Below are positions 1 to 32,000 of a stretch of 32,000 nt of DNA, in pieces. Location of the stretch: contig NZ_FUWK01000025.1 of the NCBI RefSeq assembly GCF_900167395.1, positions 11,882 to 43,881 on the forward strand, read 5' to 3'. The notes under the pieces are model-generated. The model was not told where the DNA came from. It saw only the letters and a program-made list of their open reading frames with translations, and did not search any database. How positions within the stretch are numbered: position 1 is the stretch's first letter; every line of letters begins with the position of its first letter. A program made the position numbers and the translations under genes. The DNA comes from Nitrosomonas europaea (lineage in GTDB: Bacteria; Pseudomonadota; Gammaproteobacteria; Burkholderiales; Nitrosomonadaceae).

Positions 1-948
1 ATTGGATTCGATGACATCCATCTCAGCCAGATCGAGCCCGGCCCGGTTCAGTGCCTGTTTGACTGCGGGCACGGGGCCGATTCCCATGTAGCGCGGATTG
101 ACTCCGGCGTGGCCATAAGCGACCAGACGTGCCATCGGTTGATGATGATTCCGTTCGGCTGCGCGTTCCTCCATCAGCACCAGTGCGGCAGCACCATCAT
201 TGATGCCGGATGCGTTACCGGCCGTGACTGTGCCGTCTTCCCGGAAAACAGGGCGCAGTTTACCCAGCGTTTCCATACTGATGTTGTCGCGCGGGTGCTG
301 GTCTGTATCGAACATCGCTACACCTTCGCGGGTGGAAACTTCAACCGGTACGATCTGCTCGCGGAAATAGCCGTTGTGAACAGCGTGAATGGCGCGCCGA
401 TGACTTTCCAGTGCGAATCGATCCTGCTGCTCGCGGGTAATGCTCCATCTTTCAGCAATGTTTTCTGCAGTGATTCCCATGTGTACCCGGTCAAACGGAT
501 CGGTCAGTGCGCCCACCATCATATCGACTGCGGTACTGTCTTGCATACGTTGTCCCCAGCGCAGTGCGGGAAGAAGATATCCTCCTCGACTCATCGACTC
601 GGCTCCAGCAGCGATAGCCACTTCCGTATCTCCCAGCATCACGGCCTGCGCAGCTGAAATGATGGCCTGCAATCCACTGCCGCAAACACGATTCAGGGTA
701 AGCGCCGCTACACTCTGCGGCAGGCCGGCTTCCAGCGCCGCCACGCGCGCCAGATACATATCCTGCGCTTCAGTGGGGATAACGTGCCCGGCGACGAGGT
801 GCCCAATCTTGTCAGAATCGACGCTGGCGCGAGTGATTGCTTCCCTGACCGTTATGGCTGCCAGCGTGGCAGGCGCCAGATCCTTCAGCGCGCCACCGTA
901 ATCACCGATCGCGGTTCTTGCGCCACTGAGAACGACGACATTTCTCAT
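1..948 (-). CDS. acetyl-CoA C-acetyltransferase (thiolase), N-terminal 316 codons; C-terminus runs off the left edge
   Basis: Absent from the ORF track because it has no stop in the window. My reverse translation from ATG (948-946) gives MRNVVVLSGARTAIGDYGGALKDLAPATLAA. The thiolase active-site context TLNRVCGSGLQAI lies at about 661-700. I checked every codon to base 1 and found no stop. Confidence 0.85.
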   Translation of the reverse strand, partial: MRNVVVLSGARTAIGDYGGALKDLAPATLAAITVREAITRASVDSDKIGHLVAGHVIPTEAQDMYLARVAALEAGLPQSVAALTLNRVCGSGLQAIISAAQAVMLGDTEVAIAAGAESMSRGGYLLPALRWGQRMQDSTAVDMMVGALTDPFDRVHMGITAENIAERWSITREQQDRFALESHRRAIHAVHNGYFREQIVPVEVSTREGVAMFDTDQHPRDNISMETLGKLRPVFREDGTVTAGNASGINDGAAALVLMEERAAERNHHQPMARLVAYGHAGVNPRYMGIGPVPAVKQALNRAGLDLAEMDVIESN

Positions 949-958
949 TCAGATGCGG

Positions 959-2290
959 TTACAGCACGTAGCGAGCCAGATCTTCGCTTTGTGAAAGCTT
1001 GCCAAGACGTTCATCGACATACACGGCATCGATGACATGCGTGCTTCCGCCGTAGCGGGTGGCATTGAATGAAATATCTTCCAGCAATTTTTCCATCACG
1101 GTGTGCAATCTTCTGGCACCGATATTCTCGGTTCTTTCATTGACTGAGAAGGCAATTTCAGCCAGCCGTCCGATGGCATCTTCTGAAAAATTCAGTTCGA
1201 TACCTTCTGTTTTCAGTAATGCCTGATATTGGCGGATGAGGCAGGCATCCGTGTTGGTGAGTATTTGTTTGAAATCTTCGGCACTGAGACTTTCCAGCTC
1301 CACCCGGATGGGAAAGCGGCCCTGCAGTTCGGGAATCAGATCCGATGGCTTGGCCAGGTGAAAAGCGCCACTGGCGATGAACAGGATATGATCAGTGCGG
1401 ATCATGCCGTATTTTGTAGATATTGTTGTTCCTTCCACCAATGGTAGCAAATCCCGCTGAACGCCCTGGCGTGAAACATCGGAACCGGAGACTTCCGAAC
1501 GGCTGGTGATTTTGTCGATTTCATCGAGAAATACGATGCCATTTTGTTCGACATTCTGCACTGCACCCAGCTTCAATTCTTCATCGTTGACCAGGCGAGC
1601 GGCTTCTTCTTCGGTCAGCAGTTTTCTGGCTTCACGGATACGCAGCTTGCGCATCTTTCTTTTACCAGAACCCATGTTCTGGAACATACCCTGAATCTGG
1701 GAAGTCAGCTCTTCCATTCCAGGAGGGGCGAAAATTTCCATGCTGGTTTGTGCCATGGCGACTTCGATTTCGATTTCCTTGTCGTCCAGTTCACCCTCAC
1801 GTAATTTTTTGCGGAATTTCTGGCGGGTCGCGTTGCTTTCTTCGCTGGGGCTGGCCTCAAAACCCAGGTCGCGGGCAGGTGGCAGCAATGCGTCGAGTAT
1901 CCGTTCCTCTGCACGGTCTTCAGCCAGTGGTTGATTTTTTCTGATTTCACGCTCGCGTGCCTGCTTGATGGCCGATTCCACCAGATCACGGATAATGGAA
2001 TCGACATCCCGTCCGACATAGCCCACTTCGGTAAATTTGGTTGCCTCGATCTTGATGAAGGGAGCATTGGCCAGCCTGGCCAGTCGCCTGGCGATTTCAG
2101 TCTTGCCCACGCCCGTCGGGCCGATCATCAGAATATTCTTGGGAGTGATTTCATGGCGCAGAGGCTCATCTACTTGCTGCCGGCGCCAGCGGTTTCTCAG
2201 TGCGATTGCGACAGCGCGTTTGGCTGTGTCCTGTCCGATGATGTGTTTGTCCAGTTCGTGGACAATTTCCTGCGGGGTCATATACGACAT
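959..2290 (-). CDS. hslU: ATP-dependent protease ATPase subunit HslU
   Basis: 443-aa ORF. N-terminus is [37 protein letters not shown] and Walker A is [15 protein letters not shown]. It lies 33 nt downstream of hslV on the same strand. Confidence 0.97.
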
Positions 2291-2323
2291 GATGGGATTT
2301 TCCTGGTATGGAATGATTTCTGT

Positions 2324-2845
2324 TTAATCGAGCTGTTCGATGACATGCACCTGATTGGTATAGATGCAGATATCCCCGGCGATCGTAAGTGCCTTGGTAA
2401 CGATCTCCTTGGGGCTCAGATCGGTATTTTCCAGCAGGGCACGTGCCGCCGCCTGAGCATAGGCTCCGCCGCTGCCGATGGCTGCAATTCCCTGTTCCGG
2501 TTCGATCACATCTCCTGCGCCCGTGATGATCAGTGTGGCTTCATGATCGGCTACCACCAGCATGGCTTCCAGACGGCGCAGGATACGATCGGTGCGCCAG
2601 TCTTTGGCAAGTTCGACCGCGGATCGCATGAGATGTCCCTGATGTTTTTCCAGCTTGGCTTCGAAGCGCTCAAACAGTGTGAAGGCATCCGCCGTGCCGC
2701 CCGCAAATCCAGCCAGCACCTTGTTGTGATAAAGCCTGCGTACTTTGCGTGCGCTGGCCTTGGCGACGACAGCGCCGAGTGTTACCTGGCCATCACCGCC
2801 CAATGCTACCTGTCGTCCGCGTCGGACTGATACTATCGTGGTCAT
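2324..2845 (-). CDS. hslV: ATP-dependent protease peptidase subunit HslV
   Basis: 173-aa ORF starting [24 protein letters not shown], with the Thr nucleophile right after Met. Classic hslV-hslU pair. Confidence 0.97.
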
Positions 2846-2871
2846 ATTTTGTATTTACAACGAAAACCCTG

Positions 2872-2902
2872 ATTATAGCGCCGTTTTGCAATAGGATTCA
2901 GG
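2872..2902 (-). promoter_or_regulatory. candidate hslVU promoter (TATAAT -10; CCTGAAT -35-like, loosely sigma32-like)
   Basis: The minus strand reads CCTGAAT-N17/18-TATAAT (TATAAT = revcomp of 2872-2877; CCTGAAT = revcomp of 2896-2902), about 27 nt upstream of the hslV ATG. The match to the sigma32 -10 (CCCCATNT) is poor. Confidence 0.3.
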
Positions 2903-3328
2903 TGACGGGTTGGCCGACTGACATCTTCTGTTTTTCTTTACGTACTACGATTTTACACTTTCAGATATCCGCAGTTTTTAGGTGGCGTTTATCATGAAAC
3001 CAGGGGAATATATTCATAACCATAATACAAACGTGTGGAAAACATCTGCAGCTCGTTGGGCATATATAGCAGAAGGAGATCGTGTTCCCAGGGATCAGAC
3101 ATGACACCGAACCCGTGTGGCACTTTTGCTTATTCGCTGAACTTAAGGAACCTCTGATTAAGTCCCATATGGCCCGCACACCGTGTTTTGCGGATGGAAT
3201 GCAAGGGTGAGTGAGGCAGTGATGGCTGATCCCTTCACAATGAGCTCAACGCTGCTTGTTAGCTTAATCGTTAGCCGTTCTCGTATTTCAGTGAAACCTG
3301 TAATCCGTCTTAATCATGGAGAAACGTT

Positions 3329-4033
3329 ATGAGTAAGAAGATACTTGTTGTCTTAACCAGTGTTGAAAAATATCCGGAGATGGATCGTGCCACAGGTTTG
3401 TGGCTGGGAGAGGCTGTTCATTTTGTCAGGAAAGTCGAAGCAGCCGGGTATGAAGTCGACTATGTCAGCCCTCAAGGCGGCTATACACCGATTGATCCGC
3501 ACAGCCTGGCAATGGCTGAGCCAATTGACTGGGAGTGGTACCAGAAGAAGGAATTCATGAATCGCCTTGGCAAGACTATGAAGGCAAGTGAAGTCAATCC
3601 AGATGACTATATTGCAATCTACTATGCTGGTGGCCATGGTGTTATCTGGGATTTTCCCGACAATGAAGAATTGCAATCTATCAGCCGGAAGATCTACGAA
3701 AATGGAGGGATTGTCTCTTCAGTTTGTCATGGCGCAGCCGGCCTGCTGAACATAAAGCTTTCGAATGGCAGCCTGCTGGTGAAAGGCAAGGAACTAACCG
3801 GTTTTTCCAATGAGGAAGAAAAACTTGCTGAGCTGGATAAATTTGTGCCTTTTCTGACTGAAACAGAGTTACTTGCGCGTGGCGCTATCTATAAAAAAGC
3901 TGATGAGCCGTGGGTCTCCTTTGCCGTTGAAGATAACAGACTTATCACTGGGCAGAATCCGGCTTCTGGTGGGGCTGTCGCTGATTTGCTGATAAAGGCT
4001 CTCAAGAATGAGCTCCGGCATTTACTCAGGTAA
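3329..4033 (+). CDS. DJ-1/PfpI (class I glutamine amidotransferase-like) family protein, Hsp31-type
   Basis: 234 aa. MSKKILVVLTS start and nucleophile elbow SSVCHGAAGLLN. GGAGA RBS ahead of the ATG. Confidence 0.8.
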   Translation: MSKKILVVLTSVEKYPEMDRATGLWLGEAVHFVRKVEAAGYEVDYVSPQGGYTPIDPHSLAMAEPIDWEWYQKKEFMNRLGKTMKASEVNPDDYIAIYYAGGHGVIWDFPDNEELQSISRKIYENGGIVSSVCHGAAGLLNIKLSNGSLLVKGKELTGFSNEEEKLAELDKFVPFLTETELLARGAIYKKADEPWVSFAVEDNRLITGQNPASGGAVADLLIKALKNELRHLLR

Positions 4034-4088
4034 TGCCAATTCGCGGCATGGTTTATTCAAACATCAGGTTCTTGTGCGGGAGAATTCG

Positions 4089-4463
4089 GTGATTAACCTT
4101 CATGCAAGTGATCTTCGTACCTTTATTCCATCCCGGGATTTTGTGTTATCCAGGGATTTTTACTCGGCATTGGGTTGTGAGCTGGAGTGGTCAGATGACA
4201 ATCTGGCGCTGTTCAACCTTGCAGGGTCAAGATTTTACCTGCAGCGTTACTATGTAAAAGAATGGGCTGAGAACAGCATGCTTCACATATCGGTGCAGGA
4301 TGCGGCCAATTGTTTTACTGACATTACGGGGCTCATAGAATCTGGCCGTTTTCCTTCTGTCCGTGTGGCTCCGCCGAAGCGGGAATCTTATGGTGCATTG
4401 GTTACTTATGTCTGGGATCCATCAGGTGTTCTGCTGCATCTGACTCAATGGGACGAAGGCTAA
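4089..4463 (+). CDS. VOC (glyoxalase/bleomycin-resistance/dioxygenase) superfamily protein
   Basis: The ORF-track ORF 4008-4463 overlaps the DJ-1 gene end. An in-frame GTG at 4089 has GGGAGA 5 nt upstream. The resulting 124 aa (SRDFYSALGCELEW...WDPSGVLLHL) looks like a small VOC fold. Confidence 0.6.
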   Translation: MINLHASDLRTFIPSRDFVLSRDFYSALGCELEWSDDNLALFNLAGSRFYLQRYYVKEWAENSMLHISVQDAANCFTDITGLIESGRFPSVRVAPPKRESYGALVTYVWDPSGVLLHLTQWDEG

Positions 4464-4519
4464 TCGTTCATTCAGGTCGATGCTGTTTCTCGTAATGGCA
4501 ATTTGATGAAATAAGAACA

Positions 4520-5173
4520 ATGCGCCTTATCTTGAGCCAGTGTCTTGCCAATCTGTCGGTTAGATTTCTTATGAACCGTAATTCATACAACAAGATTGCG
4601 CATTTATGGAATGTCGCTCGTAACGGGTTCTTTGGACGCGAGCGCGAATATCTCGATGCGATTCTTTCGGTTGCGCCCATAGGCTCGACGATTCTGGATC
4701 TGGGGTGCGGCACCGGCCGTCCGATGGCTGAATATATCGTTTCCAGAGGGCGTTGTGTTCTCGGAGTAGATCAGTCAGAGGAGATGCTGCGGCTTGCCCG
4801 CCAGAAGCTTCCGCACGAGCAATGGGTTCTGTCTTCGATAGAGTCGTATGAGCCAGTAGAGGGGTATCACGGCGCTCTGCTCTGGGATTCGCTTTTCCAT
4901 ATTCGGCGTACAGAACATGAACTCATCGTAAGTAAGGTGGTACGCGGACTTCCGTCAGGAGGCAGGCTTATGTTGACTGTTGGTGGATCTGCTCACCCGG
5001 AATTTACAGATTTCATGTATGGAGAGGAATTTTATTATGATTCCAATACGCCACAAGAAACAGAGACGTTCCTCCAGCGATTATCTTGTCGTATGGTAAT
5101 TGGCGAATATATGAATTTGCCGGATGGGGGAAGAGATAAGGGCCGATACGCAATTGTCGCGGAAAAAATTTAG
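4520..5173 (+). CDS. class I SAM-dependent methyltransferase
   Basis: Motif I ILDLGCGTGRP and typical downstream layout. The start is uncertain (ATG 4520 or ATG 4571, MNRNSYNKIAHLWN); neither has a clear RBS. Confidence 0.75.
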   Translation: MRLILSQCLANLSVRFLMNRNSYNKIAHLWNVARNGFFGREREYLDAILSVAPIGSTILDLGCGTGRPMAEYIVSRGRCVLGVDQSEEMLRLARQKLPHEQWVLSSIESYEPVEGYHGALLWDSLFHIRRTEHELIVSKVVRGLPSGGRLMLTVGGSAHPEFTDFMYGEEFYYDSNTPQETETFLQRLSCRMVIGEYMNLPDGGRDKGRYAIVAEKI

Positions 5174-5195
5174 TAGATTCACACAGGAGATTGAT

Positions 5196-5609
5196 ATGTC
5201 CAGTTACGAAATGTTTGCTGATAAAAATATTGTAGCCGGGGAGCTTGCAAACCTGATGGCCTCCGCAGGCTGGGGTACGGAAGGGGATTATGATGCTACA
5301 GCCATTGAAAAGTCGCTGTCAGCTTATCCGATGATTGCCTATTGCCGAGATTCTGACGGGCTGCTTGTCGGGTATATCAGTGCGTTCACAGACGGTGCGT
5401 TTTCAACCTTTGTGGGAGAGCTTGTCGTTCGGCCGACATATCAGCAGCGAGGAATAGGTTCTGCCCTGTTAGCCATGATCGTTGAGAAGTGCCGCGGTGT
5501 GCCGGTATATGCCACCCCGTTTCAGGGCACAGAGAAGTTTTTTCTTGACAGAGGTTTCCGTGTACCCGAGCGGCCGATGTCGGTAGTCTCGATGCGTAAC
5601 GTGACATAA
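5196..5609 (+). CDS. GNAT family N-acetyltransferase
   Basis: ATG at 5196 is preceded by AGGAG. The acetyl-CoA motif is VVRPTYQQRGIGSALL. The ORF-track start at 5124 overlaps the upstream gene and lacks an RBS. Confidence 0.75.
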   Translation: MSSYEMFADKNIVAGELANLMASAGWGTEGDYDATAIEKSLSAYPMIAYCRDSDGLLVGYISAFTDGAFSTFVGELVVRPTYQQRGIGSALLAMIVEKCRGVPVYATPFQGTEKFFLDRGFRVPERPMSVVSMRNVT

Positions 5610-5745
5610 ATCTGTTGTTACATTGGGCTAATACAAGAAGCTGCGCAGCTCTGGTTGTAAATTATGGTGCGAAAAGCACTTGTAAACGGATGTAGAAAAC
5701 TGAAAAAGGCCGGTTTTACCGGTTTGGGTATGATGGTTGGAAGGA

Positions 5746-5773
5746 TGATGCGGGTAGAGTAATACCCGCATCA
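5746..5773. terminator. 11-bp perfect hairpin between the convergent GNAT and rpoZ genes
   Basis: TGATGCGGGTA (5746-5756), loop GAGTAA, TACCCGCATCA (5763-5773). There is no clear U-tract on either strand, so intrinsic-terminator status is uncertain. Confidence 0.4.
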
Positions 5774-5791
5774 GGATGGTGCACTGTCTGA

Positions 5792-5995
5792 TCAGCGGAG
5801 CGTATTGAGTATTTCTTCGCCGTATTTTTTTTGTGCCAGTTCACGTAAAGCGATGACGATCGGTTTATCGCGCTCGGAATCGATCATCGGTGTGGAACCG
5901 ACTGAGACCTGCCTTGCCCGCACAGTGGCTGCCAGGGTCATGTCGAAACGATTCGGGATTACTTCCAGACAATCTTCTACCGTAATACGTGCCAT
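5792..5995 (-). CDS. rpoZ: DNA-directed RNA polymerase subunit omega
   Basis: 67 aa, [29 protein letters not shown]. Downstream of gmk as in many proteobacteria. Confidence 0.95.
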
Positions 5996-6040
5996 ACAGA
6001 GTAACTCCAGTAAGAATTTGTAATAAAAATCTGTAAAAAA

Positions 6041-6646
6041 TCAGGAGAATTCAGCAATCAGGGAACGCTGCCTGACGAGCTGACGTATCGTTTTCAATCG
6101 TTCAGCCTGAACGATGGAGGCAACATCTCGTGCTGCTGTTTCCAGTTCGTGATTGACCACCACGTAATCAAATCTGTTCACATGGCTGATTTCACTGCGA
6201 GCAGCAGCCAGCCGGCGTTCGATGACTTTATTTTCATCCTGACCGCGTTGTTCCAGACGCTGTTTCAATGCTTCCATGGATGGAGGCAGAATAAATATGG
6301 AGGCTGCTTGTGGATAGACCGTGCGTATCTGCTGTGCGCCCTGACAGTCTATTTCCAGCAAAACATCCTGTTCTGCTGCCATGGTTTCTTCTATCCATTT
6401 GCGCGATGTGCCGTAGAGATTGCCGTGCACCTCGGCGCTTTCCAGAAATTCGCCACGTGCCTGCATGTCTTTGAACGTTGCATGATCAACGAAAAAATAA
6501 TCATGACCATTTTTTTCGTCTCGTCTGGGTGGACGCGTGGTATAGGAAATCGAGAGAGTCAGATTGATATCCGTCTGTAGCAGAGTACGGATCACACTGG
6601 TTTTACCGGCACCGGAGGGTGCACTGATTACGAACAGACAACTCAT
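6041..6646 (-). CDS. gmk: guanylate kinase
   Basis: 201 aa. P-loop SAPSGAGKTS, then SYTTRPPRRDEKNGHDYFFV. Confidence 0.95.
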   Translation of the reverse strand: MSCLFVISAPSGAGKTSVIRTLLQTDINLTLSISYTTRPPRRDEKNGHDYFFVDHATFKDMQARGEFLESAEVHGNLYGTSRKWIEETMAAEQDVLLEIDCQGAQQIRTVYPQAASIFILPPSMEALKQRLEQRGQDENKVIERRLAAARSEISHVNRFDYVVVNHELETAARDVASIVQAERLKTIRQLVRQRSLIAEFS

Positions 6647-6741
6647 AATGTTTCATTCTATTGAAATCGTGGCGTATTTTAACAGGGAAATACCGGAAAA
6701 CGCCCGGGATTATCGTAGATGACGAGGACTCATGAATAAAT

Positions 6742-6770
6742 TTGAAGCGGATCGTCGTTTCGGTTAGAAT
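6742..6770 (+). promoter_or_regulatory. sigma70-type promoter for tRNA-Val
   Basis: TTGAAG (6742-6747), 17 nt, TAGAAT (6765-6770). The mature tRNA 5' end is 12 nt downstream of the -10. Confidence 0.45.
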
Positions 6771-6782
6771 TCCGTCTTCTTC

Positions 6783-6859
6783 AGGCGCGTAGCTCAGCTG
6801 GTTAGAGCACCACCTTGACATGGTGGGGGTCGTTGGTTCGAGTCCAATCGCGCCTACCA
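6783..6859 (+). tRNA. tRNA-Val (anticodon GAC)
   Basis: Hand-folded cloverleaf: acceptor AGGCGCG/CGCGCCT, D arm GCTC-AGCTGGTTA-GAGC, anticodon arm CCACC-TTGACAT-GGTGG, T arm GTTGG-TTCGAGT-CCAAT, discriminator A, encoded CCA. 77 nt. Confidence 0.93.
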
Positions 6860-6942
6860 GAAGACAACAGGCAGGTTCTGGTATCTGTCACCACCATTCC
6901 GGCTTCAGTCATATCTTTTCTATATTTTGTCTTGTTTCCCGC

Positions 6943-7401
6943 TTATCGGGAATTTTCTGATTTTCGTTTACTTGCGAGCATACGAATAGCGCATGCATTG
7001 CTGGAGGAAAATACTTTTTCTGCTGCTTCCCGCCATGGCAGCCAGACATACCCGAGATGCTCACGGGATGAGACTACGGCCGGTATCGTTTTGGGTAATT
7101 CCAAACCAAACACATGTTCGGTGTTGTGAGTAGTGCCCGGCGGGTAGCGCCAGTTCCATTCCTCAAAGATTTCGTAGCGGTTTTGTATTTGCCAGTCAGA
7201 TAGCACGTAATCGTCGGTATTCAGACCGGTTTCTTCTCTAACCTCACGGACTGCCGTCTGCAGCAGTGTTTCCCCGGGATCCTGACTGCCTGTAACAGAC
7301 TGCCAGTAACCGGGGTGGTCGGCACGTTCCAGCAGCAGCACCTGGAGATCGGCCGTGTAGATCACCACCAGAACGGATACGGGCAATTTATAGCGTTGCA
7401 A
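6943..7401 (-). CDS. nudB: NUDIX hydrolase, dihydroneopterin triphosphate pyrophosphatase-like
   Basis: 152 aa. Nudix box GSQDPGETLLQTAVREVREETG. It sits directly downstream of aspS, the same linkage as E. coli aspS-nudB. Confidence 0.8.
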   Translation of the reverse strand: MQRYKLPVSVLVVIYTADLQVLLLERADHPGYWQSVTGSQDPGETLLQTAVREVREETGLNTDDYVLSDWQIQNRYEIFEEWNWRYPPGTTHNTEHVFGLELPKTIPAVVSSREHLGYVWLPWREAAEKVFSSSNACAIRMLASKRKSENSR

Positions 7402-7413
7402 CAGACAATCCGG

Positions 7414-9195
7414 TCAATTGTTCGTGTTTTCGGTCCGGCGTAGCCGGATATGCAGCTCTCGCAACTGTTTTTCCTCGACTGCGCCGGGTGCTTGTGTCAG
7501 TAGACATTGAGCACGTTGTGTCTTGGGGAAGGCAATTACATCGCGAATGGAGTCTGCTCCGGTCATCATGGCAACGATACGGTCGAGGCCAAAAGCGATG
7601 CCTCCGTGTGGTGGCGCACCGTATTGCAGCGCATCTAGTAGAAAGCCAAATTTCAGTTTTGCTTCATCATCCGATATGTTCAGTGCCTGAAACACCTTGC
7701 TTTGTATATCCTGCCGGTGAATACGAATCGAACCGCCACCGATTTCCATACCATTCAGAACCATGTCATACGCTCTGGAAAGCGCTTTGCCAGGATCGCT
7801 CGTCAGAAAATCCTCATGTCCCTGACTGGGAGAGGTAAAGGGATGGTGCAGGGCCTGCCAGCGTTTTTCTTCTTCATCCCATTCGAACATCGGAAAATCC
7901 ACAACCCATAAAGGTTGCCAGGAGTCTGTGGCCAGATTGCGTTCATGCCCGATCTTGACCCGTAATGCGCCCAGTGCATCATTGACGACTTTGGCTTTGT
8001 CGGCACCGAAGAATACCAGATCGCCATTTTGTGCCTGGGTGCGCTCGAGTATCGACTGTACGACAGATTCAGGCAGGAATTTCAGAATGGGGGATTGCAA
8101 ACCTTCTATTCCCTTGGTCAGGTCATTGATCTTGATATAGGCCAGACCCTTTGCTCCGTAAATGCCAACAAACTGGGTGTATTCGTCGATTTCCTTGCGA
8201 GACAGTTCTCCACCACCAGGAACACGCAGAGCAGCCACCCGTCCTCCTGCTTTCTGCGCAGCGTCGCGGAATACCTGGAAAGGTACGTCCTGCATCAGAT
8301 CGGTCAGTTCCGTCAGAACTAGTGGTACACGTAAATCAGGTTTATCCGATCCGTAAAGGAACATGGCATCAGCATAGCTGAGCCGGGGGAAGGGATCGGG
8401 CAGGCTGATATCGAGCACACTTGCGAACAGACGGCGGATCATGTCCTCCATCATGCCCATGATTTCGTTTTCCGGGAGAAAAGAGGTTTCGATGTCGATC
8501 TGAGTAAATTCCGGTTGGCGGTCGGCACGCAAATCTTCGTCCCGGAAACAGCGGGTAATCTGATAGTACCGGTCGAAACCGGATACCATCAGCAGTTGTT
8601 TGAATAATTGCGGAGATTGCGGCAGCGCAAAGAAATGACCGGCATTGACGCGTGAAGGTACCAGGTAATCACGCGCACCTTCCGGAGTGGATTTGGTCAG
8701 CATCGGCGTTTCTACATCGATGAAGCCATGCTGATCGAGAAAAATGCGTACTGCCATGGTGACCTGGTGTCGCAGACGAATGTTGCGCTGCATCACCGGA
8801 CGGCGTAAGTCCAGATAGCGATATTCCAGTCGTATTGCCTCGCTCAGATTGTCATCATCCATCTGGAAAGGAGGAGTGAGCGAAGGATTCAGAATTTCGA
8901 TGGCGTTGACCAGCACCTCTATTTCTCCACTGAGAATTCCGTGATTGACCGTTCCTTCCGGGCGGTGGCGTACTGTGCCGGTGATTGCGAGCACGAACTC
9001 GCTGCGGATTTTTTCTGCAATCTGGAAGGCGGCAACATTATCAGGATCACAAACGATCTGGACAATCCCCTCACGGTCACGCAGATCGATAAAAATGACT
9101 CCACCGTGATCACGCCGGCGATGTACCCAGCCGCATAATGTAATCGTTTTATCCAGATGGCGTGTGTTGATGGCGCCGCAATAGTCAGTACGCAT
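7414..9195 (-). CDS. aspS: aspartate--tRNA ligase
   Basis: 593 aa. [43 protein letters not shown], and class II motifs [18 protein letters not shown] and [11 protein letters not shown]. Confidence 0.97.
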
Positions 9196-9278
9196 AAGTG
9201 ACGTTGATGTTGATTGAATGAGAAAGTCGATTGTTCGGTTATTTCGCCCTGTAAAAATGCTGCCAGGGCATGTTTGTA

Positions 9279-9617
9279 CTAATCCACAGAGGAAACAGTG
9301 GGAGCAGTGGTTGATGTCGATGCTGTCGTCGCGGTCGCAGTCGTGCTGTCAGTCGTCGTGGTTGCAGCTGCTTTATCAGTGTCGGCCGCCTCCTTGCCGG
9401 ATTCTTCTTTGGGTTTCGAATCGGATCGGGTATTTTTATTTCTGAAATCTGTTACATACCAGCCGGTCCCCTTCAGCTGGAAACCCGCAGCGGATACCTT
9501 CTTGACATAATCACTGCTACCGCAGGCAGGGCAATTTGCGATCGGGGCATCACTCATTTTCTGCAGATGCTCTTTCTCCAATCCACATGCATGGCAGGCA
9601 TACTCATAGATCGGCAT
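9279..9617 (-). CDS. FmdB-family zinc-ribbon protein (CxxC-CxxC) with a Thr/Ala-rich tail
   Basis: [42 protein letters not shown], followed by a low-complexity tail [28 protein letters not shown]. Confidence 0.8.
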
Positions 9618-9722
9618 GTTTTCCTCCTTGGAATAAAATCTTGAAAACCCGCATTATACTTGACTACAGGGGTAATTTCCCGGATGCAGTTCTGAGCTTT
9701 GGTTTAAGAAACGATCTTCTGG

Positions 9723-11174
9723 CTAATTTTCCTTTCTGCCGTATTTATCCTCGAACCGGACGATATCATCCTCTCCCAGATAGGAACCGGACTGAACTTC
9801 AATCATTTCCAGTGGCACACGCCCCGGGTTTTCCAGCCGATGTGGCGTTCCCAGCGGGATGAAGGTGGATTCGTTTTCGCTGACCAGAAAGGTTTTGTCT
9901 GCCCGGGTAACCTGTGCCGTTCCCCGTACTACGATCCAGTGCTCGGCGCGGTGGTGGTGCATTTGCAATGACAGCGCTGCGCCGGGGTTGACGACAATCC
10001 GTTTGACCTGAAAACGCTCACCTCTGTCGACTGAATCGTACCAGCCCCATGGACGGTATATTTTGCGGTGTGAGCGGATTTCCGGGCGATTCCGTTGTTT
10101 CAGTATGTCGACGATGTGTTTGACTTCCTGTGTTTTGTCCTGATGTGCTACCAGAACTGCATCGGATGTTTCCACGATCACTACATTTTCCACTCCGATA
10201 CAGGCAACCAGCCGATGCTCGGAAAACGCCAGAGTGTCGTGACATGCGTGCAGCAGCACATCGCCGCGCACCACGTTGCCTGATTCATCCTTCTGTAACG
10301 TGCGCCACAACGCATCCCATGCGCCAATATCCGACCATCCGGCAGAAAGCGGGATGATGGCGCCTGGCGGTAGCATGTCCGGACGTGCGGAAAGCGTTTC
10401 CATGACCGCATAATCGATCGAATCACTTGGACAAGCGGCAAACGCGGTCTTGTCGATACGGTAAAAATCACCATCGATCGAGCCTGATTGCCAGGCAGCG
10501 CGACAGGCTTCCAGAATATCCCGACGGCAAGTATCAATGGCGGTAAGCCAGATCGATGCACGCATCATGAACATGCCGCTATTCCACAGGTAGGAGCCTT
10601 CTTCCAGATAATTCTGTGCAGTGGCCAGATCCGGTTTCTCGACAAAACGGGCGATCCGGAAAGTGCCCGGTTCATGCAGTGCCGTACCGTACTGGATATA
10701 GCCGTAGCCGGTTTCCGGAGCGTTCGGTGTGATGCCGAAAGTGACCAGCATGCCACTTTCAGCGAGTGTCATTCCTTTGTGAATGATTGCCTGAAAAACT
10801 GAAATATCCGTTATGACATGGTCGGATGGCATGACCAGCAGAACCGGATCATCACTGTCCTGCATGGCTGCCAGTGCGGCTATCGTCAGCGCGGGAGCGG
10901 TGTTGCGTCCGTAAGGTTCGAGAATGATCTTGCCGATTTTACCCAGAACCCGCAGCTGCTCCGCAATCACAAAACGATATTCTTCGTTACTGACGATGAT
11001 GGAGGATTGAACAGCAATGTCCTCCAGCCCATCCAGGCGACGTACGGTTTCCTGCAGCAGGGAATACCGGTTGACCAGCGGCAGTAATTGTTTGGGGTAC
11101 TGCTGGCGTGAAAGTGGCCACAGGCGTGTACCCGAGCCGCCGGAGAGAATGACGGGAATGAGCGTGTGTTTCAT
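9723..11174 (-). CDS. manC: mannose-1-phosphate guanylyltransferase / mannose-6-phosphate isomerase (type II PMI-GMP)
   Basis: The family-typical start MKHTLIPVILSGGSGTRLWPLSR is at 11174, giving 483 aa. C-terminal cupin HHHRAEHWIVVRG. The 76-aa N-terminal extension in the ORF track overlaps the wecB end and is not family-like. Confidence 0.9.
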   Translation of the reverse strand: MKHTLIPVILSGGSGTRLWPLSRQQYPKQLLPLVNRYSLLQETVRRLDGLEDIAVQSSIIVSNEEYRFVIAEQLRVLGKIGKIILEPYGRNTAPALTIAALAAMQDSDDPVLLVMPSDHVITDISVFQAIIHKGMTLAESGMLVTFGITPNAPETGYGYIQYGTALHEPGTFRIARFVEKPDLATAQNYLEEGSYLWNSGMFMMRASIWLTAIDTCRRDILEACRAAWQSGSIDGDFYRIDKTAFAACPSDSIDYAVMETLSARPDMLPPGAIIPLSAGWSDIGAWDALWRTLQKDESGNVVRGDVLLHACHDTLAFSEHRLVACIGVENVVIVETSDAVLVAHQDKTQEVKHIVDILKQRNRPEIRSHRKIYRPWGWYDSVDRGERFQVKRIVVNPGAALSLQMHHHRAEHWIVVRGTAQVTRADKTFLVSENESTFIPLGTPHRLENPGRVPLEMIEVQSGSYLGEDDIVRFEDKYGRKEN

Positions 11175-11238
11175 GTATGTATTGGTTTGATCAGAAGGAA
11201 AATGGCAATTTTCTGCCGGATCATCTGGCATCCTGATT

Positions 11239-12348
11239 TCAGGGATGCAGCTCTCTGGTAAGTATCTCCACGATGCGGCGTGCGGCGTTGCCATCCCACA
11301 AATGCGGCCGGCGCCCTTGCTTACCACGTCCTCCCAGAATGTCATCAACCGCAGCCAGTATTCGTTCAGGGCGGGTGCCAGCCAGTATGTTCGTGCCTTC
11401 ATTCACTGTGATCGGCCGTTCGGTATTTTCGCGGATGGTGATGCAGGGAACTCCCAGAGCAGTGGTTTCTTCCTGCAAACCGCCGCTGTCAGTCAGAACG
11501 AGCGTGGCATCTTTCCATAGATGAAGAAATGGCATATAAGCCTGCGGGCCCATCAGGAGGATATTTGGTCCGAGATCGATATTGAATTTCTTCAGGTTGT
11601 TCTGTGTGCGCGGATGAGCCGGGAAAACGAGTGGCAGACGTTTGGCAATCTGTTTCAGTGTCAGGCTGATACGCTCCAGGGCGTCAGGACTATCCACGTT
11701 GCTGGGCCGGTGCAGCGTGACCACACCATACGATTGATTACCCAGTGATGTTTTGAGCTGACTGGTTTCGAAGTTGGATGTATCCGCTCGCGCAAGTTGC
11801 TCTACCTGGTAAAGCAGGTTGTCCACCATGACATGGCCGACGTAGTGAATGGCTGATGCCGGTTTCCCTTCCTGCAGCAGATGCTGCTGTCCACTTGGTT
11901 CGGTTACGAAAAACCAATCGGTGATGCTGTCTGTCACCAAGCGGTTGATTTCTTCCGGCATACACATATCGCCACTGCGCAGCCCTGCTTCGACATGAGC
12001 AACCGGGATATGCAGCTTCTTGGCCACGATAGAACAGGCCAGCGTCGAGTTGACATCGCCCACGACCAGTACCGCATCCGGTGGTTCCGTTTGACAGTAT
12101 TCTTCGAAGGCGACCATGATTTTGGCGGTCTGTTGTGAATGACTGCCTCCTCCAGCCGCCATAAAAATATCCGGCTGCGGAATACCCAGTTCCTCGAAAA
12201 AAACATCGTTCATTTCCCGATCGTAATGCTGACCGGTGTGGACGATTTTATAGGTCAGCCTGTCCTGTTGCTGCAAAGCGCGGACGATGGGTGCAATTTT
12301 CATGAAATTAGGTCGTGCACCGGCGATGAGATAGACCTTTTTCTGCAT
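11239..12348 (-). CDS. wecB: UDP-N-acetylglucosamine 2-epimerase (non-hydrolysing)
   Basis: The family-typical start MQKKVYLIAGARPNFMKIAPI is at 12348, giving 369 aa. Also HTGQHYD, HVEAGLRS and DSGGLQEE motifs. Confidence 0.9.
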   Translation of the reverse strand: MQKKVYLIAGARPNFMKIAPIVRALQQQDRLTYKIVHTGQHYDREMNDVFFEELGIPQPDIFMAAGGGSHSQQTAKIMVAFEEYCQTEPPDAVLVVGDVNSTLACSIVAKKLHIPVAHVEAGLRSGDMCMPEEINRLVTDSITDWFFVTEPSGQQHLLQEGKPASAIHYVGHVMVDNLLYQVEQLARADTSNFETSQLKTSLGNQSYGVVTLHRPSNVDSPDALERISLTLKQIAKRLPLVFPAHPRTQNNLKKFNIDLGPNILLMGPQAYMPFLHLWKDATLVLTDSGGLQEETTALGVPCITIRENTERPITVNEGTNILAGTRPERILAAVDDILGGRGKQGRRPHLWDGNAARRIVEILTRELHP

Positions 12349-12521
12349 GATTTTCCCTGACAAAGCAATGAGCAGGATTGTAAACCATCCGAGGCATGCT
12401 GCCGGCAGGAAAACATTGGTTTTTCCCGCCTGTTTATGCAAATGGGGTTAAGGTAAGGGTGGGAAGATGCGGTCGACCCGGACTTCTGTTGTTGTTTACC
12501 TGCTTCATCGATGCCGGAACG

Positions 12522-12550
12522 TTACTGAAGCAGATTACAGGGCTTATAAT
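12522..12550 (+). promoter_or_regulatory. candidate sigma70 promoter for yajQ
   Basis: TTACTG (12522-12527), 17 nt, TATAAT (12545-12550), 36 nt upstream of the ATG at 12587. Confidence 0.35.
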
Positions 12551-12586
12551 GGCAGCATTCAATTCTATATCTGATCAGGAAAAATC

Positions 12587-13072
12587 ATGCCTTCATTCGA
12601 TATTGTTTCCGAAGTGGATAAGCAGGAAATTCGTAATGCGGTCGATCAACTGAACAAGGAAGTTTCCACCCGGTTTGATTTCAAGGGTTCGGATGCCCGT
12701 GCCGAGCAAACTGATTATGAACTTTATCTTTACGCGGATGATGAGTTCAAACTTGGCCAGGTCATGGATATTCTGATGACTAAATTTACTAAACGCGAGA
12801 TTGATGTTCGCTGCCTGGAAAAGGGCCAGACCGAAAAAATCAGTGGCAATAAGGTGAAGCAGAAGGTAACAGTTAAGACCGGGGTGGAAAGTGATCTCGC
12901 TAAAAAGATCATCAAACTGGTCAAGGACAGTAAACTTAAAGTCCAGGCGAGCATCCAGGGTGAGGTAGTGCGGGTAACCGGCGCCAAGCGCGATATCCTG
13001 CAGGAGGCCATTCAACTGGTAAAAGGCAGCATCACTGAGCTGCCGCTGCAGTTTCGCAACTTTCGGGATTGA
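12587..13072 (+). CDS. yajQ: YajQ-family nucleotide-binding protein (UPF0234)
   Basis: 161 aa, [35 protein letters not shown]. Confidence 0.9.
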
Positions 13073-13117
13073 ACGAGGGTTCCATCAAAACAATTTCAGG
13101 ATATGATCCCGGGCAAC

Positions 13118-13175
13118 TTCACAGTAATCGGTGAATTGAGCGCCTGTACTGTGGTGATGCCCGGGTGATCAGCGG
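13118..13175. terminator. nested long hairpin between convergent yajQ and the porin gene
   Basis: Outer stem CCCGGGCA (13118-13125) / TGCCCGGG (13168-13175), plus an inner stem CACAGTA / TACTGTG. No U-tract. Confidence 0.35.
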
Positions 13176-13181
13176 TTTATA

Positions 13182-14681
13182 TCAGTAATTCCACTGTAAC
13201 TGGAATCTCAGGACATCAGCCTTGTATCGTTCGTAAGGGGCACTTGCTACATTGGTACGATTCATCATGTGATAAACCGCTGTAAGCTCAATTTCTTTCA
13301 TAACCTGCCATTCCAGTCCAAATTCCAGATCATTAACGTGATTTCTCGGGGCGTTGCGCTCGAATTTCTGACCACCCTTGAAGTGTTGCCATTTAACGAA
13401 CGGGAACAGCGTTCCCCAGCGTAATCCATCGATTTTGTAGGTTGCCAGAACATAACCACCATTGAGCGAGGATTCAGTAAGCATCGTCTGGCCGTCATTT
13501 AACTGAGGCCCCCGCCCCCAGTTCCATTCTGCCTGCAGCCCGAAGGGTTGCGGATAAAGTACGGCATGCACCCCGACACGCTCATCTTTGAAACCTTTCT
13601 CGGGTGCATCCATGACCGGAGTAAATCCGCCTGCAGGGCCTGTTGATGGAACGAAGCGTCCACGTAGAGCTTGTATACCTGCTTCAAGAATTTGACCGTT
13701 GCTGAATTGGTGTGGGTAGGTGAAGCGGGTGACCATGTGCACACCGTTATTTCCTTCGAGGCGGTTGGCACCCTGTCCATTGTAGATACCAAAGGCGAAC
13801 ATGCCATAATCACCGGATCCTTTCAGATTCTTCGCCATGACTTCTTTGAACCGGTCGCGTATATGAGTCGGAGCCCAGTAGAAGAATGCACCGATGTCAC
13901 GCTCATCCCGACAGCAACTGTTCATGGCATCATTACGGTCAAGTGCAAGGCGATTTTGGCTGGATTGCAGGTTCTCAAAACTATAAGGGATTTTTGATTG
14001 CCCGACCCTGACCCGGAATTCCTTGTTCTTATCGAAGTGGATATCGGCGTAGGCATCCCTTAACTGAGCGAAATGGCCTGTACTGGAGCCAGACGGAGTG
14101 CTGGCAAAGTCGGGTTGTATATACAGAGAGAGATGATCGTTGATATCTCCGAAAATGACCAAACGTGCCCGTCTGATCAGGAAGGAACCATCCTCACCTA
14201 CCGATTTGTCAGGCCAGTAAGATACTGCATCCTTATCGCCACTCACCGTACTACTGTAGCGGAATTGTGTATAGCCCCGAATGCCGATTCTGTCGTACCA
14301 CTTTTTTTCTTCTTTGGGTTTTTCAGCCGAAGGCTCATTGCTGTGTGCAGCGATTTCCTCTGATTTTCTCCGGATATCAGATTCTGCTCCGGATTGGCCC
14401 GAATTTTCCTGAAATTTTGCTTCACCTTGCGCCAGGCCGGTTGTTGTATTGCTGACAGGCTGGCTTGACTCGGTATCTGGCTTGCTTTGAGATTGAACGG
14501 GTGACTCTTTTACTTGCTGGAAAGTACCCAGTTTGATCCTGTTTTTGCCGGGTTCGGTGTAAACCTGTTTGGTAGCTGTGTCTACATACAGGATTAATTC
14601 TTGTGCACCGGCTGGAAAGAAATGGGATGTAACGAGAATTAATCCCAAGCCACATATTGTTAAGTTGAATCTTTTTATCAT
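13182..14681 (-). CDS. outer-membrane porin, phosphate-selective porin O/P-like
   Basis: 499 aa. Signal peptide MIKRFNLTICGLGLILVTSHFFPAGAQE and an aromatic C-terminal beta-signal LRFQLQWNY. GGGAGG RBS. The family call comes from the overall look (WYDRIGIRGYTQFRY), not from a search. Confidence 0.65.
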   Translation of the reverse strand: MIKRFNLTICGLGLILVTSHFFPAGAQELILYVDTATKQVYTEPGKNRIKLGTFQQVKESPVQSQSKPDTESSQPVSNTTTGLAQGEAKFQENSGQSGAESDIRRKSEEIAAHSNEPSAEKPKEEKKWYDRIGIRGYTQFRYSSTVSGDKDAVSYWPDKSVGEDGSFLIRRARLVIFGDINDHLSLYIQPDFASTPSGSSTGHFAQLRDAYADIHFDKNKEFRVRVGQSKIPYSFENLQSSQNRLALDRNDAMNSCCRDERDIGAFFYWAPTHIRDRFKEVMAKNLKGSGDYGMFAFGIYNGQGANRLEGNNGVHMVTRFTYPHQFSNGQILEAGIQALRGRFVPSTGPAGGFTPVMDAPEKGFKDERVGVHAVLYPQPFGLQAEWNWGRGPQLNDGQTMLTESSLNGGYVLATYKIDGLRWGTLFPFVKWQHFKGGQKFERNAPRNHVNDLEFGLEWQVMKEIELTAVYHMMNRTNVASAPYERYKADVLRFQLQWNY

Positions 14682-14916
14682 TATTACCTGCCTCCCTTTT
14701 TAGCAATCCGTTTACTGGAATAAATCAGTTGAAACGGGAGGCATTATTTCAATTGCTTATGACACTCTTATTACATGGCAGATACCGGACTGACCGGATC
14801 AGAAAGAAGGGGTGTTCTGAAAAAGAGTGTGGTTGGAGATCGTGGTTAAAATGAAGGTCTTTATTTGGCAGTATGTCAGATGATGCAGCTGGTTCTGGGG
14901 TGTATATACTTGTTTC

Positions 14917-15666
14917 CTAGTGATTTTTCTTTTCTAACTCCGCTTTGATATCTTCTGCGATAGCTTGGTAAAGCGGGCGAAAAATCGGGCGCATATTGCT
15001 GATAATACTGTTGATTTCTACCATGGATGGGAAACGCAGACCACGATGCTCGACGGGTGCGCCGATGGGTTCCAGTTGCGCACCTAGTCTGCTGAAGTGA
15101 CTGGCCAGCCGTTCTTCGGTTAGCATGAAAAGTACTCTGATATCGTGTATGCGTGCCAGTTCGATTGTGCCGATATAAAGACTCAGCGGAATGTAGGGAA
15201 AGCGCATCATTGGGCCTGTACTAAAATCTTCTTCAGAAATATTGATAGGATGATTCTTTTCACCTTTTCGCCGGCGAAAGGCGGCGATAACAGCAAGACG
15301 GGAAACTTCACCAATTTTATCTGCCGGTAGTCTGGACGGATCTATGATGGAGCGGTCGAGCGTCTGAGCACAGGTTTTCTCAAAGGGCAAGCGCCTGTCG
15401 TTACTGTTTGATGACGGACGGATGATACGGGTACAGCCGATGAATGTATCGTTATTGATACTGCGAATTAGAAGATGTAGTGAGTGGGCATCATATTCAT
15501 CTATCTCAAATCCGTCAGATCGTGAAGATTCAAACTGCAAATCTTCGCAATAAACGGAGTGACGGACGCGATAAGCCTCACGCTTCAACTCTTCGGTCAA
15601 TGCTGGCACGATTTTGAAGTACTGCCTGAAAGAAGTGCCCAAATGGCTATTTTCCTGGGTAAACAC
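14917..15666 (-). CDS. PEP-CTERM/exosortase system-associated acyltransferase (N-acyl amino acid synthase-like, GNAT/LuxI-related)
   Basis: FRQYFKIVPALTEELKREAYRVRHSVYCEDLQFE, EIDEYDAHSLHLLIR and IGEVSRLAVIAAFRRRKGE match my recollection of the TIGR03694-type family. The start is non-ATG: GTG 15666, or TTG 15642 with AGGAAA 8 nt upstream. Confidence 0.75.
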   Translation of the reverse strand: MFTQENSHLGTSFRQYFKIVPALTEELKREAYRVRHSVYCEDLQFESSRSDGFEIDEYDAHSLHLLIRSINNDTFIGCTRIIRPSSNSNDRRLPFEKTCAQTLDRSIIDPSRLPADKIGEVSRLAVIAAFRRRKGEKNHPINISEEDFSTGPMMRFPYIPLSLYIGTIELARIHDIRVLFMLTEERLASHFSRLGAQLEPIGAPVEHRGLRFPSMVEINSIISNMRPIFRPLYQAIAEDIKAELEKKNH

Positions 15667-15790
15667 GATCGCGTTCGTCTAATGATTAAAGAATTTTTAG
15701 AAATTTAACAGTTAAGACAGTCAAGTAGAGGAAGCACCTCCTGTTTAAGCTGCCCATGGCTTGATGCTTTGGCTCGATCAGTCTGCCGGT

Positions 15791-16564
15791 TCATTCAAGT
15801 CTCTTCAGATAATCCTTGGTGAATATTTTGTCCGGCAGATCACGCAGTTTCATATCCGAGTAATCAAGTACTGAAACTTCACCTGACTTCAGCGCATCTT
15901 CCATGATGATGCGGGTTGGGCGCATCTCGCCGAGAATGTTGTCAAAATTCTCGTAACGGCTGGTCTTTAGCAATCGACCCGAAACAGAGTAGAACTCTGC
16001 TTTATACGGCCTGAAATTGGATTGATTTACCCATAACAACACTTTCTGGTAAGTGACTGAGCGATCTATACCAGTAAGTTCAAGGACATAGTAGTCTTCA
16101 TCATCGATTGATTCATTACGCAGCAGTTGCGGATGATAGTCACCAGTAAAGTTGGCGCGAGCAATATCACCGTTGGCAACCTGGCCGGTCAGCCGCTGGG
16201 AAAGTGATAGCCGTATCGGCTGCGAAACACTGGGCATGAAAACCCATAAATCACGCCCTTTCATGAGAATTGCCTGACCACGCTCGGATGCAGGCTCGGT
16301 AATCATGACGATGCTGTTTTCGTTACCCTTGGAAAGTACTTGGTAACGATACAGATCTTCTGCGTGATCAGGAGCAGCTGTGCGAATAGCGACATTGACC
16401 TGAAAGCTGTCCTGCGGGAAGCGAATTTCATCCGCTTTTTCCAGTATACTTTGGGCGGTTACGGCAGATTTTTCAGTTTCCACCGGGGATGAAAACGATG
16501 TGCCTCCCTGAGCCAGTAGAAAACAACCTGTTATCAATGAAAGTAATAAGGAATATAAGTTCAT
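15791..16564 (-). CDS. LolA-like periplasmic carrier (outer membrane lipoprotein-sorting protein family)
   Basis: ATG at 16564 (GGAG RBS) gives a signal peptide MNLYSLLLSLITGCFLLAQGG. Family-like stretches are GRDLWVFMPSVSQPIRLS, ANGDIARANFTGDY and YYVLELTG. The 40-aa extension in the ORF track overlaps the divergent ATPase gene. Confidence 0.75.
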   Translation of the reverse strand: MNLYSLLLSLITGCFLLAQGGTSFSSPVETEKSAVTAQSILEKADEIRFPQDSFQVNVAIRTAAPDHAEDLYRYQVLSKGNENSIVMITEPASERGQAILMKGRDLWVFMPSVSQPIRLSLSQRLTGQVANGDIARANFTGDYHPQLLRNESIDDEDYYVLELTGIDRSVTYQKVLLWVNQSNFRPYKAEFYSVSGRLLKTSRYENFDNILGEMRPTRIIMEDALKSGEVSVLDYSDMKLRDLPDKIFTKDYLKRLE

Positions 16565-16631
16565 ATTCAATCTCCATGAGTAAACTGTCCGGGTTAGACT
16601 ACCCTGAAATCGTTCGTTCGGGGCCAGACAA

Positions 16632-17327
16632 GTGAGCAGCATCGTCCGCATTGAAAATGTATTCAAGGAATATACGCTCGGCACAAGCCGGGTTCATGCA
16701 CTCAAGGATATCAATCTGCAAATCGGAAATGGGGAGTTTCTAGCCATTGCCGGTCCTTCAGGTAGTGGAAAATCAACATTGCTTAATCTAATCGGTTGTA
16801 TCGATATTCCGTCTTCCGGAAAGATTTATATCGATGACCGGGATACTAGCGGGCAAACGCCAGATCAGCTATCAGAACTCAGAGCTAGAACTATCGGCTT
16901 TATTTTTCAGACATTTAATCTTTTTTCAGTCTTGTCAGCAGAGGAGAATATTGAATACCCTTTGCTGCAATTCAAGGAATTGCGTGCTGCTGAACGCCGT
17001 GAGCGGATTGTAAAATTTCTCGACATTGTCGGGCTGGCCGAGTTTGCCGATCATCGACCTAATCAGTTAAGTGGTGGCCAGCGCCAGCGTGTCGCAATCG
17101 CCCGCGCTCTCGCCACCCATCCCAAAATCATCCTGGCGGATGAACCAACCGCCAATCTCGATCACAAGACAGGCGAAGGTATTCTGCAATTGATGAAGGA
17201 CATCAATCGCAACAGTGGTACGACTTTCATTTTTTCAACGCATGATGCCAAAGTAATGGCCATGGCGGAGCGTTTGATACGCATCGAAGACGGACAGCTT
17301 GTCGGGGAAGATGCCGTTCATACCTGA
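16632..17327 (+). CDS. ABC transporter ATP-binding protein, LolD/MacB type
   Basis: GTG start. Walker A GPSGSGKST, signature LSGGQRQRVAIARAL, Walker B ILADEPT. Confidence 0.9.
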   Translation: MSSIVRIENVFKEYTLGTSRVHALKDINLQIGNGEFLAIAGPSGSGKSTLLNLIGCIDIPSSGKIYIDDRDTSGQTPDQLSELRARTIGFIFQTFNLFSVLSAEENIEYPLLQFKELRAAERRERIVKFLDIVGLAEFADHRPNQLSGGQRQRVAIARALATHPKIILADEPTANLDHKTGEGILQLMKDINRNSGTTFIFSTHDAKVMAMAERLIRIEDGQLVGEDAVHT

Positions 17328-17338
17328 CCGATGCGACG

Positions 17339-18838
17339 ATGATTCTATACCCCCGTAGCGCTGTACTGGATTGCTTCGGCACGGCGTCTTCGCAAAGACG
17401 GGGTGTGGTGGCGCCAGCCAGTTTTTCACAGATCACAGGGCAGTCAGTCGGAAAAATCGGGGTTCTGTTCCTGTTGCTGATGGTGTTGTGGAGCGCGAAT
17501 CTCTGCAATTCCTCAGACATTACACCACTTTCTGCAAACAGAGCGAACGTCGGGCAGATGGTGCAAGCGTTTACCTTCGATGATTTATTCAAAGAGGATG
17601 GCCCCAGTTCCGATCTACCACAACGTGTATTCCGGCAAACTTCTTCCTGGCGCGGATTTTCGCAACTGGAATTTGCTGAAACGATTGCCAGCCCCAAACA
17701 TGCATCAAAACTGCGTTTGCGTTCTGAACTATCGAATCTTGGCCAGTTGAGCCCAAACGTAAAATGGAAGCTGAGTGCCCGCATCGATTACGATGCAATC
17801 TACGATCTGTCTGATTTTTATTCGCGTCAGGTACGCCGGGATCAGCGGTTTGAGCTATTTCTGCGGGAAAATTATCTGGATTTTTCGATTGCTGATTTCG
17901 ATGTCCGTGTAGGTCGCCAGCATATCGTCTGGGGAGAAATGGTTGGGCTGTTCTTCGCAGATGTCGTTTCCGCCAAGGACATGCGTGAGTTTGTGCTGCC
18001 TGATTTCGATATTCTGCGTATTCCGCAATGGGCTGTCCGTACTGAGTATTCCAAAAATGACTTTCATGCTGATCTGATCTGGATTCCATTTGCCAGTCTG
18101 GATGAGATTGGTCGGCCAGGGGCTGATTTTTACCCATTCAAGCTCCCCGTTGCTGCACCAGTCAGTTTTTTGAAAGAAGATCGCTCCGGGCGCAACGTCG
18201 CTCACTCGAATTATGGAATCCGGCTATCCCAGCTGACGAATGGCTGGGATGTCTCTGCATTTTATTATCACAGTCTCGATGCCACCCCTACTTTCCACCG
18301 GATCAGCCAGCCCTGGGAACCGCTGCTGTTTCAGGCACGCCATGGAGAAATCGACCAGGCGGGCGGGACAGTGACTAAAGACTTGGGATCGGCGGTACTC
18401 AAGGGAGAATTCGTTTACACGCATGGACGTCGCTTCAACGTGACCCGCCCGACTGCAGCGGATGGTCTGGTACGGCAGGATACTATTGATTATGCACTGG
18501 GGCTGGATTTCACACTACCATCGGATATCCGGCTGAATTTGCAGTTCTTTCAGCGCGCGTATCTGAATTATGATCGGGATATTTTTCAGGATCGGCTGGA
18601 AAACGGGGGCAGCATTTTTCTGCAGGGAGACTTATGGCGCGATTTTCAGGGGCAGATATTGTTGATCCACAGTTTCAATCGTAATGAATGGATGCTGCGT
18701 CCGCGCCTTACCTGGAACTTCGCCAGAAACTGGAAACTGGCGGCAGGTGCAGATATTTTCAATGGCCCTCCCACTGGACTGTTCGGCCGGTTTGACAGCA
18801 GCGATAGAGTATATACCGAGCTGCGTTTTTCTTTTTAG
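17339..18838 (+). CDS. secreted outer-membrane beta-barrel protein (DUF1302-like impression)
   Basis: Hydrophobic signal segment GKIGVLFLLLMVLWSA. VRVGRQHIVWGE motif. C-terminal beta-signal VYTELRFSF. The start is uncertain (ATG 17339, or GTG 17405/17408 after a CGTCTT-CGCA-AAGACG hairpin at 17386-17401). Confidence 0.55.
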   Translation: MILYPRSAVLDCFGTASSQRRGVVAPASFSQITGQSVGKIGVLFLLLMVLWSANLCNSSDITPLSANRANVGQMVQAFTFDDLFKEDGPSSDLPQRVFRQTSSWRGFSQLEFAETIASPKHASKLRLRSELSNLGQLSPNVKWKLSARIDYDAIYDLSDFYSRQVRRDQRFELFLRENYLDFSIADFDVRVGRQHIVWGEMVGLFFADVVSAKDMREFVLPDFDILRIPQWAVRTEYSKNDFHADLIWIPFASLDEIGRPGADFYPFKLPVAAPVSFLKEDRSGRNVAHSNYGIRLSQLTNGWDVSAFYYHSLDATPTFHRISQPWEPLLFQARHGEIDQAGGTVTKDLGSAVLKGEFVYTHGRRFNVTRPTAADGLVRQDTIDYALGLDFTLPSDIRLNLQFFQRAYLNYDRDIFQDRLENGGSIFLQGDLWRDFQGQILLIHSFNRNEWMLRPRLTWNFARNWKLAAGADIFNGPPTGLFGRFDSSDRVYTELRFSF

Positions 18839-18874
18839 TTGGTCGTTCTCAAAAAATGTCGGAAAATTTTACAT

Positions 18875-20086
18875 TTATATATTTTGTCGTAAGGCATCAA
18901 CAACTGGTATACGTGAAACATGCCTGGCCGGCAGTATTGCCGCTAGTACAGTAGCAGTAAAGCCGATGCCTAATGCGAGTAGTAAAACAGACGGTGCGAT
19001 CTGGATTCGGGCGATATAGCCAAGATCAGCATTGGGAGGGGGGGGCATGGGGATACCTATGGCGGAAATGGCCGTGGCCAGCAGTACCCCTATCCCGATT
19101 CCTAATCCTCCCCCAATCAATCCCAGTAAAAGGTTTTCACTGATAATCAGCCGGAATACCTGATGGCTGTCATTACCCAGGGCCATCATCGTGCCGAATT
19201 CACCCACGCGCTCGAAAATACTCATATTGACGCTGTTGGCAACGCTGAGCAGTACCATGATCAGGATAATGATCTGCAGCACACCAAATTGCCCTTTATA
19301 CATTTCCACCGTTTTTTCGTAAAAATCATTCAGTTCCACCCAGGTTTTGACTTCCAGGTCTGATGGTCCTAATGATTGCTTTAACTGTGCTGCAATCTGA
19401 TCGGTTTCTTCTGTATGTTTCAGTGAAATGACGAGTGCGTTGACTCCTTGAGTGCCGAGCAGCTCCTGTGCGGCAGCTAACGGGATTCTGACAGCGCGTG
19501 CATCAAAATCGTTGGAAAAACTCTGGAAAATACCCGTTACTTGAAAATCCAGACTATTGAGCGCACCATCAAGCGTGTTGACCAGTAATGTCACCGGGTC
19601 ACCCGGTTTTAATTGCAGTGCCTGAGCGACACCTTTACCCAGCAAAATGCCGAATGTATCTTCGTCACTTAGCTGTCGTCCTGCGGTAATCTGTACAGAG
19701 CTACCCAGTTTCACTTCGTGTGACGGTTCCACACCCTCACCAATGATCGGCAGATCACTTTTACCATTGTTGAGCAATCCGGAGAAATTGAGCCGTGCCA
19801 TGACCTGCGCAACTTCAGTTTCACCAGCAATTTGTTGCCTGATAGTATCGGGCGTATCTATCAGATATTTTTCCGGAGAACGTGAGCCGGCTTCATAGTA
19901 CCCTTGGCGATAGATTTGCAGATGTCCACTTTGCGAGTGGATGAGCGCTTCACCCAGTTGAACATAGATATCCTGTACCCATCCACCCGCCAGAATGATA
20001 CCGGTTACTCCGGCGATAACTGCTGCCAGCGTCATCAGCGTATGGGTTTTTTGACGGAGGATATTGCGTAACGCGAGTTTGAACAT
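18875..20086 (-). CDS. ABC transporter permease, FtsX/MacB/LolC-E type (paralogue 2)
   Basis: 403 aa. N-terminus MFKLALRNILRQKTHTLMTLAAV. One TM, a roughly 230-aa periplasmic domain, then three C-terminal TMs. GGAGA RBS. Confidence 0.85.
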   Translation of the reverse strand: MFKLALRNILRQKTHTLMTLAAVIAGVTGIILAGGWVQDIYVQLGEALIHSQSGHLQIYRQGYYEAGSRSPEKYLIDTPDTIRQQIAGETEVAQVMARLNFSGLLNNGKSDLPIIGEGVEPSHEVKLGSSVQITAGRQLSDEDTFGILLGKGVAQALQLKPGDPVTLLVNTLDGALNSLDFQVTGIFQSFSNDFDARAVRIPLAAAQELLGTQGVNALVISLKHTEETDQIAAQLKQSLGPSDLEVKTWVELNDFYEKTVEMYKGQFGVLQIIILIMVLLSVANSVNMSIFERVGEFGTMMALGNDSHQVFRLIISENLLLGLIGGGLGIGIGVLLATAISAIGIPMPPPPNADLGYIARIQIAPSVLLLALGIGFTATVLAAILPARHVSRIPVVDALRQNI

Positions 20087-20154
20087 GATTCTCCGGGGGA
20101 TATGGGCAAGCAGTTATGTTCTATACCCGATGAAGAATGAAACGATAAACCTGT

Positions 20155-20772
20155 TTACAATAACGAGAAACTGCGCAGAATGGCTTCGACTTTCTTATCC
20201 TCCTTGGCAAGTTCACGCAGGGCATGGATCAATCGCGTAAGCTTCGATCCTTCAGGTGACTGAAGCTCCAGATCACGTTCGAGATCTTCCTCCAACCGCT
20301 GTAATCGCATATCCATGGGCCGGAGTGTCGAATAGCGGTCCCATATGATGAAGCCGATCAAACCGAATATGCCAGCGATCGTTACCAGCATCAGCTGTTG
20401 TATAAAATCCAACCGCCGGTCGATAGCTTCAAAACGTTGATCTACCGCAATAAAACGCTGATCTATCTGCTTCTGCATAGCAGTAAAATGTTGATCTACC
20501 GCCGTAAAACGTTGATCTACCGCCGTAAAACGTTGATCCATCTGCTCCTGCATAGCAGTAAAACGCTGATCTATCGCCGTAAAACGCTGATCTATCTGTT
20601 CCTGCATAGCATTGAAACGCAGATCCATCTTTTCTTCCAAAGCTTTTTGCCCGGCTTTGAGTTCTGCCAGTGACTCGATAATTTCTCGATCACTGATACG
20701 TGGTGCGACGTCTACGGCGGCAACAGGCATGGCGACCAATACGCTGGTAAGTAATAACAGGATTTTGATCAT
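20155..20772 (-). CDS. signal-peptide + tandem-repeat coiled-coil + single-TM + charged C-tail protein, unknown function
   Basis: 205 aa. MIKILLLLTSVLVAMPVAA signal, nine xDQRFxA units, TM LMLVTIAGIFGLIGFIIW and a C-tail rich in E/R/K/L. It lies between the two permease genes on the same strand. Confidence 0.6.
   Translation of the reverse strand: MIKILLLLTSVLVAMPVAAVDVAPRISDREIIESLAELKAGQKALEEKMDLRFNAMQEQIDQRFTAIDQRFTAMQEQMDQRFTAVDQRFTAVDQHFTAMQKQIDQRFIAVDQRFEAIDRRLDFIQQLMLVTIAGIFGLIGFIIWDRYSTLRPMDMRLQRLEEDLERDLELQSPEGSKLTRLIHALRELAKEDKKVEAILRSFSLL
20404..20628 (-). repeat. in-frame tandem array of 21-nt and 33-nt units (9 units)
   Basis: Unit boundaries read off the DNA: 33 nt (20596-20628), 21 (20575-20595), 33 (20542-20574), 21 (20521-20541), 21 (20500-20520), 33 (20467-20499), 21 (20446-20466), 21 (20425-20445), 21 (20404-20424). 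Units 20500-20520 and 20521-20541 match at 19 of 21 nt. Confidence 0.9.
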
Positions 20773-21021
20773 CTCGAATAAAATTCTCTGAATATATGCT
20801 TTAAACTGTTTTTAATTCGACTGGTTCAATATGTTCGTATACAGACAGATCAGGGAATGAGACAAACATCCACTAGCTTACCCGGATAGCAACCCATTCT
20901 CCCATATGTTTCCATTAAGAATCAATGCAATATTAAATAACAAGTACTCCATAAGTACCAGCACCGGACAACATGATGCAGCGATTCGGCATCCAACTGT
21001 CGTCTTTGCTCGCCTGCTACT

Positions 21022-22269
21022 TTATCGATTATGCCTTAACGCATCTACAATCTGCATGCGTGAGGCTTTCCAGGCGGGGTAAACGCTGGCGATGAGTGTG
21101 GTGAGAATAGCAAGCGCCAATGCTTCCAGCACCATGTTCGAGGTGAGTAGTATCTCCCCGGTATAACCACGGGCCATGCCGGGGGGAGGAGGCATCGGAA
21201 TGCCGATACTGGAAATAATTGCAGCGAGCAACCATCCGATTAGTATACCTAGCGCGCCGCCTATCCCGCCGATCAGAGCGCCTTCGCATAGAAACTGGCG
21301 CAGAATGTCGAATTTCTTTACACCCAATGCCATTGCTGTTCCGATTTCGCCGGTACGTTCCACCACGTTCATCGTCATGGTATTGGAGATGCCGAGCAGA
21401 ATGATGAGTGCAATGATCAGCTTGATGGCTTGCACCTGCTTTGTAAACAGAACGGTTGTTTTATTGTAGAAATCAGCCAGTTGATACCAGGGAACGATTT
21501 CAAAGCGATCTTGCGATAATGTGTTACGTAACGCCGCCAGTGCTGCATCGGTTTGGTGGGTGTCGTTCAACAGTACTACCCAACTGTGAGCTCCCTGGGT
21601 ACGCAATAACTGCTGTGCGGTGCTGATCGGCAGGCGCAATGCATTGTCATCATACGATTTGGTAACGGTAGAAAACAGGCCGTCGATAGTCATTTCAACG
21701 GCATTGATTCCACCTGTTGCCGTGTTCACCAGTAACACCACCTGGTCGCCTACCGTAACGCCCAGATTACGAGCTAACCCTTCTCCCATGATGAGATGAT
21801 CAGGGTGGTCGGCCGATAAATTGCTTCCAGTCGAGATCTTGAGCGCGTTACCGAAGTAAACTTGCTCTTGCGGATCCACTCCTTCGCCAATGAATGAAAG
21901 CGTGGCATCACCGTGACTAATCAACCCGCTGAAGCTCAAACGCGGCACAATCGTTTTGATCAGATGATTGCTGTTTTGAAGCGTAGGATTTTCCAATAAA
22001 TCCTGTTCCAGATCATCTGAGAATAGAAAACGGTAGGGATCAGCCTTGCCGGCTTCAAAATAACCCGGTTTAATGATCTGTAAATGGCCTAACTGGGAAT
22101 GGATAGTGGATTCACGCATATCCTGATAAATCCATTCGATGAAGCCGCTGGCCAGAATCAGTGCAACCATTCCCAATGTTATGGAGCCGATAGAAATGGT
22201 GCTTCGGCGTTTCTGGCGCAGCATATTGCGCCAAATTAAATAGCAATTAAAAGAAATTATTTTCCACAT
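21022..22269 (-). CDS. ABC transporter permease, FtsX/MacB/LolC-E type (paralogue 1)
   Basis: 415 aa. LIWRNMLRQKRRSTISIGSITLG N-terminus and the same 1+3 TM layout. It shares the IGIPMPPPP loop with paralogue 2. Confidence 0.85.
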   Translation of the reverse strand: MWKIISFNCYLIWRNMLRQKRRSTISIGSITLGMVALILASGFIEWIYQDMRESTIHSQLGHLQIIKPGYFEAGKADPYRFLFSDDLEQDLLENPTLQNSNHLIKTIVPRLSFSGLISHGDATLSFIGEGVDPQEQVYFGNALKISTGSNLSADHPDHLIMGEGLARNLGVTVGDQVVLLVNTATGGINAVEMTIDGLFSTVTKSYDDNALRLPISTAQQLLRTQGAHSWVVLLNDTHQTDAALAALRNTLSQDRFEIVPWYQLADFYNKTTVLFTKQVQAIKLIIALIILLGISNTMTMNVVERTGEIGTAMALGVKKFDILRQFLCEGALIGGIGGALGILIGWLLAAIISSIGIPMPPPPGMARGYTGEILLTSNMVLEALALAILTTLIASVYPAWKASRMQIVDALRHNR

Positions 22270-22438
22270 GCTGTAAGTTAGCTTTAGTTTATATCAATTG
22301 TTTTATGGCTTATTTTTGTCAGATGATGAGTTGTTAACATACCATTATTCCGTCGACTTTCTTTACACTCTTGGTGAAATATAAAAATAAAATTTAATAA
22401 AGTGTTGATTATTAAGTGATAAATATTCTGGCACATAT

Positions 22439-22454
22439 CGTGCTCGTTTATAAG
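22439..22454 (+). promoter_or_regulatory. sigma54 (-24/-12) promoter upstream of the PEP-CTERM protein gene
   Basis: TGGCAC-ATATC-GTGCT versus consensus TGGCAC-N5-TTGCW. GG and GC are separated by exactly 10 nt. It lies about 85 nt upstream of the ATG at 22540, in an AT-rich divergent intergenic region. Confidence 0.6.
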
Positions 22455-22539
22455 CAAAAGAATGTTTAGGTAATCGTAGTTTATCTAGCATAATTTTTAG
22501 CAGGAAAAAATTCTCAGGTTTATCTTTAAGGAGATCGTG

Positions 22540-23349
22540 ATGAAACAAACAAACTTGAAAAAGCAGTTAGTGGCTGTTGCTATTGGAGGTGTCTTTGCAT
22601 TAGGAGTAACAGCTCAAGCGACAGCGGCTGGAATATTTCAGTATGACTTGGATGGACAAGGAGGAAGTGGAGAAACTGTTATAGCGGACGCTATACAGGG
22701 GGTTGCCAATGAATCTCTCAGCTTGCTGGCGGACGGCAAAACTCTTGATGGACAGGGGTGGGTTAAGTTCAATACGTTTCTTCTTAGTACAGTTGATCAA
22801 GACTACAAGTATTCTGAGGTACTACTTTATGCTACTTTCAAAATAACTACAGAATTGGTGGATGGGACTATAGGTGCTAGTGGTAGTGAGTACAAGGTTA
22901 CTAGTTTTACATTTGATCTTTACAAAGATTTGGGTAACGACAATACTTTTACTGTAGCAGATGCAAGTAGTTCCACTCACGCTTCTGTCACTGCAGTAGG
23001 TGTAGATGACTATATAGCGTCTGGTGAGTTAATAGTTGGTAGTGCTAACATACAAGCTGCTAGTGGAGCAGCGATTAATGTGGAAACTACTTTTAATTTA
23101 CAGCCTGGAGGAGGAGAATATTTCTTTGACCCCGATCCTTTTTATAACATCTTGAAGGCTGGTTTTAACAGTACGGGTGGAAATTGGGCATTCACTAATA
23201 ATATGTTAGCTGTTGGGAGTGCTACTGGTGTTATCGATTTTAATAGCACGCCAACTGAAGTTCCTGAACCAGCTACGTTAGCGCTTTTGGGTATTGGGTT
23301 GCTTGGCTTTGGTGCAAGACGAGCACTTGTTGCGAGTAAAAATGCATAG
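22540..23349 (+). CDS. PEP-CTERM sorting-domain protein
   Basis: ATG 22540 lies 6 nt after AAGGAG. Signal peptide MKQTNLKKQLVAVAIGGVFALGVTAQATAAG. The C-terminus is the canonical PEP motif + TM + basic cluster: VPEPATLALLGIGLLGFGARRALVASKNA. Confidence 0.85.
   Translation: MKQTNLKKQLVAVAIGGVFALGVTAQATAAGIFQYDLDGQGGSGETVIADAIQGVANESLSLLADGKTLDGQGWVKFNTFLLSTVDQDYKYSEVLLYATFKITTELVDGTIGASGSEYKVTSFTFDLYKDLGNDNTFTVADASSSTHASVTAVGVDDYIASGELIVGSANIQAASGAAINVETTFNLQPGGGEYFFDPDPFYNILKAGFNSTGGNWAFTNNMLAVGSATGVIDFNSTPTEVPEPATLALLGIGLLGFGARRALVASKNA
23260..23346 (+). other. PEP-CTERM sorting signal (exosortase recognition region)
   Basis: VPEP, a hydrophobic helix ATLALLGIGLLGFGA, then RR. Confidence 0.85.
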
Positions 23350-23378
23350 TTTTTATTGTTTTTAGGTAGTCAGAAAAA

Positions 23379-23405
23379 AGCCCCCTGTTTCAGGGGGCTT
23401 TTTTT
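23379..23405 (+). terminator. rho-independent terminator after the PEP-CTERM gene
   Basis: AGCCCCCTG (23379-23387), loop TTT, CAGGGGGCT (23391-23399) running into a T-tract (23399-23405). An A-tract upstream makes it potentially bidirectional. Confidence 0.85.
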
Positions 23406-23564
23406 ATATATGTTTGATCCGCACCTTCTTATTTGGAGTGTTTCGTCTATTTTCTTGGCAGAAAGAACAAGGATATTCTCAGGTAATTAAACAGTATAGC
23501 TGGACTAATGGAACCGTATGCTACGGAAATAAAGTAGGGAAATTGAGTCAATCCATCGTAAACT

Positions 23565-24150
23565 TGGCTAACTCATAGAGGTAAGCTCCCGGTTTTGCCG
23601 GGGGGGCTCACCAAGGTTTGACCTTTACGACGAAAGAGTATCAGAGTCTGAGTCACACGAGATGGGACTGCAAGTATCATGTGGTGTTCATACCGAAGAG
23701 GCGCAAGAAGCGAATATTCGGTATGCTGCGTTGGCACTTGGGCGAGCTATTCCACGAACTGGCCTCCCACAAGGAATCGAAAATTGTCGAAGGTCACCTG
23801 ATGGACGATCACGTTCATATGTGCATCAGCATTCCCCCGAAGTACGCGGTGTCGAACGTGGTTGGGTACTTGAAGGGGAAGAGCGCGATCCAGATTGCGC
23901 GCAAGTTTGGCGGGCGACAGAAGAACTTTACCGGCGAGCATTTTTGGGCGAGAGGCTATTTTGTTTCGACGGTTGGATTGGACGATAACATTGTTCGAAC
24001 GTACATCCGCAACCAGGAAGATGAGGACGAGCGCTACGACCAGATGAAGCTGGAAATATAGGGTAGCCGCCAGGGGCGGCTCACGGTTTCATGGGCGCCT
24101 TTGAGGCGCTCACCACCCAAATCACCGGCTTTGCCGGTGGTATTTGACTT
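23565..24150 (+). mobile_element. IS200-group (IS200/IS605 family) insertion sequence; boundaries approximate
   Basis: Single tnpA gene flanked by similar subterminal hairpins: left CTCCCGG-TTTTG-CCGGGGG (23586-23604), right CACCGGC-TTT-GCCGGTG (24123-24139). Extra hairpins GCCGCC-AGG-GGCGGC and GCGCC-TTTGA-GGCGC follow the stop codon. The exact ends cannot be set without a second copy. Confidence 0.8.
23618..24061 (+). CDS. tnpA: IS200/IS605 family Y1 (HUH) transposase TnpA
   Basis: 147 aa. SLSHTRWDCKYHVVFIPKRRKK, HUH motif DHVHMCI, catalytic Tyr context RTYIRNQ. TTG is the only in-frame start after the upstream stop at 23582-23584. Confidence 0.9.
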   Translation: MTFTTKEYQSLSHTRWDCKYHVVFIPKRRKKRIFGMLRWHLGELFHELASHKESKIVEGHLMDDHVHMCISIPPKYAVSNVVGYLKGKSAIQIARKFGGRQKNFTGEHFWARGYFVSTVGLDDNIVRTYIRNQEDEDERYDQMKLEI

Positions 24151-24175
24151 TAGTCATATTTAATTTTTGAAGCGA

Positions 24176-25864
24176 ATGGAATATCAATCATTACCATTAC
24201 CCGCCGCGCTAATTGCAGAGCTCCAAGCTCAGCTTGGAAAAGACAAGGTCGTTCTGGAGCAGGATGCGCTGGAAGTTACCACACGAACTTGTATTCCTTA
24301 CCGGGAATTACCGGGAGCTATTGTTTATCCGGAGAGTGTAGAGGAGGTGCAGGCTATCGTTCGACTCGCAGCAAAGTTTAACGTACCGGTATGGCCGGTC
24401 AGTACTGGGAAGAACTGGGGGTACGGCGAAAAAACAGCATGTTATCCCGGTGGCATTACAGTGGTGCTGGAACGCATGAATCGGATTCATGAGGTTGATG
24501 AGGCTCTAGGCTATGCGGTAATTGAACCTGGTGTGACCTATAAGCAGCTTAACGAATTTTTAAAGGCTAATTATCCTGATCTCTGGTCAGATTCGGCGGG
24601 GACTACACAATTTGCCAGCGTTTTGGGTAATGCGCTGGATAAAGGCCGTGGGTTAACCCCTTATGCGGATCATTTTGGGAGCTTATGTGGTATGGATGTT
24701 GTTTTGCCTGATGGCAGGCTGCTTGAGACCGGTGGCGGACCGCAAGGTAATAATCATGCAAAATATGTATACAAATGGGGGGTGGGGCCTTATCTCGATG
24801 GTTTGTTTACTCAGTCCAATTTTGGCATTGTTGTCAAGGCGGGTATCTGGTTGATGCCCAAGCCTGAGTGTTTTGACTGGGCCGCTTTTGAATATACCGC
24901 TTCTGATGAAAAATTCGGTGATTTTATTGATGAGTTGAGGCAGCTTGTTTCGCAGGGCGTTTTGCGCTCACGCCCACATCTTGCCAATGATTTTGCCATG
25001 ATGTGTATCATTTCACAGTATCCGTATGAATTGCTTGATGGTAAGAAATATTTGAGTGAGGCTGCACTGGAAAGCTGGCGCCGTCAGCATGGTGTTGCAC
25101 GTTGGACATTTGGTTGTGGTTTGTATGGTAGCCAGGCGGAAGTACGGTTTCAGAAACAGGCAATTAAGCGCGTACTTGGCCGTTATGGTCGGGTCCAGTT
25201 TTTGGGTGCGGCTGTTGAAGATAATTGGTATGGGCGTTTACTGCGTCAAGTTGCGCCAGTAGTAAACCGGTTGATGGGTAAGTCCGATGCTTTTATGGAA
25301 GCATTGATTCCCGGAATTAATTTGTTCCGAGGTATTCCTACAGATTATTTTGTTCGTCAGGTTTATTTCAAATCACATCCACAGAAACCTGCAGATGATG
25401 TCGATCCGGCACGCGACCAGTGTGGCCTGTTATGGATAGGGCCAATAGTACCGTTTACTGCCAAGCATATTTTGCATGCTCTGACTCTGGTTAAGGAAGT
25501 ATATACCCGACATGAGTTTGATTTTTTTGTAGAGCTGATTATTGAAAGTCCACGGACGATTATCTTGCTGGTGGGAGTATTTTATGAACGGAATAATGCT
25601 AATGAAATAGCGCGTGCCCAAGCCTGGTATAAGGATGTACGTGAGCTATTCTTGCAAAATGGTTACCCTCCATATCGAACTACTACGATGAGTATGTCTG
25701 GATCACTGGATCAGAATCCGATAGCAAGAGATTTTCTGAAGATGATCAAAGGTGTTATTGACCCGCAAGATCTGATAGCACCAGGGCGGTATGGCGTTTC
25801 AGGATTATCTGGGGCTGATTCTTCTTTGGTTGCTCTCAAGCAGGCAGATAATGATCCGTATTAA
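24176..25864 (+). CDS. FAD-binding oxidoreductase, vanillyl-alcohol oxidase / p-cresol methylhydroxylase (VAO/PCMH) family
   Basis: PVWPVSTGKNWGYG, GPYLDGLFTQSNFGIVVKAGIWLMPKP and C-terminal IDPQDLIAPGRYGV closely resemble the VAO sequence as I remember it. Start is ATG 24176 (or TTG 24167), with no obvious RBS. It lies about 25 nt from the IS200 right end. Confidence 0.8.
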   Translation: MEYQSLPLPAALIAELQAQLGKDKVVLEQDALEVTTRTCIPYRELPGAIVYPESVEEVQAIVRLAAKFNVPVWPVSTGKNWGYGEKTACYPGGITVVLERMNRIHEVDEALGYAVIEPGVTYKQLNEFLKANYPDLWSDSAGTTQFASVLGNALDKGRGLTPYADHFGSLCGMDVVLPDGRLLETGGGPQGNNHAKYVYKWGVGPYLDGLFTQSNFGIVVKAGIWLMPKPECFDWAAFEYTASDEKFGDFIDELRQLVSQGVLRSRPHLANDFAMMCIISQYPYELLDGKKYLSEAALESWRRQHGVARWTFGCGLYGSQAEVRFQKQAIKRVLGRYGRVQFLGAAVEDNWYGRLLRQVAPVVNRLMGKSDAFMEALIPGINLFRGIPTDYFVRQVYFKSHPQKPADDVDPARDQCGLLWIGPIVPFTAKHILHALTLVKEVYTRHEFDFFVELIIESPRTIILLVGVFYERNNANEIARAQAWYKDVRELFLQNGYPPYRTTTMSMSGSLDQNPIARDFLKMIKGVIDPQDLIAPGRYGVSGLSGADSSLVALKQADNDPY

Positions 25865-25896
25865 GTAACTTTAAAGTATTTTTCATTCTTTGATCT

Positions 25897-26967
25897 ATGT
25901 CTCGTTGTAAACGTTGTCTACTTCCCCATAGTGCGCCCGGCGCTGCAGTTGATTCAAGCGGAATATGTGCCTTTTGCAGATCTTATGTACCTAATGATAA
26001 AAACTTGTCTGATCAGTTACATCAGCAGCGTCAGCTTGATCTCGAAAAAGCGCTGGCGGATTGCCGTGGCAAGGGGCCCTATGATGTTCTGGTTTGTTTG
26101 AGCGGAGGGAAAGATAGTCTTTATTTGCTTTACCGGCTAAAGGTTGAGTATAAGCTGAATGTATTGGCATTTACTACCGATGTCAATATTCCCGATATCG
26201 CTTGGAATAACATTCATCGAACCATTCAGAAACTGGATATTGATCATCTGGTATATCGGCCTTCTGCTCAGTTTTACCGCAAACTTTTTCGATATTTACT
26301 CATGAATCAGGAAGAGCGCGGTGCTGTTTATACAGTTTCCTATGTATATGCTCCGCTGTTTGAAGGGGATGCACTGCAAGTAGCGATGGAAAAAGGCATT
26401 CCTCTGGTGCTCGCGGGTTATTCACCAGGACAGCCAGAGCCGGAGCGGATGGAGTTTGAATTTTCGCGCAAGCTGATTACTGAAACAGACTGGACACCTC
26501 CCGGGTTACGTCAGTCGGGTGAATTTACTGAAGAAGAACTGGCGCGTTTCTGGAATCCGAAACGATTTCCGGCAGATACCCGTTTCCCACGTTATCTCGC
26601 TCCTTTCCATGCATGGGATTATGATCAGGAAGCGATGATCCGCAAAGTGCATGATTTGGAGCTGGTTAAACGGCGAGCACACGGAAACCCAATTTACAGC
26701 AATTATCCGATCAATTGGCTGCTGATGTATTCAGATCTGAAGCATTTTGGCTATAACCCTTATGCACCTGAGTTTTCTGCTTTGATCCGTGCGGGTAAAG
26801 CAAGTCGTGCTTATTGGTGGTTTATGACCCCGATTGTCAATTTCATCATCCGTAATAAGCTATTGATAGGCCGTAATACCGTTGACCAGTTACAGCAGCT
26901 TGGTCTTCAAGAGGATGATTTGAAAATTACTCGACCGCGTGGTGCTTACGATCCGGAAATTGATTAA
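25897..26967 (+). CDS. PP-loop ATP pyrophosphatase family protein, N-acetyl-sugar amidotransferase (WbuX/WbpG)-like
   Basis: N-terminal zinc-ribbon cysteines CKRC...CAFC, then PP-loop VLVCLSGGKDS. The 356-aa length fits that subfamily, but the subfamily call is an impression. Confidence 0.7.
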   Translation: MSRCKRCLLPHSAPGAAVDSSGICAFCRSYVPNDKNLSDQLHQQRQLDLEKALADCRGKGPYDVLVCLSGGKDSLYLLYRLKVEYKLNVLAFTTDVNIPDIAWNNIHRTIQKLDIDHLVYRPSAQFYRKLFRYLLMNQEERGAVYTVSYVYAPLFEGDALQVAMEKGIPLVLAGYSPGQPEPERMEFEFSRKLITETDWTPPGLRQSGEFTEEELARFWNPKRFPADTRFPRYLAPFHAWDYDQEAMIRKVHDLELVKRRAHGNPIYSNYPINWLLMYSDLKHFGYNPYAPEFSALIRAGKASRAYWWFMTPIVNFIIRNKLLIGRNTVDQLQQLGLQEDDLKITRPRGAYDPEID

Positions 26968-27036
26968 TTTGGCAGGGTGTGTTGAGGGGGAAGAGGGAAA
27001 TTATATTGAGTCATGAGATAGTCGCTGGGATACGAA

Positions 27037-28884
27037 ATGATAGGTAAGGCTGGAATCGGGACGATACTTGATCTGCTGAGAGTACGTAGTGCAGCTACAC
27101 CTGCTGCAACTGCATTTCAGGTTTTGGTTCAGAATAAAAGTTGGCAGCCGACCAATTGGGAGCAGTTTGTACAGGCCGCAGGGCGGGTTGGTGCAAGGTT
27201 AACAGATTTTGGGGTCAGGAAAGGTGATCATGTTGGTATCATGGCTGCAACATCACTTGACTGGGAATATGCCCAAATGGGGGCATTGTTTGCAGGAGCC
27301 GTTGTTGCTGGAATTGACCCTGAGTATCCGGCGGACCAGTTAAATCATGTGATCGAGAATCTTGGGTTGTCAGTCCTGTTTGTTCAGAATCGTTCAGTCT
27401 TCGCAAAAATTCCATTAGAACTTCGTCAGCAGATCAGTGTATTTATTTTCTTTGAGGGTGAATCTCAGCAGAAAAATGAATTCAGCATGATCAATTTACT
27501 GGTAGAGCAAGAAACTGATACTTCTATTTGTTTGCCGGATGTGTTGCCACAGGATGAGGCAGTGATCGTATTTTCTTCTGGTACAACCGGGATGCCCAAA
27601 GCAATTATCTTTACCCATGAACAGGTTATTATGGCGGTTGAGGCCATTATGCGGGTATTTAATGATTTGAGTAGCCAGACGATACTTTTGTGCTGGTTGC
27701 CGTTATCGAACCTTTTTCAGCGTATTGTCAATTTTTGTGCAATAAAAATTGGTGCATCGAGTTACATATTGAGTGATCCGCGTGATTTGATGCGGTACGT
27801 CAAACAGGTGAATCCAGATGTTCTGATCGGTGTGCCAAAGGTACTTGAGCGAGTGCATTCGGGGGTTGTCGACCATATTGAAGGTCGGGTTTGGCCATTG
27901 CGTATGCTGGCGCGATGGGCAATTAGGATAGGTTACAAGCGGGCTGCGGCAAGGAGTGATCGAGGTGATTCTTTTGGTCTGATGAATAAACTGCTATGGA
28001 AACAGGCCGAGAATATGTTTTTACGCCGCCTGCGAATGGTTTTCGGTTCGCGGGTTCGTTATCTCGTCAGTGGATCTGCTGCGATGCCGGTTTGGCTATT
28101 GAGATGGTTTGACGCAATTGGATTACCGGTATATGAAGTTTATGGTATTAGTGAGAATGTTATCCCTGTCGCGGTAAATTCATCTGGCAGCCGTAAATTG
28201 GGGGCTGTGGGTAAACCATTATTGCCAAATGAGATAAAGCTCACTATGGATGGTGAGATCCTTGTTCGAGGCCCAGGAGTGTTCAAGGGTTATCAGGATA
28301 GAAAGGAAGAGAGTAATTTGCGTTTTTCACCAGATGGTTATTGGCACACTGGTGATCTGGGAGAGCTAGATACAGCAGGATTTCTTTCTATTGTCGGGAG
28401 AAAGAGCGATGTTTTCAAAACATCTGCAGGAAAATGGATTGCTCCTGTGAGAATTGAAGAACGACTGGGACGTATTGCTTATGTTGAGCAAAGTGTCGTA
28501 TTTCAATATGAATCAGGCAAAATTGTTGCTGTCATTGTCGTTGATTTGGAGAAATGTGCACAGAAAACCAGTGCAGTGCGCTATTCTGAAGTTTCATTAC
28601 ATATGGAAAATATGGCTAAGAATAAGCTTCATCAAATTCTGGAGACAGATATCAATGCAGAATTGGAAGATCTGCCTCTTTATCAGCGACCGGTTTATGT
28701 TGCTGTGACTGATAAGTTTTTTACGGTAAGCGGAGGGGAGCTAACTGTCAATATGAAGGTGCGTCGCAGTATTGTTGCACAGCGGTTTTCAGCGTACTTC
28801 GAAAATACTGTATGTAAATCTGATCAGGGTCGGGCTGAAAACGGTCATGTAGTTATGAGTGGGCCAACCATTTTTTTTATATGA
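27037..28884 (+). CDS. AMP-dependent acyl-CoA/acyl-AMP ligase (long-chain fatty acid ligase-like)
   Basis: Adenylation motifs VFSSGTTGMPKAIIFTH, EVYGISE and WHTGDLGELDTAGFLSIVGRKSDVFKTSAGKWIAP. 615 aa. Confidence 0.85.
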   Translation: MIGKAGIGTILDLLRVRSAATPAATAFQVLVQNKSWQPTNWEQFVQAAGRVGARLTDFGVRKGDHVGIMAATSLDWEYAQMGALFAGAVVAGIDPEYPADQLNHVIENLGLSVLFVQNRSVFAKIPLELRQQISVFIFFEGESQQKNEFSMINLLVEQETDTSICLPDVLPQDEAVIVFSSGTTGMPKAIIFTHEQVIMAVEAIMRVFNDLSSQTILLCWLPLSNLFQRIVNFCAIKIGASSYILSDPRDLMRYVKQVNPDVLIGVPKVLERVHSGVVDHIEGRVWPLRMLARWAIRIGYKRAAARSDRGDSFGLMNKLLWKQAENMFLRRLRMVFGSRVRYLVSGSAAMPVWLLRWFDAIGLPVYEVYGISENVIPVAVNSSGSRKLGAVGKPLLPNEIKLTMDGEILVRGPGVFKGYQDRKEESNLRFSPDGYWHTGDLGELDTAGFLSIVGRKSDVFKTSAGKWIAPVRIEERLGRIAYVEQSVVFQYESGKIVAVIVVDLEKCAQKTSAVRYSEVSLHMENMAKNKLHQILETDINAELEDLPLYQRPVYVAVTDKFFTVSGGELTVNMKVRRSIVAQRFSAYFENTVCKSDQGRAENGHVVMSGPTIFFI

Positions 28885-29996
28885 ATACCTATTTTATTAC
28901 AGGCGCTACTGGGGTTCTTGGTAGTGCGATTGTTAAGGAACTGCTTTCGAACCCCGAGAACCGCCTGGTGCTTCTGGTGCGTGCCGAGAATGAATTGGTG
29001 CTACAAAAGCGTATTACAGAGTTGTTATCGTTTCTTGGGGTTGGTGAGAAAACTCGTGACAGAATGGATTTCATACGGGGTGATGTAGAGCTTGAGCGAT
29101 TTGGCTTGCATCCAGGTAATTTTATAAAATTGGGAGATCAGGTCACACATATCATTCATAGCGCAGCCAGTGTTCGTATGAACTACTCACTTGAGCGGGC
29201 GCGCCTTGCTGCAGTGACTGCAACTGAGCATGTATTGCAGCTGGCACGATTAAGTCGTAAAAATGGATTACTCCAGAAAATGGAGGCAGTAAGTACGGTC
29301 GGTGTAGGAGGTAGATATTATGGCGCTTTACCAGAACAATGGTTGAATACACCAAGAAATTTTCACAATACCTATGAGCAATCGAAAGCCGAAGCTGAAA
29401 TCATACTCAAAACTGAAGTTGATCAGGGAATGCCAATTACTGTTCATCGTCCCAGTATGATTGTTGGAGATAGCCAAACAGGACGCATATTAAACTTTCA
29501 GATTTTTTACTATTTGCTTGAATTTATTACGGGCCGTCGCACTTGGGGCGTAATGCCTGATATTTCTGATCGGCATGTGGACGCGATTCCTGTGGACTAT
29601 GTTGCGCGAGCAATTTCCTGGTCAAGTAAAAATCCTGAGACAATTGGCAAAATATTGCACTTGTGTGCCGGGCTGGAAAATATCACATCATTAGAAAATG
29701 CTGAAAAGCTTGCGCGCTCCAAGTTTATGAAAATGAATTTGCCCGTACCACACAAACGAGTTTTACCTGTTGCCCAGTTCAGGTTTTTGGTGAACAGCGT
29801 TACTCCATTCCTTCCCAGAAAAATCAGGCGATCAGTCAGTGCATTACCCATCTTTCTAAACTATACAAAAAACCAAATCTTTGATAATACCGAAACAAAT
29901 ATAATTCTTAGTAGTGCGGGGCTTCAAATGCCCCGCTCAGATGAATTTCTTGGGCCAGTAATTGACTACTATCTTTCACAAGCTTATTTGACGTAA
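28881..29996 (+). CDS. thioester reductase-type SDR (NAD_binding_4 / fatty acyl reductase-like)
   Basis: Rossmann motif ITGATGVLGSAIV and catalytic YEQSKAEAE. Its ATG overlaps the ligase stop (ATGA at 28881-28884), implying translational coupling. Confidence 0.8.
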   Translation: MNTYFITGATGVLGSAIVKELLSNPENRLVLLVRAENELVLQKRITELLSFLGVGEKTRDRMDFIRGDVELERFGLHPGNFIKLGDQVTHIIHSAASVRMNYSLERARLAAVTATEHVLQLARLSRKNGLLQKMEAVSTVGVGGRYYGALPEQWLNTPRNFHNTYEQSKAEAEIILKTEVDQGMPITVHRPSMIVGDSQTGRILNFQIFYYLLEFITGRRTWGVMPDISDRHVDAIPVDYVARAISWSSKNPETIGKILHLCAGLENITSLENAEKLARSKFMKMNLPVPHKRVLPVAQFRFLVNSVTPFLPRKIRRSVSALPIFLNYTKNQIFDNTETNIILSSAGLQMPRSDEFLGPVIDYYLSQAYLT

Positions 29997-30027
29997 ACTC
30001 CTTCTATTACTCGCTATCCAAGATGGC

Positions 30028-31011
30028 TCAGGATTGATGGTATTTCATTTCATTTACATTTTCTATCTGGGTTGTCTGTAAATATTTTAGATAATCCCAA
30101 TAGCCATAAAATACTGCTGTTTCATTGACCAGATTTTCCCGCTTAAATATTTCATGTATTTTTGGCAGATTGCACCAAGCCACTCCAGGAAAGAAATGGT
30201 GATACGCATGCAATGTAAAATTGAGGTTGGGTAATATCAGTTTTTCCCACCAGCTTAATATAATTAATGAGGAAGATTCAATGATGTTTGCTTTGGGTAA
30301 GTTATAGACATGTTCGCAAACAGCACCTAGGCGCACGATTAAGGGTGTAAATGTCATTAATGGCAATAGCCAGTAAACCAGAAATACTGGCCACAATTCT
30401 AAGTAAGTCAATAATACTGCAACGATGATGTAGAATCCGGGCCGCAGCCACTTCGGAATGGGGTGTGGGCGATTGTAAACATTCTTATTCTCCAGGCGTT
30501 TTCCTTTCAGAATCCTGTAAAAACTCAGCCCACTCAGATCGCTCAATAGCAACTTGATCAGATGTCTAGTGGACATTGGAAATGTCCAGTCCGGGCCGGC
30601 CTTGCGCAAAAAATCCGGATCATCTTCGGTGAAATAATACTTGTGATGAGATAAATGGACTTTGGCATAGTCCTCCACGGTAATGCCTATCGGATAAGCA
30701 GTCAGGATATTGGCCAGCGTATCACCGTATCTCCCTCGTAAACCGAGCTGGTGTACCTGTTCATGCACCAGTAACCCCAGAATATTGAAACGTGTGGCAA
30801 TGATCGGTATGGCAAGTGCAGTCATCCAGATATTGTCGATATGGATAGCTAGCGCAATGACTGCAATGATGATTCCCCAGGCACCACCGGCCTGTATCAG
30901 GAATTCTTTTGGCCGGGCGCCGCTGAGTGCCTGAATTTCATTGCGTGCCTGTTTGGATAAACGACTTTTATCGCCAGCCAACGCTGGTGAAAGAGTGTGC
31001 GGTTGATTCAT
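30028..31011 (-). CDS. membrane fatty-acid desaturase family protein
   Basis: Three histidine boxes HEQVH, HLSHH and HAYHH, with hydrophobic segments between them. GAGGTG RBS 5 nt before the ATG. Confidence 0.85.
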   Translation of the reverse strand: MNQPHTLSPALAGDKSRLSKQARNEIQALSGARPKEFLIQAGGAWGIIIAVIALAIHIDNIWMTALAIPIIATRFNILGLLVHEQVHQLGLRGRYGDTLANILTAYPIGITVEDYAKVHLSHHKYYFTEDDPDFLRKAGPDWTFPMSTRHLIKLLLSDLSGLSFYRILKGKRLENKNVYNRPHPIPKWLRPGFYIIVAVLLTYLELWPVFLVYWLLPLMTFTPLIVRLGAVCEHVYNLPKANIIESSSLIILSWWEKLILPNLNFTLHAYHHFFPGVAWCNLPKIHEIFKRENLVNETAVFYGYWDYLKYLQTTQIENVNEMKYHQS

Positions 31012-31396
31012 AAAACACCTCGTTTAATTCGCAAGTTTGGATAAGAAAGGGGAGTGTTTTCCCTGCTTATGCAGCGGCATAACTGCGAATAAATTAAGAA
31101 TAAAGGTGTTTTTACGAGTTTGTCATAAGAGCTTTTTGTGCTTTTGTTGCTGGGAAGCAGTCATGGCCGTCGTTGCTAAACGGCGTCATCGCGAGATGGT
31201 TTTTTTCGTATGTTGTCCAAATAAGCTTATCTTCGCGAGGCCGTCAGGCCGTGGCGATCCAGAGTAGTTGCAATTGGAAGGAGGGCGCGTTGTATAGTTT
31301 GCTGATATAGCGACTGGATTGCTTCCTGCTTCACTGTGTCTGCAGTCGCAATAACGCGATATGGGATATTTGGGCTGGTGTAGTTTCCAGTGAGTA

Positions 31397-31765
31397 TTAC
31401 AACCCGGCATAGCGGCTGATTTCTTGTGCGAACCGACAAAAATCCTGGGGTGAGTGTTGGCTGATTGTGTAAACAATTTCCCAGTTGATTGCTTCGTACT
31501 GGTGTACTGCAATATTTCTGAAGCCGACTGCCTTTTTTAGCTGTTGGCTGGTGGTTGATGAAATAACGCTTGCTTCTTGAAGCAGGGTAAATACACTACC
31601 CATAGTTTGTGGTGCCGGGCAATTGGTATGGCTGAGAATATGGCTGCCAATATCAATGCACAGTTGTACGGCACGTGTAAGGTTAAGTTGTAGTAGTTCA
31701 GATTTGATCTGACAGCAGGTCTTGCCAAGAGGTGGGATTACCCGGTTTGATAGAGGTGCGAATCT
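31397..31765 (-). pseudogene. HepT (DUF86) toxin remnant, N-terminally truncated
   Basis: My translation of the frame upstream of the 68-aa ORF stays open to 31765 and reads ...SELLQLNLTRAVQLCIDIGSHIL...KKAVGFRNIAVHQYEAINWEIVYTI, with the Rx4HxY motif in RNIAVHQY. There is no usable start codon for a full-length protein. About 35-45 N-terminal residues and the usual upstream MNT partner are missing. Confidence 0.65.
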
Positions 31766-32000
31766 TTATCAACCAAACGCGAAAGCGTAAAGGAGTAATC
31801 CCATGAGCAGTGTTCATCATAAAATCATTAAACACAAGATTGGCTTGCTTAATCTGGCAGCTGAGCTTGGCAATGTATCCCGTGCCTGTAAGGTGATGGG
31901 TTTTTCTCGCGATACTTTCTATCGCTATCAGGCAGCTGTGGAAACAGGAGGTGTTGAAGCTCTGATAGATGCAAACCGACGTAAGCCCAATATCAAGAAC
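31720..32000 (+). mobile_element. left end of an IS481-family-like insertion sequence (left boundary approximate; continues past the window)
   Basis: The transposase gene begins at 31803. HepT homology stops at about 31715-31735. The inverted repeat was not identifiable without the other end. Confidence 0.5.
31803..32000 (+). CDS. transposase N-terminal HTH region (IS481-family-like), partial
   Basis: AAGGAG lies 7 nt before the ATG. MSSVHHKIIKHKIGLLNLAAELGNVSRACKVMGFSRDTFYRYQAAVETGGVEALIDANRRKPNIKN matches the N-terminus of a transposase group I recall being annotated as IS481 family. Confidence 0.7.
   Translation, partial: MSSVHHKIIKHKIGLLNLAAELGNVSRACKVMGFSRDTFYRYQAAVETGGVEALIDANRRKPNIKN

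Follow-up and report, generated by a model that had tools for sequence, protein, structure and literature searches.

Gene content of the NAS and transport region

We analysed a stretch of 32,000 nucleotides of Nitrosomonas europaea DNA, referred to below as the window. [quoted passage not shown]

14917..15666, minus strand: TIGR03694-type NAS (NCBIfam TIGR03694, 290.8 bits; cut-off 111.95)
15791..16564, minus strand: periplasmic LolA-like protein NE2245 (PF17131 LolA_like, 176 bits)
16632..17327, plus strand: ABC ATPase of the DevA/LolD/MacB type (PF00005, 121.8 bits)
17339..18838, plus strand: DUF1302 outer-membrane beta-barrel (PF06980, 46.6 bits)
18875..20086, minus strand: permease 1, MacB/LolE-like type VII ABC (PF12704 and PF02687)
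20155..20772, minus strand: 205-aa membrane protein without family match, between the permease genes
21022..22269, minus strand: permease 2, MacB/LolC-like type VII ABC (PF02687 and PF12704)

The NAS also matches Pfam PF13444, PF00765 and PF21926 and is 100% identical to an NCBI Nitrosomonas europaea protein. Immediately upstream, on the same strand, lies the gene of NE2245, residues 31-257 of which are 100% identical to PDB 3BUU, the solved crystal structure of 'LolA superfamily protein NE2245'. The start of this ORF, initially placed at 16684, was revised to 16564 as the most likely position. NE2245 carries a Sec-type signal peptide. Because the cysteine of its 'LITGC' motif is not kept in orthologues, it is probably a soluble protein rather than a lipoprotein. 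The divergent ATPase gene, whose product has DevA (223.6 bits) and LolD (216.6 bits) as top NCBIfam matches, both under their cut-offs, is separated by 11 bp from the DUF1302 gene, and the two were called co-transcribed. The AF2 model of the DUF1302 protein is of modest confidence, with a mean pLDDT of 60 and values of 70-87 in the beta-rich C-terminal two thirds. Its top Foldseek matches in the PDB are AlgE (E 1e-6, TM 0.40-0.48) and porins, and the protein ends in ...ELRFSF.

The two permeases are 39% identical. Top PDB matches are LolE (6.7e-17) and LolF for permease 1, MacB (5.5e-16) and LolC (3e-13) for permease 2. With the lolCE profile TIGR02212, they score 92 and 107 bits, respectively, below the cut-off of 362. 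No HlyD-type adaptor was found in the window or in the annotated recurrent neighbour clusters. The designation 'Lol-like' of the initial annotation holds only for the architecture (LolC/E-like pair, no adaptor) and for the LolA fold. However, because the curated LolCDE and LolD cut-offs were missed, as was that of the LolA family, the transporter resembles Lol but is not Lol. A precedent for pairing DUF1302 and LolA-superfamily proteins with an inner-membrane pump is AmeABCD, which acts on apolar compounds (PMC6394551).

The 205-aa ORF, missing from the initial annotation, encodes about nine tandem 11-residue 'DQRFTA' repeats and is confined to five Nitrosomonas loci among the nearest 80 NAS loci. 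It is a putative lineage-specific accessory.

The pepA unit and the tailoring operon

Downstream of the permease genes, the following features were identified.

22429..22444, plus strand: sigma54-type -24/-12 element TGGCACatatcGTGCT, about 95 bp upstream of pepA
22540..23349, plus strand: PepA-type flocculation-associated PEP-CTERM protein (NF033554 floc_PepA, 158.9 bits, cut-off 80; PF07589)
23618..24061, plus strand: IS200/IS605-family Y1 transposase (NF033573, 139.9 bits)
24176..25864, plus strand: VAO/PCMH-subfamily flavoprotein, 4-alkylphenol oxidoreductase type (PF01565 FAD_binding_4)
25897..26967, plus strand: PP-loop ATP-pyrophosphatase-type enzyme (TIGR03573, 108 bits, below the 203 cut-off)
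27037..28884, plus strand: long-chain acyl-AMP/CoA ligase, FadD11-like (PF00501, 196.6 bits)
28881..29996, plus strand: stand-alone thioester/acyl reductase, NAD_binding_4 (PF07993, 194.6 bits; TIGR01746, 142 bits)
30028..31011, minus strand: membrane di-iron desaturase/hydroxylase, FA_desaturase family (PF00487, 121.5 bits)

All gene classes of the initial annotation were recovered by profile matches where it had placed them. pepA is a single-gene unit with a strong terminator hairpin at 23373-23405. The element TGGCACatatcGTGCT is the sole intergenic sigma54-type site scoring 10/11 in the window, scanned from 12 kb on, and agrees with published pepA promoters (PMC9850573; Haft 2006, PMC1569441). 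Across the NAS loci, such an element precedes 27 of 43 PEP-CTERM ORFs versus 12 of 1215 other ORFs. No sigma54 sites were found at the biosynthetic and transport operons, so that co-regulation of pepA with biosynthesis or transport is not indicated. The sigma54-driven unit described initially is thus real, but its element drives the PEP-CTERM gene alone, and the unit is already known rather than new (Haft 2006, PMC1569441; PMC9850573). The IS200 element, located between pepA and the tailoring operon, was found neither in any of the 80 NAS loci nor in L081 and L084, which have the same flanking genes. It is a local insertion and no functional part of the system.

The flavoprotein matches PDB 9fge (2.5e-80), p-cresol methylhydroxylase (6e-73) and vanillyl-alcohol/eugenol oxidases (1e-51 to 1e-59), and keeps the PCMH phenolate-site positions Y95 and Y473-R474. 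It is a member of the 4-phenol-oxidising VAO/PCMH subfamily, a hint that the lipid may derive from tyrosine. The PP-loop enzyme, with an N-terminal Cys4 ribbon, an SGGKDS motif and a PDB match to 8wex (7.6e-7), is a distant relative of WbuX/N-acetyl sugar amidotransferase, under the family cut-off. Its orthologues (61-85% identity) in beta- and gammaproteobacteria and Desulfobacterota are all named hypothetical. The ligase scores 230 bits with NF038343, under the cut-off, and its stop is overlapped by 4 bp by the reductase ORF. The top NCBIfam match of the desaturase is GntB-like (69 bits, under the cut-off); orthologues occur in L016, L022, L031 and L081.

Conservation of the gene neighbourhood

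The census covered the nearest 80 loci per scan, mostly from Betaproteobacteria, in which related genomes are non-independent samples. Of the nearest 80 TIGR03694 loci, 59 have one or more orthologous parts of the ABC/LolA-like/DUF1302 module within 10 kb of the NAS gene, as do 45 of the 60 loci of at least 15 kb. By contrast, the window's housekeeping neighbours on the left flank are still linked in 5-8 loci only. The co-occurrence of NAS and transport genes anticipated in the initial annotation is thus borne out, and the clustering far exceeds chance. Linkage persists down to 48% NAS identity and extends over Nitrosomonas and Nitrosospira/Nitrosovibrio (Nitrosomonadaceae), Burkholderiales MAGs, and Azoarcus, Thauera, Zoogloeaceae and Rhodocyclaceae (Rhodocyclales). 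Permease 1 orthologues are next to NAS in 49/80 loci, being directly upstream of it in Rhodocyclales; permease 2 is found in 46/80, the LolA-like gene adjacent to NAS in 41/80 (immediate same-strand neighbours in about 40), ATPase orthologues (64-95% identity) beside NAS in 39/80, and DUF1302 in 38/80. VAO-family members occur in 16/80 loci and PEP-CTERM ORFs, 43 in all, in 37 of 81 NAS neighbourhoods.

The linked loci show at least six gene orders, such as LolA-NAS with a divergent ATPase-DUF1302 pair, perm2-perm1-NAS, and inverted or relocated permease pairs. Two loci (L060, L079) have two NAS genes, each adjoining one transporter half. Two relatives have permease 1 broken into two ORFs, and four loci (L010, L012, L015, L161) retain NAS-LolA-ATPase-DUF1302 locally, with the permeases missing. 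About a quarter of the TIGR03694 loci have no such module; they fall into clades of their own, beside PrsK or elsewhere. Relatives carry extra tailoring genes: ThiF and nitroreductase, methyltransferase, glycosyltransferase. NCBIfam PRK14852 is itself a fusion of FeeM-like, ThiF and nitroreductase domains. Similar tailoring enzymes are found in the planctomycete stieleriacine cluster, whose NAS, ThiF-like, oxidoreductase, methyltransferase, desaturase and PEP-CTERM genes lead to N-acyl dehydrotyrosines (PMC7293339). The role of NAS products, at first called undescribed, is therefore not wholly blank; moreover, a TIGR03694-type knockout in Methylomonas LW13 abolished polysaccharide-band formation (PMC11072679).

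From the PP-loop side, counts were made on 21 metagenome loci of at least 12 kb. The ligase follows the PP-loop gene in all 21 and the reductase is present in 19, the trio being contiguous in 19-21. Any NAS accompanies it in 14/21, an ABC-module part in 11/21 and a VAO gene in 10/21, in many gene orders, as the initial annotation had proposed for the oxidase, PP-loop, ligase and reductase set and NAS. A PEP-CTERM gene is near the PP-loop gene in just 9/80 loci. Taxonomically, orthologues extend to Methylomonas LW13, Rubrivivax, Burkholderiales and Desulforegulaceae.

A candidate route for lipid export

Because the pairing of NAS/tailoring genes with a Lol-like machine recurs in many bacteria, a candidate lipid export route can be proposed. 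We lean, if only somewhat, towards a cluster whose genes build and modify an N-acyl amino acid lipid and probably also export it. Gene adjacency suggests the adjoining Lol-like transporter as the likely route for the NAS product. The loci that lack the module or its permeases, the broken permease 1 of two relatives, the missed family cut-offs, the modest DUF1302 model and the sigma54 sites confined to pepA count against this reading. With gene identities, folds, linkage and sigma54 sites established above, we infer the chemistry, cargo and direction of transport as follows. The cytoplasmic TIGR03694-type NAS would join acyl-ACP to an amino acid, as may a second, FeeM-type NAS (1.2e-17 to FeeM 2G0B), to which the cluster extends past the window. 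Together with the 4-phenol oxidase, this second NAS suggests that the head group may be tyrosine-like. Tailoring would be due to a variable set comprising the VAO/PCMH-type oxidoreductase, the near-invariant PP-loop/acyl-ligase/reductase trio and the membrane desaturase. The type VII (MacB/LolCDE-like) ABC machine, in which two dissimilar permeases are predicted to work with a single ATPase and no membrane-fusion adaptor, would extract the amphiphile from the outer leaflet of the inner membrane and pass it to soluble periplasmic NE2245. From there, it would reach the AlgE-like DUF1302 barrel of the outer membrane and be either inserted or released into the exopolysaccharide/PEP-CTERM-protein matrix. 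The embedded sigma54-driven pepA would be a separate unit under PrsK/PrsR/RpoN-type regulation.

Long-chain NAS genes are linked to PEP-CTERM/exosortase systems in genomes, and archaeosortase and rhombosortase attach lipid to their substrates. By analogy, the cargo could be PEP-CTERM proteins themselves, exosortase cleaving their tail and joining a NAS-derived lipid before the Lol-like route carries them to the surface; we regard this as quite improbable. The transporter resembles a lipoprotein sorter in architecture and would handle C-terminally lipidated proteins much as Lol handles N-terminally lipidated ones. The TIGR03694-PEP-CTERM link is established (family name; Craig 2011), the Methylomonas knockout phenotype and the 37/81 NAS neighbourhoods are in keeping with such a cargo, and one of only eight PEP-CTERM genes of the N. 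europaea genome sits inside the cluster (PMC1569441). However, exosortase gene NE1797 and PrsK sit elsewhere in that genome (PMC1569441), and many PP-loop/NAS/transporter loci have no PEP-CTERM gene nearby. In addition, the VAO, ligase/reductase and methyl-/glycosyltransferases resemble natural-product chemistry rather than anchor synthesis, and N-acyl tyrosine-type products lack a free amine that could act as acceptor in transpeptidation.

It is also conceivable, though rather unlikely, that the module serves hydrophobic molecules in general at the envelope, whether for self-protection efflux, for lipid homeostasis of the outer membrane or for uptake, and is kept near NAS since the surfactant is membrane-toxic, with the NAS product exiting unaided or otherwise. 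MacB-type pumps often confer resistance, as would fit such a general role. In monoterpene tolerance, a DUF1302 and a LolA-superfamily protein act together with an RND pump (PMC6394551), the permeases lie apart from the rest of the module in L161, L010 and L012, and E. coli given nothing but NAS genes releases N-acyl amino acids that are surfactant and haemolytic (PMC4897644), so that a dedicated export system is not strictly needed. Nevertheless, the module is linked specifically with NAS and tailoring genes and stays so through many rearrangements, each transporter half has its own adjacent NAS gene in L060 and L079, and the same-strand LolA-NAS pairs are consistent with co-transcription. That the left and right parts are unrelated islands joined by mobile elements in N. 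europaea is very improbable and already contradicted by the census. The IS200 position, two rve-type IS copies with toxin-antitoxin fragments at the right end, and a G+C content dropping to 0.39-0.46 over 22-31 kb would favour this view. But the IS200 is missing from all 80 NAS loci, and in L081, L084 and L163 the same genes adjoin each other without it, those of the right-hand part lying beside the transporter in the first two. The trio also recurs in unrelated taxa, Methylomonas included, and in different orders, with neighbours that include NAS, PEP-CTERM and VAO-type oxidase genes and transporter parts. The operon on the right is thus no island of its own, contrary to a hint in the initial annotation. 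IS elements interrupt the N. europaea copy of the cluster, which may be partly degenerate.

If the proposed synthesis, tailoring and export of an N-acyl amino acid lipid is true, the cluster would offer a way of exporting lipids whose tie to floc formation in bacteria is already known.

[quoted passage not shown] All the gene classes listed in the initial annotation were recovered by Pfam and NCBIfam matches, and the data demonstrate the gene identities and folds. The genes considered here are the following.

Genes of the cluster (positions in the window; strand where given)
14917-15666, (-), NAS, TIGR03694-type
15791-16564, (-), LolA-like protein NE2245, start most likely at 16564
16632-17327, ABC ATPase
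17339-18838, DUF1302 protein
18875-20086, permease 1
20155-20772, (-), 205-aa ORF between the permease genes, without family match
21022-22269, permease 2
22540-23349, (+), PEP-CTERM gene, pepA
23618-24061, IS200 transposase
24176-25864, VAO-type flavoprotein, FAD_binding_4
25897-26967, PP-loop enzyme
27037-28884, AMP-ligase, AMP-binding
28881-29996, thioester reductase, NAD_binding_4
30028-31011, (-), desaturase, FA_desaturase family

The ATPase, DUF1302, permease and LolA-like genes are referred to below as the module, and the PP-loop, ligase and reductase genes as the trio. The left flank of the window is of housekeeping type, with hslUV, gmk, aspS, manC, wecB, yajQ and a phosphate-type porin. 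The YajQ-family cyclic-di-GMP-binding protein (12587-13072 (+), NF003819, 219.5 bits) is encoded two genes from NAS. Cyclic-di-GMP is relevant to floc and biofilm biology. The adjacency is kept only in the N. europaea/eutropha lineage and is therefore probably coincidental. A small FmdB-family zinc-ribbon protein (9279-9617 (-)), with an NCBIfam 'RPWMISH domain' match below the cut-off, is unrelated to the finding.

Long-chain NAS were reportedly associated with PEP-CTERM/exosortase systems by Craig, Cherry and Brady in 2011. In the searchable literature, outside which the text of that study lies, the link is one of genomic or phylogenetic association only. As TIGR03694 asks of the genome of a member, N. 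europaea possesses such a system, with 8 PEP-CTERM proteins, the exosortase EpsH (NE1797) and PrsK (NE1124) (Haft et al. 2006, PMC1569441). The exosortase gene is located outside the window, and 7 kb separate the NAS gene from the PEP-CTERM gene.

Relatives of the NAS were scanned in one genome per species. This gave 578 loci; the best-matching 80 were retrieved together with 10 kb on each side. They belong to Nitrosomonas, Nitrosospira/Nitrosovibrio, Burkholderiales and Casimicrobiaceae MAGs, Azoarcus, Thauera, Zoogloeaceae and other Rhodocyclaceae. The window proteins were searched against these loci by tblastn and orthologue-level matches were counted; the set is mostly betaproteobacterial, and related genomes within it are not independent observations. 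NAS counts were taken from tblastn rather than from ORF clusters because the greedy ORF caller had called antisense ORFs in place of some NAS genes of high G+C (cluster c18).

Module parts at the NAS loci (best 80 of 578)
LolA-like protein, 41/80
ATPase, 39/80
DUF1302 protein, 38/80
Permease 1, 49/80
Permease 2, 46/80

At least one module part was present at 59 of these best 80 loci of 578, and at 45 of the 60 loci of at least 15 kb. By contrast, the genes used as a control for inherited synteny (porin, YajQ, WecB and ManC) were near NAS in only 5-8 of the 80 loci; some ORF-cluster annotations of housekeeping neighbours were made by eye. Seen from the NAS side, the neighbourhood proposed in the initial annotation was thus borne out. 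The linkage persists down to 48% NAS identity.

Gene order varies between lineages. In most Nitrosomonadaceae, the LolA-like and NAS genes are accompanied by a divergent ATPase-DUF1302 pair, after which comes the permease pair. In Rhodocyclales, the order is permease 2, permease 1, NAS, the remaining three genes being a few kb away or at another place. The permease pair is inverted or relocated at several loci (L018, L025, L038 and L050), and two others (L060 and L079) carry two NAS genes, each beside one half of the transporter. That the linkage of NAS to the module survives such rearrangement argues for selection and against inertia. Loci devoid of the module form their own clades in the NAS tree. 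One of these clades adjoins the PEP-CTERM histidine kinase PrsK (TIGR02916, 816 bits) and another corresponds to a second paralogue in Nitrosospira.

When permease 1 and DUF1302 were used as queries, the homologues among the 120 matches listed were only Nitrosomonadaceae-level relatives, with at least 59% identity. Because these homologues did not reach beyond the Nitrosomonadaceae, the view from the module side was obtained instead from metagenome loci centred on the PP-loop gene and from four context look-ups. In the look-ups centred on DUF1302, N. mobilis showed only NAS-LolA/ATPase-DUF1302 locally. N. cryotolerans showed the full transporter with ThiF, nitroreductase and FeeM genes and a split permease 1, and a third contig added a VAO gene, two PEP-CTERM genes, a methyltransferase and FeeM.

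De novo clustering was also applied to every ORF of the NAS loci (best 80 of 578). A ThiF-family protein (PRK08223) recurred at 22 loci, a nitroreductase/Acg-like protein at 13 and a GT1 glycosyltransferase at 11. Further recurrent neighbours were a SAM methyltransferase, a hexapeptide acyltransferase, a FeeM-type NAS and several PepA-like and THxN-type PEP-CTERM proteins. Two NCBIfam families are fusions of such proteins, ThiF with nitroreductase in PRK14851 and FeeM-like with ThiF and nitroreductase in PRK14852. These fusions are independent evidence of a shared pathway.

Composition of the transport module

PDB 3BUU, deposited as 'Uncharacterized LolA superfamily protein NE2245', is identical to the LolA-like protein over residues 31-257 of the latter, which therefore has a LolA-superfamily fold; its Pfam family is PF17131 (LolA_like), not canonical LolA. 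Because its signal peptide is an ordinary one and a cysteine resembling that of a lipobox varies among orthologues, the protein is probably soluble and periplasmic. Assignment as a lipoprotein ('LITGC') was rejected, this cysteine not being conserved.

In NCBIfam, the ABC ATPase is best matched by DevA (223.6 bits), LolD and MacB, all below the equivalog cut-offs; for LolD (TIGR02211), the score is 216.6 bits and the cut-off 307.75. Both permeases contain PF12704 and PF02687 (MacB_PCD and FtsX) and they are 39% identical to each other. Against lolCE (TIGR02212, cut-off 362.45), they score 92.2 and 106.9 bits. The closest solved structures are LolE/LolF for permease 1 and MacB/LolC for permease 2, both remote (E 1e-13 to 1e-17). 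No HlyD-type membrane-fusion gene was found in the window or among the annotated recurrent neighbour clusters, as judged partly by eye, and no TolC-type duct gene within the window or the recurrent neighbours; a TolC might be encoded elsewhere in the genome. A gene for a LolB-type outer-membrane lipoprotein receptor is also absent, a DUF1302 beta-barrel being encoded instead.

The DUF1302 protein matches PF06980 (46.6 bits, gathering threshold 23.2) and its C-terminus (...ELRFSF) ends in an aromatic residue. A sequence search against the PDB gave nothing meaningful, and only fold comparison was informative. The model, made from a 31-sequence alignment, is beta-rich; pLDDT averages 60 and is 70-87 in the last two thirds of the chain. 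Among solved structures, the model is matched best by AlgE, an alginate exporter with 18 strands (E about 1e-6, TM 0.40-0.48), followed by general porins. With a model of moderate confidence, 'outer-membrane barrel' is a reasonable label.

In two unrelated assemblies, the permease 1 orthologue was called as two ORFs corresponding to the FtsX and MacB_PCD parts (N. cryotolerans, L162, 11390-12600; L163, 11370-12585). This could reflect a frameshift, a pseudogene or a sequencing error. The 205-aa ORF located between the permease genes has an N-terminal signal/anchor and a second membrane-spanning segment, with a charged tail and about 9 tandem copies of an 11-residue 'xDQRFTAxxEQ' repeat. This ORF was found in only 5 Nitrosomonas loci, at the same position (best 80 of 578 NAS loci).

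A trio of putative tailoring genes and a flavoprotein of the 4-phenol oxidase type

Metagenome contigs were scanned with an alignment of the PP-loop protein. The best 80 loci showed 61-85% identity, and counts were made on the 21 loci of at least 12 kb.

Genes accompanying the PP-loop gene (21 loci of at least 12 kb)
AMP-ligase, beside the PP-loop gene, 21/21
Reductase, 19/21
Any NAS gene, FeeM-type more often than TIGR03694-type, 14/21
Any ABC, LolA-like or DUF1302 part, 11/21
VAO-family gene, 10/21

The trio is contiguous and near-invariant, and the gene orders surrounding it vary widely. Orthologues of the PP-loop enzyme with about 62% identity, all named 'hypothetical protein' in exact-sequence look-ups, occur in Methylomonas sp. 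LW13, Rubrivivax, Burkholderiales and Desulforegulaceae. The Methylomonas trio sits between an EPS priming sugar transferase gene and a PEP-CTERM gene. On a related contig, the trio is followed by a PEP-CTERM gene, a methyltransferase, nitroreductase-like and ThiF-like genes and two NAS genes.

Two Nitrosomonas-like metagenome contigs, L081 and L084, carry the full set in one block. On L081, the order is NAS, LolA, ATPase, DUF1302, permease 1, permease 2, PEP-CTERM, glycosyltransferase, PP-loop, ligase, reductase, desaturase and FeeM-type NAS. On L084, a methyltransferase and a VAO gene replace the PEP-CTERM and glycosyltransferase genes, and no desaturase was seen. Because both blocks are free of IS200, and IS200 was found in none of the 80 NAS loci (best 80 of 578), the idea raised in the initial annotation that the right-hand operon is an independently acquired island is unsupported. 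The IS200 is a local insertion.

This IS200 copy (23560-24150) has the pepA terminator on its left and the VAO gene on its right, and its transposase ORF is flanked on either side by G+C-rich hairpins. In N. cryotolerans (L162), a different IS200/IS605 element lies between NAS and the LolA-like gene. The cluster is thus a repeated target or a tolerant site for IS200/IS605 elements.

The PP-loop enzyme scores 108.3 bits against WbuX (TIGR03573), below the cut-off of 203.2, and matches PDB 8wex only over residues 18-137 (7.6e-7). It has the PP-loop fold in common with WbuX, and probably a different function. The flavoprotein matches PDB 9fge (2.5e-80), p-cresol methylhydroxylase (PCMH, 6e-73) and eugenol and vanillyl-alcohol oxidases (1e-51 to 1e-59). 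Its sequence assigns it to the 4-phenol-oxidising VAO/PCMH subfamily rather than to generic VAO-fold enzymes. PCMH residues Y95 and Y473-R474, which we take to be phenolate-binding positions, align with a Y and a YR in the flavoprotein. An ether-lipid alkyl-DHAP synthase working with the ligase and reductase was also considered and rejected, AGPS being matched with E values of only 1e-5 to 1e-6 as compared to 1e-80 for 4-phenol oxidases.

At five loci (L001, L007, L008, L014 and L017), a second VAO paralogue, 30-38% identical to that of the window, is located about 7-9 kb upstream of NAS. It directly adjoins permease 2, on the opposite strand, and a PEP-CTERM gene is often next to it. Several Nitrosomonas relatives carry this divergent paralogue; therefore, the VAO partner is conserved as a class and not as a single orthologue.

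A PEP-CTERM gene behind a sigma54 element

The pepA product is a full-scoring flocculation-associated PepA (NF033554, 158.9 bits for a cut-off of 80; PF07589 at residues 242-262). A sigma54-type -24/-12 element at 22429-22444, about 95 bp upstream of pepA, was the only good intergenic one in the part of the window that was scanned (from 12 kb on). With a strong terminator of its own, pepA is a single-gene unit. By motif scan, 37 of 81 neighbourhoods contained PEP-CTERM ORFs, 43 in total. Of these 43 ORFs, 27 were preceded within 300 bp by a sigma54 element scoring at least 10/11, as compared to 12 of 1215 other ORFs. Before the operons for transport and tailoring, both in the window and at the 80 loci, almost no sigma54 site was found and none was consistent. 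The sigma54-driven PEP-CTERM unit of the initial annotation is therefore retained, as a predicted one, for pepA itself, whereas co-regulation of the whole cluster by sigma54 is not indicated.

Such a unit is real and already known. Single-gene PEP-CTERM operons behind a sigma54 motif, under PrsK/PrsR control, have been described (Haft et al. 2006, PMC1569441), and the sigma54 promoter of pepA was mapped experimentally in Aquincola (PMC9850573). The presence of pepA inside the cluster is notable because N. europaea has so few PEP-CTERM genes, and it is consistent with the known NAS-PEP-CTERM association.

Extent of the cluster on the chromosome

A look-up of the N. europaea chromosome (L164, 2.81 Mb) showed that the cluster extends past the window. 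Beyond the desaturase gene are found a HepT-like fragment, an rve-type IS, a nucleotidyltransferase, a FeeM-type NAS that lies at the far end of the cluster (PDB FeeM 2G0B, 1.2e-17) and a second IS copy.

Features at the right end of the window
31186-31512 (L164 9361-9615), (-), HepT-like ORF, short, with 'AVGFRNIAVHQY' (RX4HXY) motif; chromosome gene call PF01934
~31790-32000 (L164 4578-5621 and 8166-9209), (+) in the window, rve-type (HTH_28/rve) IS transposase, beginning at the right end of the window

The RX4HXY ORF is probably a truncated HEPN toxin remnant adjoining the IS. The two rve-type IS copies have identical lengths and flank the nucleotidyltransferase and FeeM-type NAS genes in a composite-transposon-like arrangement. 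Overall, the N. europaea cluster is complete in kind, but mobile elements are scattered through it.

Comparison with known systems

Like LolCDE-LolA-LolB, the module combines an adaptor-less type VII ABC, made of two unlike MacB_PCD+FtsX permeases and a separate ATPase, with a LolA-fold protein (3BUU) predicted to be soluble and periplasmic and a putative dedicated outer-membrane acceptor. It differs by its scores (92/107 against 362 and 217 against 308), by a carrier of PF17131 instead of the LolA family, by a large DUF1302 barrel in place of the LolB lipoprotein, and by being an accessory, NAS-linked system whose presumed cargo is a small lipid. Because the curated LolCE and LolD cut-offs are not reached and LolB is missing, the system is not a member of LolCDE/LolA/LolB. 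What stands of the private Lol-like exporter first annotated here is its Lol-like architecture and its LolA fold.

MacB-type permeases and a DevA/MacB-like ATPase are shared with DevBCA-TolC and MacAB-TolC. DevBCA, the heterocyst glycolipid exporter, is a precedent for a type VII ABC exporting a cell-made lipid. In N. europaea, however, the permeases form a heteropair, and the LolA-fold protein and DUF1302 barrel take the place of the HlyD-type adaptor and TolC. Since no adaptor gene was found in the window or the recurrent neighbours, the system is classed as neither MacAB-TolC nor DevBCA.

AmeABCD of the betaproteobacterium Castellaniella defragrans associates a DUF1302 protein, a LolA-superfamily (DUF1329) protein and an RND inner-membrane pump, for apolar molecules (PMC6394551). 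It is a precedent for outer-membrane DUF1302 and periplasmic LolA-superfamily proteins that work with an inner-membrane pump. Here, the pump is a MacB/Lol-type ABC and not an RND, the carrier is PF17131 and not DUF1329, and the partners are biosynthetic (NAS, tailoring) and not catabolic.

On the biosynthetic side, the stieleriacine cluster of Stieleria maiorica, which makes N-acyl dehydrotyrosines, contains several NAS, ThiF/TcdA-like, oxidoreductase, methyltransferase, desaturase and PEP-CTERM genes (PMC7293339). The enzyme classes of this cluster and of the eDNA Fee cluster recur in the betaproteobacterial loci, with a FeeM-type NAS in N. europaea, whereas the VAO-type oxidase and the trio are absent from the proposed stieleriacine pathway. 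The putative transporters of the stieleriacine cluster were assigned no role (PMC7293339), and a term search gave no Lol- or MacB-named gene in its gene table.

NAS and PepA each belong, as ordinary members, to a known family. Neither the transporter module nor the trio nor their link to NAS and PEP-CTERM genes is described in the searchable literature, the text of Craig 2011 aside; the related papers there are the one on AmeABCD and one on a Borrelia LolA that cites 3BUU. Overall, the system works most like a hybrid of Lol and of DUF1302/LolA-superfamily/pump clusters, attached to a NAS-based lipid pathway.

A model for the export of a NAS-derived lipid

The linkage of NAS, the trio, VAO-type oxidases, PEP-CTERM genes and the ABC/LolA-fold/DUF1302 module is conserved and tolerant of rearrangement, and we are confident that it reflects a real functional gene neighbourhood. 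A chance juxtaposition of these genes through mobile elements is contradicted by the census and can hardly be upheld.

Members of the NAS family synthesize long-chain N-acyl amino acids from acyl-ACP, and the NAS enzymes of the cluster would do the same. FeeM and eDNA NAS are covered in PMC4897644. That the cluster has a 4-phenol oxidase and a FeeM-type partner, and that it parallels the stieleriacine cluster, suggests that the head group of the lipid is probably tyrosine-like. The VAO-type enzyme could then form an alpha,beta-dehydro or beta-hydroxy tyrosine via a quinone methide, and the PP-loop enzyme with the ligase/reductase pair may activate and reduce a carboxylate or an amide.

Type VII ABC machines work on outer-leaflet or periplasmic substrates. 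In the model, the lipid would be pulled out of the inner membrane by the ABC machine, carried across the periplasm by the LolA-fold protein and inserted into, or passed through, the outer membrane by the DUF1302 barrel. Such a three-step transport is the most economical scheme because there is no membrane-fusion protein and because the LolA-fold protein is probably soluble and accompanied by a predicted outer-membrane barrel. As read from gene content, the cargo would be the NAS lipid and the transport directed outwards; we cautiously lean towards this specific export model.

Two other roles of the transporter were weighed. General efflux of hydrophobic compounds, or self-protection, is made plausible by the release of NAS products by E. 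coli without a dedicated system (PMC4897644), but the specific and persistent linkage speaks against a purely generic role, and we find this reading rather unlikely. Alternatively, the cargo might be exosortase-processed PEP-CTERM proteins, with their C-terminus joined to a NAS-derived lipid, moved from the inner membrane to the cell surface by the Lol-like machine, NE2245 and the barrel. Lipid attachment by archaeosortases and rhombosortases offers an analogy. This possibility suits both the Lol-like architecture and the PEP-CTERM association and, if true, would explain why NAS tracks the PEP-CTERM system, what the exosortase attachment target is and how the substrates cross the periplasm. 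The tailoring genes are, however, natural-product-like and many loci have no nearby PEP-CTERM gene, so that we consider lipid-anchored PEP-CTERM cargo quite improbable.

Bacteria of wastewater, soil and sediment, nitrifiers among them, rely on PEP-CTERM/exosortase systems to form flocs and biofilms. In the searchable literature, the NAS-PEP-CTERM link has been without mechanism since 2011, and this 15-year-old question of the purpose and destination of the NAS product is now directly testable. What was an adjacency has become a conserved multi-lineage parts list, with two NAS types, the trio, 4-phenol oxidases and an adaptor-less ABC, LolA-fold and barrel route. A crystal structure of the carrier NE2245 already exists, and a NAS knockout phenotype has been published in a Methylomonas strain (PMC11072679), which also carries a PP-loop orthologue. 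If the export model is confirmed, the few routes known to bring hydrophobic molecules to the Gram-negative outer membrane would gain a Lol-like trans-envelope pathway, be it for small lipids or, in the more radical case, for proteins anchored to lipids. A family of high conservation (>60% identity across phyla), for now 'hypothetical' in annotations, would then also receive a function.

Follow-up and report, generated by a model that had tools for sequence, protein, structure and literature searches.

The window, a 32,000-nt stretch of a Nitrosomonas europaea contig, carries a set of envelope genes. On balance, their products probably make up an accessory exporter of the shuttle type, which would move a lipid derived from an N-acyl amino acid across the envelope in connection with an exosortase system. 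Its design would follow that of the Lol pathway, with parts drawn from other protein families. The genomic comparisons presented below show that these parts form a conserved module.

Components of the module

An earlier sequence-only reading of this DNA had listed a LolA-like carrier, an ABC ATPase, two permeases and an outer-membrane barrel. All five lie where it had placed them, with domain matches far above chance (Table 1), but it had missed a sixth gene, located between those of the permeases, on the same strand. The 67-nt gap that it had measured between the divergent units also holds, because the carrier starts at the signal-peptide Met at 16564; the mechanical open reading frame extends past this Met, to 16684. 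A bidirectional promoter is presumed to lie in the 16565-16631 spacer.

Table 1. Features of the module and of its surroundings in the window
Feature	Position	Strand	Basis or remark
NAS (PEP-CTERM/exosortase system-associated acyltransferase)	14917..15666	-	directly 3' of the carrier gene, same strand
LolA_like carrier NE2245, 257 aa, signal peptide	15791..16564	-	PF17131, PDB 3BUU identity
Divergent spacer, 67 nt, between carrier-NAS and ATPase-barrel units	16565..16631		presumed bidirectional promoter region
ABC ATPase, LolD/MacB/DevA/FtsE clade, 231 aa	16632..17327	+	PF00005, NCBIfam, motifs
DUF1302-family outer-membrane beta-barrel, 499 aa	17339..18838	+	PF06980; starts 11 nt past the ATPase gene
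Permease 1, 403 aa, MacB_PCD + FtsX, 4 TM	18875..20086	-	second in transcription order
205-aa signal-peptide/heptad-repeat coiled-coil/single-TM protein	20155..20772	-	sits between the permease genes
Permease 2, 415 aa, MacB_PCD + FtsX, 4 TM	21022..22269	-	first in transcription order
Sigma-54-like element	22429-22444		upstream of the PepA-type gene; TGGCACatatcGTGCT, one mismatch to the consensus
PepA-type PEP-CTERM protein	22537..23349	+	divergent from permease 2
FAD_binding_4 oxidase, WbuX-like 356-aa protein, FadD-like acyl-AMP/CoA ligase, thioester-reductase-type SDR	24167..29996	+	family matches

The carrier matches PF17131 (LolA_like) at 176 bits in a Pfam profile search, and its residues 31-257 are 100% identical to PDB 3BUU, the 'LolA superfamily protein NE2245' of Nitrosomonas europaea, which bears out the proposal of a LolA-like protein with a signal peptide. 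It also matches the DUF1329-type structure 4Z48 (E 6e-10). Similarity to E. coli LolA is not detectable at the sequence level (E 0.37), Pfam LolA gives no match, and the NCBIfam LolA3 and LolA1 models, which describe Bacteroidota proteins, score just 17 bits; neither the carrier nor the barrel is covered by an NCBIfam model of its own. As judged from its orthologues, the carrier is probably soluble and not lipidated. A lipobox-like motif of any sort is found in 14 of 125 of them, most have SPI-type A-x-A sites, and the Cys in the signal peptide is not conserved.

The 231-aa ATPase matches PF00005 at 121.8 bits, and the motifs announced for it were all located: Walker A at residues 41-48, the LSGGQ signature at 146-150 and Walker B at 166-172, followed by THD at 203-205. 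It is 42% identical to E. coli LolD. Among NCBIfam models DevA comes first (223.6 bits) and LolD second (216.6 bits), each under its cut-off, the equivalog threshold for LolD being 307.75 bits. The two permeases, 39% identical to each other, both combine MacB_PCD and FtsX domains and show a first transmembrane helix, about 230 periplasmic residues and then TM2-4 (in permease 1 the hydrophobic segments are 17-35, 268-286, 314-332 and 358-376), as expected of the paralogous 4-TM pair of 403 and 415 aa with large periplasmic domains that had been described. They reach 92 bits (permease 1) and 107 bits (permease 2) on the lolCE model, against an equivalog cut-off of 362. Permease 2 aligns with E. 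coli LolC at 26% identity over 272 residues, and its nearest solved structures by sequence are MacB, the best match, LolC, YtrF, LolF and LolE. Orthologues of permease 1 are retained across loci and always follow permease 2.

The barrel protein matches PF06980 (DUF1302) at 46.6 bits, for a cut-off of 23.2, and its family comprises 281 clusters at 50% identity (E<1e-30). Conservation covers a core of residues ~100-499 and the C-terminal beta-signal; the ending VYTELRFSF, from which a secreted outer-membrane protein of about 500 aa had been proposed, recurs in homologues, E494, R496 and F499 being invariant. A barrel fold, which the sequence-only reading had treated as essential, is predicted by an AlphaFold2 model of moderate confidence (pLDDT 69, pTM 0.66) that is nearly all beta and beta-barrel-like, and this model matches porin barrels in Foldseek (probability 1.0, E 3e-13). 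No solved relative was found by sequence.

The additional 205-aa protein has no family match in Pfam or NCBIfam. Its gene contains 21-nt tandem repeats and occurs in 2 of 80 loci only, of the N. europaea and N. halophila types; another N. europaea-like assembly carries a 198-aa variant. It is probably lineage-specific and not a core part of the module.

Conservation and gene order

The genome scan gave at least 526 relatives and the metagenome scan at least 535. Among betaproteobacterial genome loci, 47 extend for 8 kb or more on each side of the barrel; in these, the ATPase is found in 47/47, the carrier in 46/47 and the permease pair in 37/47. The wiring of the locus had been called unusual, a view that the comparison does not sustain: the carrier gene diverges from an ATPase-barrel pair in 69 of the 80 related loci from genomes, where the spacer has a median of ~125 nt (tblastn ends), and this layout is the standard of the module.

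Other arrangements appear with distance. Loci whose barrels are 33-40% identical encode ATPase, a single permease, carrier and barrel in this order and co-directionally (L087-L089, L092, L099, L100 and L108), with overlapping stop and start codons in the L088 operon. In L132 a single strand carries an oxidase, a permease, a nitroreductase-like::ATPase fusion, a second permease, a PilZ-FeeM protein, ThiF, the carrier and the barrel. Two more distant loci, L160 and L143, read MMPL-LolA_like-DUF1302, and the L160 carrier matches PF17131 as well as DUF1329; the outer half, made of carrier and barrel, is therefore what stays constant, and the lipid pump that serves it varies.

Relation to other transport systems

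The locus had been presented as a paralogue of the Lol machine, which overstates the kinship. A type VII ABC pump is indeed combined with a periplasmic carrier and an outer-membrane barrel of its own, but the carrier has no detectable LolA similarity, and a DUF1302 barrel stands where the Lol pathway has a LolB-type lipoprotein. With E. coli LolCDE-LolA-LolB the module shares heterodimeric 4-TM permeases with large periplasmic domains, a separate ATPase, and a soluble carrier of the LolA structural superfamily followed by a dedicated outer-membrane acceptor. It differs in the carrier family (PF17131), in an acceptor that is a beta-barrel of ~400 residues instead of the lipoprotein LolB, and in a context of NAS and XrtA/PEP-CTERM genes without housekeeping genes.

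Aryl polyene and flexirubin clusters and the extra LolA paralogues of Bacteroidota offer a precedent for private carriers of the LolA fold that bring a cluster-encoded lipid to the outer membrane. The present carrier belongs to another sequence family than the LolA/LolB-like proteins of these lipid-pigment clusters, in which neither the DUF1302 barrel nor the NAS/XrtA context is present. The pump is of the same ABC clade as MacAB-TolC and DevBCA-HgdD, the latter being the heterocyst glycolipid exporter. In both, a membrane-fusion protein and a TolC-type channel provide a continuous tunnel, and neither kind of protein was found among the locus genes scanned with Pfam and NCBIfam. A soluble carrier with a non-TolC barrel implies a shuttle mechanism.

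Family matches place the carrier and barrel in the LolA_like/DUF1329 and DUF1302 lineage, elsewhere paired with RND/MMPL pumps. Four-gene DUF1302-DUF1329-BNR-RND clusters, for which export of an envelope component has been proposed, are known from Shewanella (Sama_1588-1591), Pseudomonas and, as AmeABCD, Castellaniella defragrans (10.1101/072470; PMC6394551), and a DUF1302-DUF1329 complex has been predicted with an ipTM of 0.84 (PMC13499233). The outer half is the same in these clusters, a DUF1302 barrel with a LolA-fold periplasmic protein. Their engine is of the RND/MMPL type (COG1033) instead of a MacB/LolCE-type ABC pump, they include a BNR/COG4447 protein that the module lacks, and they lie in catabolic islands or beside LuxR-type regulators, whereas the module lies with NAS and XrtA genes.

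Genomic neighbours

PEP-CTERM/exosortase-associated N-acyl amino acid synthases were reportedly described by Craig, Cherry and Brady in 2011, in work said to concern the synthase. The window NAS is a full-score member of this family (TIGR03694, 290.8 bits for a cut-off of 112; Pfam Acetyltransf_5 and FeeM), and the known link between NAS and exosortase is reproduced in the sampled loci. In the texts searched, no link of TIGR03694 synthases to a LolA_like/ABC/DUF1302 transport module was found.

The carrier-to-NAS order is kept in Nitrosomonadaceae and in the loci sampled from the NAS side, where four of five hold the full module with adjacent carrier and NAS genes; in the fifth, L168, the module has been lost and a 116-aa carrier remnant is left. 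Among loci with at least 9 kb of flank, a TIGR03694/FeeM-type synthase is found no farther than 9 kb from the barrel in 22/46 from genomes and 5/9 from metagenomes. Over all 160 loci, 62 have a NAS, at a median distance of 1.8 kb from the barrel and within 3 kb in 51. These synthases belong to at least three subtypes and stand in several gene orders; in L088, two FeeM-type genes and an AMP-ligase-ACP gene adjoin the operon. For about half of the related loci, no NAS/FeeM gene lies within 9-10 kb, and in 10/47 all linked marker genes are absent; the range of cargo may therefore extend beyond the NAS product, or the cargo may be something else.

ThiF-like and nitroreductase-like enzymes recur near the module, one of the latter fused to the ATPase (L132); neither occurs within the N. 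europaea window. The oxidase, 356-aa protein, ligase and reductase genes of the window are possibly a lipid-tailoring set linked to the module. Homologues of the oxidase lie beside or inside the module in 11 of 80 related loci, and those of the other three in L036 and L104; in L132 the oxidase gene belongs to the operon of the module itself.

An XrtA-specific marker is present within 10 kb in 24/47 loci. In L169 the module adjoins EpsB_2, PrsK, PrsR and PrsT, confirmed with NCBIfam, and in L165-L167 these gene types are recognisable by their Pfam signatures. PEP-CTERM genes adjoin the module in L165-L167 and in eight genome loci, and the PepA-type protein of the window matches NF033554 (floc_PepA) at 158.9 bits (cut-off 80), with a PEP-CTERM motif at 242-262. 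The N. europaea exosortase, NE1797, is encoded elsewhere in the genome, away from the window (PMC1569441). In Methylomonas LW13, disruption of a PEP-CTERM-type NAS led to the loss of a polysaccharide band (PMC11072679). By gene neighbourhood, the module is linked to NAS/FeeM, ThiF-like, nitroreductase-like and XrtA-system genes. The two candidate cargoes first put forward, the NAS product and a PEP-CTERM protein, thus both keep their genomic footing, since genes of both kinds recur beside the module in many genomes and several orders.

Alternative explanations

The module might instead take PepA-like, exosortase-processed PEP-CTERM proteins out of the inner membrane and on to the surface, their C-terminus being putatively joined to an N-acyl-amino-acid-derived lipid, and would then act as a Lol pathway whose clients are anchored by their C-terminus. 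The PepA-type gene divergent from permease 2, the PEP-CTERM genes beside other copies, the position inside XrtA loci and the definition of TIGR03694, which ties it to exosortase systems, all suit this idea, as does the fact that LolCDE, the nearest characterised ABC relatives, move lipid-anchored proteins. We nevertheless hold it to be rather unlikely: the distant L088 and L132 sit amid small-molecule enzymes (FeeM, AMP-ligase-ACP, ThiF, oxidase) with no PEP-CTERM gene among their annotated neighbours, and the relatives driven by RND/MMPL pumps handle lipids or small molecules.

If the module exported hydrophobic compounds or outer-membrane lipids in general, for solvent or fatty-acid tolerance or for outer-membrane homeostasis, it would need no dedicated cargo, and the nearness of NAS and XrtA genes would then reflect co-regulated envelope remodelling. 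Mutants in DUF1302/DUF1329 genes are pleiotropic, their contexts range over monoterpene, aromatic and fatty-acid/ester metabolism, and the many loci with no nearby NAS or no linked marker at all fit as well. The clustering of NAS/FeeM genes so close to the barrel, in several subtypes and orders, the fusion of a tailoring-type enzyme to the ATPase, and L132-like operons that unite synthase, tailoring enzymes and transporter make this unlikely.

It is highly improbable that the barrel is an AlgE-like polysaccharide pore, through which the module would export or modify the XrtA-associated exopolysaccharide. Some database homologues are indeed named 'alginate export domain-containing protein', AlgE is among the published Foldseek matches of another DUF1302 member (PMC13499233), and the module adjoins exopolysaccharide genes. 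XrtA loci have a polysaccharide export set of their own (TIGR03027, TIGR03007, TIGR03018, TIGR03016), a LolA-fold carrier with a MacB/LolCE-type pump suggests lipid handling, and DUF1302 and AlgE homologues fall into separate sequence clusters (PMC13499233).

That the module is the housekeeping Lol system for lipoprotein sorting is hardly credible, despite lolCE being the best NCBIfam name for the permeases, LolD the second for the ATPase and 'LolA superfamily' the PDB label of the carrier, since the scores are far under the equivalog cut-offs, the carrier resembles neither Pfam nor E. coli LolA, the partner in the outer membrane is a barrel, the module is lost in L168, universal conservation of LolA in Proteobacteria has been reported (PMC9963962), and the prs-ispE-lolB context reported for betaproteobacterial LolB (PMC9963962) is not seen at the locus. 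Every part fails the LolCDE/LolA family tests, in agreement with the accessory status first proposed.

Proposed mechanism and role

For the lipid exporter that we favour, three elements are inferred: the transfer from carrier to barrel, the identity of the cargo, and the direction of transport, this last from what is known of type VII ABC and RND/MMPL pumps. Several points count against it: the loci with no nearby NAS or with no linked marker, the absence of ThiF-like and nitroreductase-like genes from the window, the location of the exosortase gene elsewhere in the genome, and the moderate confidence of the barrel model. In addition, because type VII pumps work on the periplasmic side, a step flipping the lipid across the inner membrane would be needed. 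Permease 2 and permease 1 would pair as a heterodimer driven by two ATPase subunits, and this MacB/LolCE-type pump would extract the lipid at the periplasmic face of the inner membrane. The lipid would then be handed to the soluble carrier NE2245, which would deliver it to the DUF1302 barrel for insertion into the outer membrane or release at the cell surface. The exported product would serve the extracellular-matrix programme of exosortase A (XrtA) and its PEP-CTERM proteins.

Organization of the locus

All five components that the sequence-only reading had assigned to 15791-22269, namely a LolA-like carrier, an ABC ATPase, two permeases and an outer-membrane barrel, were recovered by domain matches, motifs and a barrel model. 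Its parts list had overlooked one gene, encoding a 205-aa coiled-coil/transmembrane protein between the permeases. In the window, the module is flanked by a gene for N-acyl amino acid synthase (NAS) and by pepA, which encodes a PEP-CTERM protein.

Features of the module and of its surroundings in the window
Feature	Position	Strand	Remarks
Porin_O_P family porin	13182-14681	-	156 bits; directly downstream of NAS
NAS	14917-15666	-	TIGR03694, 291 bits (cut-off 112)
LolA_like carrier (NE2245)	15791-16564	-	PF17131, 176 bits
ABC ATPase	16632-17327	+	after 67-nt divergent spacer
DUF1302 barrel	17339-18838	+	11 nt 3' of ATPase gene
Permease 1	18875-20086	-	convergent with barrel gene
Coiled-coil/TM protein, 205 aa	20155-20772	-	between permease genes
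Permease 2	21022-22269	-	
Sigma-54-like -24/-12 element	22429-22444	+	TGGCACatatcGTGCT, one mismatch; about 95 nt upstream of pepA
PepA-type PEP-CTERM protein	22537-23349	+	divergent from permease 2; NF033554, 159 bits
Strong bidirectional intrinsic-terminator-like hairpin	23373-23405		directly 3' of pepA; 15-bp stem, flanking T and A runs
IS200/IS605-family transposase	23618-24061	+	NF033573, 140 bits; between pepA and FAD oxidase gene
FAD_binding_4 oxidase, WbuX-like protein (356 aa), FadD-like acyl-AMP/CoA ligase (615 aa), thioester-reductase-type SDR (371 aa)	24167-29996	+	

The porin gene accompanies the module in only two of the 80 mapped loci (the best 80 of at least 526), those of the closest relatives, and is therefore probably unrelated to it. 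The flank on the other side is variable: roughly where the window has the transposase, the L004 assembly of a related Nitrosomonas encodes a glycosyltransferase and a methyltransferase instead.

In the 67-nt spacer between the carrier and ATPase genes, no convincing site was found for sigma-54 or a shared promoter. The element upstream of pepA is compatible with RpoN/PrsR regulation as reported for PEP-CTERM genes. Since this is the sole near-consensus site, and sigma-54-like matches across the whole window are no more numerous than expected by chance, the idea that the module is driven by sigma-54 or from a shared promoter was dropped.

Components of the module

The carrier is identical, residue for residue, to PDB 3BUU, the 'uncharacterized LolA superfamily protein NE2245'. 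In Pfam it matches PF17131 only, the NCBIfam LolA1 and LolA3 models score it at 17 bits (cut-offs 83-100), and BLASTP against LolA of E. coli detects no similarity (E 0.37). It does resemble 4Z48 (E 6e-10), without itself matching PF07044 (DUF1329) in Pfam; 4Z48 has been grouped with LolA superfamily/DUF1329 proteins (PMC6394551), and the carrier of a more distant locus, L160, matches both PF17131 and PF07044. The signal peptide of the N. europaea carrier contains the motif ITGC, whose cysteine is not conserved in orthologues, and a LolB-like lipoprotein was rejected for this reason. Because most orthologues also have ordinary signal peptides without a lipobox, we treat the carrier as a soluble shuttle.

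The permeases and the ATPase belong to the type VII ABC (MacB/FtsX) superfamily. Both permeases, 39% identical to each other, match PF12704 (MacB_PCD) and PF02687 (FtsX), and each has four hydrophobic segments placed as expected for this type. Walker A, signature, Walker B and H-loop motifs are all found in the ATPase, the cognate nucleotide-binding subunit, which scores slightly higher with the NCBIfam DevA family (223.6 bits) than with LolD (216.6 bits).

The third part of the machinery had been proposed to be a barrel from its secretion and terminal beta-signal, and modelling bears this out: AlphaFold2 predicts about 20 beta strands (pLDDT 69, pTM 0.66) and Foldseek matches the model to porin barrels with probability 1.0, which agrees with the published description of another DUF1302 member as an 18-stranded barrel (PMC13499233). 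The match to PF06980 (DUF1302) is partial, covering residues 136-389 (46.6 bits, cut-off 23.2), and the homologue at the distant locus L088 reaches 83 bits. The C-terminus, DRVYTELR(F/Y)SF, is conserved. Residues 1-100 (17339-17640) are not conserved among homologues, which range from about 430 to 720 aa through variable N-terminal extensions; as the signal-like hydrophobic helix occurs at residues 37-54, the true start codon may be internal. The subfamily comprises 2775 clusters at 50% identity for E<1e-3 and 281 for E<1e-30. Sequence search returned no relative of the barrel in the PDB, the subfamilies of carrier and barrel are not represented by any NCBIfam model, and neither a solved structure nor a biochemical role for DUF1302 barrels was found in the searchable literature.

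The additional 205-aa protein combines a signal peptide with heptad DQRFTA(V/M) repeats, one transmembrane helix and a tail of about 60 residues. The heptads are encoded by 21-nt tandem repeats (20431-20625), and a 198-aa version in another N. europaea-like assembly suggests that their number varies between assemblies. Its matches in PHROGs and Pfam are all low-complexity coiled-coil. The gene is a lineage-specific insertion, present in two of the best 80 loci (of at least 526), of N. europaea and N. halophila type only, and a role as an adaptor subunit of the core was rejected on this count.

Conservation and architectures

A scan of one genome per species yielded at least 526 relatives, and the window's proteins were mapped onto the loci of the best 80. 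All of these best 80 are betaproteobacterial, from Nitrosomonadaceae, Rhodocyclaceae (including Accumulibacter, Dechloromonas and Propionivibrio), Thiobacillus, Gallionellaceae, Sulfuriferula and Hydrogenophilales. In the 47 loci whose flanks reach 8 kb or more on both sides of the barrel, the ATPase is always present, the carrier is found in 46 and both permeases in 37. The wiring had been called unusual, a view that the comparison overturns: the carrier gene is divergent from the ATPase-barrel pair in 69 of the 80 loci (the best 80 of at least 526). Permease 2 precedes permease 1 invariably in the mapped loci, and the pair lies either convergent immediately 3' of the barrel, as in the window, or a few kilobases away.

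Distant barrels (25-40% identity) used as seeds in a metagenome scan revealed a second architecture, in which the ATPase, a single permease, the carrier and the barrel are co-directional, with overlapping stop and start codons in L088. In a third one, an MMPL/RND protein takes the place of the ABC pump, giving the order MMPL-LolA_like-DUF1302 (L160, and similarly L143). That the same functions recur in three different gene orders strongly supports the view that these proteins work together. Judged by these comparisons, carrier and barrel are the constant outer half of the module, since they are kept through all three orders.

Genomic neighbourhood

Clustering of the neighbouring ORFs and annotation of recurrent families gave three groups: NAS, ThiF-like/nitroreductase-like enzymes, and exosortase A (XrtA)/PEP-CTERM genes. 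At least three NAS subtypes occur near the module, one of TIGR03694 type, a FeeM-type family, and a GNAT/FeeM type located just 3' of the barrel. Of the loci with at least 9 kb of flank, 22 of 46 from genomes and five of nine from metagenomes have a NAS no more than 9 kb away from the barrel. Overall, 62 of 160 loci have one, at a median distance of 1.8 kb from the barrel and within 3 kb in 51 of the 62.

The enzymes of the second group are a ThiF-like adenylyltransferase of the PRK08223 family and an FMN protein of Acg/nitroreductase-like type; their genes often sit within the module, separating the barrel gene from those for the ATPase or permeases. Gene fusions join these functions: ThiF is fused to a nitroreductase-like protein in L167 (2010-3992, -), the NCBIfam model PRK14852 combines a FeeM-like N-terminus with ThiF and nitroreductase-like domains (PRK14851 is listed alongside), and in L132 an Acg/nitroreductase-like domain, 35% identical over 356 residues to the free-standing enzyme, is fused to the transporter ATPase itself (3407-5164, +). 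The latter operon reads oxidase, permease, nitroreductase-ATPase fusion, permease, PilZ-FeeM, ThiF, carrier and barrel. PilZ, a c-di-GMP receptor domain, adjoins or is fused with the FeeM-type synthase in L088 (5142-5528, -) and L132 (6531-7751, +), which hints at c-di-GMP control of lipid production in distant versions of the module. Homologues of the lipid-type genes at 24167-29996 lie between or beside module genes in L036 and L104, and the oxidase has its counterpart in the L132 operon; these genes may tailor the cargo.

The recurrent XrtA genes encode TIGR03007 chain-length determinant, TIGR03018 tyrosine kinase, TIGR03027 export, TIGR03016 outer-membrane, PrsT and PepA-like proteins, and in 24 of the 47 genome loci at least one XrtA-specific marker falls within 10 kb. 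The same linkage emerged from the NAS side, when a profile of TIGR03694-type synthases was used to sample the contexts of five loci. Four of them carry the whole module in the same layout: to one side of the NAS come the carrier, the divergent ATPase-barrel pair, the permease pair, ThiF, accompanied by a nitroreductase in two of the four, and a gene for a PEP-CTERM protein. On the other side, L169 has EpsB_2 (TIGR03013), PrsK, PrsR and PrsT (NCBIfam, 532-856 bits), and L165-L167 show Pfam signatures matching genes of these types. At the fifth locus, L168, a 116-aa carrier remnant stands alone beside the NAS. The 32,000-nt window contains no ThiF or nitroreductase gene, and the exosortase XrtA of N. 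europaea, NE1797, is encoded elsewhere in the genome (PMC1569441); the N. europaea copy therefore represents a dispersed and reduced arrangement.

Proposed pathway and cargo

Type VII ABC pumps such as MacB and LolCDE draw their substrates from the inner membrane at its periplasmic face, and LolA-fold proteins shield acyl chains. The most economical reading of the module would be a relay from ABC pump to soluble carrier to barrel, and we infer outward transport with a hand-off from carrier to barrel. The complete pathway would run from the synthase, through tailoring where present, to the pump, the carrier and the barrel.

The most likely cargo would be a lipid derived from an N-acyl amino acid, because the linkage to NAS and tailoring enzymes is recurrent and close, involves several synthase subtypes and extends to a fusion with the ATPase. 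From the linkage to XrtA, this lipid would be used in matrix or floc biology. The one genetic result found fits such a lipid/matrix reading: disruption of a PEP-CTERM-type NAS in Methylomonas LW13 abolished a polysaccharide band (PMC11072679).

A first rival, with lipid-anchored PEP-CTERM proteins as cargo, is less likely. Under the most far-reaching reading considered, exosortase A would do more than cleave PEP-CTERM proteins: it would transfer them to the free amine or carboxyl of a lipid derived from an N-acyl amino acid, made by the linked synthase and tailored by the ThiF-like and nitroreductase-like enzymes, and the module would be the missing route by which the proteins anchored at their C-terminus, or the lipid anchor, reach the outer membrane or surface. 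We regard this reading as improbable. General export of hydrophobic compounds is less likely than an N-acyl-amino-acid lipid given the NAS and tailoring linkage, and polysaccharide export is very unlikely. A housekeeping Lol function is highly improbable in view of the NCBIfam cut-offs, a carrier without LolA similarity and a barrel partner.

Comparison with known systems

The locus had been described as a paralogue of the Lol machine. The likeness in the proposed manner of working holds; membership of the Lol families does not, for permeases, ATPase, carrier or acceptor. On the lolCE equivalog TIGR02212 the permeases score 92.2 and 106.9 bits, far below its cut-off of 362, and the ATPase stays below that of the LolD equivalog TIGR02211 (216.6 against 307.75 bits). 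Identity to the E. coli proteins is 26% over 272 residues for permease 2 and LolC, and 42% for the ATPase and LolD. Pfam, the LolA1/LolA3 models and BLASTP all place the carrier outside the LolA sequence family, and the outer membrane is represented at the locus by a DUF1302 beta-barrel, not by the lipoprotein LolB. LolA is reported to be conserved universally in Proteobacteria, and LolB to occur in a prs-ispE-lolB context in Betaproteobacteria (PMC9963962); the present module can be lost, as in L168. The searched literature contained nothing specific on the canonical lol genes of N. europaea.

The inner half of the module is a MacB/LolCE/DevA-type ABC pump. MacAB-TolC and DevBCA-HgdD combine an HlyD-type adaptor with a TolC-type channel. 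In the module, a LolA_like carrier and a DUF1302 barrel take their place, and no membrane-fusion (HlyD-type) or TolC-type family match was found in the ten genes of 13182-25864. The outer half belongs with the DUF1302/DUF1329 systems. It shares its DUF1302 outer-membrane protein with the four-gene DUF1302/DUF1329/BNR/RND system, whose RND/MMPL (COG1033) pump and BNR/COG4447 protein are absent from the locus, MMPL appearing only in more distant relatives. Such systems were described from fitness data (Sama_1588-1591; 10.1101/072470) and from monoterpene metabolism (AmeABCD, where 3BUU is cited as a structure of unknown function; PMC6394551), and a complex between DUF1302 and DUF1329 proteins has been predicted (PMC13499233). 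The module also fits the XrtA/PEP-CTERM gene set in its physical linkage to PEP-CTERM proteins, TIGR03694 NAS and XrtA-system genes.

In the searchable literature we found no paper on NE2243-NE2248, none joining LolA-like, FtsX and ABC proteins, and none linking LolA-like or DUF1302 proteins, with or without MMPL, to NAS or PEP-CTERM, although the 2011 NAS work (Craig et al.) could mention such a link. An ABC-driven LolA_like and DUF1302 shuttle in exosortase A neighbourhoods thus appears to be a new combination, with a cargo that is now plausible.

Implications

The comparative data give the crystal structure of NE2245 a candidate role and tie three orphans into one proposed pathway. This pathway would form part of the exosortase/PEP-CTERM loci on which wastewater bacteria, among them Accumulibacter, relatives of Zoogloea and nitrifiers, depend for forming flocs and granules. 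Were the improbable transfer of PEP-CTERM proteins to a lipid to prove true, it would give Gram-negative bacteria a second 'lipoprotein' pathway, one that is C-terminal. More broadly, the LolA_like and DUF1302 outer half is a reusable cassette, served by ABC or MMPL pumps, and would illustrate a general principle by which lipids are transferred across the Gram-negative envelope without a tunnel.

Follow-up and report, generated by a model that had tools for sequence, protein, structure and literature searches.

The window analysed here, a 32,000-nt stretch of Nitrosomonas europaea DNA, carries a gene for a repeat protein between two MacB/LolCE-type permease genes. On balance we take the product to be a self-contained type I inner-membrane protein with a parallel coiled-coil stalk of evolvable length, which was inserted in one lineage and is not a subunit of the exporter. 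Its architecture, topology signals, length polymorphism and selection, as well as its lack of linkage to permeases across the family, could all be read in silico. With 765 homologues (E<=1e-3), and with dN far below dS in the head and tail, this is confirmed as a real gene and not a chance ORF. The gene, taken from the ORF list, and its parts are:

20155..20772, minus strand: complete repeat-protein gene, 205 aa, stop codon 20155-20157
20716..20772, minus strand: putative signal peptide, residues 1-19 (MIKILLLLTSVLVAMPVAA), predicted to be cleaved between VAA and VD
20629..20715, minus strand: conserved periplasmic head or tip, residues 20-48 (VDVAPRISDREIIESLAELKAGQKALEEK)
20404..20628, minus strand: repeat array, residues 49-123, units of 11-7-11-7-7-11-7-7-7 aa (from unit parsing and a 9x9 DNA identity matrix)
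20341..20394, minus strand: TM helix, residues 127-144 (LMLVTIAGIFGLIGFIIW), with the small-residue motif AGxxGxxG
20155..20340, minus strand: cytoplasmic tail and stop codon, residues 145-205, comprising juxtamembrane DRYSTLRPMD, a helix, an SPEGS turn and a helix to SFSLL-COOH

A sequence-only reading of this DNA had divided the protein into a signal peptide, repeats and a TM segment. These parts stand, to which must be added the 29-aa head (residues 20-48) that it overlooked; the tail, given there as 65 aa, is 61 aa long after the TM helix (127-144). Its strand also needs correcting, since the gene lies on the minus strand. We discounted an ORF of 91 aa on the opposite strand (20398-20673), which is a shadow of the repeats.

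The DNA units of the array are 33 and 21 nt long, coding for units of 11 and 7 aa. The translation splits exactly as had been written, into MDLRFNAMQEQ/IDQRFTA/IDQRFTAMQEQ/MDQRFTA/VDQRFTA/VDQHFTAMQKQ/IDQRFIA/VDQRFEA/IDRRLDF, that is, six 7-mers and three 11-mers amounting to 75 aa (residues 49-123). Recomputation bore out the near-identity of the DNA units, those at 20500-20520 and 20521-20541 agreeing at 19 of 21 nt. Tandem Repeats Finder returned periods of 21, 54 and 75 nt over 20431-20625 (scores 105, 188 and 265), and the arrays of this gene are the top-scoring tandem arrays anywhere in the 32-kb window; the direct-repeat families D1 and D2 fall within the array. A protein identical to that of the window (P0002) occurs on 78 contigs, one of them of 2,812,094 bp.

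Across the family the presequence is variable and the head downstream of it invariant. Position -1 of the putative cleavage site is Ala in 199 of 219 sequences, position -3 is Ala or Val in 170 of 219, and the uncharged run of the signal peptide has a median of 16 aa. The AxA site directly precedes a head motif, A-P-R-I-S/T-D-R-E-I-I/V-E; in the window protein VAA is followed by VDVAPRISDREIIE. Cleavage at this site would expose an invariant N-terminal tip, V(D/E)VAPRISDREIIE. Among 85 diverse representatives, which extend down to 27% identity with the window protein, seven head residues (A23, I26, D28, R29, E30, I31, E33) reach at least 90% conservation and an eighth, L35, never varies. In alignment A1 the TM-helix residues I132, A133, F136, G137, L138, I139, G140, F141 and W144 are invariant. 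Beyond the membrane W144, D145, R146, P152 and L204 are again at least 90% conserved in the 85 representatives. The juxtamembrane motif W-D-R-x-(S/T)-x-L-(R/K)-P reads W144-D-R-Y-S-T-L-R-P152 in the window protein, and the tail of about 62 aa with its F-S-L-L end closes as SFSLL205. Although rods differ, the stretch that starts with Trp144 and runs to the C-terminus (W144 and the 61-aa tail) measures 62 aa in most paralogues. Family-wide, K+R residues average 4.6 on the C-terminal side of the TM helix and 2.3 on the N-terminal side. A signal peptide and a single TM segment with the C-terminus inside thus predict the topology that had been proposed, a periplasmic rod anchored in the inner membrane.

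An AlphaFold2 model of the monomer (15-sequence alignment, pTM 0.30), which carries no information on oligomerisation, shows one unbroken helix from residue 28 to 170 that includes the TM segment (pLDDT >90 over 30-140), a loop at 171-176 and a second helix at 177-201. If the model is correct the chain from about residue 28 to about 170 forms a single continuous alpha-helix, its periplasmic part built from xDQRFxA (7 aa) and xDQRFxAMQEQ (11 aa) units. This helix would run through the conserved TM segment into the cytoplasm, where the fixed-length tail would form a helix-turn-helix ending in SFSLL. We found no published experiments on the expression, topology or oligomeric state of the protein.

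The family comprises 1022 clusters at 50% identity, and none exceeds 274 aa among the 150 clusters listed. We collected 78 genome loci from Nitrosomonas, Methylococcales, Chromatiaceae, Desulfobacterota, Magnetococcales, Nitrospinota, Brocadiaceae and others; the distribution among phyla is patchy, and beta-, gamma- and deltaproteobacterial copies are 45-65% identical. Scans of the window protein and 85 diverse relatives against Pfam, NCBIfam, PADLOC and PHROGs gave only sub-threshold matches of the coiled-coil type, and a PDB profile search gave only insignificant matches to HA2 and spike heptad repeats (E>=0.01). The sequence-only reading did not recognise the family, and it matches no Pfam, NCBIfam, PADLOC or PDB family. 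It is widespread, uncharacterised and unnamed, and lacks a Pfam or NCBIfam model. All-against-all clustering of ORFs at 82 loci found no conserved partner gene, the only recurrences being lineage synteny and paralogous sensor-kinase and ABC domains. Searches of the literature on Nitrosomonas coiled-coil repeats, on PEP-CTERM with DUF1302 and ABC genes, and on psRNA2 found nothing on the repeat gene. A study by Craig et al. from 2011 reportedly deals with clusters of N-acyl amino acid synthase and PEP-CTERM genes, the surroundings of the repeat gene.

The patchy spread and the identity between distant copies might suggest that the gene comes from the pool of mobile or defence genes, coding, say, for a membrane protein of superinfection exclusion or abortive infection, and that it hitch-hiked into a permissive intergenic slot. 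Tandem copies do adjoin MazE-PIN and ParE modules and a transposase at one locus (L002) and a Uma2 nuclease at another (L001), and between the permeases N. eutropha C91 has a toxin-antitoxin gene and an IS element, and L006 and L012 have REP/MITE-like repeats. There are also weak matches to PHROGs of unknown function (phrog_6701, 8.5e-11; phrog_12015, 6e-12), but these are confined to the repeats. Moreover, tblastn found no relatives in 50,697 phage records or 72,556 plasmids, a pattern scan of IMG/VR found none, and PADLOC gave only a weak CorA-like match (6e-5) over the coiled coil and TM segment. Neither a conserved partner gene nor element boundaries are visible, and we consider such an origin unlikely.

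The genes and spacers on either side of the repeat gene are:

21022..22269, minus strand: upstream MacB/LolCE-type permease, 415 aa, Pfam MacB_PCD and FtsX, NCBIfam lolCE below cutoff; outside the repeat-protein family
20773..21021, minus strand: spacer from the upstream permease stop to the repeat gene, 249 nt, belonging to the lineage-specific insert
20087..20154, minus strand: spacer from the repeat gene to the downstream permease, 68 nt, without a terminator-like site
18875..20086, minus strand: downstream MacB/LolCE-type permease, a flanking gene, 403 aa, Pfam MacB_PCD and FtsX

Orthologues of the downstream permease were used to test synteny. The repeat gene sits between permeases only in N. 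europaea/halophila-type Nitrosomonas loci. It is absent from Nitrosospira, N. nitrosa, N. cryotolerans and a JGI contig (L083-L086), where permeases 73-75% identical to those of the window lie 5-13 nt apart. The slot of N. eutropha C91 (L087) contains the antitoxin and IS element and no remnant of the gene, the copy in N. eutropha Nm24 is a frameshifted pseudogene, and that in N. mobilis is truncated or degenerate. The 249-nt spacer is missing where the permeases abut and is conserved only in the close relatives L012 and L005. The end of the 68-nt spacer, CGGAGAATC-ATG, resembles the inter-permease spacer CGGAATATC-ATG of L083, which we read as ancestral. The two permease genes would originally have abutted, and in an ancestor of the N. 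europaea/halophila-type Nitrosomonas the repeat gene would have been inserted, together with about 320 nt of non-coding DNA, right after the stop codon of the first. As to the mechanism of insertion, we found no target duplication, no mobile-element boundaries and no flanks in common with the paralogue loci. An insertion restricted to one Nitrosomonas lineage implies that the repeat protein is not a built-in part of the transporter.

No sigma-70-like or sigma-54-like sites were found on the minus strand of the 249-nt spacer, neither spacer contains promoters (sigma-70, sigma-54) or terminators beyond chance, and no Rfam families lie near the gene. Since there is neither a terminator-like site before the downstream permease nor a recognisable promoter of its own, co-transcription is likely, and the repeat gene is probably read through with the permeases.

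From this position the sequence-only reading had suggested that the protein is a structural accessory, such as an adaptor or a spacer across the periplasm; we weighed this as a role in the flanking MacB/LolCE-type exporter at least among those Nitrosomonas that have the gene. A predicted periplasmic rod and likely co-transcription would suit such a role. So would the occurrence of the gene between the permeases, on the same strand, in at least ten Nitrosomonas loci (proteins 63-90% identical to the window's); it has been kept there, intact, in the diverged loci L005-L008, L010, L011, L012 and L022, which would allow a lineage-specific functional link to the exporter. Set against this are the orthologous clusters that do without the gene, the replaced slot of C91 and the decayed copies of Nm24 and N. 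mobilis. A search for the family beside permeases in other genomes also went against the proposal, since outside Nitrosomonas its members adjoin unrelated genes (60+ loci in other phyla), often as tandem paralogues. A more than 2-fold variation in length among close strains fits poorly with the bridging of a fixed distance. Nor does the suggested analogy with MacA-type adaptors hold. Like MacA and AcrA (HlyD family) the repeat protein is predicted to be an alpha-helical, inner-membrane anchored periplasmic element, and its gene lies beside that of a MacB-type permease. In those adaptors, however, an alpha-hairpin is combined with a lipoyl, a beta-barrel and a membrane-proximal domain, and pump and adaptor stay together across taxa; the repeat protein is modelled as a single straight helix (28-170), its Pfam scan (E<=1) contains no HlyD or Biotin_lipoyl models but only sub-threshold coiled-coil-type matches, and the orthologous pumps of L083-L086 and L087 lack it. 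We find an accessory role quite improbable, and annotation should not count the gene among the subunits of the MacB-type, PEP-CTERM-linked exporter of Nitrosomonas.

The repeats themselves are best read as a coiled coil. The 704 units parsed from close homologues comprise 410 heptads and 294 hendecads, and no unit has any other length. Position 5 is F in 97-99% of them, position 1 is V, I or M, position 2 is D in 92-93% and position 4 is R in 93-99%; position 8 of the hendecads is M in 228 of 294, and otherwise I, A or V. This agrees with the heptad/hendecad coiled coil with stutters recognised earlier, in which a is F, d is I/V/M, e is D and g is R, and MQEQ constitutes a four-residue stutter. 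The hydrophobic a/d seam, the charged e and g positions and the 3-4 spacing with 3-4-4 insertions are those of canonical coiled coils, and a narrow seam flanked by D at e and R at g is the signature of packing between helices with g-e' salt bridges. The rod may accordingly be pictured as a parallel, in-register homo-oligomeric coiled coil, about 14 nm long in the window strain, the oligomeric state being presumed from the seam.

Alternatively, the repeats might form an apolipoprotein- or LEA-like amphipathic helix lying on the periplasmic membrane surface, for instance in membrane protection or shaping, and no coiled coil at all. Such helices typically have an 11-residue periodicity, sub-threshold matches to Pfam Apolipoprotein occur in 18 of the 85 representatives, and many of the host taxa build intracellular membranes, among them nitrifiers, methanotrophs, purple sulfur, magnetotactic and anammox bacteria. 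The seam, however, is limited to a and d (F, I/V/M) and does not broaden into a lipid-binding face. The Apolipoprotein matches are scattered, a minority of members also matching XhlA, HSBP1 and CCDC90, and many hosts, such as the Desulfobacterota and Nitrospinota, are to our knowledge without a reputation for internal membranes. We think this reading very unlikely.

Several known coiled-coil proteins invite comparison. Braun's lipoprotein (Lpp), a trimeric strut whose rod length matters for envelope geometry, is likewise a small, parallel, heptad-based periplasmic coiled coil without an enzymatic domain. Unlike the repeat protein it is 58 aa long, of fixed length, anchored by a lipid in the outer membrane via a lipobox Cys and linked to peptidoglycan via a C-terminal Lys; the repeat protein has no Cys, a predicted cleavage site between VAA and VD, an SFSLL C-terminus, an inner-membrane TM segment, a 61-aa cytoplasmic tail and a variable length. 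The XhlA (PF10779), CCDC90-like/DUF1640 (PF07798) and ElaB/YqjD/YgaM (DUF883) proteins are also small, with a coiled coil followed by a C-proximal TM segment, and often have several paralogues per genome. Nine of 85 family members match XhlA and six of 85 CCDC90-like models (E<=1e-3, sub-threshold) through the generic coiled-coil and TM region; for the window protein no match to either is listed, and none reaches the gathering score. These families have no signal peptide, so that their coiled coil is cytoplasmic, and neither the conserved head nor a WDR...SFSLL tail is present in them. Class I viral fusion proteins (influenza HA2, coronavirus/torovirus S2) share the type I topology, with a signal peptide, extracytoplasmic heptads, a TM segment and a short tail, and they provide the best, though insignificant, sequence matches (HA2, E ~0.02; Spike_torovirin, 4.8e-4, below cutoff), because of a common xxQFxAVxxxF-type core. 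The repeat protein differs in having neither a hydrophobic fusion peptide (its predicted mature N-terminus, VDVAPRISDREIIE, is charged) nor an HR2 or globular head. The similarity is compositional and no evidence of homology, and the Pfam and PDB matches are insignificant.

It had been predicted that rod length could shift in frame by whole units, and a comparison of strains bears this out. The array takes 13 different architectures in 33 homologues whose flanks are near-identical, with periplasmic lengths of 52-120 aa, and all 33 variants are intact. Genomes often hold tandem sets with identical heads and tails and graded rod lengths; in tandem paralogues head and tail are 93-100% identical and the rods unlike. 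Unequal recombination or slippage between the 21- and 33-nt DNA units may add or drop whole units in frame, so that rod length would be quick to change and the head and tail remain constrained. Streptococcal M and alpha-C proteins and domain II of TolA likewise gain and lose units in frame by recombination in an extended rod with conserved ends. M and alpha-C proteins, however, are surface-exposed and under immune selection, and the repeats of M proteins are far longer than 7 or 11 aa; for a rod predicted to be periplasmic we see no agent of selection like this.

Strong purifying selection acts on head and tail. Between the window protein and L005, L007, L008 and L010 dN/dS is about 0.015-0.1 in the head and in the TM segment plus tail. 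The head gave dN of 0.014-0.09 against orthologues, with dS saturated, and for TM segment plus tail against L007 dN was 0.005 and dS 0.34. Least probable of all is that the N. europaea copy has no function and is being carried along until it decays, its repeat polymorphism neutral: the apparently unconstrained repeat number, the decay of the Nm24 and N. mobilis copies and the absence from C91 would agree with this, but these dN/dS values, the frame and 7/11 register kept in all 704 units and the 33 intact variants out of 33 do not.

We return to the self-contained stalk protein. With low confidence, we suggest that it serves as a membrane-anchored periplasmic stalk or tether which holds its conserved tip nearer to or farther from the inner membrane and couples it to a conserved cytoplasmic module. 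A first look at the family also raised the idea, which we consider unlikely, that the stalks are periplasmic spacers or 'dipsticks' which fix or measure how far the inner membrane lies from peptidoglycan or outer membrane, or how wide the lumen of intracytoplasmic membranes is, and report via the invariant tail. The more than 2-fold difference in length among close strains counts against both, since one would expect the length of a tether or spacer to be constrained.

The family, with some 1000 clusters at 50% identity, is a new and conserved one whose plan of an invariant tip, an evolvable rod and an invariant cytoplasmic tail is testable. Its strain alleles and tandem paralogues provide a natural series of rod lengths with which to probe whether periplasmic distance matters for contacts of the tip. 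The locus is of interest in its own right, as a translationally coupled permease pair has tolerated repeated insertions: the repeat gene, a toxin-antitoxin module with an IS element, and REP-like repeats.

The repeat ORF is located on the minus strand at 20155–20772 and specifies a protein of 205 aa. Translation and unit parsing placed the repeat array at residues 49–123 (75 aa, in the order 11-7-11-7-7-11-7-7-7 aa) and reproduced exactly the nine units of the sequence-only reading; the two 21-nt stretches which it had compared are, as it stated, identical at 19/21 nt. A signal peptide followed by the repeats had been described, with a tail of 65 aa. Signal peptide and repeats are both present, separated by a conserved 29-aa head (residues 20–48), and the tail is 61 aa in length. 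Tandem Repeats Finder returned periods of 21, 54 (7+11 aa) and 75 nt (7+7+11 aa) over 20431–20625 with scores of 105–265, by far the strongest arrays in the whole window.

Judged by its homologs, the gene is real and a member of a large unnamed family. An identical protein (P0002) was found in the homolog search, as were near-identical ones named Nitrosomonas europaea by NCBI. A word-indexed search yielded 765 homologs at E≤1e-3, and an exhaustive search of 50%-identity representatives 1022 clusters at the same threshold, of which 261 at E≤1e-10. Among the 150 clusters listed, no member exceeds 274 aa or carries an extra domain. Scanning one genome per species we were able to identify 78 family loci, the hosts including Nitrosomonas, Methylococcales, Chromatiaceae, Desulfobulbaceae, Desulfobacteraceae, Desulfamplus, Magnetococcales, Nitrospinota, Brocadiaceae, Methylomirabilota and others. 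The locus titles give the appearance of an enrichment for hosts with intracellular membranes or magnetosomes; we take Nitrosomonas, Methylococcales, Chromatiaceae, Magnetococcales, Desulfamplus magnetovallimortis and Brocadiaceae to be builders of such structures, and such structures are not known from Nitrospinota or many Desulfobacterota. Pfam, NCBIfam, PADLOC and PDB searches with the repeat protein gave no family above noise, nor was a description of the family found in the searchable literature. Scanned singly, 85 diverse members produced only scattered coiled-coil-type matches (Apolipoprotein 18, XhlA 9, CCDC90-like 6). The features of the family are, in order:

Presequence: hydrophobic, variable
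Head: V(D/E)VAPRISDREIIE-L--L--GQK-L, almost invariant
Repeat region: variable in type and number
Transmembrane (TM) helix: ending G(F/Y)xxWDR(R/Y)(T/S)xL(R/K)P
Tail: ending LRSFSLL

Of 219 family sequences that have a presequence, 199 place Ala directly before the head and 170 have Ala or Val at position -3; the uncharged run has a median of 16 residues. As expected of a signal peptidase I site, this pattern implies that the conserved tip should form the start of the mature protein. On average 4.6 Lys and Arg residues occur in the stretch of 15 residues that follows the TM helix versus 2.3 on its N-terminal side, with net charges of +2.4 and -1.0, respectively, which predicts that the N-terminus lies outside and the C-terminus inside. 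The TM segment is itself conserved (IAGxFGLIGF), and small residues running along one helix face suggest a specific packing of helices, not merely passive anchoring. An AlphaFold2 monomer model based upon a 15-sequence alignment consists of a single unbroken helix from residue 28 to 170 (pLDDT >90 over 30–140), a loop at SPEGS (171–176) and a second helix at 177–201.

The spacing of the R-F anchor is 7 or 11 residues in every one of 704 units from 120 close homologs. Position 1 of these units is V, I or M, position 2 is D, position 4 is R and position 5 is F, while hendecads (11-aa units) add M at position 8. Read in heptad register (a=F, d=I/V/M, e=D, g=R) this gives a narrow hydrophobic seam between opposite charges, the classical pattern for parallel coiled coils in register. 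The coiled coil with stutters proposed earlier agrees with this pattern, each 11-mer representing one stutter. Six heptads and three hendecads make 21 turns per 75 residues, that is, 3.57 residues per turn, so the bundle should be weakly supercoiled; about 98 helical residues, or some 14 nm, lie between tip and membrane. A helix lying on the membrane surface in the manner of apolipoproteins, a type matched in the single scans, is improbable beside such a register.

The sequence-only reading had anticipated that the rod could change in length by whole units without loss of frame, and this is borne out, since both strain variants and tandem paralogs differ in the rod. In thirty-three cluster representatives the head is at least 93% and the last 80 residues are at least 95% identical to those of the window protein; these representatives display 13 distinct unit strings (E, 11-aa unit; 7, 7-aa unit), and several of the length variants carry the NCBI name N. 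europaea:

Shorter: 77, E77, EE77, E7E77, EE777
Middle: E7E7E77, EE77E77, E7E77E77 (window), EE777E77, E77E7E77
Longer: EEEE7E77, EE7E77E77, E7E7777E77

The mature periplasmic length in this set has a range of 52–120 aa, corresponding to about 8–18 nm. Tandem paralogs within one genome likewise differ in their rods (111/89/71 aa at locus L002, 126/82 at L040, 89/111 at L024), while head and TM-plus-tail are 93–100% identical and the distance from the conserved Trp to the C-terminus is a constant 62 aa. By these comparisons the rod is the sole part of the protein free to vary. Arrays of two or three paralogs occur at L002 (7956–9906) and also at L024, L030, L034, L039, L040 and L050, which suggests recent duplication or gene conversion plus rapid repeat change. 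The L002 array adjoins MazE-PIN and ParE modules and a transposase; an origin of the gene in a mobile or defence pool is nonetheless unlikely, since phage and plasmid searches linked nothing to the family.

The genes at 14917–25864 constitute a PEP-CTERM/exosortase-associated cluster, which besides the repeat gene and its two flanking MacB/LolCE-type permeases includes:

14917–15666, acyltransferase TIGR03694 (E 7.5e-87)
15791–16684, minus strand, LolA-like protein
16632–17327, plus strand, ABC ATPase
17339–18838, DUF1302 barrel
22537–23349, flocculation-associated PEP-CTERM protein PepA (NF033554, E 2e-46)
24167–25864, FAD_binding_4 oxidase

This set is found in synteny in Nitrosospira, N. 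nitrosa and N. cryotolerans, the orthologous cluster comprising the N-acyl-transferase, LolA-like protein, ABC ATPase, DUF1302 barrel, two permeases, FAD oxidase and PEP-CTERM protein. In the window and at ten further loci (L005–L008, L010–L012, L022, L023 and L055) the repeat gene separates the two permease genes and shares their strand, an arrangement confined to N. europaea-type and N. halophila-type Nitrosomonas. In Nitrosospira, N. nitrosa, N. cryotolerans and a JGI contig the permeases are 73–75% identical and their genes 5–13 nt apart, and tblastn found no trace of the repeat gene in these clusters. The window insert of ~935 bp (249-nt spacer, 618-nt gene, 68-nt spacer) directly follows the stop codon of the first permease. 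The final bases ahead of the second permease retain a likeness to the short ancestral spacer, and no sign of an insertion mechanism was seen. At L006 (4720–5990) and L012 (5570–5755) multiple copies of a REP/MITE-like element, with motifs such as CTGGATTGCTTCGTCGGCC...CCTCGCAAGGAC...CACCGTCATCGCGA, lengthen the spacer between first permease and repeat gene. In N. eutropha C91 (L087, CP000450, 1572–4001) the slot is occupied by an 87-aa ORF, a gene for a PhdYeFM antitoxin and an IS element of the rve family. No remnant of the repeat gene is present there, and the slot appears to be a recurrent landing site tolerated by the operon. Since a terminator-like site ahead of the downstream permease and a recognisable promoter within the 249-nt spacer were both looked for and not found, the repeat gene is probably transcribed through with the permeases.

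Outside Nitrosomonas the neighbors are heterogeneous (hybrid sensor kinase, GMP synthase, radical-SAM, invasin-like, TPR-AAA and Kelch proteins, CheW with MCP, EttA, MazE-PIN and ParE modules, Uma2 nuclease with pilus genes), and all-against-all clustering of ORFs from 82 loci revealed no conserved partner gene. The position within the permease operon had suggested an exporter accessory or MacA-like adaptor. This proposal is not supported, as the gene is missing from orthologous clusters, the contents of the slot vary and the neighbors elsewhere are unrelated; furthermore, a rod varying more than two-fold among close strains argues against an adaptor bridging a fixed distance. One might still assume an exporter accessory specific to Nitrosomonas, for which we see little likelihood. 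These comparisons show instead a lineage-specific insertion in a permissive slot, kept in some lineages and lost in others. The copy of N. eutropha Nm24 is frameshifted, and that of N. mobilis has a damaged head and has lost most of its tail. That the gene is a neutral passenger is equally doubtful; dN and dS against orthologs indicate strong purifying selection on head and TM-plus-tail (dN 0.005, dS 0.34 versus L007; dN 0.010, dS 0.14 versus L005).

The best-supported reading is that of a self-contained type I inner-membrane coiled-coil stalk protein. Its periplasmic part would form a parallel coiled-coil stalk holding the invariant N-terminal tip away from the membrane at a distance that varies, and a conserved TM bundle would join this stalk to the invariant cytoplasmic helix-turn-helix tail. 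By its architecture it might serve as a tether, spacer or signalling stalk. Like Lpp it is a small periplasmic coiled-coil strut, with XhlA, CCDC90 and ElaB-type proteins it shares the arrangement of a coiled coil ahead of a C-proximal TM helix, and with M-protein-like repeat proteins length polymorphism with conserved ends, but it lacks the defining features of each of these and of MacA-type adaptors. It may be placed among bitopic coiled-coil stalk proteins with repeat-length polymorphism; the family itself, large, conserved and unnamed, supplies a natural length series.

Clusters of the type that surrounds the repeat gene have N-acyl amino acid synthases which were linked to PEP-CTERM/exosortase systems, as stated in a passage of PMC4897644 crediting Craig et al. 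2011. As substrate of the cluster in the window, an N-acyl amino acid lipid would be a plausible guess. The longest ORFs of the LolA-like protein (GTG start 16684) and the ABC ATPase (GTG start 16632) overlap head-to-head by 53 nt (16632–16684), and at least one true start codon is probably further downstream. A Y1 transposase of the IS200/IS605 type (23618–24061, plus strand; Pfam Y1_Tnp, E 1.3e-37) lies between PepA and the FAD oxidase gene. These two are direct neighbors at L083 and L084, clusters without the repeat gene between the permeases, and at L002; the transposase is a second lineage-specific insertion in the cluster. Downstream of the cluster an AMP-binding enzyme (615 aa) adjoins a NAD_binding_4 ‘male sterility’-type reductase (371 aa) at 27037–29996 (plus strand), preceded at 25897–26967 by a 356-aa ORF with no Pfam match at E≤1e-5; they may be lipid-tailoring genes related to the cluster. 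The window also contains a tRNA-Val (GAC) gene (6783–6859, plus strand) and a match to the proteobacterial sRNA psRNA2 (Rfam RF02349; 31591–31801, minus strand), which spans the full-length model at 137 bits versus a gathering score of 65.
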